Shown here: positions 1 through 64,000 of the stretch, one piece after another | Layout: the number at the start of each line of letters is the position of its first letter | Numbering within the stretch: position 1 is the first letter of the stretch | Source of the DNA: Lepidodermella squamata | Lineage: Eukaryota; Animalia; Gastrotricha | Reading direction: 5' to 3' | Assembly: GCA_047495785.1 (NCBI GenBank) | Contig: JBLDXI010000016.1 | Coordinates: 992,001 to 1,056,000, forward strand | Length of the DNA stretch: 64,000 nucleotides | Program-made: the position numbers and the translations under genes | The notes under the pieces: model-generated | What the model was told of the DNA's origin: nothing | Seen by the model: the letters and a program-made list of their open reading frames with translations, nothing else | Databases searched by the model: none

Positions 1-726
1 GCATCATCGCGCATGCGTTCAAAGTCCCTTTTTTATTATTTGATTTCGGTCAATTATTTTCAAGACGCTCATTACGAGCAATTAGCCAAAAGGTGAGGGC
101 TAAAAAGCAAAGGGAAATTTGCGTAACTATCAGCATTAGCCCAGTTTCATGCTCTATTCGAATAGCCTATCAGAAAAATCAAGTTTAATTGAAAATCCTT
201 TGAAAATCAAAAATTCAAAGGTAATTATTTATTGACACCTCAAAACCATTATTGAAGCCCTTGTGCCTCAAAACCCCGCCCTTTAACTTGAATAGGCGCC
301 TTTAAAACCCGAGAAATATTCCTGGATCTAAGTTGGTTTCATTTTCGAGTGAAAAATTGTGCAATCAACCCACCTGTGAGATTTTGCGTTTTTTAGCCCT
401 GTCTTCGAAAATCACCGATGATCGTTACTCGAATAGAATGTGAAACCAAAATCGATGATCTTGTTCTACCTGAGGTTCATGATCCTTTGATCGTTTCCTG
501 AATTTTGTGCGTAGAAGCAAAAGTAAGCGGACATGTGATGAAGTGTTTATACTAAACTAATGCTGCCATTTGATCATTTATTTCATTTTCCACGTGACTG
601 AAATAATGAAATGACTAAGCTATCAATGGGTAGTCAATTGAAAATGTGAGATGTTGATGGGCGTTAGGTTAAAATTAAAAACAGCATCGGGATCGAAAAG
701 ATTGAACCGAGTGGCCATAGTTTAAT

Positions 727-2161
727 CTACCAGAGATTGTCGATTGGATGACGAGGAAGTGCTGGCGCCGCTAGGGCGCTTTTTACGACCGGCGGCCGAG
801 AATTATTAACAACGTGCTTCATTTCCCACTTGACCAGGTGCGGCATAGCGATCGGCTTCAAAAATTCGTAATAATTCACCATTCTGCAAAAAAATAAATA
901 AAAAATAAAAATAAAAATTCTACCTTAAAATAATTACGATTCGTTCGTAGGGCAAGCGTAACGTTTCGCCAACATTCTTAAATCGGCATTGCTAAATTCT
1001 GGCTGTAACTCTGCTAAGATAGATTTGAAAGCCTTCTCCGGAATCCGGCCGGTATTTGTCTTATCAAAAGCAACCATCTCCGATATAACATCGTCCAGCC
1101 TGTGTTCAAGTTTCTGCTTCAGTGAATTTTCCATCAACTCCTTCTCGCTGTTAAGCCGCTTTGAACGCACGAAAAAGTTGGAATCGCCCTTTTCGGGTCG
1201 GCGGAAGCGCATCGATGACGCGGGAACAACGCCGGCGATAAAACGCTGGTACTCGTGGAAATGAACCCAGCCTGATGTTGTTTTGCGTAAAACCAGCCAC
1301 AACGCCTCGAGAATTTCGTCATCCGGCTCGCAAATACCACCCTCACCATCGTAAATACTCTCGCGAGCATTCATCCTAAACAAATTCAAAATTATTTGAA
1401 AAAATTCAATTTCAAAATTCACCTGCGAAGCATTTCGATAAAAATTTCGTGGTTAATTCGTTGACAGTTGACTTCGTCAAGCCGTCGAAATTCCCGTTCC
1501 GCCTCTTCTAAACGAGCCGATAAATTTTTTCGAACAATTTTCAGGCTTTCGATGATTTTCGGATTTTCCCGGGCGAAGCGAGCTGTTTTAGACACCCTAC
1601 CAGCTCCTTCGTCGACCGGCCTTAAAGGCAGAGTTTTCGACGGATTGGCCAGTTCGAGATCGTCCTCACGTGATCGTTCATTTCGCAATGAAAATTTGTT
1701 CGGGGCCGGTAGATTGTTCACTGGAACCGGGTCGTGATAGCCGTAGAAAATTCCGCCCATGGCAGCCTTAAAAAAGAAAATTTCTCTCAATGTCCCACTC
1801 GAGTTACAGAAATGGAGAGGGCTCTTCAAAGAAATTTTCTCGTCTTGTTACTCAGGTGATACGAACTAAAGCAGGAAGTGGGCGGTTCGAGGTGTAAAAA
1901 GCATAAAACCTTGTAATTAGCTGCATTTCTCACAAAAATTTTGCCACCTATTGTTTCAATATAATTTTTTGCTTTTTTACTTACAAGCGATTGTTGCGGC
2001 AAGGAGGTTGACGGCACTGTAGTTTTTTGCCTCGGCGCCGGCATGCTTGGCATACCAAGGGTGAACAAGGGGTGTTCGTTGTATCGCCCTGATCCGTCAC
2101 CAGTCAGGTACCGGGTTCCAGACGACACTCGTTTTGATGCAAATTTATTCAAAGCCGCCAT
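727..2161 (-). CDS. Multi-exon EF-hand domain protein (EFCAB6-like)
   Basis: ORFs 1826-2161, 1419-1829 and 934-1422 join through GT-AG introns, followed by a last exon MVNYYEFLKPIA...DNLW*. Degenerate EF-hands: EFRRLDEVNCQRINHEIF, VAFDKTNTGRIPEKAF, VNYYEFL. Confidence 0.6.
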
Positions 2162-3447
2162 TTTTCTTAGCCTCGAAACTTGTAAACTGCCTGATTTCTT
2201 TTCACTCTTTGTACAGTTGAGAGCTAATACCTCTCAAGAGAGACACATTTTAGCGCGGCTTCTGCTTTTCATAGGTAACCAAGGCCCGGCGGGAGATCGG
2301 CATTCATAGCGGCTCTTTTTATCCAGTGCACTCAGTCCCGACGCGTCGCTTCAATCAAAAAATACAGCTGCGACATTCGAGAGGTGAAAAAACTGCGGCG
2401 GTGACCTCAAAGCAATAGCAAGTGACAAGTTTTTTTTAACAATTTATTGCACATCACGGCGAATATTTGCTTTTAAAATTGTATAATGAAAGCTCAATGA
2501 TGATGATGATGATGATGACGTGAAATTAATCGGAAAAACGGCTGCGCATTGATATTTTATATTTACATCAAGTAGAGGTGACAAAATCTATTAGCGCACA
2601 CTATTGTTGCGTTCCGCGCACTGGTTTTCGATTTTATGCGCGCGCGCGCGCACACAACTTTTTTAAGGTTGATTTTATTAAAATTTTGTTTACTCACGTT
2701 GATTTTTATTAAATTCTGCATGTTCTCACTCACTCAGTAATAGGCCATGATGTCAAGGCGAGTTATAAAAAGGCGATATCTCTCGCGAAGCACAGCTGAT
2801 ATGTGTTATTTAACGCTGCTGAATGTAAATACAACACTCGAGAGGGTTATTTGCTGAAAGATGACATTTTTACCGGTCATCTCAGCTGTTTTAAGGAGGT
2901 TCGATGGCTGCTGGCAAATAATCGCAACGCGACTTGTTTTACAACTGAGACAAAGGCCTGAACAACGCGACGGCTTGTCAAGAGGTTGTCTCAGCCCCGC
3001 CCGTCCGTCATCAACAGGCTCGGTGTTTAATCCAGCCGACCCACCGGCTATAATTACGCGGGTTATTAACCGCATTTACCTAGGCTACCGGCTTGCGGTT
3101 GGTATTATTTGCTTGGCTTGAGGAGAAGCGCTAAAAACAAACGCGAGCGAGCGCGCGCCCACAGTTTTTCTGATGTGCAGAACACGGCCAATTATACACA
3201 GCTGAACAAACGATAAACACAGGAGACAAGTGCCGGCGAAGTGTGTGCGATTGCCGCGGCCATCTCGACGTGTTTTGCACAAGACACAGCCGCCTAATTC
3301 GGCCACACTAATATTTTTATTGCTTGCCTGACCCAGACGCGAAGAACCAGCCAGCTTCATGACTCCCGCGCACGTGGCCGGCTTTATTTCTCTCTCATTA
3401 TCGCTGCTCATTATCACTAAAACAGCCACCTTATTATTTAGGAGAAA

Positions 3448-5035
3448 ATGCGCTTAATTATACCGCTTTTTATACTACCGATTTTCGCAAGTGCTGAAAG
3501 TATTCCAGGTAAATTTCCTTCGCATAATAATTTTGTTCTAATTTTAAGAATTTTCGCAGAAATCCCTTACGAAAAACAGCTAATTCAACGCATTCATGGG
3601 CAATACCTAAAAATTGGTCGATCTGGTCGGCCTTTATTATTTCAGTAATTTTTAAAATAATTAAATTAATTTTTATCAATTTTATCATTTTTTCAGTAAC
3701 GATACTTTTCGACTTGAATTCACGCTATCACTGGTGAAAATCATCGATTTGAACGAGGATGAGCAAGCGTTATCTTCAGTTATTTGGTCTCGTCACAAGT
3801 GGAAGGACCCGTTCCTTACCTGGAACCCGCGTGACTTCGGAGGTATCAAAACCGTCCGTGTTCCGGTCAATTCAATCTGGAAGCCTGATTTCATCCTATA
3901 CAACAAGTAATAATCGATAAAATTAGAAAACTTTAGCTAACATTAAAATAAATTCCCCAGCTTGGATGATCAGACTACAATGCGAGATTCAGATGATGCC
4001 GTAGCCATGGCGTGGGTCCACTCAGATGGTACGGTTATCTGGATCCCGCCTAATGTCTACAAGAGCCAATGCGACGATCACTTCGACTCGACTAATTTCC
4101 CATACGACGAGCCGCAATGTTCGTTCAAATTCGGTTCATGGGCCTGGGAAGCCAAGGCATTTGACCCCTCGTTTTCGGACGACATTGCTGACATCTCCCT
4201 CACGCCGTACATCGCCTCGCAACGTTGGGAATTAGTCGGACACTGGGCTCGCAAAAATGTTGCCTATTATTCCTGCTGCCCGGATACTCCCTTCTCCGAC
4301 CTTACTTACACGCTGAAATTGCGACGAGGCAATATCGAATTCTATCAAAGAATTCTTCTTTGGGTAACTAGAATAATTTTTCTCGAAAATTTAATTTATT
4401 TTGAATTTTTAGCCGGTGGTCTTGTTAGTCCTTCTAACCGTTGTGCCATTTTTGCTGCCCGCAAATTCGAAATCGAAAGTGCTGGTAGCCAGCGCTGTTT
4501 TCATAGCCTTCTTCCTTTATGCCTTCGTCATGTCCGATATGGTTGGTTCGGCGGCTAAAAACGCGTCGAACGGCGCCCCGAAAATCGTCATGTGCTTCTG
4601 CCTTGGCAGTCTATTAGCTGCTTTCTCAGCCTTCTTCAGCGCCTTAATCCGCGACTCGTACGCCTGCTCCGGCGAAGCCCCGGCTATCGTGAAAAAGGTG
4701 GGAATTTTAGTCGAAAAATCAAAGAAATTTTACGTAATTTATTCCAGATTTTTATCGATATTTTGGGCTCGATTTTCCTGTGTTCCTTCCTCGGTAAAAT
4801 TGGGAAGAAGCCGGCTGCTCAGGCTGGGGCAACGGCAGTGGCTGCTGATGGCGCTGAAACTTCGTTCATAAAATCGGCCGATGAAGAACCCGTTGTTGTT
4901 ACGAAGAAGTGTTGTCTGGACGGACTCAGCGATGGCAAATTGATCGCAATCGTACTCAACAGACTGTTTTTCGTGTTATTTACCATCGCAGCTGTTGCCA
5001 CCCTGGTTTGCTACCTGCCGCGCCAAACAGCTTGA
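3448..5035 (+). CDS. Divergent nicotinic acetylcholine receptor alpha-like subunit (6 exons)
   Basis: Signal peptide; spliced WKDPFLTWNPRDFGGI and IWKPDFILYN; Cys-loop CDDHFDSTNFPYDEPQC; loop B FGSW; loop C YYSCC; four TM helices ending LNRLFFVLF. Introns about 50 nt (e.g. 3509-3559, 4364-4412). Confidence 0.9.
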
Positions 5036-6742
5036 ATCAGCAATCTTCCTTAATTTTTTTTTTAAATTCGACAATCACATGAGAACTTCTATTTATTGCG
5101 GGTATTATTGGTATATAAATTAACGACGGTTTTAAATTTTATGAGAATTAATTTTGGTAAAATACTACCTCTGTATCACCTTAATTTTTATTTACCTGAA
5201 CAACTTCTCGACCTTCTATTAGTTTCTACATAATATACTTATATAGTGTAATATGGCCTGATTTTATTGTGCAATTTTATGGTTGTTTAGTTGCAAAAAC
5301 TCATGATGTTCGAGCAATAATAAACTGAATTGAGAGGTTTTGGGACAAAAATACATCAAAAGGTGACTTTTGCGAGCGAATAATCACGCAAGTTTTGTTG
5401 TGTTGACTTGATTGATAAACAAATTTCAAGAAAATAATACTTCACAGCCGGAACAAAATATTTGACATTTTTTTCACGCGCGATCAGACGGAAATGTTCC
5501 AATTTTATAATCAACTTGCGCCTATGAAAAGGCGAGCGCGAGAATAACGGAAATACTCATTTAAGCGCAGGAGGGCGCGTAAAAATATTATAGAAAAAAT
5601 AAGCAATAACTCCGCCTTTGAATAAACAGGTATTTTCTGCGTGACCGCTCGCCTCTGATGGTTGTTATTATCGCGCCTGGCCGCAATTTAGCTCAATGCC
5701 TTTAAACTAAAAAAAGGTGCGCATTATAAATTTCAAAGTTTCGCACTGCAATTTCGCTATTTTTCTGCGGCGTATGAATAAGACGAGGTGATGCTTCGTT
5801 TGTTTTTATGAATATAATCACGCTTGATTTATCGCCTTTTTGTTTTTCAAGCTGAAAGGAGGATCATTTTTAAACAAAATTATATCGCAGCTTTTTAGCG
5901 GCCTGTTGAGAAAAAGTTGGTCTAGAGTGATAATCGCATTGTTTTTCGCCAACAATCAAAAGGTTGATATAACGTGCGTAACATGTTGATCGTTTAAAAA
6001 TAGGCCTTTTGACATTATTTTGTTCGCGTTTTCCTCTCACAAATAGCCGGCACAATTCTATAGGGGTGGGGGTTAGGAAAATGGCTGCATTAAGTGATAC
6101 TTGTGTTTTATCTCTCATCTTACATCAGGCTGCTTGTTCAATCTCAAAAAGCGGGCGAAAAATTTCATTAAAAAAATGCTTAAATAACGGCGCGCGTAAC
6201 ACGCAACGCGAGCAACGTGTCGTTTTCAACTTTTTAAAATCTTACTTTCATGATATTATTTAATCGCGCGTTATATGATGAAAATCTGGCGACGCACTTG
6301 CTGACCTGTGCAGCATTATTACAAGCCGCTTTTAGTATCATCATTTATTATTATTGCTAGATGCGCGCGCGCGGTCAGGTTACAAGTGTTCTAGCATTTT
6401 CTTGCCGAGATTCTCGTTATTATTTTTCAACCACTGCACCACTTGATTTTTTGCGCCACCGCCGCTGCCTGCGCTCGCAACGAATTTTTATTATACACTC
6501 GTGTTTAAGGTAGCTCAATTTAAAAACTTGCGGTTTTTATATATCATAAACAGGATCCTTAAATGTTTTGCATATGCGCAAGGTATATTAAAACGGCGAT
6601 GATGAATGGTAGCAATTTACTACAACAAACAAAGATAACAATAGCGCGGCGATGATATGTTCCCGGAAAAACTGATATAATCATAATCTCGCGAAAAATT
6701 AACTTCAACCTCATTTTTCAGGTGGATATTATTTATTGAATT

Positions 6743-8686
6743 ATGAAATATTCGCTGTTGGTCTTCAGCTATCAGCTGATAGCTCAAGCCTCTGCCTTTT
6801 TCTGGGGTGAGTTTATTGCTTAAAATATAAAGCTAACAGTTTCATTTTCCAATATTGCCATGAAATGATTTTTTCCAAGGTCCTCCGTACAATCCAGAAC
6901 TCTTTTTTAAGAGTAAGCTTCCACATCATTCGAGATCACTAGATCATTTATTGTCTATATAATTTCCTCAAAATTAATTTTGGTTCATTATTAGATGAAA
7001 AATAGGCTCAAAGAAATATTCCAGCCGCCTTAATTTTATTTAATCGATTTCATTTTTTACAGATCGAAATGCAGGCAATGGATTTTTCAATGGGATTACC
7101 GATGAGCTATTCCCCCAGGAACCTTTCCAGCAACCCTCATTCTACTACCAATCAGACACGAGAGTCACGAATGATAACGTCAACTCGCCTCCGATTATCG
7201 ACCTCAAACAAGCTGAGCCTAAGGTGCAAGCGACCCGAAATGCGAGGCCGGGCGGGTCGATTCTGCCTGGCAATATCTTCCAGCCTGGAATGAAATTGGC
7301 CCAGCAATTAGCACCGGTATTGCCAGTACCCGGTTCTCAACAACAGGCCTCTGAGCTAGTTTTACCGCTTTCGAACCCTCAGCCTACAGTGTATGGGCCG
7401 CTGCCGGATGGCGGTTCCATTTGCCCGGCCGGTTTTCTATGCTGTGATAACGGAGCTGTCTATCGCAATTCTTTCAAGTTGCTGTCGTGCTGTGCCGAGA
7501 ATTCGTTCGATATGCGATTTGAGGCGTGTAACAACGGCGCTGTTGCGCCGCTTCACCCCGGCTCCCCGCCACTCACCCCGGCCGAACGCCTGACGCATAT
7601 CACGTGCGGCGGGAAGCTGTACTTTGGACCGAATGCACTTCGCTGCTGTAACGGGACATTTTACGATTCGACGAAATACGTCTGTTCCATGGGACTGGTG
7701 AGTCGAAATAAATATACGCAAAATTGTAGTCGAAAATGAGGCTATAGAATTAGGAATCAGGTAAAATGATGAACTGTCTTTCGGACTTTAGATCCAGCAA
7801 TTATGGCTCAATGTGAGTTGAGGAAGTTGAAGCATGGTGTTCCAAAAATACACCTGTATATAGTTTATTGCGCAATTTTCGATAAATCACTTTGATTTTT
7901 TAATTTTTTTTCTCATTATTTCTTTCAAAGTATTTTTAATTATTTTTACGAAATTATAGGATCGAGAATAATTTATTTAATTTTTTTTTTTGCTTTATTT
8001 TAACTTGTTCTATTTTTTTTTATTGCGATCTTGGCGATCTTCAAATCGAACATTCAATAGGCATAAATTTACCAGTAAATTTATTTCAATTTATTTTAAT
8101 CAAATTAGGAAATTATGATAATTGATGACTAAAATTGGTGTAATCAAATTTGATTTTCAAAATTTTGAATTTTTTTATTGCGAAGCGCGGATTTATTTTG
8201 ATAATATATTTCGCGAACTATTTTTTTGCGCGCTCATTTTTTCGGCTGACATTTGTTTGGATTTTCTGTTATTTTCAGCCGCGACAGCCCGAATTATGGT
8301 CCGACGTATCTTACGCGTCAAAGGCAACTAAGGAAGAACTGTTCGATCTACCGGACATGTCGGCTGGCCCGAACGGTCCGCAGTACGTCGTCTGCGAAAT
8401 CTATCGCTACAAACTATCTCCCCGCGATCTGTTAAGTTGGGGCTGTTGCGGCGCGCAAATTTACAATTTCAAGCGCGAAAACTGTACGGCCGGCGAAATT
8501 GTTCCGCAACGGTCGCTGAGCCGCCAGAAATCGATACCCATCGGCGAGTTGATGGTCTACTGCAGCGGTGGCGTTCAACATTGGGTTCAGCCGGCGACTC
8601 TGGCCCAAGTCAGGTGTTGCGGCTCTCGGCTATGTCCGATCTATTCTCGGCAACCGCTCGATAAAAATAACAACACCTTGAGCTAA
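6743..8686 (+). CDS. Galaxin-like secreted Cys-Cys repeat protein, paralog 1 (4 exons)
   Basis: Signal peptide MKYSLLVFSYQLIAQASA. In-frame splicing into ORFs 7224-7739 and 8150-8686. Repeated CC-x-G..Y/F-D...C units (LSCCAENSFD, RCCNGTFYD, WGCCGAQIYN). Confidence 0.75.
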
Positions 8687-9461
8687 CTTCTGAAAATCTA
8701 CGCTTGAATAGCCTAATTATAGAATCAACAGAGCGCAAAGAAATGAAATCGAAGTGATATTGGCGAAATTCAATGTTATACTACTATATCATTTAAAATT
8801 ATATTGCTACCTCATCCTCGCGAATTCATGATCTTGTTATTGTTGTACTGTTGTTCCAACAATTTTTGAATAAAAAACTGTCGATTGGCGAACGGTTTTC
8901 AAGGTTGGAAATTTCGGTTTTGCTTGGCTGCACATTCACTGAACCTTTCACTCGCTCACTGAAATTTAGAGTTTCATGTTTCATCTTGTCATGTCTGACC
9001 GACAGATCTTCATATTACGATGAGCAGTAAGTTACAGAGTTATGCTTCACTCTTCTTAGCGTAGATATCGATTCCAAGTATCGAATATCGATTTCGCAAA
9101 TCAGTGATTTTTCCGATATCTTAGAGCTTTAGCGAAAATACAAAATCCAAGGGTCATGACAGCCAAAATCGCCAAAATCAGAAATATTTACCGTCAGGAC
9201 GCTAAAGTATTATTATTTGGAACCTAATTTTTAGCTAAAAACGGACAATTAAGTATTTGGCAGACAAAATTATTACATAATAGTGATTTTAGCCTGAATT
9301 TTTATTATGAATTGTCGCTATTTACTGTGATGCGTAGAATGTAGAGAATTTCGCACCTTAAATCATGACAAATACAAATGGGCACGTGCTCAATTGAAAC
9401 GCCAAGTCATTCATTTTTTGAAAAAATCATAAACGGGAGCAGATTCGTTCAGTGTATTAAA

Positions 9462-9594
9462 CAGGGGTGTAGATCCGGACAGCCCTGTTGCTGGGAAATT
9501 TGTTTTTTTTTCAGTTGTTTTGGGAAGTTTTTAAGCCTCCTAATAGGAAAATTTCAGTTTCCTGCCGGGAAGGCCTGTAGATTCTACACACCTG
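9462..9594. mobile_element. hAT-type MITE (133 bp)
   Basis: TIRs CAGGGGTGTAGA / TCTACACACCTG flanked by a perfect 8-bp TSD GTATTAAA (9454-9461 and 9595-9602). Confidence 0.8.
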
Positions 9595-9682
9595 GTATTA
9601 AAGCCAAAAATTCAAGTTAAAAATTTGAGATATATTTTCGGAAGATAGCCTTTTTACCGTTATTATATTGAAAAATTTACGA

Positions 9683-11447
9683 ATGACTTTCGAGCCCAAA
9701 AAGGTTCAGCCATTAACTGGAATCTTTTTTACTATTTCCGCTTTGTTATGCCTCATCATCATTTCTCAACAACCGTTTCTTTCCGCGTATTTCAATCGCT
9801 TTAATTACTGGTCGAAGCTGATCGATGCCGCCCCTCATAAAAGGCTGACAACGCCTCGCTTCAGATCGAACGATGAATTTGCAGCATGTCGCAAAGCTTT
9901 CGAGGACGATATCAACGACAAACAGCTGTATATGATCTCGCCCCGTTTGCCCATACCCGGAAGCTTGTTCCTGAAAAACGAACTAATTTCATCAAACAGC
10001 CGCTCATCACCTGAAGAAGCTAAGTTCCTTTACGTTATTTTGCTCGCGTTAATGGTGGATCCTAAGCTGAACGAAGATCCTAGACGCAACGTCAGCGCTT
10101 CGAAGAATAATAAGAAAAAGAACTGGAAATTCGATTCCCCACATCATTTCGACGACTACAACGATTGGCTAGACACTACATTTGTTGTCCAATTACCAAA
10201 TTTATCAAACAGCACTTGCCAAAGTATCAAGGGTCGAAATGAAACCGGCGACAGTGAAAGATGGACAATCGTGTTGAAGTGTCCGATTGCCGGTGAGATC
10301 AACGAGCCGGCGGGAAATGGATCCTATTTGATGGTCAATTTAACGTCCCCACAACGGCCAGAGTTCGACCAAGTCGGGCGAAATTTGCGAGTCTGCAATT
10401 TTGACCTGCCGGAAAGAGACAGGCAGTACAAACTAGCGGCTTGCACGATGACGGCGCACAATCATTTCGACCGGCTGCCCGAATGGATTGAGTATCATCG
10501 ATTGATCGGTTTCGAATATTTCGTCATCTATATCAATCAGAAGAACTTGAATAGATACAAGAAGCTTCTAGGTAGGTATTTCTGATAATGGGAATACTAA
10601 TTAAATTAAACAATATAAATTTCAAATTTATTTTCAAAAAATTCAACAATTCAACAATTTGAAAAAAAAATTAGAAAATATAAATTTAAATTAAAAAAAA
10701 TGTATAAGTTTAAAAATTCAACTTCAAATTTGAAAAATTAATTTTTTTAATTTGTTCTGATTTTTAATGATTTTAACGAATGTTTTTACAGATGTTTACA
10801 TCAACAAGTTGAAGGTGGTTACCTTGGCGACGTTTTTCATCGATGCGCCCGTTCAGTCGCCGGATCAATTTGTCCAACCAGGATTGCAAAACGACTGTTT
10901 GTATCGATTGAAAGGGCGTGTCGATTACATCGGCATGCATGACGACGACGAATTTTTCCACTACTACCCGTCAAAGTCCCAACCGAGCAACTACGATTCT
11001 TTGATCGAGTTTTTAGATGAGTCGCATCGAAAAAATGCGACAACAGGCGGCTGGGCGTTTTACTCTTGGTTTTTCGGTTTTTCCCACCGGAAGCAGTGTG
11101 ACTTTTCGCCGCCTAATACTACGCTCGTGTATACCCGGCTCATGTCGATGAGGAAACGAGCGATTTTGCCGCACACTGCTGGGCGATTCAAGCATATCAT
11201 TCGAACGGATAACGTCGATTATTTTTGTGTACATGTCATAGCAGACGGCGGGCCGAGCGAGATGCTAGATCCTTATGATGTCGGACGGCTGGTTCACTAC
11301 CGCATTCCTTACATCGAGGGCTTCCAATTTCAATTTCGGAAAAAGAGGCTTGTCACGGCCAATTCAATGGCTGAAGAATATGGCCAGGCAGTAGTGGAGC
11401 GGCTAAATAAACTCGGCTATAACTACTCTAACAAATCGGCTTGCTAG
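9683..11447 (+). CDS. Glycosyltransferase family 92 (DUF23) type II membrane protein (2 exons)
   Basis: N-terminal TM helix. Motifs LAACTM...LPEWIEYHRLIGFEYFVIY and NDCLYR...IGMHDDDEFF (DxDE). Intron 10572-10791 joins the two ORFs in frame. Confidence 0.85.
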
Positions 11448-12268
11448 TTGCAGCAAATCAAAGAATGAATGATTAATTTTTGAAAGAAAAAAATAATAAA
11501 AATATTATCGTAAATTCTTGATCCCTTCGTTGATGAAAAAATTCAATGAAAAAATAGGTCCTATGTCTTGAGAGCACGCGATCTAAGAGCAACAATTTAG
11601 GAGCGGCGCAAATTATTTTGTCTTTTCGAGATAAATCGAAACGCGCATTTTTCCAACTTTGAGAGTCGAGTAGATTACACCAGTCAAATTTGTCACCGAT
11701 GCCGAGGACCCCGCAATTCACCCCGCTCTTTCAAATGGCGCTATTGTTTCCTTGTAGAATTCGTACTTGAACGTGTTTTGCGGGAGTCTCGGGTTCGATT
11801 CTCTGCGGCGGCGACATTTTCAATGCCGGGATTTTCAATTTTTATATTTTTATTTTATCATTTCGAGGCCTGATGAATCCATTTGCTAAGTTTCAGCTCA
11901 TCTTTTCGGTGTCAAGGAAGTTTAATCAAGGGATGAATTTGCGCTTTTCAGCGTGCATATTGGCTATGAATATTTAAAAAAATGGTTCTGCTGTTAAGAA
12001 ATAACATTACCAACCTTTTTGAAATTTTGCAAAGTGAGATTTTCGGTAATTAAAAATCCCCAAGCGTTACCTGTTGAATATCAAGAATGGGCGCTAAAAG
12101 AGATTAGGTTATCAGCCGTGCCTATGAAATACCGGCGTCATATGACAAGGAAACATGTCCAAAAACATCTGTGGTACAAGCAATTTTTATGCATAAATCC
12201 ATTTTTATTAGGTAAATATAAGCCTCAAGGCATAAGTTCAGTAAAAAAATGGCGTGTTGAAATGGCAA

Positions 12269-14432
12269 TTACACCAAAACAGCATCCAAGGTTTCTAATC
12301 CATACAGCTCAAAAACGTCCTGCAAAGTTCTATCACTTTTATTGCTTAATTCCCTTTTTCGATTTGCTTTATCGGCCTTGCGTCGATCTTCATCTCGCTG
12401 CAATTGTTCAAGAGTTCCTAGCCTTGGATCAGGTTCATACATCTCCCCTTTGTATATCGAGCATTCAGCCATTTCCGATGGTTGATTATGGCAAGCATCG
12501 AAACTAGGCTGCAGAATGCAATCAGCCGGCGTCAGATCTGCCGCCGTGACTGGCTTCGGCTCGTCCATGTAATTAAGCGCGATGACCTCGCCGAAAAAGT
12601 TGTAGTAGTGAACAAAAGCCGCCAAGAATACGTTGAATGTCGACCTGCCAAATCTCTGCCCATTAGCTTTGATCCAATTCGTAAATAGTCGAGTAGAGCA
12701 GACACCTGTTGATTCCAAGTAACTGCCCGGGTTTTCAACGGATTCTAAATATTCGAGATCAGGTATTGCTGCTCCTTGCAGGGCCCACATATATGTCTCG
12801 TCAAGCCATCGCGATTGCAGCGCCTGTGACATTCAAATTATGATTAGTTTTTAATGAAATTGAGGCTGTTGAATATTTTTTGTTCTTGAAAAGGTTTCCA
12901 GTTGCGAAAAAAGCTAAATCTTAAGGTTGGTGGGATAAATTAGGCCTTATCAAATAGTAAATTTATCGTCGGTGTTTTCAAATTGGATCTCCATCTTTGC
13001 TTTCAGCCTTCAAAACCCTCGGTTATCCTCAAAATAATATTATGCGAAATCGAAGCTAGGAAACGACCAGATTAAAGTGATCTTTTTAAGAAGCTCGTAA
13101 TCAAGGCATTACAACACAGAGCTGTCATTGGGTCCAAAGTTTCGGACGCGATCTGATCCGTGCTTACGAACCTCAAACCGATCCGATCCGCTTTTTCAGA
13201 GTTCTATTCCGTTGAGGGAAAGAAATTTAGGAGATTTTTAGATCTCCCGTTGGTCCTTTGGCGGCTGGGACGTTTGCCAATCGGCTCAAAATCTGCGCCG
13301 AAATTGTTAATCGCCGAAAAATCTCTGCGAATTTCGCTGAATATAGGTAGTTTTTTTTTGAAATGGGTTCCGCTCAAGTTTAGCTCAAGGTTTTTATGAC
13401 TGAAAACATAGCACCAGTAACACTTACACAATTGCAATATTTTTCTGCTCTACATATATTATTTACGCTATTTTTCTGCGTTTGAAATCATAATTTTAAT
13501 TATAAATAGTAATAAAATTAGTAATTAAATATTAAATTAGCTGTAAAAAAGTTTTATCTCTGTCCTCAACCTGAACTGAGAAAGATCAAATTACCTGGTT
13601 CCAAGTCTTCTCGTAGTTCTCCGGTTGTTTAAATTCCATATTGAGTTGGAATTGATCCATACCACCTTCTTTTTCAGGATGCCAAGCAATGAAATCAGCC
13701 GGACCCGCGGCTTTACTGTAAAGAATAATCACCTGATGGCCTGCGTCCTTCAGACTGTTTAAATTCATCGAAATTATCCCATCCGGATAATCACTGGGTA
13801 CCGCAATCATGCCATAGCCAAACAATCGAAGGAGTCTTTGCAGAACGTAACCGTGGTGTCCATCACCCATGCTATCGAAATTGCGGAAAGCCAGAATAAC
13901 AACTTCGCCGGGGTTTGCCGCCAGAAAGTCTTTAATGACGGTGAACACTTCACTAAACATGTCCTGTGATTGACAAGTAGACTTTGCTTTCGTTTTTCGA
14001 AAAGGCGATCTCGTCGTGGAAAGTTTCATATCGATCGACATAATAAGGGTCAGTAGCCGCGATTGGAAGATCAAAATACCGGATGCCAAGGTGCAACTGG
14101 TCGTAAATGCTAATCTCCTGCATTATTCCCCAGTTTTTGAGCCAGCAATTCAGCAAGTTGTCGCTGATGTTCCGAGCCAACTGAGCTCGTACGGACAGTT
14201 TCCCGACATCATTTCGTCGACCGAGCGACGGGTCTAGTTGCCTGGAAAAGGCTGCGTACGAGCCTGGAATAGCCACCCTAGTCAAGGGTTTGTCTCGGAT
14301 TCGTTTAGGCAAATTTGTCATCCAACGGATGAGTGAGTTGTTTGTCACGCAAGATCGCGGCAATTCAAATGCATCACTTCCTTGCAGGGTGGAAATTACA
14401 ACTGTTAGAACTAAAATTAAGCTCGGCAACAT
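12269..14432 (-). pseudogene. PLCXD-like (PI-PLC X domain) paralog 1, frameshifted
   Basis: WMTNLP..AIPGSYA..GIRYFDLP and the same two-exon layout as the paralogs. Reading frame switches near 13975, where the YLH segment of the paralogs is deleted. Confidence 0.75.
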
Positions 14433-16314
14433 TCGTGGTTCGCATAAATCTCTCAGGCTGCTTACATGGTTGAAATGCGGAGATTCTTTTCCATCTCCAG
14501 GCATAAGAGCTTGTATTTAATGCCAAGTGGTTCATACCTGTTGTGTTCAGCTTGGAACCTTTCCTTATTAGTCAAACATGAGAACACACGGTTTGCCGGA
14601 GAATTTTTTTAGCCGCAAGAAAAACTACACTTACACGCTTGGAAATCGTACGCACACACCCATTTATTCCTCAAAAACTGGAGGCTGCAGCCGTCCAACT
14701 TAATCGTCAATGACATGCCAATTTTCCTTAAATTTTCGCGCCGAGAAGCTCCGCGGATGGTGACTCATTTGTTTAGATGATCTTCATCGCCCACAGATCG
14801 TTAAATAATCGTAATTAGTAACCAAAGTATGTGGTCAAAATAACGTATGAGGGAAAAGTGTCGCAAATTAAAAATTAAAATAATCACGATTCTAATAGAG
14901 CAGAAATTCCCAATTTCGACTCGGCGAGCCAACTTCTAACTGAAGTGACTTGTATTCCGACAATTTTCACGCGAATCATCGAAACAAGAAAACTGTTTTA
15001 TCTGGGCTTTCATGTGGGCCCACCGGCTAATAGACCGAAAACGAGTCATTATGCTGCTTTCATTCATAATTCTCATTTCCCCGCCAATTTACGAAAGGGC
15101 AGGTAATTATGGACAAAACCATGTTTTTCGAGGACTGGAAAGTCAATCGTAATTCAGAAACGGAATATCTTTTAGTGGAACGAAATTTACGGTGAGCGCA
15201 ACCTAATTTGCTGTAGCGGAACCAAATTCGAAATATGCCAAGAGTCATTTTTTGAATATTTCTACGAATATTAGGCTAAAAGCATACATTCTGAAATGAA
15301 CAGTCCGTCTTATAGAGAATATTGCCCTGAATTTACTGGTGAATTTTCTAGAATTATTGTGGCCAATCTTGACCTGCGATATATATTTGAAAAGCGATTT
15401 CAGGCCACTAGAAAAGTCTACAATTTGGTTCCGCTAACAGCAAATTTGGTTCCGCTAACAGGAGGACCCATTCACAAATCGACAAGAGGTGTGTAAGGTG
15501 AGCCTCGATTTATCGGTAAAATTTGGTGACTTTACGATCTTTACCTGATTTTTGGCGATCGAAAACATGTAAGGCTCAAGTTGGACAATTGGCGGGCAAT
15601 TCACGCTCATTTGCATATGTAAGGGCATAGTGGGTTTTAAGTTTCTGTTAAGTTCTAGGTGTTAAGTTACTGTTTCTTAGTTTTGGGTCAACATTAGAAG
15701 ATATTTAAGAGCAAGATCGCGCATCATCTGTTTTCCGAAGAAATCGAGAAAGATACATTTTTGCTCAGCCGCATTTATGCACGTCCAAAATTACCAGATT
15801 TTTCATGACCTTCAGGTGAAAGCCCTGCAAAAATCAATCGTTGGATCTTCGTTTTTCTTTCGATAACTGAAAGAGCAACGCCATGCCAATTTTCGTCCCA
15901 AAATGATCATTTGTTTGAGAGATAAGAGGGGGTCCTAAATCGAAATTTGAGTTACCTTGCTTATAACATACATTAAAAATCAAGTATTGCTTCAATCACT
16001 TCGGGACATGCGCCATTCGAAAGCTCAAGAGATGGGAATTGTATCCAACAATTCCTGTGTGTTGTTGTTGTTCGGCGTTACACCTTCAAAGTCGGAGTGT
16101 CCAAAATTACCATGTCCAAATTTATCCTGCGCTACGGTATTGAAACATCAGTGCTAAATTATCTTCGCAACTTCTGACTTCCCAAGTGAAGAAGCCATGT
16201 CCAAAGTTAGAATTAAGTGCAAAATCCAATGTTAAATATGAATAAAATGTTCACAAAAGTAAAGACAAGTAGACAAGTAGACAAGTAGAGAAATGTGAGT
16301 TTTTATTATAATTA

Positions 16315-16318
16315 TTAT

Positions 16319-16356
<38 letters not shown>

Positions 16357-17618
16357 CTTATGTGATCCATATTTCTGCTTGCATTCATCATCATCGGTAT
16401 CCGGTAGTTGATTATGGCAAGCGTCAAAACTTGGCTGTATTATGCAATAATCCGCGGTGAGATCTGCAGCCCTGACTGGTTTCGACTCGTCCGCGTAGTT
16501 GAGCGCAATTATCTCGCCGAAAAAGTTGTAGTAGTGAACGAAAGCCGCCAGGAATATGTTCATGTTCTCACCATTCGCCTTCAGCCGCTCTTCGTTTATC
16601 CACGTAATAAACCTGCGAGTCGTGCAGGCACCCATTGCCTCTAGATAACTGCCGGCTGTCTTCAGCTTTTCTGATAACATTTCCATAGACGGTTCTGCCA
16701 CGCCTGGCAAGACGAAAAAACTCGGATCGTCCGCAGTTCGCGACTTGAGAGCCTGCAATTTATTAATTATTTCAAGCCTAATTCTTGCTTTATATTTTAT
16801 ACCGCTGTCCACTTTTCCTCGAGCTTACTATTTTCCTTGTAATAAGCTGGTAACTTGGTGTAGTAATCGCTAATGGCGCCCGAGTAAGACAGCCATGCTA
16901 TGGAACTAGCTGGACCTGCTGGTCTTTCGTAAAAAATGATAATTTGATGCCCCGCAGCTGTCATTTTGCTCAGGCTCATCGAACTCGGTCCATTCGGGTA
17001 ATCACTTGGCTTTGCGATCATATAGCCAAAGTAGATGTAGAGTTTCTTTAAAAACGCGACATGATCCGACCAAGATATGCCATTGAAATAGTTGAACTTT
17101 AGCAAAACAACTTCGCCAGGGTATGACTTAAGAAATTCTCTAATGGCGCCGAATACCTCAGCGCTGAACATGTCCTGCGAATGGTGGAGGTATCGAGTCA
17201 AATTAATTCCCCCATCGTTTTGGGCCGCGACAGGAAGATCAAAATACCGGATGCCGAAGTTTAGTTGGTCGGATAATGAATGCTCCTGCGCTATGCTCCA
17301 CTGTTTTAGCCGGCAGGTATATTCTAGTTCTTGGTACATTTTTCTAGCCGAGTAGATTTCGCGGTAGTAATGCGTCATTTCTTTGTAGGGAGAATCCGTA
17401 TCCGTCGCAGTGTCGATGCTACTTGAAAAGGATGCATATGAGCCAGGAATAGCTAATTTAGTCAAAGGCATGTCCCGTAGCCTCTCAGGTAAATTAGTCA
17501 TCCATTCGGTGAGTGAAGCGTTCGTCAAGCACGCGGGTGGAAGCTTCCCAGCTTTACTTGCCAGAACAAGAGCTAACAGCAAGGTAGAATAAATTACGTT
17601 GCATATTGGTAGCTTCAT
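16315..17618 (-). CDS. Secreted PLCXD-like protein, paralog 2 (2 exons, poly-Asp tail)
   Basis: Signal peptide MKLPICNV...; EWMTNLP, AIPGSYA, QL..GIRYFDL, PGEVVLL motifs; 50-nt intron 16753-16802; C-terminal D11E. Confidence 0.85.
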
Positions 17619-18592
17619 TCCTTCTATAATGCATTGAACCCTTTTCTGCGTCGGCTTTAAAATGTTGCCTGTTTTAAACATCTCACTTGGTGAATCACAC
17701 ACGCAGATTAAGCTTGCATGGATTAAAAGAGAAATACGCGAAGTATCAAGCAATTTTAGTCTTGAAGGTTTTCTAGTTCAGGCTTTTTCCTGCATTAATA
17801 CAAGTTTCAAAAGGTCCTGATAACACCTAGATTCCGAATAGCCCCATGCACCAGAAAAATTTCATCCTTCATGTACCGAAATCATCCTTCATGGGAAACT
17901 GAGTTCGTAGGCACTGAAATAATTCCAGAAAAAACCGAAATTAAGGCCGCAATTTTCGGGCAGTAATACCAGATTGTTCATGATCTAGATGAGCAAAATT
18001 ATTAGGTCTAGCTGTACTAGCTGTCTGGCTGATGGCGATACCCAAAGTGCAAAGTGCAATGGGAAATCCTGGCGAGGGTTCCGATAGTACCGCAGAGGTA
18101 CCCGTGTTACGGGACCTTTAGGACTTGAAGGTCATCCTTTGCACGTGTCGGTTGACTCATATATTGATGACATATATACCAGAGACAAAACTTAGTGGAT
18201 TTGCCCTCATAGGTGGGTTCCATAATTATTACGATTTCGCTTTTCCCCGCCTGTCACAACGTTTCATAATTCTTCAACATGCTTGGCTGTTAACGCGATC
18301 TAAAATGATCAAATGAGCAAGTTTGAAAACAGTCTTGTCTGAAGATGAGGAATCTTCTTCATACCAAATTTTCTAGCCAAAGTTTTCAAGTTCAAGTTGG
18401 TTAAAGCTTTAGCTATCGATAACGCTGAGAACGAACTTGAACTTCTTCCGAAATTTTTATCCAAAAAAGCTCATCTGAAAAAGTTTTCTGATACCCTTAG
18501 ATGACGTGGGGAACTCTTATTTATTGATAAATAATGAAGCTTAAGACAGTAACCTTGAACGATATAAGAGCACCGAGAACCTAAAGACATGA

Positions 18593-19807
18593 TCACCCGG
18601 CCAACATGTAGCTGAAATAAATTATGTCTGAAACTATGACGGATATCGTTGAAATAGCGGCTATCGTTATGTCGGCGATTCGCAAAGTAGACAGCTTAAA
18701 GCCATGCCTGAAACATTTGATCTGGATCTTTCTAGCACTCTCCTTGTAGGTGATTCCAAGTTGCCAGATTAAAATCATGTAAACGGTGATGAGGCCACCG
18801 ATCGCGAACTTGGTTATAACCATATAAACCAGGTAAACAGGTTCTGAGGTCGGCGGTATTTGCTCGTATATCATCGTTAGGATTACCGTGTAAGCCAGCA
18901 TAACCGTAACACATAGATTGGACCTTTCTCCTGATTCGGGCTGCACGATAAGTGACGCCATCTGCACGACGAAAAGCAGCATTGTTGGTAGGAATGTATT
19001 GCAGATGTAGAAGAAGGATTTCCTCTTGTAAAGCATTGAGAAATACACTCGGCTGAAGGAGATATTGCTCTCGAGAGATTTCACCATAACTTGCCGAGGC
19101 AGTAGATTCTTGAGCTCCCATAGTTCCGCATCTCTTATGAATATCGTGGCTGAGCTTTTGTCGACAGCCAGCGAAAACGGGTCGTACATGACCAAGTTAT
19201 CATCTGAATCCATCAAGATCGAGCAGTTCAACGAATCGAATGGGAATAGGCTGAATTGAAATGTTTTACATGCTGAGTCAAATCGCGCAAAGTGAGACAA
19301 ATAAGCCTCGGAAGTTAGTGGATACATTCGCATTGGCAATGCTGAAATTTCATCAGCTGATAGACGAGCCTTCTCGAATGCATTCATATGGGTCAGTATT
19401 GGGTACCAATAGTCCTGTGTCGATACCGTAAAATGCATGTCTGTAATGTTGCAAATGGCCAAATCGTCGCCGTCCAATAGATCCTGGCAGTCGATGTTTG
19501 GACACGGGTATTTCCAAAAGTACTTGATTTCTCCGGAAACTGATAGCCGTCGGTCGATGTCGCTGATTTCGATAAATCGGAATAAAGACAAGGCAACCCT
19601 CACAGTGATAAAGTTGTCATTATTTCGTCCCGTCAATCGGTTCCAGCGAATGGTCTCAAGCGGCAGATATTTTGATCGCGCAGCTGGGCATAGCTCGAAG
19701 AAGCGGGCCTCCATTCGCTCATGTAGGGTGGTCGAATTGCTGGCCACTTCTTCGCTGTGAGTTGCCAGAGGCAAGAAGTGAACGATCCAAGCAAATCTTA
19801 TCATCAT
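18593..19807 (-). CDS. Intronless divergent Cys-loop ligand-gated ion channel subunit
   Basis: 404-aa ORF with signal peptide, YWYP, Cys-loop CKTFQFSLFPFDSLNC, KRKSFFYICNTFLP (pre-M1), PESGER-M2, IPPTS and four TM helices. No vicinal loop-C cysteines. Confidence 0.85.
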   Translation of the reverse strand: MMIRFAWIVHFLPLATHSEEVASNSTTLHERMEARFFELCPAARSKYLPLETIRWNRLTGRNNDNFITVRVALSLFRFIEISDIDRRLSVSGEIKYFWKYPCPNIDCQDLLDGDDLAICNITDMHFTVSTQDYWYPILTHMNAFEKARLSADEISALPMRMYPLTSEAYLSHFARFDSACKTFQFSLFPFDSLNCSILMDSDDNLVMYDPFSLAVDKSSATIFIRDAELWELKNLLPRQVMVKSLESNISFSRVYFSMLYKRKSFFYICNTFLPTMLLFVVQMASLIVQPESGERSNLCVTVMLAYTVILTMIYEQIPPTSEPVYLVYMVITKFAIGGLITVYMILIWQLGITYKESARKIQIKCFRHGFKLSTLRIADITIAAISTISVIVSDIIYFSYMLAG

Positions 19808-21212
19808 AGAGAACCTAGTGAGTCATAAATCGAACCTTATAATATGATATTAAAATGGGCCATTTTAATAGGCCTAGACTAGGTATTTCGTTGTAAATCG
19901 CGATTCATATCCTCATTCATATGGGTACATGCGAGAAATCTGGAGCCTTTTTGGGGGTATTAACCCTTTCACAGCCGAAGAGAAAATAGTTGACAGCATA
20001 TCACAGACACAGGTTTTCGAAAGCTTTGATTACGATTTTGAAACCCGCTGTCACCGTTAAGACTTTGCGAAAAGTGGACAAAATCGCCCTATCGGCCCAG
20101 CTGATTCGGCCCAGGCGATTTTTTGAGCACCCTGTTTTCTACATCAGATGTTTTCAACATAACATTTTTAGATTCTAAATTACTCCCATGAAGGTCCCTA
20201 ACGTCTAACATCTCTAGCCTAACACTGCCTAAAACAGCACTTCGCCTGCGCCGATAGGGAGATTTCGACCACTTAACTAAAATCAAAGCGGCTCCGTTAG
20301 TCTTTATCGAAAGTTGATAAAAATGTGCATACGAGTCAATGAAACTATGCCGGACACTGTATTATTTTTTATTGACCTTGACCGGATGATAAAACCGGGT
20401 TACCTTACATTTTAAATTGAAAAAAAAACATTTTTAAATGACTAAATGACTTTTAAAGCTATAGTTTGAGATAGCGTGTGTGAGATAGCGGTGTGAGATA
20501 GCGGTCTGATTGTTTCAAATTCTTGTTGCTAAGATCGAAAAGAAATATTTCTCGAATATATGTCGGGATATATATGTAAAGCATTCAAGATAAGCAAAGA
20601 ATTTACCTACATATCGTTTTCGTCTTTGAAGACATCGGATTTCAGCATATTTACATTGTTAACTATGAAGTGACAGGTGACAAGTATAACTTCTTCGTTT
20701 TTGCCTGTTTATTCACGTTGAAAAACATTCAGACACCGCTTTTTACTTATTTGTCAGCTGCCGCGCTATAATTATCGTTAACAAGCTTGAATCTGAATTT
20801 TCCAAACATCCTAACGATATGGCAAATATAATAATGTTCTGCTGGAGCAGAGAGCTGGAAAACATTCGATGCCATTTTGTTCTGGAAAAGCACACATTTC
20901 ATAATGTTGCTCCTTGGGAAGAGTCATTTTTAGCTCGGAATATTTCGGAGAAATTCGGTTTGCAGGCAGCTTAGCATGTATCCCAGCTCTGTTCTAGATG
21001 TCGAGCTACTTTCAACGCCAGCAATTTCAATTTCATGTGGTATTTCGATTGCTCTGACTTACCTTGACGAATTCCGATTAGCAACTAGGTACTAGATACC
21101 CAGTTGAATCTCGCTTGATGCAAGTATTTATTATTTTATTAGAATCGAGAACAATAACCTAAAACATCGATGCGTATTACAAAGCTTATTACAAGCAAAA
21201 AATAAATTTACA

Positions 21213-21788
21213 TTATTTTTTATTTTTTTTATTCAATAATGAATTGATAGAATTGAGTAAATCGATCAAAAAAAGATTCTTGATACGTTGCGCCACTGTA
21301 TTCGTTGAAGAATGATTGAACCTGTCATTTGCTGCATTTTCACTTCGCTGCAATTCTTCAATAGTCATTCCTAGATCAGGAACATAGATTCCATCTTTAT
21401 ACTTCAAGCATTCAGCAATGACCGGCCGCTGGTTAGGACATAGGTGGAAATTAGTCTGTAGTATGCAATTATCCGGCGTCAGATCTGCCGCGATGACTGG
21501 CTTCGGCTCATCCATGTAATTTAGGGCGATGACCTCGCCGAAAAGCTGTAGTAGTGAACGAAAGCCGCCACGAATGCGTTGACTGTCGACCTGCCAAAAA
21601 CCTCAAGCCATTAGCTTTGCGATCCAGTTCGTAAATCTTCGAGTATTGCGAACGCCCGTTGTTTCCAAATAACTGCCTGTTTTATTCAGAAGAATAAGGT
21701 ACTCAAATTCTCCAAATTCTCCAAGGGTTTCACAACTCCTGTCAAAATATGTCTCGTCTCGTTTAACGCAGTTTGGCGCCCGTCTCAA
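21213..21788 (-). pseudogene. PLCXD-like exon-2 remnant, frameshifted, exon 1 missing
   Basis: GSYLETTGVRNTRRFTNWI and MDEPKPVIAADLTPDNC match exon 2 of the 12269 paralog across frames. No exon 1 before the U1 gene. Confidence 0.8.
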
Positions 21789-21845
21789 ATTTCCGGTATT
21801 TTTTCCATTCCGCGGTTTTTACGGATTTCATTTTTCGTGATTTTA

Positions 21846-22004
21846 CGGGTGTGGCGCGAACGCCGGTACCCAAGTGAAATATTTTGCACCCGACTCCACC
21901 GATGAGGCAGAGCGCAGGGGTCAGCGGACCGCAGTGCAATGGCCCGCCTCGCCCTGGGGCGACCGACTTGCTGAGCTCGGTTCATCCCAGTGCCAGGTAA
22001 GTTT
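21846..22004 (-). ncRNA. U1: U1 snRNA (variant Sm site)
   Basis: 5' AAACUUACCUGG, U1A loop AUUGCAC, four-way junction colinear with metazoan U1, terminal GCG-UUCG-CGC hairpin; 159 nt. Confidence 0.95.
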
Positions 22005-22120
22005 AGTGGCCAAAGGTCCACGCGATCGACCCCACTTGGCAGTTGGACCATAAGTGGCTACTGAAATCGTTTGGTTATTCCTATTTAAATCGAAATTCTG
22101 ATAAAAAATATTGCGACAGT

Positions 22121-22192
22121 TAGCAGAGCGTAGTTTCGATCTACAGACCTCTGGGTTATGGGCCCAGCGCGCTTCCACTGCGCCACTCTGCT
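22121..22192 (-). tRNA. tRNA-iMet(CAT)
   Basis: AGCAGAGTGGCGCAG..., A1:U72 pair, GGG/CCC anticodon stem, AUCG T-loop. Confidence 0.95.
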
Positions 22193-22261
22193 TGTCTGAA
22201 GAAGGAATGAATTACTCGATCGTTGTTTTTGAAGTTGTCGAGAATTTGAATGAAAAAATGA

Positions 22262-22343
22262 TGGCAGCGGTGGGGTTCGAACCCACGCCTCCGAAGAGAC
22301 TAGAGCCTAAATCTAGCGCCTTAGACCACTCGGCCACGCTACC
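22262..22343 (-). tRNA. tRNA-Leu(TAG)
   Basis: 82-nt cloverleaf with long variable arm. Confidence 0.95.
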
Positions 22344-22496
22344 TTGATAGAAAAATAACCTTGAGAAAAAATCGGAAACTCCAAGTGAAACCTTTGCGAG
22401 CTTTGCGAGCTACTGACCAATGCATTCGGGGAAATTTCTTAATTTTACGTTATTTGCAGCTAATTAATAACGCTGCAGATTGTGGCGGAAAAAGTA

Positions 22497-22569
22497 TGGA
22501 GGATACGGGCGTCGATCCCGTTACCTCTCGCATGCTAAGCGAGCGCTCTACCATTTGAGCTAATCCCCC
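22497..22569 (-). tRNA. tRNA-Ala(AGC)
   Basis: G3:U70, anticodon AGC. Confidence 0.95.
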
Positions 22570-22638
22570 TTCGAGATCTTCGACTTCTTGGCAGCAGGTT
22601 GATCACATAAACGAGGTACTCTCGGTAAAAAAAGCTTG

Positions 22639-22711
22639 CGCCCTCCGGGGGACTCGAACCCCCGACCCTGTGATTAAAAGTCACATGCTCTACCGACTGA
22701 GCTAGGAAGGC
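22639..22711 (-). tRNA. tRNA-Lys(TTT)
   Basis: Cloverleaf, anticodon loop CTTTTAA. Confidence 0.95.
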
Positions 22712-23030
22712 CCTTAGAATGCGAAGCAGATTGATGGCGAATGTGTGAAATCAGCAAAATTGAAATAAAACTGAATCTACTGATTTGCTCTGTCGGTAAT
22801 TAGGGACAACAAAGTGATTGTCCAGCGGCACCTATACAGCTAGATTTACCTATTCGTTGTTTTTTTTCCTAATTCTGCTATTGTTGTTAACAAAAACTAG
22901 ATCCTCTTTCTGTGTCATCGGTCATGCGCTACCTGCAGACCATCGCTTTTATAAAATAAAATGATCATTGTTGTGTTGAAGCCTGCTACTGAAAATTGAA
23001 AATAAACAAAAATAATACAAAAGGAGAAAA

Positions 23031-23103
23031 TGACGCTGATGGGACTCGAACCCACAATCTTCGGATCCGAAGTCCGACGCGATAGCCATTTCGCCACAGC
23101 GCC
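23031..23103 (-). tRNA. tRNA-Arg(TCG)
   Basis: Cloverleaf, anticodon loop CTTCGGA. Confidence 0.9.
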
Positions 23104-23213
23104 TCTCTTATCAGTTGCAGCCTATGGAAGGTTTCAATCTCGCTGTGATTGTGTTTGCTCGAAGCTAAAAAACGGTCTGTTGATTTGCAAATGACCGAAA
23201 GGTTGGTCAAACA

Positions 23214-23297
23214 GTCAGGATGGCCGAGCGGTCTAAGGCGCCAGACTCAAGATCTGGTCCTCGAAAGAGGGCGTGGGTTCGAACCCCACTTCTGACA
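23214..23297 (+). tRNA. tRNA-Leu(CAA), intronless
   Basis: GTCAGGATGGCCGAG..., anticodon loop CTCAAGA. Confidence 0.95.
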
Positions 23298-23355
23298 CCA
23301 TTTTTGACCGACTTTTTCTAGTAATTTCCGATTAATAATGCAAAAAAGTGGCCAC

Positions 23356-23427
23356 TGGAGGCATCGGGGATTGAACCCGAGACCTTCACAATGCGAATGA
23401 GACGCTCTACCACTGAGCTATGCCCCC
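23356..23427 (-). tRNA. tRNA-Ala(CGC)
   Basis: G3:U70, anticodon loop TTCGCAT. Confidence 0.9.
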
Positions 23428-23503
23428 TAGGCTGATCTGATAATTAGTTTAACACTCGTTAGGTCCGCATGAGTGTTGATTGTCTTGCCTAAAAACGTAG
23501 CCA

Positions 23504-23562
23504 AGGTCCCATCGAGAATCGAACTCGAGTCGCTGGATTCAGAGTCCAGAGTGCTAACCGCT
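23504..23562 (-). pseudogene. tRNA-Gln(CTG) pseudogene, 5'-deleted
   Basis: Matches the 50462 gene but lacks the first ~13 nt (5' acceptor strand and part of the A box). Confidence 0.85.
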
Positions 23563-23646
23563 CGAACATTGGCTTCGGCAACGTCAGCTTTAACCTTTAC
23601 TAGTAAAGTGCTTGCTATACTCTTGAACGTGGGCAATAATAACGTG

Positions 23647-23718
23647 TGCGTCAGCCGGGAGTCGAACCCGGATCGGCTGCTTGGAAGGCAACCATGCTGA
23701 CCGTTACACCACTGACGC
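23647..23718 (-). tRNA. tRNA-Gly(TCC)
   Basis: Cloverleaf, anticodon loop CTTCCAA. Confidence 0.95.
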
Positions 23719-23792
23719 CTCATGAATGTGAGGACTATTATCGAAGGGAACTGTTGCAGCATTCAGATATCCAATCAGTTTGCAAAAATGTT

Positions 23793-23874
23793 CGTCGCCA
23801 GTAGGATTTGAACCTACGCGCGGAGACCGCATCTGATTTCTAGTCAGACCCCTTAACCACTCGGGCATAGCGAC
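23793..23874 (-). tRNA. tRNA-Ser(AGA)
   Basis: Long variable arm, G73, anticodon loop CTAGAAA. Confidence 0.95.
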
Positions 23875-24034
23875 TAGCTGAAATACCAGTTGATCAGCTG
23901 GCTCAATATTGCAAGCTACAACATAAAGAAACTTGTATCCTAATTACCCGTGTCACGAATGGCTTCAAATATTTGCCCACTGCCTGCTGAAATTAGTTTG
24001 AGTTTCGGTTTCGCCGTAGCTGATAGCAAAATGA

Positions 24035-24116
24035 TGGCAGCGGTGGGGTTCGAACCCACGCCTCCGAAGAGACTAGAGCCTAAATCTAGCGCCTTAGACC
24101 ACTCGGCCACGCTACC
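24035..24116 (-). tRNA. tRNA-Leu(TAG)
   Basis: Identical to the 22262 copy. Confidence 0.95.
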
Positions 24117-26277
24117 TCGGCGATATTTCAAGAAGTCATATGCTTAGATATATTTCTATTTGATTTCAAAGGTTTGAAAGAAACACTGAGATTCAGGACA
24201 TGACTCATCGAAATTGTATTACCCATCCTCAAAGATTTCATGCAAAGAGCGAGATGCTCTAAGACCCATTTCGAAGCTGAATAATTCGGAGAAAGCGAAA
24301 CCGAAGGTGCGGAATCATTCTGGAAAGCAAAGCGTAGCTTGTAAGTCTCCATTAGATATTTCATATTTTAGCTGCTCTGTCAACAATGCTCGGTAGAGAG
24401 TAATTTAGTCAGAAGCGGAACTTGGACAAGAATCTCGTTTTAATTTTAGCAGCCTTTTTTCTTGTTGTTACTCATTTCGCCACTCCAATTTCAAGACAAC
24501 TTGACTACTTTGTCACTTCAGTTTGACCGGTGCTTGTTGTCCCAATGATCTAGCTATAGGTTTGCTCGCTAATAGTGTAGCTTTTTTATTAGCGTTACTT
24601 TAATTAGCTAAAACACGGAAATTTGCTTGGACGCAGAGTAATTGAACCTTCATCACAGCATTTCATCAGTCCGTGAAAATGTAATTCAACCGGCTGGATT
24701 GGCCGTGACGCTTTCAAGTCGCCGTGTCACTTATATGTTCTGCGCCGCCAATTGGTTTTTAGTGGTGTCGAAAAAAGCAAGCGTTATTACTGCCGCTGAA
24801 AGTGAGCCACCGCAACAAGTGCGCGCATTTATAAGACTATATAGGTATAATATTATAAGACTAGCTAAGCACTTATCATCTCACGCGCGCGAAAGAGCGC
24901 GATGACACGAAAAATGACAGACACACTGAGCCACCGCAGCAGTGGGTGATATGCCAGCAGCAGTTTGTGTTTCTATAAACGCAACACAACAATAACTAAC
25001 AGCGTGTGTCTGATGCAGAAAAAAGCAGGGAAAATTGCGAAATAATGGCTTCTCGCAGGGTATAATTTTTGCAGCAGGCCTAATAAGCGCTTGTGTGATG
25101 CGCGGCAGTTAAAAACTAGCCGCTGTTAATTGTACACATGAGCGCCACAGTTTGACGCAAATATTTTCTGTGTGTTATTGTTTTTTTTTCTCTTCTGAAC
25201 TTTGCTCGAGGGTGAACGGAAACTAATTTGGCGATGCGGATTGGTGCGCTTCTTTTCGCTTCGATTCACCTTACATCGGCGTTTTTCTGGGGTAAATTTA
25301 ATAATTAACACGTTCAAATTACTATTGTCGATAAATCGGCCGATGCTTGGCTCTAATTACCCAAATAATAATTATTTCGCATTATTGACATTGCATCTTC
25401 TTAGTAAGAAGGCCAGTGATAGCTTTCATTTTTTCCAACTTCAACTTTAATTAATGGGGTAATATTGCTATTAAAACGTAACCAGACTCGCGCAATACTT
25501 TCGATTTTCGGAAATTAAAAAAAACGCATGGATCGTAATCTCTATATAAATAAATAGTTTGGTTCTTTTTGGACGAGAATTATGATTTGGCAAAGTAAAC
25601 TTTTCTCTATAATAGTCAATCGGCAAGAATTTGGATAGAAATATCGAACGTAGGGGATTTTCGCTCTGGGTCAAAATATTTGCGCCACTGAAATTGAGGT
25701 TCCAGAGTCTACTCTTCCAATTCTGGGTGATTTCGGGCTTTTCCTTTCTTTTCCAATATTGAAGCCCCTCATGATCCATGACCCTATGATATTTAATTAT
25801 ATAGCTACATGGTATTATTATGGTATAAGGTAGAAACATTTTCGATATTGGCTTCCAAGACTTCGAATATCGGAAAAATCACTGAATTTTGAAATCGATA
25901 CTTGGAACTGATATCGGCCTGCATGCTGAAGTAGCGTTCATATGGCCAAATACGCGTGACATTTGCAGCTTGGGCAAATGATACAAAATTCAAACCTGAA
26001 TCTTGAAAATCTAGTGCACGCGCATCAAATTTTAGCGCTGGAACCCTGAACTAGAACTGAACTTTGGGTGTTGACTTGGCACATCCATTCGCATTTGATT
26101 CGGCTGCATTTCCAATTATTTATCAGAGGCTACATTTTCCATGAATCTTTACAAGTTGGTTAGCTTTGAGCTTTGAGGCAACTTCTGATTGAAGATTCAT
26201 AAAGTCTGAAATTGTGTGACTTGGACTGTAAGGTTGGAAAGAGGAGTGCCATAGGGTATTAGAATGTCTTGCAACTA

Positions 26278-26540
26278 CAGGGTGTCTCATAAGGAACGCA
26301 ACGGATAAAAGGAAAAAGTATCGAAAAGTCTAAATCCATTTGACCACGGTAAAATACCGAAAATTACCGAAAATTACCGAAAATTACCGAACCATTCCCA
26401 TTGTGTTTTTCTTCGGATTTTCTTCGGTAGGTAAGAGATACGAAATAATTATAGTTAGCTAAAATGTAGTAAAACTACTAAAATTTTCTACAATTAGTTG
26501 AAAACTCAGAAAGTAGTTGCGCAACTTATCAGACACCCTG
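26278..26540. mobile_element. Tc1/mariner-type MITE with internal (AAATTACCGA)n tandem
   Basis: TIRs CAGGGTGTCTCATAAG..GCAAC / GTTGCG..CTTATCAGACACCCTG; TA on the left flank only. Confidence 0.6.
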
Positions 26541-26919
26541 GATCAACCCGGTAAACTTCTGAGAAGTAAGTAAGTAAGCTTTGAACATGAATGACATGGC
26601 CAATCTGCCAATTTTCAATTTAAGATCTTAATTTTCATGACCTATTTATTCGGGCTGGAAAAGGTAGCCCTATTACATAAGGACTATATCAATTTTCGCA
26701 ATGAATGAATGAAATTATATTCTAGGTTTTTATTTATACTTACTTCAAGTATCTTTGAATTTTCCCGGATTTAAGAATTTGAATCATTTAAAAGCTAAAA
26801 TTATTTATTCAAAAATTATCAAGACATTAGGATATGTTTGTGTAAAAAATAAAAAAATAGGCTCAGTATTAGAAGTGAAGTTCAAGTTGAGGCTGTTAAT
26901 TGATCATTTTTAATTCCAG

Positions 26920-29877
26920 GTGACAATGGTAGCCCGATACGAGGGATACGAGATCAGCTTTTCGAAAATAACAAAGGTCCCGTCTTCATCTACTCCGAAT
27001 CGTCGTCGCAATTCATCGATACCAACGAAAACGTGATCGCCTTCACAACGGCCGCCGTTCCAGTGGTCCCGAAATCAGCAGCTCTCGCCGCTGCCGCCCC
27101 ATCGCCTCATCGATCGAGCAGCGCCGTTGTTGTACCAGCGCAACATCGCAACGATCAAATCTCGCCAAGCAATGCCCCTATGGTCCCTGTTTTTCGATCA
27201 TCTAACAATTATTTCAACCCATTCAGCTTCAATTCAGTCGTTAGCCGGCCGATACCCTTCACCTATCACCCTAATTTCATGCCAACTGAGGCGAGTTTCC
27301 TGCCGAAGAAAATCGTGGCCGAAGCGCAGACTCGCGACGTTTTCCAACTTCGCCAAGCTAACCCAGTCAACGTACCAGACCCGGCAACCTCGACAATAAT
27401 CACCCCGTCCGGCGTGCAAATACCCGTTCATCACATGAAATCACTCAACCGGAACGACCAACTTACTGGCCACGAAACAAATTCCCTCATCTTCGGCCCG
27501 CTGCCGTCTACGATAAGCGTTTGCCCGCAAGATTTCCTGTGCTGTGAAGAAGGAGCTGTCTATCGAAATCACTACAACATTTTACAATGTTGCGGCGTTG
27601 AATCGTTCGATAACAGGTATGAAGCGTGTGTAGCAGGCGGTGTGGCGCCCTTGAAAGAGGGCATGCCTCGCTTGACACCAGCAGCTCGCCTTCAGCAAGT
27701 TTTCTGCGGTCCGGATAACGAGTTGTACTTTGCGCCAACTCTCTACCGATGCTGCAACGGGACCTTTTACGATTCATCGAAATTTCGCTGCTCTGAGTCC
27801 GGAAAAATGGTTAGATTTACATTGTTCTCGACAGTTTAAACATTCAACCAACCGGGTAAAAAAAATTGGAAATGTTTTAATTTTATATCAGAATTTAAAT
27901 TTCAAATTTCAAATTATTTCAAAACTTGACACTGAGCATAAACTATAATTTATATTTGAAGTGCGCTACTGCGAAAAGCATGCAATATAACAATTGCGGC
28001 AATTCATGTGGATTTTTTTCAAATTAATCAGAAATGTCCCGAAAAGCTTGAAAAGGCATTATTGGGTGAATTGTTAATTAAAATGTTAGTTCCAAAACGG
28101 GAATTCGGTTCCTATAAAATGTTGATCCAATGAAGTTTTTTAATTAATAATTAATTAGTCTAACAATTTTTCAATTTTTTAGAAGCTTTTTTTAATTTTT
28201 CACATTTTAATTTTAATTTTAATTTTAAAATATTTCTTTTAGACGACCAAGATTATCGCAACGACCACACCTGAGATGACTACTACAACGGCTGAGCCAA
28301 CTACCGCAATAATGTTGCTATCAACACGAAAAACGCGCCGAGTTGCGTCTCAAAGGCCGAAAAATTCCGAAATGGTGAACTCCTCTGAAAATCCGAGTCG
28401 GCGAAAGGGACGCTATCCGCACCACAGCCATGCGAGGCGGTTTCCGCACGGGCTAGATGCGAAATCGCGCCGAGTGGCCTCGGTTCAGAGTGAGGTTGGA
28501 GCGGTTAATAAAACGCGCGGCAAACGCGAGTACATTGTGTGCGAAATGTATCGCTATCCTATTACGTATCGAGGCCTTCGAACGTGGGGCTGCTGTGGAC
28601 AGCAGTTGTTCAACTATAAAATGGTAAATTTTAATACAAAAATCGCAAATTTCCACAATTCTGTTAATTGATAAATCCTACATCCCAACTTTTTCCATTT
28701 TCATGACAGAGTATAGGGGACTTTATTTGTTGCCGGATTTCTCAAAGCTGTCTGAAGACTGGGAATGCAAATTTAGCAACTCTGTAGACTCGCTATACCC
28801 TGATCAGTTTTATATAAAAAATATCAAGCTCAAGTTTTGTGTTGTAGAAATTAGTTCATCCTCATTAATTCGTTCTTTCTCGGGTCTGAGGTTAGAAAGG
28901 AGAATATTCTCGCAAAATATTTCAGCCTAAAATTCCTAATTCCCTTATTACTGATGCTCGAAATATACTATTTATGATGGAAATTGCGCATTTTTCAAAT
29001 GAATGAATGGTGTACAAAGTGCGCAATAACACATTTTCGCTCGTTAAGTCGACCTAATTTTCGAATCTAGATCGATGGAAGCTGCATGAAGGTCCCGCAA
29101 CTTTGATGGCTTTACAGGGCGCTATTCTTTAAAACGGAGACATCGGAATAGCGTCGAAAATGAATTTTTTCTCTCACTCTTTTCATTTGATCTTGGCGTA
29201 AATTTCATTTTTTCTAACTCGAGACTGATGGCTATTGTTTAAGGTGATAGCTATTGCTTGTTTTTCGCCATATTCGCATCATTTTTCCAACCGGCCGAGT
29301 TCAAAGTTTTACGATAACTCTATCTTCAGCTCAATCCGTCGACCCAGTTAATTTTTCTCATATTTTATCAAGCTAATTTTTCACTGTTTTCGCGCGAATT
29401 TTTTGAATTTTTACTTATTTTTAGTTCGCTGTAGCGCATTTTAACCATTAAAATTGTGATCCTACTCGCGGTAATTATTGTTTTTGTTTGTCTTCTTTTA
29501 CAAGGAAAATTGCACCGAAGGTGAGATAGTAAAAACATCCTATTCGCAAAAGTTACAACGTCCGCCGGGCGAACTCATGGTCTACTGTTCCGGAGGCATC
29601 CAGCACTGGATAGACCCGGCCAACCTCATGCAGGTATTATTAAAAATGCTCGATTTTTATCAACCCTTAATTTAACATTTTTTAGACACGTTGTTGCGGA
29701 TCCAAGCTGTGCCCAAGGCTTGGCAAAGTTCCAGAATCAGAGATCAGCCTAAATGACCCGATGGTGATTGAAAATAATACTGAAATTGACAAAATCTCGG
29801 ATGAATCTGACTACGAAATCACTGACGGCGATTTATCAGACGATGATGAGTGGAAAAGAAAACTGAAAGTGCTGTGA
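26920..29877 (+). CDS. Galaxin-like Cys-Cys repeat protein, paralog 2 (5' exon not resolved)
   Basis: Exons about 26920-27809, 28243-28623, 29504-29632 and 29686-29877. Same FLCC/LQCCG/RCCNGTFYD/WGCCGQQ/GELMVYC/RCCG blocks as paralogs 1 and 3. Confidence 0.75.
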
Positions 29878-31086
29878 ATGATGGCCGAAATTTACTCGTC
29901 AAATACTGTGTAAAATATTTTTTTTTGTAAATTTTTTTCCCGAAGTTCATCATGACAATGTATAGCAAAAACTGGCTTGAAATAAATTTGGTATTAAATG
30001 ACGCGAATTAATAATTTTTGGCAGTTTGGGTGCGAAAAAAACTCGATTTTTTGTCTTCAAAGTCGCCGGCCGGTATTTAGCTTGTAAACCAGGGATGATA
30101 GCTGCAAAAAGGTCAGGCAAACCGCATGCATTTAGAAGTTTATATCAATTATATGAGCCGGGCGCCTAGACGCCTATTTTTTTTTCGCACACTCATACGT
30201 GCGCAGTCGGAAGACAGCTACTGATGAAGCGATGTGTAAACAAAAAATAACCCGGTGGACACTTAATTATAATTATTATTATCACAGCTATTATCTGGGC
30301 TTTGGTCGCCTCGAGAAGCGTGTTGCATTTTTATATAGCTATCGCGGCTAAAATAAAAATCCGTTTTTAAACGTATTTTCACATTTTAAAAATGCTTCGA
30401 ATTTTTCTCTTCAAAAATATTTATTGGGGCAAATGTAACTAGAGCATTTTTTCATTTACATTATCTGTGCACTTGTGCTGTGAAGCGTTTCATCTTTTTT
30501 TATTTATCTTTGTTTGTTTCGTTGTTTGTTTCGTTGCCGCGTCGTGTGTTTTGCCTAGAGAAATAATGGCTTTATTTATGACGATCGAAATCGACCCCGG
30601 CTGCATTATAGCCGCGTCGGATTATTATTACCACACAGGCTCATCATTAATGCTATCTCTCACAGCACACGCGCGCGACCTGGGCCCGCGAAACCTACTA
30701 ATTAGATGAGCAACGCGGCGAAATGTGACACGACCTGGCCGAACACAGAGCCGCCGTCGGCTAACCTCAGTCTAGGCCTGAAATTTCTTGCCTTCTTTGT
30801 GTCCGCTTTGTTTATTTGTTTGAAAGTTTGGTGCGCTGGTGATTAAGATAATAAAGATGCGCGAGTGTGTGCGCGGATGTCTCTGTTTCGTTCGTCGCGC
30901 GGCGTCGATTACTGCGATATACCTGCCGGCCGGAAGCGCAACCAACACAAAAGGAGCCCTCAGGCAGCAGGTTGCCACTGCCGCTTTTATTTTGAGCTCA
31001 TGTCGCTAATCTAATGATGAGCTTAAAACAATCATAGCGTCGTTGTCTCACCTTAAAATAGGCTCAAATAATGCAATAGGCCGACG

Positions 31087-31093
31087 TATAAAT
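31087..31093 (+). promoter_or_regulatory. Putative TATA box of galaxin-like paralog 3
   Basis: TATAAAT followed by a pyrimidine-rich non-coding exon ending at the donor AAG|GTAAGG (~31281). Confidence 0.4.
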
Positions 31094-31981
31094 GCCAGCT
31101 TAAAGGCTTCATTTCGCTCATTTTAGCCATTATTTTGCCCGAGAAATTTTTCACGTTCGTCAGTTAGTCATTTTCATTTGCTCAATTTTAGTCTTCTTCA
31201 CCACTCGCTCATTTTATTACCATCGTCTCAAATCTACCTAGCTACTTAGTATTAACTGGCCGTCTCATCGCCGCTGCCAAGGTAAGGGCGCGATTCGGTT
31301 TTTATCATCTAGCAACTGCTACCCTGGAAGCTTTATAGCCGGGGCGCGAGTGTCATTGCTTTTTTGCTGTCCTCGCTGCTGTTAGTTGATAAAATAGTTA
31401 ACTGTAATAAAACTGCTGATGATAGCGATGATGATGATGATGGTCAGCACACGCGCGGGCTCGCTCATCTACCTACCGCCTCGTTGCCGCATCGCAGCGT
31501 GTGGTCGGCATAAAAAGTCTCAGACCCGGCGACCGACGCCTGGCAAAACGATAATGACCGGCCAGTGGCAACTATACTAACCTAACGGCGGCGCGCGCAT
31601 TTTCTTCGGCCCCTAACACACGTTCACATAACACATGTGTCTATGTGCATGTGTCTACGTGTGCGCGCTTGTGAAAAAACGAGTTTTGTCACGGCGCGCG
31701 CGCATAGCTATACAAAACAAGAAGCTGCTGCTCACTTGAAGCCCGGCTTGGTAATCATCAAAAAAATAATGACACCTTTTATGCCATGCGCGCGCGCTTT
31801 TATCTCGCATGTCAAATAATAACAATCGTTTATTACTTTGTTTTTACGATTATTGCGCGCGCATCCTCTCCAACTGCGCGCATTGCCATTAAAAACAACA
31901 ATCGGTTTGGTAAGAAGTAAAATTTTCTTATAACCCAACTATAGGACGAGGTTAAAATCAAAAGAAGTCGCGAGCAATACA

Positions 31982-33040
31982 ATGATCCGGGAACTTATCG
32001 TCGCCGCCGTCCTTATCGGCGCCTGCTCTGCTCAAAACAACGGTAAGTCTTATTGATTCCTTACTAAATCGTTGAATTTCTCTCACGTTGATAGCTGATA
32101 ACACAGCCCAGTCATCAGATGACGGCACCATCCCGTTCTTGTCGCGTTTCCTCCGGCCTTCGAACCCGAGCAACTTCGCCAACCCCGCTCAGCCCGCCGT
32201 CCAAGCTGCCCAAGCCGCTGTCCAGCAGGCCGTTCAGAACCCGGTCCAAAACGCCGTTCAGTCGAGCGTGTCCTCCATCCTGCCAGCCCCGACTGCCTCG
32301 AACGTCTACGGCCCGGTCGAGACCAACTGGTCGACGTGCCCGCTCGGCTTCCTGTGCTGCCAACAATCCGTCTACAAGGACACTTACAAGCTGTTGGCGT
32401 GCTGCAACGACGACTCGTACGACACGCGCTTCCAGAAGTGCCAGCAGGGCGTCATCCTGCCATTGGTCGCCGGCATGCCAACCCCGACCCCGGCCGAGCG
32501 TCTGATCCGCATCAACTGCGGCGGCTACTTGTACATCACGACCGACACGCACCGCTGCTGCAACTTCGCCGTCTACGACCCGGACACGCAGATGTGCATC
32601 TCCGGCACCGTTCAGAACCGCCCGTCGCCGCAACAGGCGCCGCTGCCCCTCGGCTCCGTCTACGTCGTGTGTGCCAGCTACCGCTTCTTGTTGTCGACGC
32701 AAGCGACACTCACTTGGGGCTGCTGCGGCCAGCAGTTGTACAACTACAACAGCGAGAACTGCACGTCAGGCATCGTCGACCCGCCACGCTCCGCCAGCCA
32801 GGATGCGCAGGTGCCCAAGGGCGAGCTCATGATCTTCTGCACCGGCAAGCGCCACTGGATCGACCCCGCCAATCTTTACACGGTTAATAAAAAAAAATCC
32901 ACCTTAATTATTTTGATTTTAATAATGTAATGTTTTTTTCGCAGACCCGCTGCTGTGGAACCGAGATCTGCCCTCTGCAATCAGCTCCGACCGTACTGGC
33001 TCCCAACCAAACACCAGTACAGCCGGCGGTGAACCAATAG
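31982..33040 (+). CDS. Galaxin-like secreted Cys-Cys repeat protein, paralog 3 (3 coding exons)
   Basis: Signal peptide MIRELIVAAVLIGACSA; introns 32043-32094 and 32884-32944; CC repeats; very strong C/G-ending codon bias. Confidence 0.8.
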
Positions 33041-34222
33041 CAGCGCTGACCACCATTGTCTAAGGTATGTTCGCGATTGATTGAAATATCGAATGAATTG
33101 CTAATTCCTTTCTTTTTTCATTTCACAGTCAACCCTGGTGGCTTTGCGGAACTGAATGCATGTTGGAATTTTCGATAATTTTGCTCCGTCGTGTTTGGAT
33201 AAATTTCAGGAAAATCATATGAAAACATGTATAATATAGCAGCTATAGATTTACTAATCTCATCTGTTACAAAAATTGTATCGTGTTTAATCGCATCTCT
33301 TCTCATCATTGTGTAATTACGTTTAAAAACAAAAATCAACTCTTATATAATATGTTATAGCCCTACTATTCTCGGTAGTGACGGCCTAAAGCAACTACAA
33401 AAAAACCTAGTTGGTCACCTATGAGTTAATGAGCAAAGCAATACAATTAATAGCGCGATTGTCAGAAACTGATTATAAAACTGTGTTTTATTACCAAAGA
33501 TTTTTAAACGAAAAAATCTCGCGTGTTTATACATTGAGAAAAGAAAAACTGAAAAAGCAAACTTTTTGATTGTTATATGATGACGATGATCATCTGAGCA
33601 TCAAAAAAGCCTTTATCATCATCGTTAAAAAATCATCAACAACAGCGAAAAATTGTCAAATTTTGTCATCATCATCATCATCATCATCACATGCACACTT
33701 GCTTTAATAAACTGATCAACAAAGTTTTAAAAAAACGAACATCTCTTTGTTGTTGTTATATTAATGCACCGTAATAAAAAATCAATCAAAAGTCTGACTG
33801 AATGAGTGAATATCATCGGCGTCCAACAGCCTCAAAGGCGTTCACCAGCCATCCAACATGACGATGACAATATTGGTTACTTATACCGCTTCTACTTCTT
33901 TGTGTCGTTTCTGTACGCGTGCTAAATTGTTAACAATAGCAAATAAAACTGCATGTTACTGTTCATTCAACACAAATTCAAAATGACTTTTTTCTTACGA
34001 TATACCTGCTCGAGCGACGGCTGCTGTAACGTTTTCTTTTTTAAATTCGTGGAAATTGAACACCCTGAAGCGCCTTTGGCCTTTGTCTTAGAATATTCAC
34101 CTTAGTTATTTGATGTTATTACGAAACGATAGAGCTTAAAACTCGGCATAATAAATTCAGTGCAACTGTGAGCAACATCATCTGGAAAATTAAGTCTAGA
34201 CTTTCGCAACCGAATTCATCAA

Positions 34223-34304
34223 GGTAGCGTGGCCGAGTGGTCTAAGGCGCTAGATTTAGGCTCTAGTCTCTTCGGAGGCGTGGGTTCGAACCCCACCGCT
34301 GCCA
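34223..34304 (+). tRNA. tRNA-Leu(TAG)
   Basis: Identical to other Leu(TAG) copies. Confidence 0.95.
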
Positions 34305-34373
34305 TCATTTTTTCTTTGAAATTCCTGGAAAATTTGAAAATTATTGTCGAATGGTGAAACTTCTCCTCGGACA

Positions 34374-34445
34374 AGCAGAGTGGCGCAGTGGAAGCGCGCT
34401 GGGCCCATAACCCAGAGGTCTGTAGATCGAAACTACGCTCTGCTA
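34374..34445 (+). tRNA. tRNA-iMet(CAT)
   Basis: Identical to the 22121 copy. Confidence 0.95.
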
Positions 34446-34560
34446 ACTGTCGCAATATTTTTAAAAAGAATTTCGATGAAAAAGGAATAACCAAATGACT
34501 TCAGCATCCACTTATGGTCAAACTGTCAAGTGGGGCCGATCGCGTGGACCTTTGGCCACT

Positions 34561-34719
34561 AAACTTACCTGGCACTGGGATGAACCGAGCTCAGCAAGTC
34601 GGTCGCCCCAGGGCGAGGCGGGCCATTGCACTGCGGTCCGCTGACCCCTGCGCTCTGCCTCATCGGTGGAGTCGGGTGCAAAATATTTCACTTGGGTAAC
34701 GGCGTTCGCGCCACACCCG
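34561..34719 (+). ncRNA. U1: U1 snRNA (variant Sm site)
   Basis: AAACTTACCTGG...ATTGCAC...GCGTTCGCGC; same structure as the 21846 copy. Confidence 0.95.
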
Positions 34720-35261
34720 TAAAATTACAAACAAGTAACTTCAAATCGTGTAGCGTCAATATCTTCCCGACGTTTTTTGAAACCGGCTACTTTTGCGCAT
34801 TCGATGTTTCCGCTCAGATTTAAATTATAGAACATATATTTATCCTAATTATTCATTTGAAATTTGCACCCCGACTTTTGTTTAACGTCAATTTTCGTGA
34901 TTTTATATTTTTTCAATACGGCATTTCCCTTCCAACAGTTGTTCATTAAAAATAATTATTAATTCGAAATGATTTTTCATAATTTCCATGTCGCCAAACA
35001 CTTGCGCACTTATGCCGCGAGGTTATTGCAATCGAGTTGGAAGTTATTAGGTCTTGGGAACTAGCCCGACGAAATCGCGGGTGATAGGTCCACGTCCAAA
35101 GAAGTAGTTCAGCTCCCTTCGCAACGCGTTGTGGCTACATTCAGCCTACACCAGAAAAAAATCAACCTAATCGGCTTTTAGCTTGTGAATTCCCCTCAAT
35201 TAGGGCCTTGGGAGTATCCTAATACACCGATTTTCAAAATGTATCTGAGTTCTTGCTCAAA

Positions 35262-35344
35262 AATGACCCCAATTCATCTACCGAAAGCATGAAATCTGTG
35301 TTGGTATCTGAAATTATGCTTTCGGTAAATGAATTGGGGTGATT
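35262..35344. repeat. Inverted repeat (about 29-bp arms)
   Basis: AATGACCCCAATTCATCTACCGAAAGCAT ... ATGCTTTCGGTAAATGAATTGGGGTGATT. Confidence 0.7.
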
Positions 35345-36357
35345 ATTACTGGTATAAGGATGAGCGCTCTCGCAGAACTTCGACTCTCGGCCAATCGTCA
35401 TCTGATGACCCATGACGAGAACCTTGATCCATTACTTGCTGCCAGTTACAGTCATGCAGGCGCCACGATTGTTCGCCGAGGCAGTGGGTAAAATCAATAT
35501 GACCGGACGGACCCTTTTACTCAACTCATTAGCTTTCATTTGCCACGGGGTTTGCCACGGGTTTGAAATGCTGATTGAATATTTACTTGTCAACCGTCGG
35601 GGATCTACATATTGTCGATAAAAGACTGACGGGGCGATAATGCCGGGTACATTTTGTCGGTTCAAAAATGTCGCAAATAAAAAATATATTCTTAATTAAA
35701 ATGTTAATGCGCAAGTGTCGGTTGGAAAATGTTGAAGAATAAATAATTTTCGATAATGAATTGACGGAGTGAAAAAGTCGGTAAACATAAGTAGCCGGTT
35801 TGCGCAACCGTCGGGAAGATAAGGTCGGTAGACCCTTCAAATCATCGGAACAATAATAACTACCATCGGAACCATTTTACCCATGAAAACCAATGAATTC
35901 ATCGGAAACACCTTTGTTGAAATTCTCTTCATTCCGATGATATAAGACGCTCTTTACTCTTTATTCTCGGCGTTTCCCACGCACTCGGCCTCGGAGGTCA
36001 GGTTTTCTTCTAACGCCAATTTTCAGCTGCCCCGACCTATCGCCCTCAGCCAAACCATAAAAATAGCAGTTTCAACACTTTTAAAACGCCAAGCCAAAAA
36101 GCCAACTACATATTATTTTTTATTAAATTTAAGAATTTTTGAAAAATTGGGGAAATTTGAATTTCGAAATTAGAGATGAGTATCCGATTTGATGATTCCT
36201 CAGAACTTGACCTATAAAAAATTACTTAATTCAAAATTAAAATTCAAAATAATTTCAAATAATTTTAAATAAATGTAACATTTTTAATTGAAGTTTTTGT
36301 CTAGCCGACAACTAAAACATAGAATTTCCCTTCGAAATTTATTTGTAGCATCAAAGT

Positions 36358-37615
36358 TTATTTGTCGAAATTATGGGGAAAAATTGCAAGTGCCCATTTC
36401 GGTTCATCAGCAGCCAGGATCCTACCAGCAGTACCTAAATGCAACCTAGAAACTCGAATCCAACACGAGTAAGCCGTCGGAGTTTGGAAACTGTCATTCG
36501 AAGTTTTGGCGACTCCGAAAACTAGAATTTGATCAGCAGGTTTCTCCGGAATGATGCCCATTGTCACAATGTTTGGAACAATTCTCCTTCGAAAAAGATT
36601 AGGAAGCGGAATCAGGGCCCAATCAACAGCTAGTTCTCGGGCTTGGTTGAAAATCGCGCACCACTTAAATTCATAATCCCCAGCAGTCATGATTCCCATA
36701 AAATTCCTCCTTATGGTGAAATCTTGCCAAAATTGCGGCATAAGCTGTCTAGCCAGGTTATTGATCTGACCAATACGAGGCTCGACGAAATCCCGGCCGA
36801 AGTATTGCCTAATTTCATAACGACCGGGTAGGGCTAATGCGTTTGGCCGTTGGAATGGAGGCGAAAGGCACGTTGACATGAAATTTCCCGTTGTAAATGC
36901 CGCCGCAATAGCGAGGTTGTTTGACCTACTAAACAGCTTTATTGTCATGAATGTTGACGTAATCAAAATGCTCGCATGCGATGTTGAAAGTTTGACCTAA
37001 GCTGCTGTAAACAACACTCTGATAGTTGTTCTTATCCAAAAACAGCCATGTCTGGTTTATGGTTTGTCGACCATGAGGTTCAGCATGCATAATAGAAGGA
37101 TAACGAGGATAGCCAATGAAAAGTGCTTTTTTCTGGTCAGAAAAAAATAATCGACTTGAGGCGATATCTCGCCTTGAACATAGCGGATACGCCGTTTCGC
37201 CCATGTAGCGCTTGATGGCTCTAGCGAAGTCTTCCAATCTAGCGAAAGGGTTGATGACAAAAGTCACCCATGGTACAGATATTTGCTGAATTGCAACGTC
37301 ATAAAACGTGATCGTGCTGTCTGGATCGCCTTGCTGATACGTGAAGTAGGTTTCCGGTTGGAATTCGAAAGCACGGGTGCCGGAGTTGCCAACAGCTATG
37401 ACAGATCTTTTGTAGTATCCGGTTGTTATCATTATTTTATACATAAGCTTAATTGTTCCCATCTCCAAGAAATGATTTGCCGGAATGACTATTTTGGACG
37501 CTTCAACTGTTACCAGGACCTAGAAACGTACCATAGAGATCAGATTAACCTTAACACAACACACCTTTTCACCCATGAAATGTCGCGGCGGATGAATTTG
37601 AGGCCGATTTTCCAT
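36358..37615 (-). CDS. Orphan protein-coding gene or pseudogene with a 1-nt frameshift
   Basis: ATG at 37615; 45-nt intron 37520-37564 in frame with ORF 36929-37468, which overlaps ORF 36358-36966 in another frame. No family recognised. Confidence 0.45.
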
Positions 37616-38213
37616 GATTTGATGAGTTTGAACAAAAGATGATCAACTTTAGCAAAGGTATCCACTGATTAATTCCAATGCTTTATTCAATCAAACATAA
37701 ATAACTTAAGCAATGATAAGTTAAGGCGGATCTTTTGAAAGCTTTGGAAATTTGTAAAACTGAAACTCCGTGTCTATTATCGAATACAGATTACACGTTT
37801 CAAGCTGGCCAGGGGCCAGGTGACTGCCAAGCCCTGTAAAATTCGCAAGAGAAGCCATACTCGCTCCTCATCCTCATTGGGCTAATGAATCCCGCCAAGT
37901 ACCTAAATTTGCCTAAATCGAATTTGACGAATTTGGCCATAAATTTGGTATCAAAAATTGCTCTCAGTGAGAAGATTCCATAAAATATTGTTGCATCTCA
38001 ACATCGGTTACCGTAGATTTTTAATTAATTTTCAAAAAACTAGTAAAATGTACCATTCTTTGATTTTTGAATTCAAGAAAATTCTGGATAAACATTTTTA
38101 AAAGTTATATAAAAATAATTAACGGGCCATGACGTGTAAAATGGGTCATGGCTTGAATTTCCAGCTGGTATACCCGAGGTCAACTTAGTGTTCGGGGTTT
38201 CTGTTGTTATCAA

Positions 38214-38295
38214 GGTAGCGTGGCCGAGTGGTCTAAGGCGCTAGATTTAGGCTCTAGTCTCTTCGGAGGCGTGGGTTCGAACCCCACCGCTGCCA
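38214..38295 (+). tRNA. tRNA-Leu(TAG)
   Basis: Identical to other copies. Confidence 0.95.
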
Positions 38296-38457
38296 TCATT
38301 TTGCCATCGGTCAAGGCGAAGCCGAAACTCGAACTAATTTCAGCAGGCAATGGACAAATATTTGAAGTCATTCATGACTCGGGGTAATTAGGATACAAGT
38401 TTTGTTTATGTTGCAGACAAGTTTATTCAGCCAGCTGGTCAACTGATATTTCAGCCA

Positions 38458-38539
38458 GTCGCTATGCCCGAGTGGTTAAGGGGTCTGACTAGAAATCAGA
38501 TGCGGTCTCCGCGCGTAGGTTCAAATCCTACTGGCGACG
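38458..38539 (+). tRNA. tRNA-Ser(AGA)
   Basis: Identical to the 23793 copy. Confidence 0.95.
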
Positions 38540-38616
38540 AACATTTATGCAAACTGATTGTTAGAAAGCTAAATACCGCAACAGTTGGCTTCAAGAACAG
38601 TCCGCGCTTTCACCAG

Positions 38617-38687
38617 GCGTCAGTGGTGTAACGGTCAGCATGGTTGCCTTCCAAGCAGCCGATCCGGGTTGACTCCCGGCTGACGCA
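38617..38687 (+). pseudogene. tRNA-Gly(TCC) with T-loop C deletion
   Basis: GGGTTGACTCCC instead of GGGTTCGACTCCC; the invariant B-box C is missing. Confidence 0.7.
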
Positions 38688-38775
38688 CACGTTTTTACAG
38701 CACACGCTTGATACTACCAAACGCATTACTACATTAAAGATTGAAGGTGATCTTGCCCTTAACAGTGTTCGAAAA

Positions 38776-38839
38776 GGTCCCATGGTTAGCACTCTGGACT
38801 CTGAATCCAGCGACTCGAGTTCGATTCTCGATGGGACCT
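38776..38839 (+). pseudogene. tRNA-Gln(CTG) pseudogene, 8-nt D-arm deletion
   Basis: CCATGGTTAGC versus intact CCATGGTGTAGCGGTTAGC. Confidence 0.85.
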
Positions 38840-38912
38840 TGATATGTTTTTTTCTAACAAACTTGGGATCCTTGAAGTTACCATGCTGCGAACCTTTTAT
38901 TGTACTAGCCTA

Positions 38913-38984
38913 GGGGGCATAGCTCAGTGGTAGAGCGTCTCATTCGCATTGTGAAGGTCTCGGGTTCAATCCCCGATGCCTCCA
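38913..38984 (+). tRNA. tRNA-Ala(CGC)
   Basis: Identical to the 23356 copy. Confidence 0.9.
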
Positions 38985-39044
38985 GTTGGCCACTTTTTAG
39001 CATTCCTAATCGGTATTTACTGAGAAAAAGTCGGTCAAAAATAG

Positions 39045-39128
39045 TGTCAGAAGTGGGGTTCGAACCCACGCCCTCTTTCGAGGACCAGATCTTGAGTCTG
39101 GCGCCTTAGACCGCTCGGCCATCCTGAC
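39045..39128 (-). tRNA. tRNA-Leu(CAA)
   Basis: Identical to the 23214 copy. Confidence 0.95.
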
Positions 39129-39227
39129 TGCTTGACCAACCTTTCGAGCATTTGCAAATCAACATGCTGTTTCTAGCTTCGAGCAATCACAATCAGAACG
39201 AGCTTGAAGCCTTGAACTGATAAGAGA

Positions 39228-39300
39228 GGCGCTGTGGCGAAATGGCTATCGCGTCGGACTTCGGATCCGAAGATTGTGGGTTCGAGTCCCATCAGCGTCA
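39228..39300 (+). tRNA. tRNA-Arg(TCG)
   Basis: Identical to the 23031 copy. Confidence 0.9.
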
Positions 39301-39420
39301 TTTGCTCCTTTTGTTTTATTTTTGTTTATTTTCAGTAGCACGCTTCAAAAGCCAACGTATTTTTATTTCTAATTTTGCTGATTTCGGACATTGACCAACA
39401 ATTTGGCTCTCATATCACGG

Positions 39421-39493
39421 GCCTTCCTAGCTCAGTCGGTAGAGCATGTGACTTTTAATCACAGGGTCGGGGGTTCGAGTCCCCCGGAGGGCG
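39421..39493 (+). tRNA. tRNA-Lys(TTT)
   Basis: Identical to the 22639 copy. Confidence 0.95.
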
Positions 39494-39568
39494 CAATCAT
39501 TTTTACCCAAAGTAACTTGCTTATGGGAAGTAACTTGCTAATGCTGCTAAGATGACGAAGATCTCGAA

Positions 39569-39641
39569 GGGGGATTAGCTCAAATGGTAGAGCGCTCGCT
39601 TAGCATGCGAGAGGTAACGGGATCGACGCCCGTATCCTCCA
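39569..39641 (+). tRNA. tRNA-Ala(AGC)
   Basis: Identical to the 22497 copy. Confidence 0.95.
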
Positions 39642-39895
39642 TTCTTTTTCCGCCATACTCTGCAGTGTTATTAATTAGCTGCAAATAACGTAAAATTAAT
39701 AAATTATTTCCCCGATTACATCATTTTGCTATCAGCTGCGGCGAAACCAAAACTCAAACTAATTTCAGCAGGCAGTTGTGCAAATATTTGAAGGCACGCG
39801 TGACACGGGGTAATTAGGATACATGTTTCTTTATTTTGTAGTCAGCTATGTCCTATATCCTATATCCATTCAGCTGGACACTTTTATTCCAGAAA

Positions 39896-39977
39896 GTCGC
39901 TATGCCCGAGTGGTTAAGGGGTCTGACTAGAAATCAGATGCGGTCTCCGCGCGTAGGTTCAAATCCTACTGGCGACG
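39896..39977 (+). tRNA. tRNA-Ser(AGA)
   Basis: Extra copy preceded by a duplicate of the Leu-Ser spacer. Confidence 0.95.
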
Positions 39978-40131
39978 ACAGTTTTTGCATTGGAAAACTA
40001 AATTACCTTATTTTTACGAAATTTTTAAGACACTGCCCTGTATTTCTAAACAGCGTTCAAGTCCTGCCTTGTGTATATGGGGTCTGCCCTTTATTCTTTC
40101 GAACCTATTCAATCAGTCTGAAGAGCACCTA

Positions 40132-40306
40132 CAGTACTTTTTGGCTTGTCCGGACTTGCATAGGCCGGACTTTGCCTAATTCGGACGGATTCAGGTGGCT
40201 CGTGCCGTGGATTTTACATATAAAACGCATTGCTTTATCCGGACTTCGTATAATACGGACGAATTTCTGTGGCGCGCTCTTTGTCCGGTCTATTCAAAAA
40301 GTACTG
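40132..40306. mobile_element. pogo/Tc1-type MITE
   Basis: TIRs CAGTACTTTTTG / CAAAAAGTACTG with TA on both flanks; internal (C/T)CGGAC repeats. Confidence 0.75.
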
Positions 40307-40675
40307 TATATTAACAGTTAAAACCGCCGAATAACCACTATGGCTACTACCTTCCACCTGTGACTATACATACGTGAAGTGGATTAAGGTAGAAAAGGAC
40401 GGTTAGTGCACTGAGGAAAACTTGCAACCTATCCAGCTTCAACCACTTGCCCAGCAGGCGTTCATGCAAGACACATCATACGTTATTAATACGGCTCTGG
40501 CCATTATTATTTCAAATGACAATTGAAATATGAATCTGCCCTTTATTCCGGTTCTGCCACATATTTCGGTCCTGCCGAATTAATTCACCGAACAGTCCTC
40601 AAATTCATTGAGAGTAGCAAACCCATTACTAGGAAATAAGATTCACGCTGATCTTGCCCGAACCGGTTTTCGAAG

Positions 40676-40747
40676 GGTTCCATGGTGTAGCGGTTAGCAC
40701 TCTGGACTCTGAATCCAGCGACTCGAGTTCGATTCTCGATGGGACCT
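40676..40747 (+). tRNA. tRNA-Gln(CTG)
   Basis: Intact cloverleaf, anticodon loop CTCTGAA. Confidence 0.95.
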
Positions 40748-40820
40748 TGATATGTTTTTTTTTAACAAACTTGGGATCCTTGAAGTTACAATGCTGCGAA
40801 CCTTTTATTGTACTAGCCTA

Positions 40821-40892
40821 GGGGGCATAGCTCAGTGGTAGAGCGTCTCATTCGCATTGTGAAGGTCTCGGGTTCAATCCCCGATGCCTCCA
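40821..40892 (+). tRNA. tRNA-Ala(CGC)
   Basis: Identical to other copies. Confidence 0.9.
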
Positions 40893-41183
40893 GTTGGCCA
40901 CTTTTTTGCTTCTTGAAAAATGAAATTCGCAAGTCAGTGAAAGCTTATCAAAACGAATAGAAAGATTCAGAAATTTATCGAAAATAATGAAAAAAAACTT
41001 AACTGATTCTACTTCCGAACCTTAGAAGGCTGGTATTTTCAATTGTTGAAGTTACGGCTTCGCGGGGGAACCTTGGAGTCGGGACTTTGAAAATAGTTAG
41101 GTAATGGAAAATGGCCAATGATCGAGATGGATTTAAAATTTTATACGCAAATTCAAAAACGCCATGATCATTTATTACCAGGT

Positions 41184-42092
41184 CTATCGTTTTCTTTTAT
41201 TTAAAAAACTTGGTTTTTCAACCAGCATGAAAACACTGTTGAACTTGCCAGTATTGTGAAATGAAGGTGAGCTAATGAGCGACCCATTCAACGATTGATC
41301 AATCATGAAATTGACATATTTATCAATCTCCGAAATCGCGATATCTTCCGTCACAAAAATCCCACCAGGCCTCACGTATTTGTACGCAAACTCCAGAAAA
41401 ACCCAATTGGACTTGAAATCATGCGACCCGTTATCGATAATCAAATCAAAAGTGCCGTAGTCGGAGAATAATTTCCTAACGCTTTCCTTATCGAGCTGAT
41501 CGACGTGGTGACTTTGAATTCGAGACGCATTCACCAGGACATTTGTGTCATTGTCAGCCCCGAAAATTAACCCAGTCGGGTAGTAAGTTCTCCAGGCGAA
41601 TAACGACCCTCCAGGCCGTCGAAATTCACTCAGGTTCCACGGTGACCATTCACTATTCGCGCCGAGTCCAACTTCAAGAATTTTGATGATCCTATTCGGC
41701 CAGCTTGGCAATAGGAATTCATAGAAAATTGCGTAGTGATGCCGCCAGCATTTGTCACTTCCGAATTTATCCATCAACTGGCATAAGTGTGACGATCTTT
41801 GATAGAATGGCTTTTCGTCCATGAATTGATCAACGCGGTCGCACAGCGCCTTATTAGGGCCTTTGCAGAAGTAGGGTGACACAAAAGGTTCCGCCGCCGG
41901 TTTTGATTTTTTCTCAGTCGAGGAGGATACATTTTCCCACGATCTCTGGTTAATGAACTGCCCTAGCTGCTGATCGGATAGGTAATAAATCTTGTCTGTA
42001 TTAAGCACTCGGGGTGCGTTAAGGAATATGACTATTAAGCAAAAAATTAAAATTCCAAGTGCGATTTCAACGCAGTTCGGCGGTGCAACCAT
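41184..42092 (-). CDS. Intronless type II membrane class I SAM-dependent methyltransferase (MycE/ElmM sugar O-methyltransferase-like)
   Basis: N-terminal TM helix; GSDK...HHY..FY, ILEVGLG, GGSLFAWRTYYP, IFGAD, DQ, FDLIIDNGSH, PGGIFVTED motifs. Confidence 0.8.
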   Translation of the reverse strand: MVAPPNCVEIALGILIFCLIVIFLNAPRVLNTDKIYYLSDQQLGQFINQRSWENVSSSTEKKSKPAAEPFVSPYFCKGPNKALCDRVDQFMDEKPFYQRSSHLCQLMDKFGSDKCWRHHYAIFYEFLLPSWPNRIIKILEVGLGANSEWSPWNLSEFRRPGGSLFAWRTYYPTGLIFGADNDTNVLVNASRIQSHHVDQLDKESVRKLFSDYGTFDLIIDNGSHDFKSNWVFLEFAYKYVRPGGIFVTEDIAISEIDKYVNFMIDQSLNGSLISSPSFHNTGKFNSVFMLVEKPSFLNKRKR

Positions 42093-42521
42093 TCGCCAAA
42101 AAATAAGCTTTTTCTACTCGACTGTTTTGCAGGTATAATAGATGTTTAGTAAAGTCTTCACCGAGCACCGAGAATAGTTTGAGCAGCTGCTGGACGCAGC
42201 TCATCTTTTTGTCGATTTTTATACTTTCATACTACACATCGCTTTGTTAATATCAATCGAGTTTAATTCGGGTATGATTATAATGCCACCTCGAGTCTAA
42301 GATTGAAATTTATATCACGACAACTTTTCCCACAATTAATTTCAATTTTTTAAGAAATATTCTTTAAAAAATTACAAGGCATAACAATTTCAAATACTCA
42401 AGATTTTGCCATTCCTGATAATATGGTCGCTTGTGACGCCAAAATCAAACCGGCTGATGAGCTGATAAGCAAGCGAAATTATTATCGTTGGCTTCTAGAT
42501 TTTCATTGTCATTTTTTATGA

Positions 42522-42593
42522 GGCCCGTTGGTCTAGGGGTATGATTCTCGCTTTGGGTGCGAGAGGTCTCGGGTTCAAATCCCGGACGGGCCC
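42522..42593 (+). tRNA. tRNA-Pro(TGG)
   Basis: Cloverleaf, anticodon loop TTTGGGT. Confidence 0.9.
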
Positions 42594-42662
42594 AGCCTTT
42601 TTGCGCTAATGGCTGAAGCGGCCGCAGAACAAAAATTGGATCAAATAACATCTTTCACAGCG

Positions 42663-42733
42663 GCATCGGTGGTTCAGTGGTAGAAGTCTCGCCTGCCACG
42701 CGGGAGGCCCGGGTTCGATTCCCGGCCGATGCA
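42663..42733 (+). tRNA. tRNA-Gly(GCC)
   Basis: GCATCGGTGGTTCAG..., anticodon loop CTGCCAC. Confidence 0.95.
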
Positions 42734-42811
42734 AGCGACTCAGTTTTTGTTTGGTTCAATTTCAGCCGCACCAGAAGGCTGAAAATTCAAAAGAGCAAAA
42801 ACACCGGTTGC

Positions 42812-42884
42812 CGCCCGATGTGGGGCTCGAACCCACGACCCTGGGATTAAGAGTCCCATGCTCTACCGACTGAGCTAACCGGGC
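42812..42884 (-). tRNA. tRNA-Lys(CTT)
   Basis: GCCCGGTTAGCTCAG..., anticodon loop CTCTTAA. Confidence 0.95.
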
Positions 42885-43130
42885 TTTGGCGATGTAGCCA
42901 CCAATTAGGGCTGTCTCGATGGCCTAACTCAGACTTGTGACACGTATACTACACCACCTGTTGATCGCCTGACTCTTTGCATTAGCGTCCCAAAAATGAT
43001 AAAATGCTAGGAAATTGTTATTTCACAAGCTGGTGACACCTGTGTTTGCTGAGGCGCCAGAATGTTACTAAAAATAGAGATCGTTAGAGTGGATAAAATT
43101 TATCGTTACTGAAATTTTGAGCTCAATGCA

Positions 43131-43236
43131 GATAAATAAGTAATTTAGAAGGGGTCATAAAACCGATAAGTAATTTAGATGATGGTGCCGTAAGCCTGAT
43201 AAGTAATTTAGATGGGGTCGTAAAAACCTGATAAGT
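43131..43236. repeat. About 30-bp degenerate minisatellite (ATAAGTAATTTAGA core)
   Basis: Three to four tandem units. Confidence 0.6.
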
Positions 43237-43281
43237 TGTAAATTTATTACTTTGAAATTTATGAAAAAATTTAGCGGGAAA

Positions 43282-44354
43282 TAAGGGAATACTCTATGGC
43301 AAACCATGGAGAAATATAATTTCCCCCCGATCTGGAACCCCGAGTGAGTTTGGCGCAGCCAAACGAATCGAGGGGTTCCAGAGAGGGGGGAAATTATATT
43401 TCTCCATGGTTTGCCATAGAGTAATCCTATTCCCACATGCGCACGACACCTGTAGGCTCACTAAAGGGGTGTAATAGGTACACAGGGGTGAATTCACAGT
43501 AACCATTTTGAGAAAATAAAACATCCAACTTAAAATTTCACGAAAATGATTCTTCGTTTGTAAAAGAAAATCATTTTTCATTCCGGCGAATTTTTTCTTG
43601 TTTGCAACTTGATTTTTGGTCAACCTTCATTCGTCGTCGAAATCGTCATGCTCTCCGGCTGGCCGAAGCATCAGTATTCAAGATTCATGGAATTCAGAGC
43701 GCCGATATCAAGTCCCGATCATCAAGCCGAGATCATCAGTTGCCTTGGTTCGATGGATTCTGGAAGCGAACAAATCGTTGCCTCGAAGAATCCTCTCAAA
43801 TCGATCGCCAGCCAGGTTGCGCACAGAATTCAATGAATCTACATCGCGCCGTTTGGGAGACTGGCAACGATAAAAGCCATCCGCTCGCTGCATGGTATCC
43901 GATGGTATTCAGGTCGCAGCGGAAATTAATCGTGGATATGGGTCAATTTCGCCAGTCGAAGACTCGCCGAGAAACCAGTCATTGTCGCGTCTAACGTTGC
44001 TATGGCTAGTCGCTGAATTTCTGCGTTGTCGCTCAAAACCGCGAATCAGGAGGGAAACCGGATCTGCATCGCGACGGCTGCCAGCAAGAGATTTCGACGA
44101 CCTCTTTTTCACCTCATTTTGTCAAATTTTTGCTTTTGCACGTGAAATTGCTTTTAAATAAAATTGGGGTTTTCGTTGTTCTAGTGACTTTCCTAAGATT
44201 CTCGAGAAAATGCGTTTTCTGGGGGTTTTGAGGCAAATTTCGAGCAAAATGCTGCCCAAATTTGTGGCAGTTTCAAGCCATAGAGAAATATTTCTAACCA
44301 TAGAGAAACATATGTTTCTCCATGGCAAAATTTCACCATGCGTATGTGGGAATA
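43282..44354. mobile_element. Non-autonomous ~1.07-kb element with terminal hairpin, copy 1 (flip form)
   Basis: Highly similar to 48215-49296 with unrelated flanks. About 146-bp palindrome, then 18-bp inverted repeats TATTCCCACATGCGCACG / CATGCGTATGTGGGAATA. Confidence 0.8.
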
Positions 44355-44871
44355 GGCTGAAAACAAGAAAATGATGTTGCACCAACATGGGCCGCAAGGC
44401 CCAATGAATTCGGCGAGGTGTAACCGAGCCATTTCCCGAGGCGCAGCCGAGGTTAATAATTTTTTAGTATTCATCTGGAATTTTGAGTCACCCTCGAAAT
44501 CTTGGTGAATTTTCGCTGTGAATTTTCAAATTGACGATTACTTTTTATTTTGTTGGAGCTCTCTAAACGCAGCTTCTTGCCTATTTGTCTTATTCCGGGA
44601 AAGCTTGGCCAGTACCTTTTGCTTAGTGTTTAGTCCTGGAAATTGAATTTGCATCGACCAACAAATTTTGCAAAATAAAATGAAGAAACAAAGAGGCTTC
44701 GAAATTCGCGAGCAGCATCAGGTGTTGTTTTTTAACCTGATGTTACACTACAAACAGAATTTTGGCGACAATTGTTGGTAAATATTGCAACTTCACCTGA
44801 TACTCAGAAAACATTTTTAAATCGTCAAGCTATCAACATCTGGTGTTGTATACGAATTGTTATGCATCCTC

Positions 44872-44984
44872 GCTCTCTGCAATAGCCGCTCGTGCCCCGA
44901 CTCGGCTACGCCTCGTCGGAATTTAATTGACTCGGCTGACGCCTCGTCAGATAAAATTCAGCACGAGCGGCTATCGCCGAGAGC
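44872..44984. repeat. T/Y-shaped palindrome
   Basis: 24-bp arms (22/24 complementary) enclosing two small GACTCGGCT(G)ACGCCTCGTC hairpins. Confidence 0.75.
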
Positions 44985-45021
44985 TTGTATGATAACATAC
45001 TCGAATCTAACAGCGAGTATG

Positions 45022-45113
45022 AAATAGAAGTGGGATTATCGAAGCCGCGCCAGTAGAAACGGCTGCGACCTAGCAGCTGAACGAAGCGCCTCAGACCGCT
45101 CGGCCATCCTGAC
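45022..45113 (-). pseudogene. Degenerate tRNA-Leu(CAG)-derived pseudogene
   Basis: GTCAGGATGGCCGAGCGGTC 5' half intact; insertion after the anticodon; decayed T arm and acceptor. Confidence 0.6.
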
Positions 45114-45295
45114 GGGATCTGAATAAAAATTCAGATTTATATTCAGCAGACGGCATTTTTCGGCGAGATATCGATTGAGCGCTTTTCGGCGCGTTCGTTT
45201 AAAGCGCAATTTCGATGGAACACCCAGTTTTATTTGAGCCAATGACACTTCCGAACGTTATCATTTTCGATTTCAGTAGACCATAATTTCAGACA

Positions 45296-45367
45296 AGCAG
45301 AGTGGCGCAGTGGAAGCGCGCTGGGCCCATAACCCAGAGGTCTGTAGATCGAAACTACGCTCTGCTA
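45296..45367 (+). tRNA. tRNA-iMet(CAT)
   Basis: Identical to other copies. Confidence 0.95.
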
Positions 45368-45483
45368 AATGTCGCAATATTTTTAATCAGAATTTCGATT
45401 TAAATAGGAATACCCAAATGGCTTCAGCATCCGCTTATGGTCCAACTGCTGTGCGGGGCCGATCGCGTGGACCTTTGGCCACT

Positions 45484-45642
45484 AAACTTACCTGGCACTG
45501 GGATGAACCGAGCTCAGCAAGTCGGTCGCCCCAGGGCGAGGCGGGCCATTGCACTGCGGTCCGCTGACCCCTGCGCTCTGCCTCATCGGTGGAGTCGGGT
45601 GCAAAATATTTCACTTGGGTATCGGCGTTCGCGCCACACCCG
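45484..45642 (+). ncRNA. U1: U1 snRNA (variant Sm site)
   Basis: Same structure as the other copies. Confidence 0.95.
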
Positions 45643-46229
45643 TAAAATTTTAAGAAAAATATATGTCTCACTTTTACTTGGTTCTTATCAAAACTTCGAA
45701 AGTAATATACCGGATTTGTTCCAATTTTAGCCCAGGGTTGAGGGGCCAAGTCGGTTCGAAAGTATGAAAAATGAACGAGTAATTAACGATTAATTAACGA
45801 TTAATTAATTAAGGAATCGTTCACTTTTTATACTTTCGAACCGAATTGACGTTAATTAGTTAGTTAATTAATTTTCGAGTTTACCAAAATTTGAAGGTTG
45901 AAATTTTTGTAGCCCGGGCTGCTATAGGAACAACTATGAGAATATTAACAGGCTAATTGCACTGATTCATTCCTATCATTTTTTCACTCGGAACTACCGT
46001 GTACCAGAAATGCTACTCACTTACGATGCCTTTGGAAATACGTAAGATTATGTAATACCCTAATACGTTTGTATTTTATCTTCATCTCCATGCTAGTCTA
46101 ATCTGGCTCAGTGGGGAATGAGTCACATAGTTTGGCACCTACTATATCAACCTGCATGTTTGTGGAAAAGTTCAAGCATCACGTTTTATTAGTTTCAGTC
46201 GACAAGGCGAAAGCATTTTTCAAGCACGA

Positions 46230-48210
46230 ATGCTACAACCACTAAGGAACGTCTTTTATTCTACTCTCATTATCAGTGCGATTTTTCCTCCAACGACTGA
46301 AGCAATCGAACTGCCTCTAGCATGTGTGACTAACACTACGCTCGACCAGTGGATGACCAACTTACCTGCCAGGCTACGCGATCTGCCTCTGACAAAACTG
46401 GCTATTCCTGGATCCTATGCAGCGTTTTCAAGTACCCTAAACCCCAGCCTCGGCCGAGATTATACCATCGACCGCGATTTGATGCCATTTCAGCTGTCTC
46501 GACGCATCAATGACGACTTGATGAACTGCAGGCTGGAGCAATGGGGCATATCTCAGGAACAAACCATTTTCGACCAGCTGTACCTTGGCATCCGGTATTT
46601 CGACCTTCCAATCGCAGCTCGCAACCCGGACTATTACATGGTTAATGACAACAAGATTTACTTTACCAGCTATATTCATCAGTCTATGCCGGAGATGTTT
46701 GGCGACATGAGAGATTTCTTGAATATGAACCCTGGCGAGGTTGTTATACTGAACTTCAATAATTTCGACAGCATGACTCAGCAGCAGCATGTCGCGTTTC
46801 TGAAGAAGCTCTACATCAACTTTGGATACGATATGTTCGCGAAGCCTAGCGATTACCCTGATGGACCGAGTTCCATGAGTTTGAGCAACATGACAGCTGC
46901 GGGCCATCAAATAATCATTTTTTACGACAAGGCAACTGGGCCGGCTAGTTCTATAGCTTGGCGGGGTGATGCAATTAGTGGAAGCGAGGCTTCCTACACG
47001 GAACAAACAGGGCTTGAAGTCAATTGGGCTGAGGTAATTAATTGATTAATTAATCCATATTTTTTAAATTTTTACTCCCATCGAAATAAAAAAATCTGAA
47101 AATTAAACCAGAGGTGGGATGGAAATATCTGATCTTTCTTGAAATTTTAGAAATGCTTCTATTTTAATGGAATCTAGCATTTGGGAATAAGGTATCATTC
47201 AAGAATCGCACGAATCGTTCGGACGCTCATTTGAATATATTTTAATGACCTCATGACTCTCAAAACGTAAAGAAGGAATGAGCGGCTTTAACTCTGGGTC
47301 TTACTTTTAGCGGAATCAAATTTTGGAATTTTCATTTGGCATAAAACCAATTTTAGAAACATTCTAAGATGTCATGATTGATCGGCATAATTGTAAATAA
47401 ATCATCTCAAAATTCAACGTGAAATTCTGTGTTGGACACATTTTTTCCTATTGAATTTACTCTCTGCCATAATTTCGTGGAAATATTCAAGAAGCGACCT
47501 TTGGCTTATCTAGAACTATAGGTTCGCAACATGCAACCAATTCCGCAACGGGCAAAAAATATTCTGCTTTTAATTAAAAAAATGCAATTACTTGTTGTCG
47601 CGAATTCGAAAAGATTTTAAATCTGAATCTCAGGTTAAAATTGGCTCGTAGTAGCGGGTCCTCAATAAGCATCCCGAATTGCATCCCAAATTTTAACCGA
47701 AACGCCATTTATAGGTTATTTCCGAAAATTTATCAGCCTCCAATTTTACAAATTGTTGTCTTTTTACTGAACTTACAGGCCGTTCGGTCGCGACCGGCTG
47801 ATGACACCAATTTGTTCGTCTTGCCTGGTGTAATGGTACCTTCAATTGGGCTGTTTGAGGATAAATTATTGATGCAACCTGGCAGCTATTTGGGGCAAAT
47901 GGGCGCGTGCACGACCAGCAAGTTTGTAAAATGGATCAAAGCGAATCGTCTAGCGGCAAGTAGTGGAAAAATCAACATATTTATGGCGGCGTTTGTTCAC
48001 TACTACAATTTTTTCGGCGAGATCATCGCGTTGAACTACGCGGACGAGGCGAAACCTGTCGCAGCCGCGGATCTAACGGCGAGTTATTGCATTCGGCAAC
48101 CGACGTTTTATGCGTGCAGTAATGAACTCGGTGATGGTGATATGTGCTCGAAATATGATACTGGGGAGTACTATACAAATTTTCCAAGATCAAGTCTCAT
48201 AAATGTTTAG
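46230..48210 (+). CDS. Secreted PLCXD-like protein, paralog 4 (2 exons)
   Basis: Exons 46230-47033 and 47779-48210; signal peptide; AIPGSYA and GIRYFDLP motifs. Confidence 0.85.
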
Positions 48211-48214
48211 ACAT

Positions 48215-49296
48215 TAAGGGAATACTCTATGGCAAACCATGGAGAAATATAATTTCCCCCCTCTCTGGAACCCCTCGATTCGTTTGGCTGCGCCAAACTC
48301 ACTCGGGGTTCCAGATCGGGGGGAAATTATATTTCTCCATGGTTTGCCATAGAGTAATCCTATTCCCACATGCGCACGACACCTGTAGGCTCACTAAAGG
48401 GGTGTAATAGGTACACAGGGGTGAATTCACAGTAACCATTTTGAGAAAATAAAACATCCAACTTAAAATTTCACGAAAATGATTCTTCGTTTGTAAAAGA
48501 AAATCATTTTTCATTCCGGCGAATTTTTTCTTGTTTGCAACTTGATTTTTGGTCAACCTTCATTCGTCGTCGAAATCGTCATGCTCTCCGGCTGGCCGAA
48601 GCATCAGTAGTCAAGATTCATGGAATTCAGAGCGCCGATATCAAGCCCCGATCATCAAGCCGAGATCATCAGTTGCCTTGGTTCGATGGATTCTGGAAAC
48701 GAACAAATCGTTGCCTCGAAGAATCCTCTCAAATCGATCGCCAGCCAGCCGGTTGCGCACAGAAATCAATGAATCTGCATCGCGTCGTTTGGGAGACTGG
48801 CAACGATAAAAGCCATCCGCTCGCTACATGGTATCCGATGGTATTCAGGTCGCGGCGGAAATAAATCGTGGATATGGGTCAATTTTGCCGGTCGAAGACT
48901 CGCCGAGAAAGCAGTCATTGTCGCCTCTAACGTTGCTATGGCTAGTCGCTGACGTTCTTTCGCTGCTCAAAACCGCGATTCCGGAGGGAAAACCGGATCT
49001 GCATCGCCTCAGCTGCCAGCAAGAAATTTCGACGACCTCGCTTTCCGCCTCATTTGGTCAAATTTTTATTTTTGGACGTGAAATTGCTTTTAAATAAAAT
49101 TGGGGTTTTCACTGTTCTAGTGACTTTCAAGTGACTTTTCTGGGGGTTTTGAGGCAAATTCTGAGCGAAATGCTGCCCAAATTTGTGGCAGTTTCAACCC
49201 AAAGAGAAATTATTGGTTGCCATAGAGAAACATTTCTAGCCATAGAGAAACATATGTTTCTCCATGGCAAAATTTAACCATGCGTATGTGGGAATA
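48215..49296. mobile_element. Non-autonomous ~1.08-kb element with terminal hairpin, copy 2 (flop form)
   Basis: Inserted 4 bp after the PLCXD stop codon. The 3'UTR (CATTGAA..GTTCATTCAATTTCA, also seen uninterrupted in the 55660 paralog) resumes after the element. Confidence 0.8.
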
Positions 49297-49898
49297 CATT
49301 GAATTGTTCATTCAATTTCAAACGCGAAAAACATTATGATAATTTGCTTATAATAGGAAAAGCCCAAGAGCTTTAAAATAAAGTATCAAATAAGTTATAC
49401 GACGATGTCTATATCAATAGTTCACAAACTTTCGACTTTAAGTGATCGAGAGAGTAGCTTGTGAGGTCGAAACTTGGAAAATGCCCGGCCGCTGATTTCA
49501 CAATTGTGCGCAAATCAAATGTCCCTGACCGGCCCGAAATAAGCTGAAATATGTGCTGGAACTGACTTGAGCAGCTGAAATACGCTGAAAGAAGGCATAC
49601 TGAACTATGGTGGAGCTGATTTCTAGGCTGCGCAAATTCCAGGCGATTTCTGTCCGAGTGATGTTTCTTTTCAATCCATTGCGCGGAAGTTCGGTGCACG
49701 TGGCGACATCGACATATTACCGTGTTTCTCGAAAATGGTCCGAATGATGAGTTTAAAACCATCCATATGAAAATAATACATTGACCATTACAAGGGCGTC
49801 TTCGGCAGCGATAGCTCATGATAACTCGGAATTTTCGATTTAAATATCAAGATCAAGGTGGTTATCATTGATCGTGTTTTCCGTATCCGTTATATCAA

Positions 49899-49980
49899 GG
49901 TAGCGTGGCCGAGTGGTCTAAGGCGCTAGATTTAGGCTCTAGTCTCTTCGGAGGCGTGGGTTCGAACCCCACCGCTGCCA
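49899..49980 (+). tRNA. tRNA-Leu(TAG)
   Basis: Identical to other copies. Confidence 0.95.
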
Positions 49981-50141
49981 TCATTTTGCTATCAGCTACG
50001 GCGAAACCAAAACTCAAACTAATTTCAGCAGGCAGTGGACAAATATTTGAAGTCATTCGTGACTCGGGGTAATTAGTAATGAGGTTTCTTTATGTTATAG
50101 CCAAGTATATTGAGCCAGCTGGTCAACTGGTATTTCAGCAA

Positions 50142-50223
50142 GTCGCTATGCCCGAGTGGTTAAGGGGTCTGACTAGAAATCAGATGCGGTCTCCGCGCGT
50201 AGGTTCAAATCCTACTGGCGACG
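50142..50223 (+). tRNA. tRNA-Ser(AGA)
   Basis: Identical to other copies. Confidence 0.95.
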
Positions 50224-50297
50224 ACAGTTTTTGCAGATTGACTGGAAATTTGAAATCAGCAGCACCTCGCTTCCAGAACAGTCCCCACATTCATGAG

Positions 50298-50369
50298 GCG
50301 TCAGTGGTGTAACGGTCAGCATGGTTGCCTTCCAAGCAGCCGATCCGGGTTCGACTCCCGGCTGACGCA
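50298..50369 (+). tRNA. tRNA-Gly(TCC)
   Basis: Intact cloverleaf. Confidence 0.95.
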
Positions 50370-50461
50370 CACGTTTTTACAGCACACGCTTGAGAGTAGC
50401 GAACACATTGCTTGGAGAGGTTAAAGGTTAAAGCTGATCTTGCCCTTAACAGTGTTCGAAA

Positions 50462-50533
50462 GGTCCCATGGTGTAGCGGTTAGCACTCTGGACTCTGAAT
50501 CCAGCGACTCGAGTTCGATTCTCGATGGGACCT
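50462..50533 (+). tRNA. tRNA-Gln(CTG)
   Basis: Intact cloverleaf. Confidence 0.95.
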
Positions 50534-50616
50534 TGGCTACGTTTTTTGGGCAAGAGAACAAACACTCATGTGCGACAAGTCCCAACCAGTGTTAATCTAG
50601 TAGGCAGGTCGGCCTA

Positions 50617-50688
50617 GGGGGCATAGCTCAGTGGTAGAGCGTCTCATTCGCATTGTGAAGGTCTCGGGTTCAATCCCCGATGCCTCCA
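50617..50688 (+). tRNA. tRNA-Ala(CGC)
   Basis: Identical to other copies. Confidence 0.9.
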
Positions 50689-50745
50689 GTTGGCCACTTT
50701 TTCACATTATTAATGGGAAATTAAAAGCAAAAAGTCGTAAAATGG

Positions 50746-50829
50746 TGTCAGAAGTGGGGTTCGAACCCACGCCCTCTTTCGAGGACCAGATCTTGAGTCT
50801 GGCGCCTTAGACCGCTCGGCCATCCTGAC
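50746..50829 (-). tRNA. tRNA-Leu(CAA)
   Basis: Identical to other copies. Confidence 0.95.
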
Positions 50830-50938
50830 TGCTTGACCAACCTCTCGATTATTTGCAAATCAACACACTGTTTCTAGCTTCGAGCAATCACAATCAGAGC
50901 GAGCTTGAAACCTTCCATTGGCTGCAGCTGATAAGAGA

Positions 50939-51011
50939 GGCGCTGTGGCGAAATGGCTATCGCGTCGGACTTCGGATCCGAAGATTGTGGGTTCGAGTCC
51001 CATCAGCGTCA
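50939..51011 (+). tRNA. tRNA-Arg(TCG)
   Basis: Identical to other copies. Confidence 0.9.
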
Positions 51012-51142
51012 TTTGCTCCTTTTGTACTATTTTTGTTTTTGTTTGTACTATTTTCAGTAGCATGCTTCAAAAGCCAACGTATTTTTATTTCTTATTTTGC
51101 TGATTTCGTACATTGACCAACAATTTGCCTCTCATATCACGG

Positions 51143-51215
51143 GCCTTCCTAGCTCAGTCGGTAGAGCATGTGACTTTTAATCACAGGGTCGGGGGTTCGA
51201 GTCCCCCGGAGGGCG
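51143..51215 (+). tRNA. tRNA-Lys(TTT)
   Basis: Identical to other copies. Confidence 0.95.
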
Positions 51216-51279
51216 CAATAATTTTTACCCAAAGTAACTTGTAACTTGCTAATGCTGCTAAGATGACGAAGATCTTGAA

Positions 51280-51352
51280 GGGGGATTAGCTCAAATGGTA
51301 GAGCGCTCGCTTAGCATGCGAGAGGTAACGGGATCGACGCCCGTATCCTCCA
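51280..51352 (+). tRNA. tRNA-Ala(AGC)
   Basis: Identical to other copies. Confidence 0.95.
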
Positions 51353-51506
51353 CAACTTTTTCGGCTAGCGAGTAAGATAAGATAAGATAAGCAAAACAAA
51401 TGATGAGAGGACTTGACACTCAAATATTTGAGCATTTGGATGTCTTCCGTCCCTTTTTATAACGCCATCATCAAACAGGATGAACATTTAGAAGGTTAAA
51501 AAAAAG

Positions 51507-51578
51507 TTCCCTGACCGGGAATCGAACCCGGGCCGCCGCGGTGAAAGCGCGGAATCCTAACCACTAGACCATCAGGGA
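51507..51578 (-). tRNA. tRNA-Glu(TTC)
   Basis: TCCCTGATGGTCTAG..., anticodon loop CTTTCAC. Confidence 0.95.
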
Positions 51579-51672
51579 GGTGCTGACTACAATACTGCTG
51601 GACCTCAATTTCAGCTGTGATTCCGCGCTTCAGCGCAAAGTAGTCGAAAATGATATAGCTAAAACAAATTGC

Positions 51673-51744
51673 GGGCCCGTTCGGGTATTGAACCCGAGAC
51701 CTCTCGCACCCGAAGCGAGAATCATACCCCTAGACCAACGGGCC
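51673..51744 (-). tRNA. tRNA-Pro(CGG)
   Basis: GGCCCGTTGGTCTAG..., anticodon loop TTCGGGT. Confidence 0.9.
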
Positions 51745-52891
51745 GGTGCTAAGCTGCGGTCACGCGAGGGCTCTATCTAAGACTTAGATTATTCGAAGTT
51801 GGGATTTATTGATGATCGAAGCTATGTACAACGAAGCTACAACGTTTCATCTGTATCTTCAAAATCAGCTTTTATTCACCATGGAACTTTAGTTTCGCGA
51901 AAGCTGAAGTATTCAATAAGGTAAATTTATTCTAATAATGATTGACGAGTTTGCGATTGGCCTAAACCAAGATTCCTAAGTTGATAGAACTTCGGAAAAT
52001 GATGTTCAACCCCTGTAGTCTCAGCTTTACAGAGAGAATTAGCTGAACTCTCCGATTTCGGGTCCAATGCACACCTGACTTCGCGAACCTTTTTCTGCCT
52101 TCGATCAACTGGAAAAAAATAAACCCAGATATAATTTAAAAGAATTATATAATAAGACGACTCAATCCACGAGAAATATTCGAAATAGCCATATTTATTC
52201 AATTTAAAAAATCTCATTTGTGTTCAAAGTCGTTTAGAAGATCCGTTGCGATTGTCACCAGTTCCAGAATCGAAATAATCTTGAAGGTTCAATTTGAAAT
52301 TCTCTTTTGATTTGTACTGCTTGAATCCTTAGGTAGCCAATGTAGCCACCTTACAAATCTCGATCGTTGAAGGAGGCAACGCCAACTGCATTAAGGTTCA
52401 GGACATTAGATACCAAGCTTTTAGCTTGATGGGTAAAACTAAGCACCTGTTAACAAAAATCACGAGATTAAATACGATAAATCGACTGTTTTAACTAACA
52501 ATTTGGGAGATTTGTCCATAATTTATCGCCAATCCATCACCACATTTCTCCGTGAGCAAGGTGAAAAGTGACGTCACCGACTTGTAAAACAGAACGAACG
52601 AAATGGAAACGAACAAAAATCCCGACAGCAACAGCAAAAATTGAACACAAGCAGACACAAATCTGGCTATGAACATCTCTCGAAATCTCGCCTGGAAAAA
52701 AATATTTAAAACTGCTTCACCCGTAATCCTTTTCATCACACTTTCGCAAAATGTTGTGTGTATAGTGAAAAAAGTAGTTACGATTGTGTACTCAGCTGTT
52801 TATTCATGCATTCATAGATATAGCGTAGTTTAAAATTAAAAAAAAATTTAACAGTGTAATTTGATTCTGGAAGTACACACGCGAAAACTCG

Positions 52892-54196
52892 TCAGTTACT
52901 AACAGTGCTTTGCATCTTCGATAAATCGTCAAATTTCACGTAATCACTAACAGTTTTAGGCAAGCCCAGCAACTCGATGGCTCGATTCCGCTCGTTGAGG
53001 CCCTTCGGCAGCTGATTGAGCAAAACACGCCGCGACAGCCTTTGCAGCGATAACGGAACTTTCGAGTCGAATTCTACGCCAACTAGCCCGTACTCTTCTA
53101 GGATCCGCCTTAAAAACACAACCAACCGCGGCCTGTCGTCGATCGGCGTTCGGATTAGCACTAAATGATGCTGACTTGTCGCTCTGATTCGGGCGGGTAG
53201 GCGAAACCCGGCCTGGATAAGGAGTAGCAGGCCGTTCCTTAGAACCAGCTCGAACTCGTCGAATTTGCCAGATGATAGCAATTTTTTCAGCAGGGTGAAT
53301 AATGCAGCTTCTAACTGGTAACGCCTCGACAAACTCGCCAGAGCTTGGCTGGAAAACATTTCCAACAACCTGCGGTATAAATCGGGCGATTGATAGGCCA
53401 GCGATGAGATACTCGCGATTGAGACTGAATCTTCAATCGAATCCCGATCTGAAACTAAACCAGCTTTCACTTCTTCCTGCCGTCTATTCAGGAATAGCTT
53501 CATCATAACAACGTAATCGTCGATTGGGTGATTTGTCATCAGAGCTTGGCTGATTGATGACGCGGTGGCGACGATCGGCCTAGGGTGGGGCCGTCTACCA
53601 GGCGGGGGGTCGTTCAAAACCACGGTTAACGCGCCTTTTTTCAAGCAAATTTTAACGCATTCAGGATAGCCGTTGTAGACAGCTTCGTACAACAGCGCCT
53701 GTAGGTAGCAGCGCGGGATGATTGCTGAATTTTTTCGAATTAAAACCGAAAAATTGCGATGGTCACCGGAGGAAACCGAACACCACAATTGCATAGCTAG
53801 CCGGTGGTCGAAAACTTTTTTATGAAAAACTTTCGCAACATCTTTCAACCGAAATTTCGTTAGTTCGGCGAGAAATTTTTCGTGGAGTTCTTTCGATTGC
53901 GATCGGCTGATTTCTCGCAGGCCGATATCACGATCTTGCCGCTGCGAATTCGAGCAGTAGCCGGTTAAACACCGCGGGTAGAACATGATAAATTGCGCCT
54001 GGTCCGGGTCGAATTGTGACGTTAGCCTACTGAACAGGTACCAGTGCGATTGAAGGGTGGAACTCGTTGTTGTATCAGGGGGAAGTTTTAGCCTAACTTT
54101 GCACCATGTCGCGTTCGCTAGCGCCAGGTAGTCGTCGTGGAAGTTGTCGGTGTTAAGCGGGCAATTTGGCGGGCAGATAAGGCGGCCTCGTTGCAT
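52892..54196 (-). CDS. Intronless SOCS-box protein with degenerate ankyrin repeat (ASB-like)
   Basis: C-terminal VPLSLQRLSRRVL...LGLPKTVSDYV (BC box plus Cul box); LLYEAVYNGYPECVKICLKKGA is ankyrin-like. Confidence 0.75.
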   Translation of the reverse strand: MQRGRLICPPNCPLNTDNFHDDYLALANATWCKVRLKLPPDTTTSSTLQSHWYLFSRLTSQFDPDQAQFIMFYPRCLTGYCSNSQRQDRDIGLREISRSQSKELHEKFLAELTKFRLKDVAKVFHKKVFDHRLAMQLWCSVSSGDHRNFSVLIRKNSAIIPRCYLQALLYEAVYNGYPECVKICLKKGALTVVLNDPPPGRRPHPRPIVATASSISQALMTNHPIDDYVVMMKLFLNRRQEEVKAGLVSDRDSIEDSVSIASISSLAYQSPDLYRRLLEMFSSQALASLSRRYQLEAALFTLLKKLLSSGKFDEFELVLRNGLLLLIQAGFRLPARIRATSQHHLVLIRTPIDDRPRLVVFLRRILEEYGLVGVEFDSKVPLSLQRLSRRVLLNQLPKGLNERNRAIELLGLPKTVSDYVKFDDLSKMQSTVSN

Positions 54197-55659
54197 GCTT
54201 TTTCAATGCGTTGTGTTTTATTACATGCCTGAAATGTGCGCGAATGTTATTATCAAATATATATCTAGCGCGTAGCCTTCTGCCGTTTTTATCGATCGAT
54301 GCCTATGTTATAACACGTTGTATATATAAAGGAAAACAACGCGTGAAATCAATAGAAAAAATGCGGCGGAAGAATACTAGAACTATTCCCATAAGTATTG
54401 ATCTTATACTTTGAAAGCGCATTAATAATAATAAAAGTTGTAATTGCGCCTCTCTGACGCAAGTGATTTTGGTCATAGCATTGTGCGCGGAGAAAAAAAT
54501 TAATCCGCTTGATAGGATAATGCCTGGATTCTTTTTAAATGCCTGGTTAAATCTCTCGCCAATTTCGGGTGGTTTTTTTTTTAAAAACGGAGTAATCACG
54601 GACAAAATCTTGCTTCTCGAGGATTAAAAATCAGTCTTGATTCAGAAATCGATGAATTTTGGTATGAATATGTACAAAGCGATTGCCGATTTATCTGTGA
54701 ATTTTAGTGATTTTTACGAATTTTACCTGATTTTTCGCAATTGAAAACAAAATTTGTGGATAATATCGGACAATTAGCGGGTAATTTTGGACGCTCATAA
54801 GAAAATTCAAGCAATAATTTATCACAACGATCAATCAATGCTTTAGATGGTTGAAAAAATTGATAATTAATATGATCGAACTTTTGAAAGATGGTTGAAT
54901 TCATTGGAATTGTTTTGCGAATTTATTTATTCGGTGGAATTTTTTTTTCAGGTGAAAGCAGAGTTCCGATGGTGGAAATGAAATAAAACCATCAACGATT
55001 TTACGCCTGGATCTTTTTAACTGTATCGTCACGGAATTATTATCTGCTGGTGAAATAATAATTATATTATTTAACAAACCTTTAAGGAGGTTTTAGGTAG
55101 CGGAGCTTATTAATTTGAAACCGCTGTTCGTCTCTTTCTATCACCGTTAAGACTAGGCGAAACTGACAGGATTGTTCCTAAGAAATTCGCCGCTTGCTTG
55201 AATAGGAAAATCAAGCTGCACCTTGCTTTGCCGATTTCTTTCCAGAATCCAAAATCCAAAATGCAAGCATTGAACAGGACTGGTCGGCGGGGGTTCAAAA
55301 CAAAAAAACTGATTTTCGAAAATCGCAAATTTCTCTATGGAATACAACAATCGTTTCCAGAGTACAACTAGAGGGTCCTGAACCTCTGAAAACAATATTT
55401 CGGGGCAATATAAGGATGCAGTCTGTCGTTTAGCGTTGGTACCATGATTTTAAGCACACTTTTTAAATCAATGGACCATCTTTCAAGTTCAAAGTTCCGA
55501 TCTCTCAAGCTAGTCGCTCGATCATTTTATTTTAATTGACAGGCTTTTTCGTATAACTTGCTCCCTATTTTATTTCAAAGCTTGACTTTTCCTTTTATAA
55601 GCGGAATTATCATGTCTTTCGAGCCTGAAATTGAATGAACAAACCATTCAATGTAATTC

Positions 55660-57113
55660 CTAGTTATCTATAAGACTTGATCTTTGCACATTTGAATAGT
55701 ATCCGCCATTTTCATATTTCGAGCACGCGTCAAATGGATATAATCGAGTATATCCTAGTTTGCGGCACTCAAAAAACCTCGGCTCCTGAATGCAATAACT
55801 CGCCGTTAGACCCGCGGCTGCGACAGGTTTCGCCTCGTCCGCGTAGTTCAACGCGATGATCTCGCCGAAAAAATTGTTGTAGTGAACGAACGCCGCCATA
55901 AATATGTTGATTTTTCCACTACTTGCCGTGAGACGATTCGCTTTGATCCATTTTACGAACTGGCTGGTAGTGCAAGCGCCCATTCGCGTAAAATAACCGC
56001 TACGTCCTACCACCAATTCATCATGTAACAGCCTCATTGAAGGTTCCGTCACACCACATATGACAAAGAATTTGTTGTCATTGGCTGGTCGCGACCTAAC
56101 GGCCTGCAATTTTGAAACAAAAATGTTACCTTAAAATTTCTACTGTAACGTAAAAAATTTGCTAAAAATCTAGTAAAAATGGGAAATTTTATAAAATTTC
56201 AGAGAAATTCAGATATTGTCCAGCCTCTGGTTTAATTTCCGACGCAAAATTTAAAAACATGTATTAAAAAGAATGTGATTACTTCTGTCCAATTTTCCTC
56301 AAGCTCCGTTAGCTCCGTGTATGAAGCCTCGCTTCCACGAATTGCATCACCCCGCCAAGCTATGGAACTAGCTGGCCCAGTTGCCTTGTCGTAAAAAAGG
56401 ATTATTTGATGTCCCGCAGCTGTCATGTTTCTCAGGCTCATCGAACTCGGCCCATCAGGGTAATCGCTAGGCTTCGCGAACTTATCATATCCAAAGTTGA
56501 TGTAGAGCTTCTTCAAAAAAGCGACATGCTGCTGCTCAGTAATGCTCTCGAAATCATTGAAATTCAGTATAATAACCTCGCCAGGATTCATATTCAAGAA
56601 ATCCCTCATGCCGCCGAACACACTCAGGTCGCCAAACATCTCTGGCGAAGACTGATGAAGATAGTTGGTAAAGTAAATCTTGTTGTCATTAACCCCTAAA
56701 TATTCAGGGTTGCGAGCTGCGATTGGAAGGTCGAAATACCGGATGCCAAGGTACAGCTGGTCGAAAATGGTATGTTCCTGAGCTTTGCCCCATTGCTCCA
56801 GCCTGCAGTTCATCAAGTCGTCATTTACGCGCTGAGACAGCTGAAATGGCATCAAATCGCGGTCAATGGTATAAACTCGGCCGAGACGGGGGTTTAGGGC
56901 TCTTGAAAAAGCTGCGTAGGCCCCTGGAATAGCAAGTTTTGTCAGTGGCAGATCGCGTAGCCTGGCAGGTAAGTTGGTCATCCACCGATCGAGTGTTGTA
57001 TTCGTCGTACATCTTAAAGGCAGTTCGGCTGCATCAGTCGTTAGAGAAAATAAAATCGCACTGATAATGAGAGTAGAATAAACAAAATGCATCAACATTG
57101 ATAGTGCTGGCAT
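55660..57113 (-). CDS. Secreted PLCXD-like protein, paralog 5 (2 exons)
   Basis: Exons 57113-56283 and 56103-55660; AIPGAYA and GIRYFDLP motifs. Confidence 0.85.
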
Positions 57114-57451
57114 TTGTGATGAAAAATGCTGAAGTTGAGCCGACGTGATGCTTTGTTAAATCTTTCGAGATGCATGCTCGTGGGTTTCAAGATGTGACTC
57201 ATGTTACCACGCAGAACTAAACTAGAATAGCCTGAGATAAAGGCAGATAACACGAAATAAATATTTAATGTTTCACGTACCTTCGGGGTCATGAAAATAT
57301 GATATAAGGGTTAAGGGTTGGCATATTTCTAGCAACTAAGGTCGGATCCGGGACCTGGTTTAGCAACCGACTGCGGTGCGCTGTGGCCATCGCATTTTCG
57401 GGTTTTGAAAGGCTTTCACTTCCTTGCGGATTTCATTTTCTATTGCTTTTC

Positions 57452-57610
57452 CGGGCGTGGCGCGAACGCCGTTACCCAAGTGAAATATTTTGCACCCGAC
57501 TCCACCGATGAGGCAGAGCGCAGGGGTCAGCGGACCGCAGTGCAATGGCCCGCCTCGCCCTGGGGCGACCGACTTGCTGAGCTCGGTTCATCCCAGTGCC
57601 AGGTAAGTTT
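57452..57610 (-). ncRNA. U1: U1 snRNA (variant Sm site)
   Basis: Same structure as the other copies. Confidence 0.95.
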
Positions 57611-57726
57611 AGTGGCCAAAGGTCCACGCGATCGACCCCACTCGGCAGTTTGACCATAAGTGGATGCTGAAGTCATTTGGTTATTCCTTTTTCATCGAAA
57701 TTCTTTTTAAAAATGATTGCGACAGT

Positions 57727-57798
57727 TAGCAGAGCGTAGTTTCGATCTACAGACCTCTGGGTTATGGGCCCAGCGCGCTTCCACTGCGCCACTCTGCT
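57727..57798 (-). tRNA. tRNA-iMet(CAT)
   Basis: Identical to other copies. Confidence 0.95.
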
Positions 57799-57866
57799 TG
57801 TCTGAAGGAGGAATTTGACCATTCAGTAGCTGTTTTATAAGTGTCGTGAATTCAAATGGAAAATTA

Positions 57867-57951
57867 TGGCAAGCGGTGGGGTTCGAACCCACGCCTCCGA
57901 AGAGACTAGAGCCTATAAATCTAGCGCCTTAGACCACTCGGCCACGCTACC
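57867..57951 (-). pseudogene. tRNA-Leu(TAG) variant with 9-nt anticodon loop and acceptor-stem insertion
   Basis: Loop TTTATAGGC (2 nt extra) and 3' strand CGCTTGCCA (1 nt extra). Confidence 0.75.
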
Positions 57952-58948
57952 TCGGCTTCTCTTTATTCCACTATTTAACCAATAATTCAAAACAAGCGAG
58001 TGGTTGAAATGATGTTTTGGAGCTGAGGAATTTTCGCAAGGAGATCTATTTGCTGCGGCGTCGAATTTCGGCTAATTAAAATGCATCAAAACGGGGTGAG
58101 GTGGCGGTCTGATTGTTTCAAAGTCTTTTAACCAACATCGAGCTGTAATATTCCTCAAAGGGCGATCAATAATTCATCAAAATTGAAATTATACAGTCAA
58201 TGTCTGAATAATTCCTGAATCGTCCTTCCCGCCGTGAAAGGGCTCATTTGATTAGGGCAGACGATGTTTTTCTGAAATTTTTAATTTGTTCAAGCTGAAT
58301 ACTAATACGTTAACTTGTGTATGTGCACTGTTGATTGACAATTTGCCAGCGTAGGCGGCTAGAGTTAGCCAGAGTTACCCAGCCTGCAGAGCCGATATCG
58401 ATTTCAAGAATCGACTTTACAATTCAGTGATTTTTCCGATATCAGCCGTCGTAGTAACCAACATCGATAATTTTTCTATGTAGCTTAGGGCGCCAGGCAG
58501 CTGTGGTAAAAATCCTAGATTCAGGGAGCGCATGAGCATCGATCAAAAACTTGAAACACCGAAATCGCAAAGAATCTGAAAAATGTAGTGCCAGTTGGAC
58601 GCTTAAATTTCGTGCATGAACCTCATTTTTAGTGGTGCAAATATTATTTGGACCCAATTGCAAATTAATGGCGAAATCACCCGGAAGAATGTTCGTTCGG
58701 GGTATTGTTGTTGAAATATTGTTTCAGGTAAATCTAGTGCTGCGGTCTCACATTTAGTTTTGGTATTTGTGAAATTGCTGAGTTTTTTTTCCAAGTTTCG
58801 ACATTTCGAGTTACTCGCTCGATCACACGAACTCAACCGAATTGTTTCAACGGACAGAAATTATTGTCGCTACTTTATTTCTTTAATAAGCGGAATTATC
58901 ATGTCCATCGAGCCTAAAATTAGATGAACAAACCGTTCAATGCAATTT

Positions 58949-60546
58949 CTAGTTATCTATAAGACTTTTTCTCGGGAAATATGTAAAATACTCCTCAGTT
59001 TTATAATCCGAGCACTCATCACTATCATTGTCTTGATTCCTGCACACAAGAAACGTCGGCTGCCGAATGCAATAAATCGCCGTTAGATCCGCAGCGCTGA
59101 CAGGTTTCATCGCCTCGCCCGCGTAGTTCAACGCGATAACCTCGCCGAAAAAATTGTTGTAGTGAACGAACGCCGCCATAAATATGTTGATTTTTCCACT
59201 ACTTGCCGTGAGACGATTCGCTTTGATCCATTTTACAAACTTGCTGGTCGTGCACGCGCCCATTTCCGTCAAATAATTGACAGGTTCCAGCAATATTCCA
59301 CCCTGCAACATCCCAATTGAAGGTACCATCACACCACGTAAGACAAATAGGTTTTTGTCATCATCTCGTCGCGATCTAACGGCCTGTAATTCCGGTGAAA
59401 AAAAATATTCCACCTATAAAATTGTATCGTAACGTGGAAAGTGTAGTTTGGAATACATAGCTCAGGGTAATTTGAGGTTGATTCAGCATTTTCTACTTTT
59501 GTTTGTTAATTTGACCTATTTTCGAGTGTCATGAGGTTCAATATTCAAATGAGCAACAATCCGTCCAATGTTAGGCGAATAGGCTCAAATTAGCTAAAAA
59601 TCGAGTACAAATTTCCTAACTTTCAGAGAAAATAAGATTTTGTCGAGCCTATACCTCTGGTTTAATTTTTTGGAGAACAGCTGATTTTAAAAAATTGAAA
59701 AACAGCGACTAATTATAATGTAATTACTTCGGTCCACTTTGGTTCAAGGTCCGTTAGTTCCGTGTAGGCCTCGCCTCCACTAATTGCATCAGCCTGCCAA
59801 GCTATGGAACTAGCTGGCCCAGTTGCCATGTCGTAAAAAATTATTATTTGATGTCCCGCAGCTGTCATGTTGCTCAAACTCATCGAACTCGGTCCATCAG
59901 GGTAATCGCTAGGCTTCGCGATCTTATCATATCCAAAGTTGATGTAGAGCTTCTTCAGAAACGCGACATGCTGCTGCTGAGTCATGCTGTCGAAATTATT
60001 GAAATTCAGTATAACAATCTCGCCAGGGTTTATATTCAAGAAATCTCTCATGCCGCCGAACAAGCCGAACTCGCCGAACATGTCCGGAATAGACTGATGA
60101 AGATAGTTGGTCAAGTAAACCTTGTTGTCATTAACCGCGTAATAGTCCGGGTTGCGAGCTGCGATTGGAAGGTCGAAATACCGGATGCCAAGGTACAGCT
60201 GGTCGAGAATGGTATGTTCCTGAGCTTTGCCCCATTGCTCCAGCCTGCAGTTCATCAAGTCGTCATTTACGCGCTGAGACAGCTGAAATGGCATCAAATC
60301 GCGGTCAATGGTATAAACTCGGCCGAGACGGGGGTTTAGGGCACTTGAAAAAGCTGCGTAGGATCCAGGAATAGCAAGTTTTGTCAGTGGCAGATCGCGT
60401 AGCCTGGCAGGTAAGTTGGTCATCCATTGTTCAAGCGTAGTGTTCGTCGTACATCTTAAAGGCAGTTCGTTTGCATCAGTCGTTGGAGGAAAAATCACAC
60501 TGATAATGAGAGAAGAATAAAAGACGTTCCTTAGTGGTTGTAGCAT
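58949..60546 (-). CDS. Secreted PLCXD-like protein, paralog 6 (2 exons)
   Basis: Exons 60546-59728 and 59383-58949; AIPGSYA and GIRYFDLP motifs. Confidence 0.85.
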
Positions 60547-61102
60547 TCGTGCTTAACAAATGCTTCAACCAAGTCGACAGAAACTAAACCATCATGCTTG
60601 TACTTTTCCAAAGGCATGCAGGTTGTAGTAGGTGCCAAACTATGTGACTCATTCCCCGCTGAGCCAGATTAGACCAGCATGAGATGAAGATTTAGTACAA
60701 ATAATTTACGTATTTCCGATGTCATTGAAATAAAGTTCTAGCATTTATGGTCGTTCTGAGTGGAAAAAGGTGTCCATTTAATGATCGGTGCAATTAGACT
60801 GTTGATAATATAACCGTATTTGTTCCTATTACGGCCCGAGCTACTGAAATTCAACCTCGAAATTTTGAAAAAATTCAAAATTGAAACAATAATTGTCGGT
60901 GAATCGTTCATTTTTAGTGATTTTGAACCGACTTGACTCTCAACCTCAACCCTCGGCTTACCATTAGGGATGGGCGATTATTATCGACTATTTTTGATAG
61001 CCTGAGCTATTTTTCGACACAATAAGGTGTAGTATTTCAGGAAGTTGAGTAATGTTCGAAAACAACCAATTAAAAATGACACCTATATTTTTCGTAATTT
61101 TA

Positions 61103-61261
61103 CGGGTGTGGCGCGAACGCCGATACCCAAGTGAAATATTTTGCACCCGACTCCACCGATGAGGCAGAGCGCAGGGGTCAGCGGACCGCAGTGCAATGGC
61201 CCGCCTCGCCCTGGGGCGACCGACTTGCTGAGCTCGGTGCATCCCAGTGCCAGGTAAGTTT
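61103..61261 (-). ncRNA. U1: U1 snRNA (variant Sm site)
   Basis: Same structure; one A>C change in stem I. Confidence 0.95.
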
Positions 61262-61378
61262 AGTGGCCAAAGGTCCACGCGATCGACCCCACTCAACAGT
61301 TGGACCATAAACGGACACTCAAGTCATTTGGTTATTCCTCAGATCTTGGGAGTTTCTGATTAAAAATATTGCGACAGT

Positions 61379-61450
61379 TAGCAGAGCGTAGTTTCGATCT
61401 ACAGACCTCTGGGTTATGGGCCCAGCGCGCTTCCACTGCGCCACTCTGCT
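61379..61450 (-). tRNA. tRNA-iMet(CAT)
   Basis: Identical to other copies. Confidence 0.95.
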
Positions 61451-61519
61451 TGTCTGAAGGAGGAATGTAGCCATTCGATCGTTGTTTTGAAGTTTTCAAG
61501 AATTCAAATGGAAAAATGA

Positions 61520-61602
61520 TGGCAAGCGGTGGGGTTCGAACCCACGCCTCCGAAGAGACTAGAGCCTAAATCTAGCGCCTTAGACCACTCGGCCACGCTA
61601 CC
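61520..61602 (-). tRNA. tRNA-Leu(TAG) with 1-nt acceptor-stem insertion (possibly pseudogene)
   Basis: 3' strand CGCTTGCCA, otherwise intact. Confidence 0.7.
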
Positions 61603-62400
61603 TCGACTCTCAACTTCTTTTTATTCCACAAATAAAACAATTTAAAACAAGCGATTCGCAGGATAAAAATGTAAACAATTGTAATTAATACGATCCAGGT
61701 ACATACCTACGTACTGGGTAAAAAATAAAAAAAAATCAAGAAAATTGATGATCAATGAAAGCAGTTAGAGCCGGAGTGGTTGAAATGACGTTTTCGAGTT
61801 CGGGAATTTTCCGCAATAAAATCTAGTTGCCGCGGCGTTGAATTTTGTTTATTATACTTCTCAGAAACAGAAACAGATAAAAAATTAAAAAAATTTATGG
61901 CGCCGTAGAAATGTTTCAGCTGACAATTGTGAAAGTTGACATAAAATGTCGTTTCAGGGCAGTCTCACTCGAACCTGGCAGTTTTTCACAAGAAAACGTC
62001 CATTTGCTGCTCAGAGAATTTCCCTCTACCTCTATATTACTCCAATCTTTCACTTAGATCGAATATGAGAGTCCAGGCCAGACCTATTTTTTTATTTTAA
62101 ATCGCAAAGCTAGATTAGTATTGATTCCATCCATGGCAGCTCAGCTTGTGTTGTACACATTGCATTTCTCGACTATTCCAGCGACCGGCAATTTTTTACA
62201 CGTAGTTAATTATTCACCCGTATAGCGCATATATACGACGCCGCATATATCAAGAAAAAAAAACACACACACACACCCAAGTTGAGTCACCGGTATACAT
62301 TGCGATAAGGAAAAAGATGACGCAATCGCGCGCAATTTTCGCGGTATAAAAACCTTTCATTTATTCGAGATTCGTTTAATACCATCGTTTTTTCCAGCAA

Positions 62401-63309
62401 ATGACAAGTACTTCCAGACCGATATCTGCAAAAAACGATGGCCAGAAACCCCGAGCAACTATAGCTAATCTATGCAACGAAATCGAAGCATCTCTGCTTG
62501 AAAATTCGAAGATCGACCAACTTCGCGATGTGCTAAATCAAACCTGGCAAGTTTTGGCCGATTCGATCAACGGCGATGAGTCACAGGACTTCAGCTGGCT
62601 GACGGAATTCGCGGCAGTGAAATCGCCGGAAAATCGGTTAATCTCCCGTTTACCGGGTATCATCAGCGATGTTCGAGCCGTAGTTCGACTGGCGAATAAA
62701 GTCGATGAAGCGGCGATGAAATTACCGGAAAAATTCACCCCGGAACTTGAACCAGCTGTCCCGCCGGCAATTCTTACCCCTGACACCAGCGTTCAAAGCG
62801 TTGATTTTACGACGGAACTGGCTAAGAATAAACGTGACCGGCGTAAGCAGAAGAACAAGGAAAAAGACGCGAATTGGGTCGCAGTTGCCGCGAAGCCGAA
62901 ACGCGAAGCTAAGCCGGAAAGCAACGAAAGTCTAGCCGGTTCAACCACGACTAAAACAAGCGATGAGGATAACAAGAAGAAGTACCTACTGCCTTACATG
63001 TCGAAATTTTTGAGCGAACGTATTAAAAAGGCGGAGAAGCGGACTGGTTTCGCGGGTATGGTCAACGCTTCACTCGGCCATTTGGCGTTGAATAACGTCG
63101 GCGAGTTGTGTTGTGGCGTTTGCAAATCGTCGCCGCCTTTCAGTGTCCCGCGGCAGCCGTTGCACATGGCCGCTGTTATGGAGCATCTTCACAGTGCTGG
63201 CCATGGTGATGCTGTTCGAAAGGCGCGCCGGCTTGAGATTAACGCGCAGCAGGAAGCGCTGAAAGCGATTTCTAGCGAGAAGGCTGAGGCCTCGAACAAG
63301 CAACAATAG
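62401..63309 (+). CDS. Uncharacterised 302-aa protein with C-terminal matrin/JAZ-type C2H2 zinc finger
   Basis: Uninterrupted ORF; TATAAAAA at 62345; basic NLS-like KNKRDRRKQK; CGVC...EHLHSAGH (H-x5-H). Confidence 0.6.
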   Translation: MTSTSRPISAKNDGQKPRATIANLCNEIEASLLENSKIDQLRDVLNQTWQVLADSINGDESQDFSWLTEFAAVKSPENRLISRLPGIISDVRAVVRLANKVDEAAMKLPEKFTPELEPAVPPAILTPDTSVQSVDFTTELAKNKRDRRKQKNKEKDANWVAVAAKPKREAKPESNESLAGSTTTKTSDEDNKKKYLLPYMSKFLSERIKKAEKRTGFAGMVNASLGHLALNNVGELCCGVCKSSPPFSVPRQPLHMAAVMEHLHSAGHGDAVRKARRLEINAQQEALKAISSEKAEASNKQQ

Positions 63310-64000
63310 GCCGAACAATCAATGTCTCATTGATGATAACTTTTTCAAATTTATTAGACTTTCAATATTCATGAGTGAAATTGACGAATTTCGATAATCA
63401 GACGGCTGAATTACATCATTTTTTTCAGTTTTTAACGACGATGATATAATAAAATGCTTTTGCTAGCTCGAAAATATGGCGAGTTTTCCGAATTTTCTAG
63501 AAAGTCGCAAAAATTACTTGGACATAGAAAGATTCGTGAACTAGTTTTTCGGAGAGATTTTGAATTCATTCAGATTAATATAAGAAATATGAGTATCCCT
63601 CAGTTTCTATCGTGCGGCAAATTATCAACTGAGCTACCATACAAATTCGAGATTTGCATTTACCTCTACGAAACATCAAATTCAGAAAATGACTACCAAC
63701 TTGTATGGCGGATCTTCCAGATAGGCCCAATATCGAGACCAACCCAATCCCTGGCCAATAGTTTCAATGGTGTCCTACTGGAACCGGCCTTAGGACCTTT
63801 GCGAAGCTGGGAACTTCGAAAGCCTTTCCTATCGTAGCGCATCACCATTTTGCCCTTACATTGCCGCAAAGCTTCTAATGAAGTAATGATTTGGAGGAAA
63901 ATGGTATTTCACGATTTCAAAGCAATAGGAATCATGGCAAGAAGATCCTGAGAGGCTAATATGGGACTCGAACCGTCATCGTGAGGTTTATGACGAAGGG

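Follow-up and report, generated by a model that had tools for sequence, protein, structure and literature searches.

In trypanosomatids, snRNA, 7SL and U3 genes are clustered with tRNA genes, one of which lies about 100 nt upstream of the snRNA within a narrow range of spacings, in divergent orientation and with its A box near -104 (an approximate position); every snRNA is a product of RNA polymerase III (Pol III), and the dependence on the tRNA gene has been demonstrated by mutation (PMC4950102, PMC2784804). Dicistronic tRNA-snoRNA and tRNA-5S genes of plants, Yarrowia and C. elegans (UM2) carry a co-oriented tRNA or tRNA-like gene immediately upstream, with no terminator between the RNAs and no separate promoter for the downstream RNA (PMC2527325, PMC2566860). 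Among invertebrates, razor shells and one isopod have 5S rDNA linked to U1, and a Hydractinia histone repeat carries 5S, U1, U2 and tRNA-Arg; these linked repeats form long uniform head-to-tail arrays (PMC5011920 and references cited there). Animal U1 genes transcribed by Pol II with SNAPc encode a full-length RNA with four stem-loops, carry conserved blocks in the roughly 80 nt before the start and a short conserved motif immediately after the 3' end, and contain neither a TATA box nor an oligo-T terminator (PMC1761439, PMC2527325).

Here, a cassette of tRNA-Leu(TAG), initiator tRNA-Met (iMet) and U1 snRNA genes was analyzed in a 64,000-nt stretch of genomic DNA from the gastrotrich Lepidodermella squamata (the window). 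With a probability of roughly 0.68, the cassette goes back to one ancestral juxtaposition of independent genes that was subsequently duplicated, with U1 served by its own promoter and without a dedicated iMet-U1 module. The genes share with the animal Pol II type the full-length RNA with four stem-loops, conserved blocks close upstream and the lack of a TATA box, resemble it in a candidate 3' motif and in having no consistent T-run after the gene, and differ in having no separate distal element, the site of which is occupied by active-looking tRNA genes 116 nt away.

A search of the whole window with the Rfam model RF00003 (gathering score, 69.5 bits) yielded five full-length U1 genes scoring 99.9-103 bits, at positions differing by no more than 1 nt from those in the preliminary description. 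These are located at 21845..22004 on the minus strand (c1; 103 bits, full model), 34561..34720 on the plus strand (c2; 101.9 bits), 45484..45643 on the plus strand (c3; 102 bits), 57451..57610 on the minus strand (c4; 99.9 bits) and 61102..61261 on the minus strand (c5; 101.3 bits). Upstream of each U1, ARAGORN and Rfam identified a co-oriented tRNA-Met(CAT) gene, at 22121..22192 (c1, -; 55.2 bits), 34374..34445 (c2, +), 45296..45367 (c3, +), 57727..57798 (c4, -) and 61379..61450 (c5, -). The gaps from iMet to U1 +1 are 116, 115, 116, 116 and 117 nt in c1 to c5, respectively, corresponding to spacers at 22005..22120 (-), 34446..34560 (+), 45368..45483 (+), 57611..57726 (-) and 61262..61378 (-). 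Rfam and ARAGORN thus confirm the original observation of five U1 genes, each 115-117 nt 3' of a co-oriented tRNA-iMet. Because iMet spans about -188..-117 and tRNA-Leu about -339..-258 relative to U1 +1, the geometry also confirms that the region around -200, the usual place of a distal element, is taken up by tRNA genes. Every one of the five iMet genes in the window has a U1 attached to it, and the other 37 tRNA genes detected by ARAGORN include no iMet gene.

The cassettes are dispersed over both strands, 3.6-12 kb apart and separated by unrelated DNA, and no tandem array or uniform head-to-tail arrangement of the unit is present in the window. Around them lie tRNA clusters, with one gene every 55-320 nt, mostly on a shared strand (ARAGORN), and protein-coding genes. 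The locus resembles the invertebrate linked repeats in that U1 is tied to Pol III genes within a repeated unit subject to concerted evolution (PMC5011920); unlike those arrays, there are five dispersed copies in two orientations, and the partner of U1 is a tRNA gene at about 116 nt, not 5S.

The iMet sequence is identical at 72 of 72 positions across all five copies. Its A1:U72 pair, an anticodon stem containing three G-C pairs, and AUCGAAA in place of TPsiC in the T-loop are features that we take to be those of a eukaryotic initiator tRNA. Relative to U1 +1, the A box lies at about -181..-171, and the B box occupies about -137..-127. A T5-6 run begins 12-13 nt past the gene in 5/5 copies, as had been proposed for its terminator, and supports iMet as a predicted autonomous Pol III unit. 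The conservation of the 11-nt iMet trailer is unusually high. The tRNA-Leu(TAG) gene is more variable. In four units it precedes iMet, by 69, 69, 69 and 70 nt, and is intact only in c1 (22262..22343, -; ARAGORN and Rfam, 59 bits) and c2 (34223..34304, +; ARAGORN and Rfam), where it matches the Leu(TAG) genes found in the tRNA clusters exactly. The c4 and c5 copies share one additional T on the 3' side of the acceptor stem, which probably impairs the c5 gene (61521..61602, -; Rfam 45.6 bits). In the damaged c4 gene (57868..57951, -), TA is also inserted into the anticodon loop, due to which ARAGORN labels it 'Tyr(ata)' and Rfam assigns 39.2 bits compared with 59 for an intact copy. Upstream of the c3 iMet, neither ARAGORN nor Rfam nor inspection of the sequence revealed a Leu gene; homology of c3 to the other copies starts about 8 nt upstream of iMet, and the sequence 5' of this point is unrelated.

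The U1 RNA contains the sequence that recognizes the 5' splice site and matches the full Rfam model, with all four stem-loops aligned, and comparison with relatives reveals compensatory changes at 11 pairs, such that the structure is preserved. The Sm region is atypical (AAUAUUUCAC), in a form common to the closest relative discussed below. There is no T4+ run inside U1, and the T-runs 3' of the gene are inconsistent: c3 alone has T4, at +5, and c1 and c4 have no T4+ run within 80 nt. The absence of a terminal T-run from most copies, noted previously, was accordingly borne out (4/5 without T4 at the 3' end) and supports the view that U1 probably has no Pol III-type terminator. Immediately 3' of the gene (+1..+16) lies an A-rich motif, similar in 4/5 copies and in the relative and divergent in c4, that does not fit the vertebrate 3' box consensus; the semi-conserved flank in c2 (34721..34736, +) is a candidate 3' box.

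The 116-nt spacer consists of about 20 nt of iMet trailer and terminator, about 78 nt of conserved U1 upstream blocks and about 19 nt of free sequence. In the five-copy profile, 5/20 columns are variable at -117..-98, 15/19 at -97..-79, 11/43 at -78..-36 and 2/30 at -30..-1, and all indels are confined to the -97..-79 linker. The candidate promoter consists of block 1 at about -78..-57, block 2 at about -51..-36 and a start-proximal block, the first two of which are kept in 5/5 copies. In c2, on the plus strand, the iMet trailer with its T5 spans 34446-34464, the variable linker about 34465-34482, block 1 34483-34504, block 2 34510-34525 and the start-proximal block 34531-34560. Alignment and column profile give the same order in c1 (trailer with T6, linker, upstream blocks), and the c3, c4 and c5 spacers likewise hold the terminator and the upstream blocks. 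Two promoter motifs, matched in c1 at 22040-22054 and 22068-22082, have five matches each in the window, in the cassettes only, versus 0.14 and 0.39 expected. Block 2 contains TC[C/A]AAC, resembling the invariant ATTC-CAA core of insects, but the blocks differ in position from the fly PSEA (-61..-41) and fit no published PSE consensus well, with insect PSEA/PSEB and C. elegans PSE/UM1 as comparators. A TATA box at about -30 would direct an snRNA promoter to Pol III. No copy contains one at this position; the c2 interval -32..-25 reads AAGTGGGG, and the relative has GGGG where TATA would stand.

Upstream of about -78, the five copies share no conserved sequence other than the tRNA genes, which makes the tRNA gene the sole conserved candidate for an upstream activator. 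Octamer/SPH distal enhancers define vertebrate snRNA genes and are not known to be universal. Such an element was not found at about -200 in any of the five copies, where the tRNA genes alone are conserved; in the relative, an exact ATGCAAAT is present at -72..-65, within block 1.

The cassette copies are 90-96% identical over 360-535 nt, and, as homologous copies of one ancestral cassette, the five units count as one event, not five: the pattern is far beyond chance, yet it arose once. Identity decreases from 100% in iMet through 98-99% in U1 and 80-90% in the Met-U1 spacer to 63-79% in the Leu-Met spacer, and drops to the random level in the flanks; the boundaries of homology are sharp and depend on which two copies are compared. 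Almost every way of splitting the five copies into two groups is favored by some informative sites of the 116-nt spacer, and such a mosaic of incompatible sites within 100 nt indicates gene conversion. Together with the sharp boundaries against random flanks, it marks the linked genes as evolving in concert. About 400 nt downstream, c3, c4 and c5 each have an ORF that is paralogous among the three (dS 0.17-0.30), so that the duplicated segments extended beyond the cassette. No terminal inverted repeats or target-site duplications were found around the cassette.

The single comparison species is represented by a U1 locus from a marine biofilm metagenome (L007/L008). Its U1 is 81% identical to that of the window, with compensatory base-pair changes and a similar 3' flank, and block 1, block 2 and TGGCCACTAA lie within 1 nt of their distances from +1 in the window. 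The upstream co-oriented tRNA gene, which has its own T5 run, is Val(CAC), located 135 nt from U1 inside another tRNA cluster, so that neither the iMet identity nor the exact spacing is conserved. What recurs in both members of the lineage examined is a U1 gene nested in a tRNA cluster with a co-oriented tRNA gene close upstream. For a more divergent U1 from a marine metazoan, the 458 or 765 nt upstream contain no tRNA gene. Several parts of the preliminary description are not supported. It proposed to look for iMet at about -116 in related species; the relative has Val(CAC) instead, at 135 nt versus 115-117 nt here, which does not support a functionally fixed spacing. A specific module joining translation initiation and splicing is likewise unsupported, given a tRNA-Val in this place. 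As to tRNA-Leu(TAG), its position in four units held (69-70 nt), whereas its intactness did not extend beyond c1 and c2, and it is not supported as a part of the module, being decaying or absent in 3/5 units.

Under the favored explanation, tRNA-Leu(TAG), tRNA-iMet and U1 would have come together once inside a tRNA-gene-rich region, segmental duplication would have multiplied the ancestral cassette, and purifying selection together with gene conversion would keep the copies uniform. Each gene would be a separate transcription unit, the tRNAs being transcribed by Pol III from internal A/B boxes and stopping at their own T-runs, and U1 using its own TATA-less snRNA-type upstream promoter (-78..-57, -51..-36 and the start-proximal block) and ending at the A-rich 3' flank motif. 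Animal U1 genes typically follow this Pol II/SNAPc/Integrator pattern; for the cassette, we infer the polymerases and the binding of factors from sequence rules that come from other animals. The constancy of the 115-117 nt spacing within the window is attributable to common descent and gene conversion acting on an interval that is almost filled, with only about 19 nt unconstrained. Several observations count against this explanation, namely, the lack of a conserved non-tRNA element upstream of -78, the co-oriented tRNA near U1 in both lineage members, the attachment of all the iMet genes in the window to U1, and the conservation of the iMet trailer.

An unlikely, although not negligible, alternative is that a tRNA gene bound by TFIIIC/TFIIIB and free of nucleosomes acts as an upstream activator, chromatin opener or insulator for a Pol II-transcribed U1, in place of the octamer/SPH element that lies distally in vertebrate snRNA genes. 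The kind of tRNA gene would not matter, hence iMet here and Val in the relative. Consistent with this possibility, only tRNA genes are conserved upstream of -78, c3 keeps an intact iMet next to unrelated 5' sequence, iMet is fully conserved while the neighboring Leu decays, and two organisms have different co-oriented tRNAs 115-135 nt upstream of U1. Precedents are the trypanosomatid snRNA genes, which require the A/B boxes of a neighboring tRNA gene (PMC4950102, PMC2784804), and the C. elegans snRNA-type promoters, in which undefined sequences at -90..-264 are required for full activity (PMC2527325). However, the five copies amount to one evolutionary event and the comparison to n = 1, and, at the tRNA density and strand bias of the clusters, embedded genes acquire a close co-oriented tRNA by default. 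The spacing differs by 19 nt between the species, the conservation of iMet is expected anyway for an essential tRNA subject to gene conversion, and the distant metazoan U1 has no tRNA nearby. Moreover, in budding yeast, tRNA genes repress, rather than activate, neighboring Pol II promoters.

Transcription of U1 by Pol III, either as part of a dicistronic iMet-U1 precursor produced by read-through or from a trypanosomatid-like tRNA-dependent external promoter, is very improbable. Pol III could traverse U1, which has no internal T4+ run, a T4 run follows U1 by 5-6 nt in c3 and in the relative, and dicistronic tRNA-snoRNA and tRNA-5S genes are known in plants, Yarrowia and C. elegans (PMC2527325, PMC2566860). 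Nevertheless, unlike in those units, a T5-6 terminator and a predicted, conserved U1 promoter intervene between iMet and U1 in all copies, which makes the read-through precursors envisaged earlier unlikely, and the Val gene of the relative is followed by T5. Most U1 copies have no T4 at the 3' end, TATA is absent at -30, and the upstream blocks are U1's own and conserved across species. Despite the likeness in distance and clustering, the trypanosomatid rule does not fit either, given the co-orientation of the tRNA in 5/5 copies and the relative, A/B boxes at about -176 and -132, and a U1 with a predicted upstream promoter and no Pol III terminator.

Copy number and spacing produced by transposition are equally hard to credit, whether the cassette were carried by or belonged to a mobile element, such as a transposon targeting or carrying small-RNA genes, or the U1 copies represented retro-pseudogenes or the heads of SINEs. 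In favor of this view, the copies are scattered over both strands and have sharp boundaries, Dada transposons target U1 and tRNA genes (PMC3706591), and SINEs with snRNA-derived heads are described (PMC4494074). However, terminal inverted repeats and target-site duplications were not found, the boundaries vary from one pair of copies to another, U1 is intact over its full length and flanked by upstream blocks and a 3' motif, which retro-copies would not have, covariation with relatives preserves its structure, and the ORFs beside c3-c5 were co-duplicated.

Read as a single ancestral juxtaposition that was duplicated, the cassette adds a variant to the known linkages of small-RNA genes.

The window contains 42 tRNA genes predicted by ARAGORN and five full-length U1 snRNA genes scoring 99.9–103 bits against the Rfam gathering score of 69.5, and no further RNA family besides U1 and tRNA was detected in it by Rfam, even at E ≤ 0.01. 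All five U1 genes, named here by cassette copy as c1 (21845-22004(-)), c2 (34561-34720(+)), c3 (45484-45643(+)), c4 (57451-57610(-)) and c5 (61102-61261(-)), are preceded by a co-oriented tRNA-Met(CAT), with 115, 116, 116, 116 or 117 nt between its 3′ end and the first base of U1. We take this tRNA to be the initiator, iMet, by the usual eukaryotic marks, namely A1:U72, three G-C pairs in the anticodon stem and the T loop AUCGAAA. Every iMet gene in the window (5/5) adjoins a U1, and none occurs among the remaining 37 tRNA genes. A tRNA-Leu(TAG) is located 69–70 nt 5′ of iMet in four of the five units and is intact only in c1 and c2. The Leu genes of c4 and c5 share an additional T on the 3′ side of the acceptor stem, and the c4 copy (57868-57951(-)), in which a TA insertion produces a 9-nt anticodon loop that ARAGORN reads as ‘Tyr(ata)’, is probably a pseudogene. 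The c3 unit has no Leu at all, and its homology to the other copies begins about 8 nt 5′ of iMet. The linkage, order and spacing reported in the preliminary description thus stand, but its account of the Leu genes has to be amended, with two intact copies only.

All five units are duplicates of a single cassette. In self-comparison of the window, they are 90–96% identical across 360–535 nt, beyond which nothing is alignable. Pairwise identity is complete for iMet (72/72 in every pair), 98–99% for U1, 80–90% for the Met-U1 spacer, 63–79% for the Leu-Met spacer and at the random level in the flanks. Paralogous open reading frames of about 1 kb with a resemblance to PI-PLC-X are found 370–430 nt downstream of U1 in c3, c4 and c5, with mutual dS of 0.17–0.30; hence, the duplications exceeded the cassette in size. 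This single-exon family (46230-47045(+), 56232-57113(-), 59713-60546(-) and 16797-17753(-); 271–318 aa) is hydrophobic at the N-terminus and matches the PI-PLC-X domain weakly, and a word-based protein search found almost no relatives; its fourth, distant member (dS ~1.4) is located 4 kb downstream of c1. Under parsimony, informative sites in the 116-nt spacer back nearly every split of the five copies (e.g. c2+c4, c4+c5, c3+c5, c1+c5, c2+c3, c2+c5, c1+c2 and c1+c4), a mosaic of the kind that gene conversion among paralogues leaves behind. Gene conversion is common in snRNA gene families. Because the units are copies of one cassette, ‘5 out of 5’ represents one evolutionary event. A mobile-element origin of the cassette is unlikely because no terminal inverted repeats or target-site duplications were found around it and the edges of homology vary between copy pairs. 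The short direct repeats that occur close to c1 and c3 show no colinearity with U1 or iMet, and we regard them as chance.

Counted from U1 +1, the spacer is a succession of constant and variable segments. The iMet trailer (ACTGTCGCAAT) and its T5-6 run occupy -117 to -98 (5 of 20 columns variable), followed by a linker at -97 to -79 that holds every length difference (15/19), block 1 (AGGAATAACCAAATGACTTCAG) and block 2 (CTTATGGTC[C/A]AACTG) at -78 to -36 (11/43), a short variable stretch at -35 to -31 (4/5) and a start-proximal block at -30 to -1 (2/30), with no TATA box around -30. The block 1 and block 2 motifs each have five matches in the window, all at the cassettes, with 0.14 and 0.39 expected, respectively. 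No run of four or more T occurs inside U1, and the T-runs 3′ of it vary among the copies, with none within 80 nt in c1 and c4. The ~16 nt that follow the U1 3′ end are rich in A and alike in four copies, c4 being different. In animal snRNA genes, a PSE without a TATA box directs transcription by Pol II, and a 3′ box takes the place of oligo-T (PMC1761439, PMC2527325). By analogy, U1 in the window has the appearance of a Pol II snRNA gene preceded by a Pol III tRNA gene that is autonomous and correctly terminated. The constant 115–117 nt needs no special cause because about 20 nt of trailer and terminator and about 78 nt of putative promoter leave about 19 nt free.

As a separate observation, the 11-nt 3′ trailer of iMet (ACTGTCGCAAT; 22109-22120(-), 34446-34456(+) and equivalents elsewhere) is almost invariant in all five copies. 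Trailers of tRNA genes normally vary freely. The constancy of this one may stem from a conversion tract or from a signal for processing or binding; the tRNA-Val trailer of the relative described below does not share the sequence.

To fish for the U1 loci of relatives, a spurious 61-aa open reading frame spanning block 2 through U1 was used as the query in a large protein search. One match led to two contigs of 1.1–1.7 kb from assembled metagenomes, L007 and L008, with a mutual identity of 96%; the name of L007 bears the BioSample of a marine biofilm metagenome set, and the carrier of this related U1 was thus present in a marine biofilm sample. The other match (L009, 4981-6383, in an ENA contig) was rejected as a false positive: it is a 55-nt satellite in 25 copies, translated as a 466-aa ‘protein’, that matches the spurious frame by chance. 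The U1 of L007 and L008 scores 104.7 bits, is 81% identical to that of the window, with compensatory differences in stems I–III, and has in common with it the unusual AAACUUACCUGGCACUGGGAUG start and an odd Sm region; the compensatory changes and these common features identify both as working genes of one lineage. The upstream blocks of L007 and the window are equidistant from +1, at most 1 nt off: block 1 reads GGCATATGCAAAT in L007 and GGAATAACCAAAT in the window, block 2 TGGTGTTCA-CTG and TGGTCAAACTG, the start-proximal motif TGGCCACTAA in both, and the 3′ flank AAAATTTTGAAACAA and AAAATTACAAACAA. Within block 1, L007 carries an exact octamer, ATGCAAAT (360-367; -72 to -65), where the window has AACCAAAT. 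The vertebrate octamer is part of the snRNA distal enhancer, not of the proximal region.

The upstream neighbour of U1 in L007 is a co-oriented tRNA-Val(CAC) with its own T5 terminator, ending 135 nt upstream. It belongs to a cluster with the order Pro(-), Val, U1, Ala-AGC, Arg-ACG, Leu-CAA(-), Lys-CTT and Arg-ACG, which is loosely like the clusters of the window itself. There, an eight-gene cluster (Leu-TAG, Ser-AGA, Gly-TCC, Ala-CGC, Leu-CAA on the opposite strand, Arg-TCG, Lys-TTT, Ala-AGC) is present in three copies (24116-22497(-), 38214-39641(+) and 49899-51353(+)) with 87–89% identity, spacers included. The first copy directly abuts cassette c1, and the second and third have extra or rearranged members (Gln-CTG; Ser and Ala duplicated). 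A 64-nt tRNA-like match between Gly-TCC and Ala-CGC in the second copy (38776-38839(+); 47 bits in Rfam, no ARAGORN call) is probably a truncated tRNA; the third copy has an intact Gln-CTG at this place.

Broader searches were also performed. No match to an iMet anticodon arm followed 130–160 nt later by a U1 5′ end was obtained in metagenome, GTDB genome or viral contigs, and a lineage-specific U1 5′ pattern had no match in GTDB or viral contigs. A general non-vertebrate U1 pattern recovered from metagenomes three marine contigs (L002-L004) with U1 about 70% identical, by eye, to that of the window; no tRNA was found within 458 or 765 nt upstream of U1, in metazoan sequence too distant to be decisive.

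The rest of the window includes a 1.1-kb repeat at 43282-44354 and 48215-49296 (91% identity), each copy starting with a 142-nt near-perfect palindrome (43286-43427, 48219-48360), which may be a foldback or MITE-like element. The protein-coding content (3962-4871, 18593-19807, 7224-8686, 27033-27839, 32088-32930, 9668-11447 and 52892-54196) includes two cys-loop receptor genes, several galaxin-like repeat genes, a GT92 glycosyltransferase gene of at least two exons and a 434-aa frame with a C-terminal SOCS box. Close database relatives are few or absent for most of these: a word search found almost none for the cys-loop receptor frame, and those of the galaxin-like frame (69–81% identity) are on short contigs only. 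Frames were searched one at a time, and exact look-ups of several of them, one with slightly wrong coordinates, found no entry. The SOCS box, cys-loop receptors and galaxin-like repeats mark the source as a metazoan, and both its U1 and its gene content differ from those of human. GC skew is strongly negative (-0.17) in the region at 32–34 kb.

The feature that the window and L007 have in common is a U1 gene embedded among clustered tRNA genes, one of which lies 115–135 nt upstream in the same orientation. We consider passive linkage of tRNA and U1 the best reading, with a probability of about 0.68: because the tRNA genes of the clusters are 55–320 nt apart and mostly on one strand, an embedded gene acquires a tRNA neighbour by default. 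The alternative that the upstream tRNA gene activates U1 is unlikely, a close co-oriented tRNA being expected passively in such dense clusters. In its favour, only the tRNA genes are conserved upstream of -78, the c3 iMet is intact though everything 5′ of it has been lost, and snRNA-type promoters of other invertebrates depend on undefined sequences further upstream (PMC2527325). Somewhat more doubtful is a specific form of activation, in which the U1 genes of this lineage would have dropped the conventional distal enhancer and a co-oriented active tRNA of any identity, 115–135 nt upstream, would keep the Pol II promoter open and highly active. Read-through precursors, also suggested in the preliminary description, are disfavoured by the terminators after iMet and by the putative promoter of U1 itself, conserved across species. 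Its proposal of a dedicated initiation-splicing module, for which a spacing not conserved across species had been named beforehand as one of three joint grounds for refutation, finds no evidence, since iMet is not a fixed partner (Val(CAC) in L007) and the spacing differs as well (135 nt against 115–117 nt).

The literature searches turned up no paper on a cassette of this type, whether tRNA-iMet/U1 or tRNA/U1. Nearest in concept is the trypanosomatid tRNA-snRNA arrangement, which differs in its divergent orientation, an A box at about -104, transcription by Pol III and mutational proof (PMC4950102, PMC2784804). Dicistronic tRNA-snoRNA and tRNA-5S units are described as being without the intervening terminator and downstream promoter that the cassette possesses (PMC2527325; PMC2566860). 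Linked 5S-U1 repeats and the Hydractinia histone/5S/U1/U2/tRNA repeat resemble the cassettes in linkage and concerted evolution but, unlike them, form uniform tandem arrays (PMC5011920).

The cross-species comparison shifts the question from why iMet is at -116 to whether U1 in this lineage needs any adjoining tRNA gene. If the tRNA gene is simply carried along with U1, the cassette adds another case of small-RNA clustering and concerted evolution, useful for annotation and unsurprising. A tRNA-reliant U1, if true, would give animals an equivalent of the trypanosomatid tRNA-snRNA partnership, but one acting across polymerases, in which the Pol III gene works in support of the Pol II gene. If the tRNA gene is needed for U1, this would be the first case in animals of a Pol III gene that activates a Pol II snRNA gene from upstream, and the cassette, at about 350 bp, would offer a small natural system in which to study Pol II/Pol III cross-talk.

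Follow-up and report, generated by a model that had tools for sequence, protein, structure and literature searches.

An off-consensus Sm site and a changed loop I in five U1 snRNA genes of a small invertebrate

Known Sm-class RNAs and the U1 genes of the window

Canonical metazoan U1 snRNA (RF00003; for human U1, PMC4383343) is an RNA of about 160 nt that carries the 5' splice-site recognition arm ACUUACCUG, a four-way junction, the AUUGCAC loop and a stem-loop IV with a UUCG loop, all of which recur in the genes described here. The published consensus of its Sm nonamer is PuAUUUNUGPu (PMC11965559), and the bases of the Sm heptad have been mapped to the pockets of the ring that hold them (PMC4383343). 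During assembly Gemin5 reads mainly an adenine and three uridines (AUUU), to which the last three bases of the site add little (PMC5131778); in vitro the Sm core assembles on almost any short uridine stretch (PMC2582628), and U1 has in addition an extra, U1-70K-assisted route to the Sm core (PMC12390936). Loop I of the human complex contains the stacked C31 and A32, U30 and a stack of A35-A36-G37, and A29 forms only the loop-closing A:A pair (PMC4383343).

Three further systems are close enough to the present case to be compared with it. The Sm site of U7 snRNA is occupied by a ring with Lsm10 and Lsm11. U7 resembles the RNA studied here in being of the Sm class and in having a site that keeps the start of adenine and uridine without the G-purine end, but it is a guide for histone processing, whereas the window RNA is a full U1 by its fold and its 5' arm. 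The U2 and U4 snRNPs of trypanosomatids (PMC13601561, PMC2582628) likewise contain spliceosomal snRNAs with a degenerate Sm site; there, variant proteins have been demonstrated, and on U2 and U4, whereas the present case concerns U1. Human variant U1 (vU1) snRNAs, finally, likewise belong to a U1 family of many copies whose sequences vary, in part at protein-binding sites, yet they are minor forms that accompany a canonical main U1, while the odd form of the window is the dominant one.

The window, by which we mean the whole stretch of 64,000 nucleotides that was analysed, contains exactly five full-length U1 snRNA genes (cmscan, RF00003), in agreement with the five copies counted in an earlier note on this DNA; beyond these five, a permissive scan of the window returned no U1-like or other snRNA match. 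The copies have a body of about 160 nt and score 99.9-103 bits over model positions 1-166, where the gathering score is 69.5. The copy that the earlier note describes lies at 34561-34720 on the forward strand (101.9 bits, model positions 1-166) and a second forward copy at 45484-45643 (102 bits), and three copies are on the reverse strand, at 21845-22004 (103 bits), at 57451-57610 (99.9 bits, changed at nt 155 and nt 160 of the 3' end) and at 61102-61261 (101.3 bits, with C at nt 23). Score, fold, 5' arm and U1A loop all place the five in the U1 family; because they have common descent, their unanimity does not amount to five independent observations.

In order to compare the window genes with other U1s, we fetched the latter with a pattern that touches neither the Sm site nor loop I. 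Nine comparison U1s were retained, two from a metagenome (L001, L002) and seven from bacterial genome bins (L003, L006, L008, L010, L014, L017, L025); they are 57-68% identical to the window U1, and none is a close relative, those from the bins being U1s of unrelated animals. A metagenome scan for relatives gave two distant U1s only, a viral scan for U1 relatives gave none, and a literature search on rotifer or bdelloid U1 found no paper. Two further sequences, L012 and L020, were left out of the alignment; they come from a Metamycoplasmataceae genome-bin contig, have a vertebrate-grade U1 score and may be DNA of a vertebrate host, perhaps human, that entered a mycoplasma-like genome bin. More generally, eukaryotic U1 genes occur on contigs filed under bacterial species, in some cases together with U2, 5S rRNA or histone 3' stem-loops, and L014, filed as Bdellovibrionales, contains a 2716-bp tandem repeat with a U1 and a histone 3' stem-loop. 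These U1-bearing contigs in bacterial genome bins are eukaryotic contaminants.

The minimum-energy fold of the window U1 shows helix H, stem-loops I-III as a four-way junction and stem-loop IV with its UUCG loop (34694-34718, forward strand), the last also covered by the RF00003 match, and it leaves the Sm region unpaired. In the alignment of 12 U1s, compensatory changes support 22 of the 37 consensus pairs, and the pairing is preserved in the window copies. The earlier note had called the 5' arm and the U1A loop canonical, and both are indeed present and invariant in the five copies. The arm ACUUACCUG (34563-34571, forward strand) is unchanged in 11 of the 12 aligned rows, the exception being L008 with ACUUACUUG, and the stem-loop II loop AUUGCAC, the U1A site (34625-34631, forward strand), is identical in all 12. 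Base 2 of the window U1 is A, unlike in human U1 and as in some other invertebrate U1s that were fetched.

Sm region and loop I

Between helix H and stem-loop IV lies the single-stranded Sm region AAAAUAUUUCACUU (34680-34693, forward strand), which is unpaired in the minimum-energy fold and, as had been claimed, the same in all five copies: a 25-base pattern across it matched each copy with zero mismatches and matched none of 100 shuffles. The region sits at the same place as in human U1, with 14 instead of 15 nt unpaired, and its place is conserved; two adenines and a uridine stand at its start, followed by a run of three uridines. A register scan yielded AAUAUUUCA (34682-34690, forward strand) as the best nonamer, with two mismatches to PuAUUUNUGPu: the fourth base is A where U is expected and the eighth is C where G is expected, which are also the two bases that set it apart from the human nonamer AAUUUGUGG. 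The window U1s therefore lack the strict Sm nonamer. A second register, UAUUUCACU, which keeps the AUUU read by Gemin5, was rejected, as it has four nonamer mismatches against two and leaves no spacer before stem-loop IV.

Since the fourth U and the eighth G of the nonamer are invariant in the nine other U1s and stand in upper case in the Rfam consensus, the Sm-site change in the window U1 reads as one that is not trivial. Elsewhere in the nonamer the other U1s are less uniform. Their sites follow [A/C][A/G]UUU[G/U/A/C]UG[G/C/U], and five of the nine miss PuAUUUNUGPu by one or two bases (two each in L001-L003, one each in L010 and L025); as bona fide U1s fetched here miss it too, the strict nonamer is typical of the U1 family and not defining for it. 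This also qualifies the comparison with AAUUU(G/U)UG made previously, in which the interrupted U-tract and the missing G stand, while the sixth base turns out to be A or C as well in other U1s. The three U1s with two mismatches (L001 724-880, L002 943-1102 and L003 123-281) share the Sm site AGUUUUUG[C/U], in which the second nonamer base is G and the ninth a pyrimidine, and constitute another natural departure from the consensus.

We consider it likely that the form found in the window is the main U1 of its lineage and that its Sm site has drifted within the tolerance of Sm-core assembly. The five genes would then encode the ordinary, main U1 snRNA of a small invertebrate, an RNA predicted to fold as a four-way junction plus stem-loop IV, in which ACUUACCUG would pair with 5' splice sites and AUUGCAC would bind U1A. 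The Sm ring would most likely sit on AAUAUUUCA, whose spacing from helix H and from stem-loop IV is the usual one. This register would agree with the U4-type heptad AAUUUUU at six of the seven bases held in ring pockets; A would replace U in the SmD3 pocket, and a C would stand in place of the G normally found between SmD1 and SmD2. As assembly needs little beyond an adenine and a short U-run by a stem-loop, and as U1 can also use the U1-70K-assisted route, we infer that the site works with essentially standard Sm proteins.

The invariance of both deviant positions in nine U1s, together with their mapping to defined pockets (PMC4383343), also speaks for a changed Sm recognition in the lineage, by means of co-evolved pockets (SmD3, SmD1/SmD2) or of snRNA-specific Sm paralogues on U1, although we hold such a change to be unlikely. 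Trypanosomatid U2 and U4, with their degenerate Sm sites and lineage-specific Sm proteins (PMC13601561, PMC2582628), provide a precedent for it, and the U7 snRNP, whose Sm site in human is non-canonical (PMC11965559), provides another. Against it, the U1 Sm sites of other organisms wander by one or two bases without known changes in the proteins. The Sm site of U4 in the same genome, putatively ACUUUCUGG, would bear on the matter in two ways: an odd U4 site would favour a lineage-wide change, but its deviation would lie at other positions than that of U1, which fits a loosened specificity better than a re-tuned pocket. An animal lineage with degenerate Sm sites in its snRNAs (U1 and, putatively, U4), brought about by altered pockets or snRNA-specific Sm paralogues, is in our estimate distinctly unlikely. 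If the Sm proteins had changed, the case would be the first of an animal with a variant Sm core on a major spliceosomal snRNA, and if Sm recognition had changed, it would be a metazoan counterpart of the variant Sm cores of trypanosomatids.

On present evidence the gene family is ordinary, apart from a modest sequence peculiarity of its lineage. If the window RNA is a working U1, an animal Sm ring can sit on an interrupted uridine run without a closing G, and the natural range of Sm sites widens; motif filters, it should be cautioned, would call such U1 genes pseudogenes. The family would also offer a cheap natural test case of which Sm-site bases matter in vivo.

Loop I, the putative U1-70K site, reads GCUCAGCAAG (34589-34598, forward strand) and is invariant in the five copies. 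It keeps the UCA core and the AAG, and its second base is C, as opposed to A in the nine other U1s; the loops of the latter all begin with GAUCA and continue with CG, AG, GC, GG, GU, AC or CC, and that of L001, GAUCAGCAAG, is one base away from the window loop. The positions that match human C33 and G34 are freely variable among the nine, and once these two free positions are allowed for, GCUCAGCAAG keeps nine of the ten bases of the GAUCANNAAG type, a count that compares sequences only. The altered U1-70K loop claimed before is thus borne out in part: all five copies carry GCUCAGCAAG and the change from A to C at the second base is unusual, but the other two differences lie at free positions. 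With respect to the human complex, the equivalents of C31, A32, U30 and A35-A36-G37 are retained and that of A29 is lost, a C replacing the A of the loop-closing A:A pair. In the RNA, the stacked UCA core and the AAG stack would accordingly be expected to persist, with only the A of this closing pair gone, and we think that a standard ring and a standard U1-70K would bind the window U1, perhaps less tightly.

Constraint on the copies and their occurrence in public runs

The near-identity of the copies despite diverged spacers, noted earlier, is confirmed by alignment of the five. Mean pairwise identity is 98.8% over the U1 body (4 of 160 columns variable) and 85% over the spacer (35 of 115), and falls to 22% over the 3' flank from +21 to +100, where 77 of 80 columns vary and the sequences are not alignable. 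Within the spacer, the part from -50 to -1 is 91.6% identical between copies and the distal part 80%. The four variable U1 positions are nt 23 in a bulge, nt 139 in the internal loop of stem-loop IV, and nt 155 and 160 at the 3' end. None of the 14 columns of the Sm region varies, where about four would be expected at the spacer rate (chance about 0.007 if columns are independent). A comparison with neighbouring coding sequence points in the same direction, as the U1s next to three paralogous genes are 97.5-99.4% identical, against 88-92% in DNA for those genes.

The contrast of the U1 body with spacer, flank and paralogous genes supports the suggestion, likewise made in the earlier note, that purifying selection or homogenisation acts on the copies. 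The two are inseparable with five related copies; decay is excluded. It is this inability of five copies to tell homogenisation from selection, along with the position of the U1s in segmentally duplicated tRNA/U1 blocks, that would allow the genes to be seen as inactive passengers of tRNA clusters that duplicate, with gene conversion as the sole cause of their likeness. We consider this very unlikely, in view of an identity that peaks on the U1 body and proximal promoter and drops in both flanks, of the confinement of the four differences to bulge, internal loop and 3' end, of helices that are all intact in the window copies, and of a compensatory change from A:U to G:C at 34588/34599 in variant contigs of one public run (X2).

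At base 34699 (nt 139, in the internal loop of stem-loop IV), three alleles, A, U and C, occur among the five copies, and in run X1 the change A>C at this base accounts for about half of the depth. In an RNA that is otherwise constrained, this base seems to drift freely.

Contigs of four public runs were compared with positions 34450-34800; being contigs, they cannot show expression. Variants in the runs were listed only from a tenth of depth upward, and U1s less than 80% alike were left out. The U1 body was found in the contigs of all four runs, and within 34680-34693 every alternative letter stays below 10% of depth in each of them, though six unlisted differences in record 10 of run X2 could fall in the Sm region. 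One environmental contig (X3) differs nearby, with one base missing at 34694, and keeps the Sm region. This U1 type occurs in pond, biofilm and wastewater runs; the four runs seem to represent the same or closely related organisms, so that the phylogenetic depth is small. In run X1 the depth over the U1 body is 25-40 times that of the flanks, but contig depth cannot rank gene parts and is not read here as expression.

Loop I is less uniform in these contigs. Minor variants in X1 and X2 have 34590 C>A, which gives GAUCAGCAAG, or 34594 G>T with 34595 C>G, which gives GCUCAUGAAG; the GCUCAUGAAG variant carries the compensatory 34588 A>G and 34599 T>C in the closing pair (run X2). The presence of A and C forms at the odd loop I position in the same runs argues against a U1-70K tuned strictly to C.

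Such minor sequence variants in X1 and X2, and the fact that animals do carry U1 variant families, could suggest that the window holds a specialised variant U1, stage-specific or serving only some introns, while a canonical main U1 is encoded elsewhere. We find this very improbable: over the Sm region, at least nine tenths of the contig depth in the four runs belong to the window form, five copies are found in the window alone, and the 5' arm is fully canonical. The earlier note had left the choice between a co-evolved Sm ring and U1-70K and a specialised variant U1 snRNP. Its premise of constrained U1s with an off-consensus Sm site and loop I is upheld, but the specialised variant is unlikely, and tolerated drift fits better than either option because five of nine other U1s miss the nonamer, because A variants occur at loop I, and because U1 has a U1-70K-assisted route to the Sm core.

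Transcription unit and gene surroundings

At all five copies a tRNA-Met(CAT) gene precedes U1 at a distance of 115 bp; for the copy at 34561-34720 it lies at 34374-34445 on the forward strand (ARAGORN; Rfam tRNA, 55.2 bits). A run of five T follows tRNA-Met within about 12 bases, so the tRNA unit should end before U1. The intervening 115-bp spacer (34446-34560, forward strand), identified by alignment of the copies, is the presumed U1 promoter. Two stretches of it stand out: CTTATGGTCMAACTG, at about -50 to -36, is conserved, and positions -29 to -1 are invariant. The spacers of the aligned copies have no TATA-like run around -30. Downstream, the copies have in common an A-rich 3' flank (AAAAT..A.AAAA; 34721-34740, forward strand), 60% identical against 22% further on, which is possibly a 3' box for end formation, whereas T runs 3' of U1 lie at +5, +26, +53 or +98, or are absent.

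On the strength of the five-T run after tRNA-Met, the conserved spacer blocks, the missing TATA-like run and the inconsistent downstream T runs, each U1 is probably its own unit, with a TATA-less promoter in the spacer that serves RNA polymerase II. Each gene would in this arrangement form a separate unit behind tRNA-Met.

Other modes of transcription were considered and rejected. Polymerase III or tRNA-driven transcription, with the U-run broken against termination, is contradicted by the five-T run that tRNA-Met has of its own, and polymerase III transcription of U1 by the lack of a TATA-like run near -30 and by downstream T runs that are inconsistent or absent. Moreover, the broken U-run does not call for an explanation as termination avoidance, since canonical U1 sites with G as the sixth base are likewise without four T in a row.

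The region around the U1 copies contains about 42 tRNA genes, and at three copies tRNA-Leu(TAG) also precedes U1. About eight tRNA genes, always in the order Leu-TAG, Ser-AGA, Gly-TCC, Ala-CGC, inverted Leu-CAA, Arg-TCG, Lys-TTT, Ala-AGC, make up a module with three occurrences, at 22121-24116 on the reverse strand and at 38214-39641 and 49899-51353 on the forward strand; only the first continues into tRNA-Leu, tRNA-Met and U1. A weak tRNA at 57868-57951 on the reverse strand (39 bits; Tyr with anticodon ATA according to ARAGORN) stands where three other cassettes have tRNA-Leu(TAG), and is probably a decayed tRNA-Leu.

Three of the U1s are followed, at a distance of 340-590 bp, by genes paralogous to one another, at 46230-47045 on the forward strand and at 59713-60546 and 56232-57113 on the reverse strand. 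Two of them, compared as proteins, share 84% identity; the three genes have a signal-peptide-like start and no Pfam match. Their presence beside three U1s indicates that whole blocks of tRNA-Met, U1 and gene were duplicated. Near-matches to the U1 5' arm at 46360, 56964 and 60406 are not U1 fragments; they encode Asn-Leu-Pro-Ala in these paralogous genes.

Of the remaining coding content, an exact look-up of eleven window ORFs gave no match, nor did a protein search with two ORFs besides a galaxin-like one. Galaxin-like cysteine-repeat ORFs are found at 7224-8686, 27033-27839 and 32088-32930, and the last of these has relatives, 52-81% identical, in Logan and JGI data, all on contigs of less than 2 kb. 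Among the ORFs of the window, a Cys-loop receptor, a SOCS box and the galaxin-like repeats mark this DNA as that of an animal.
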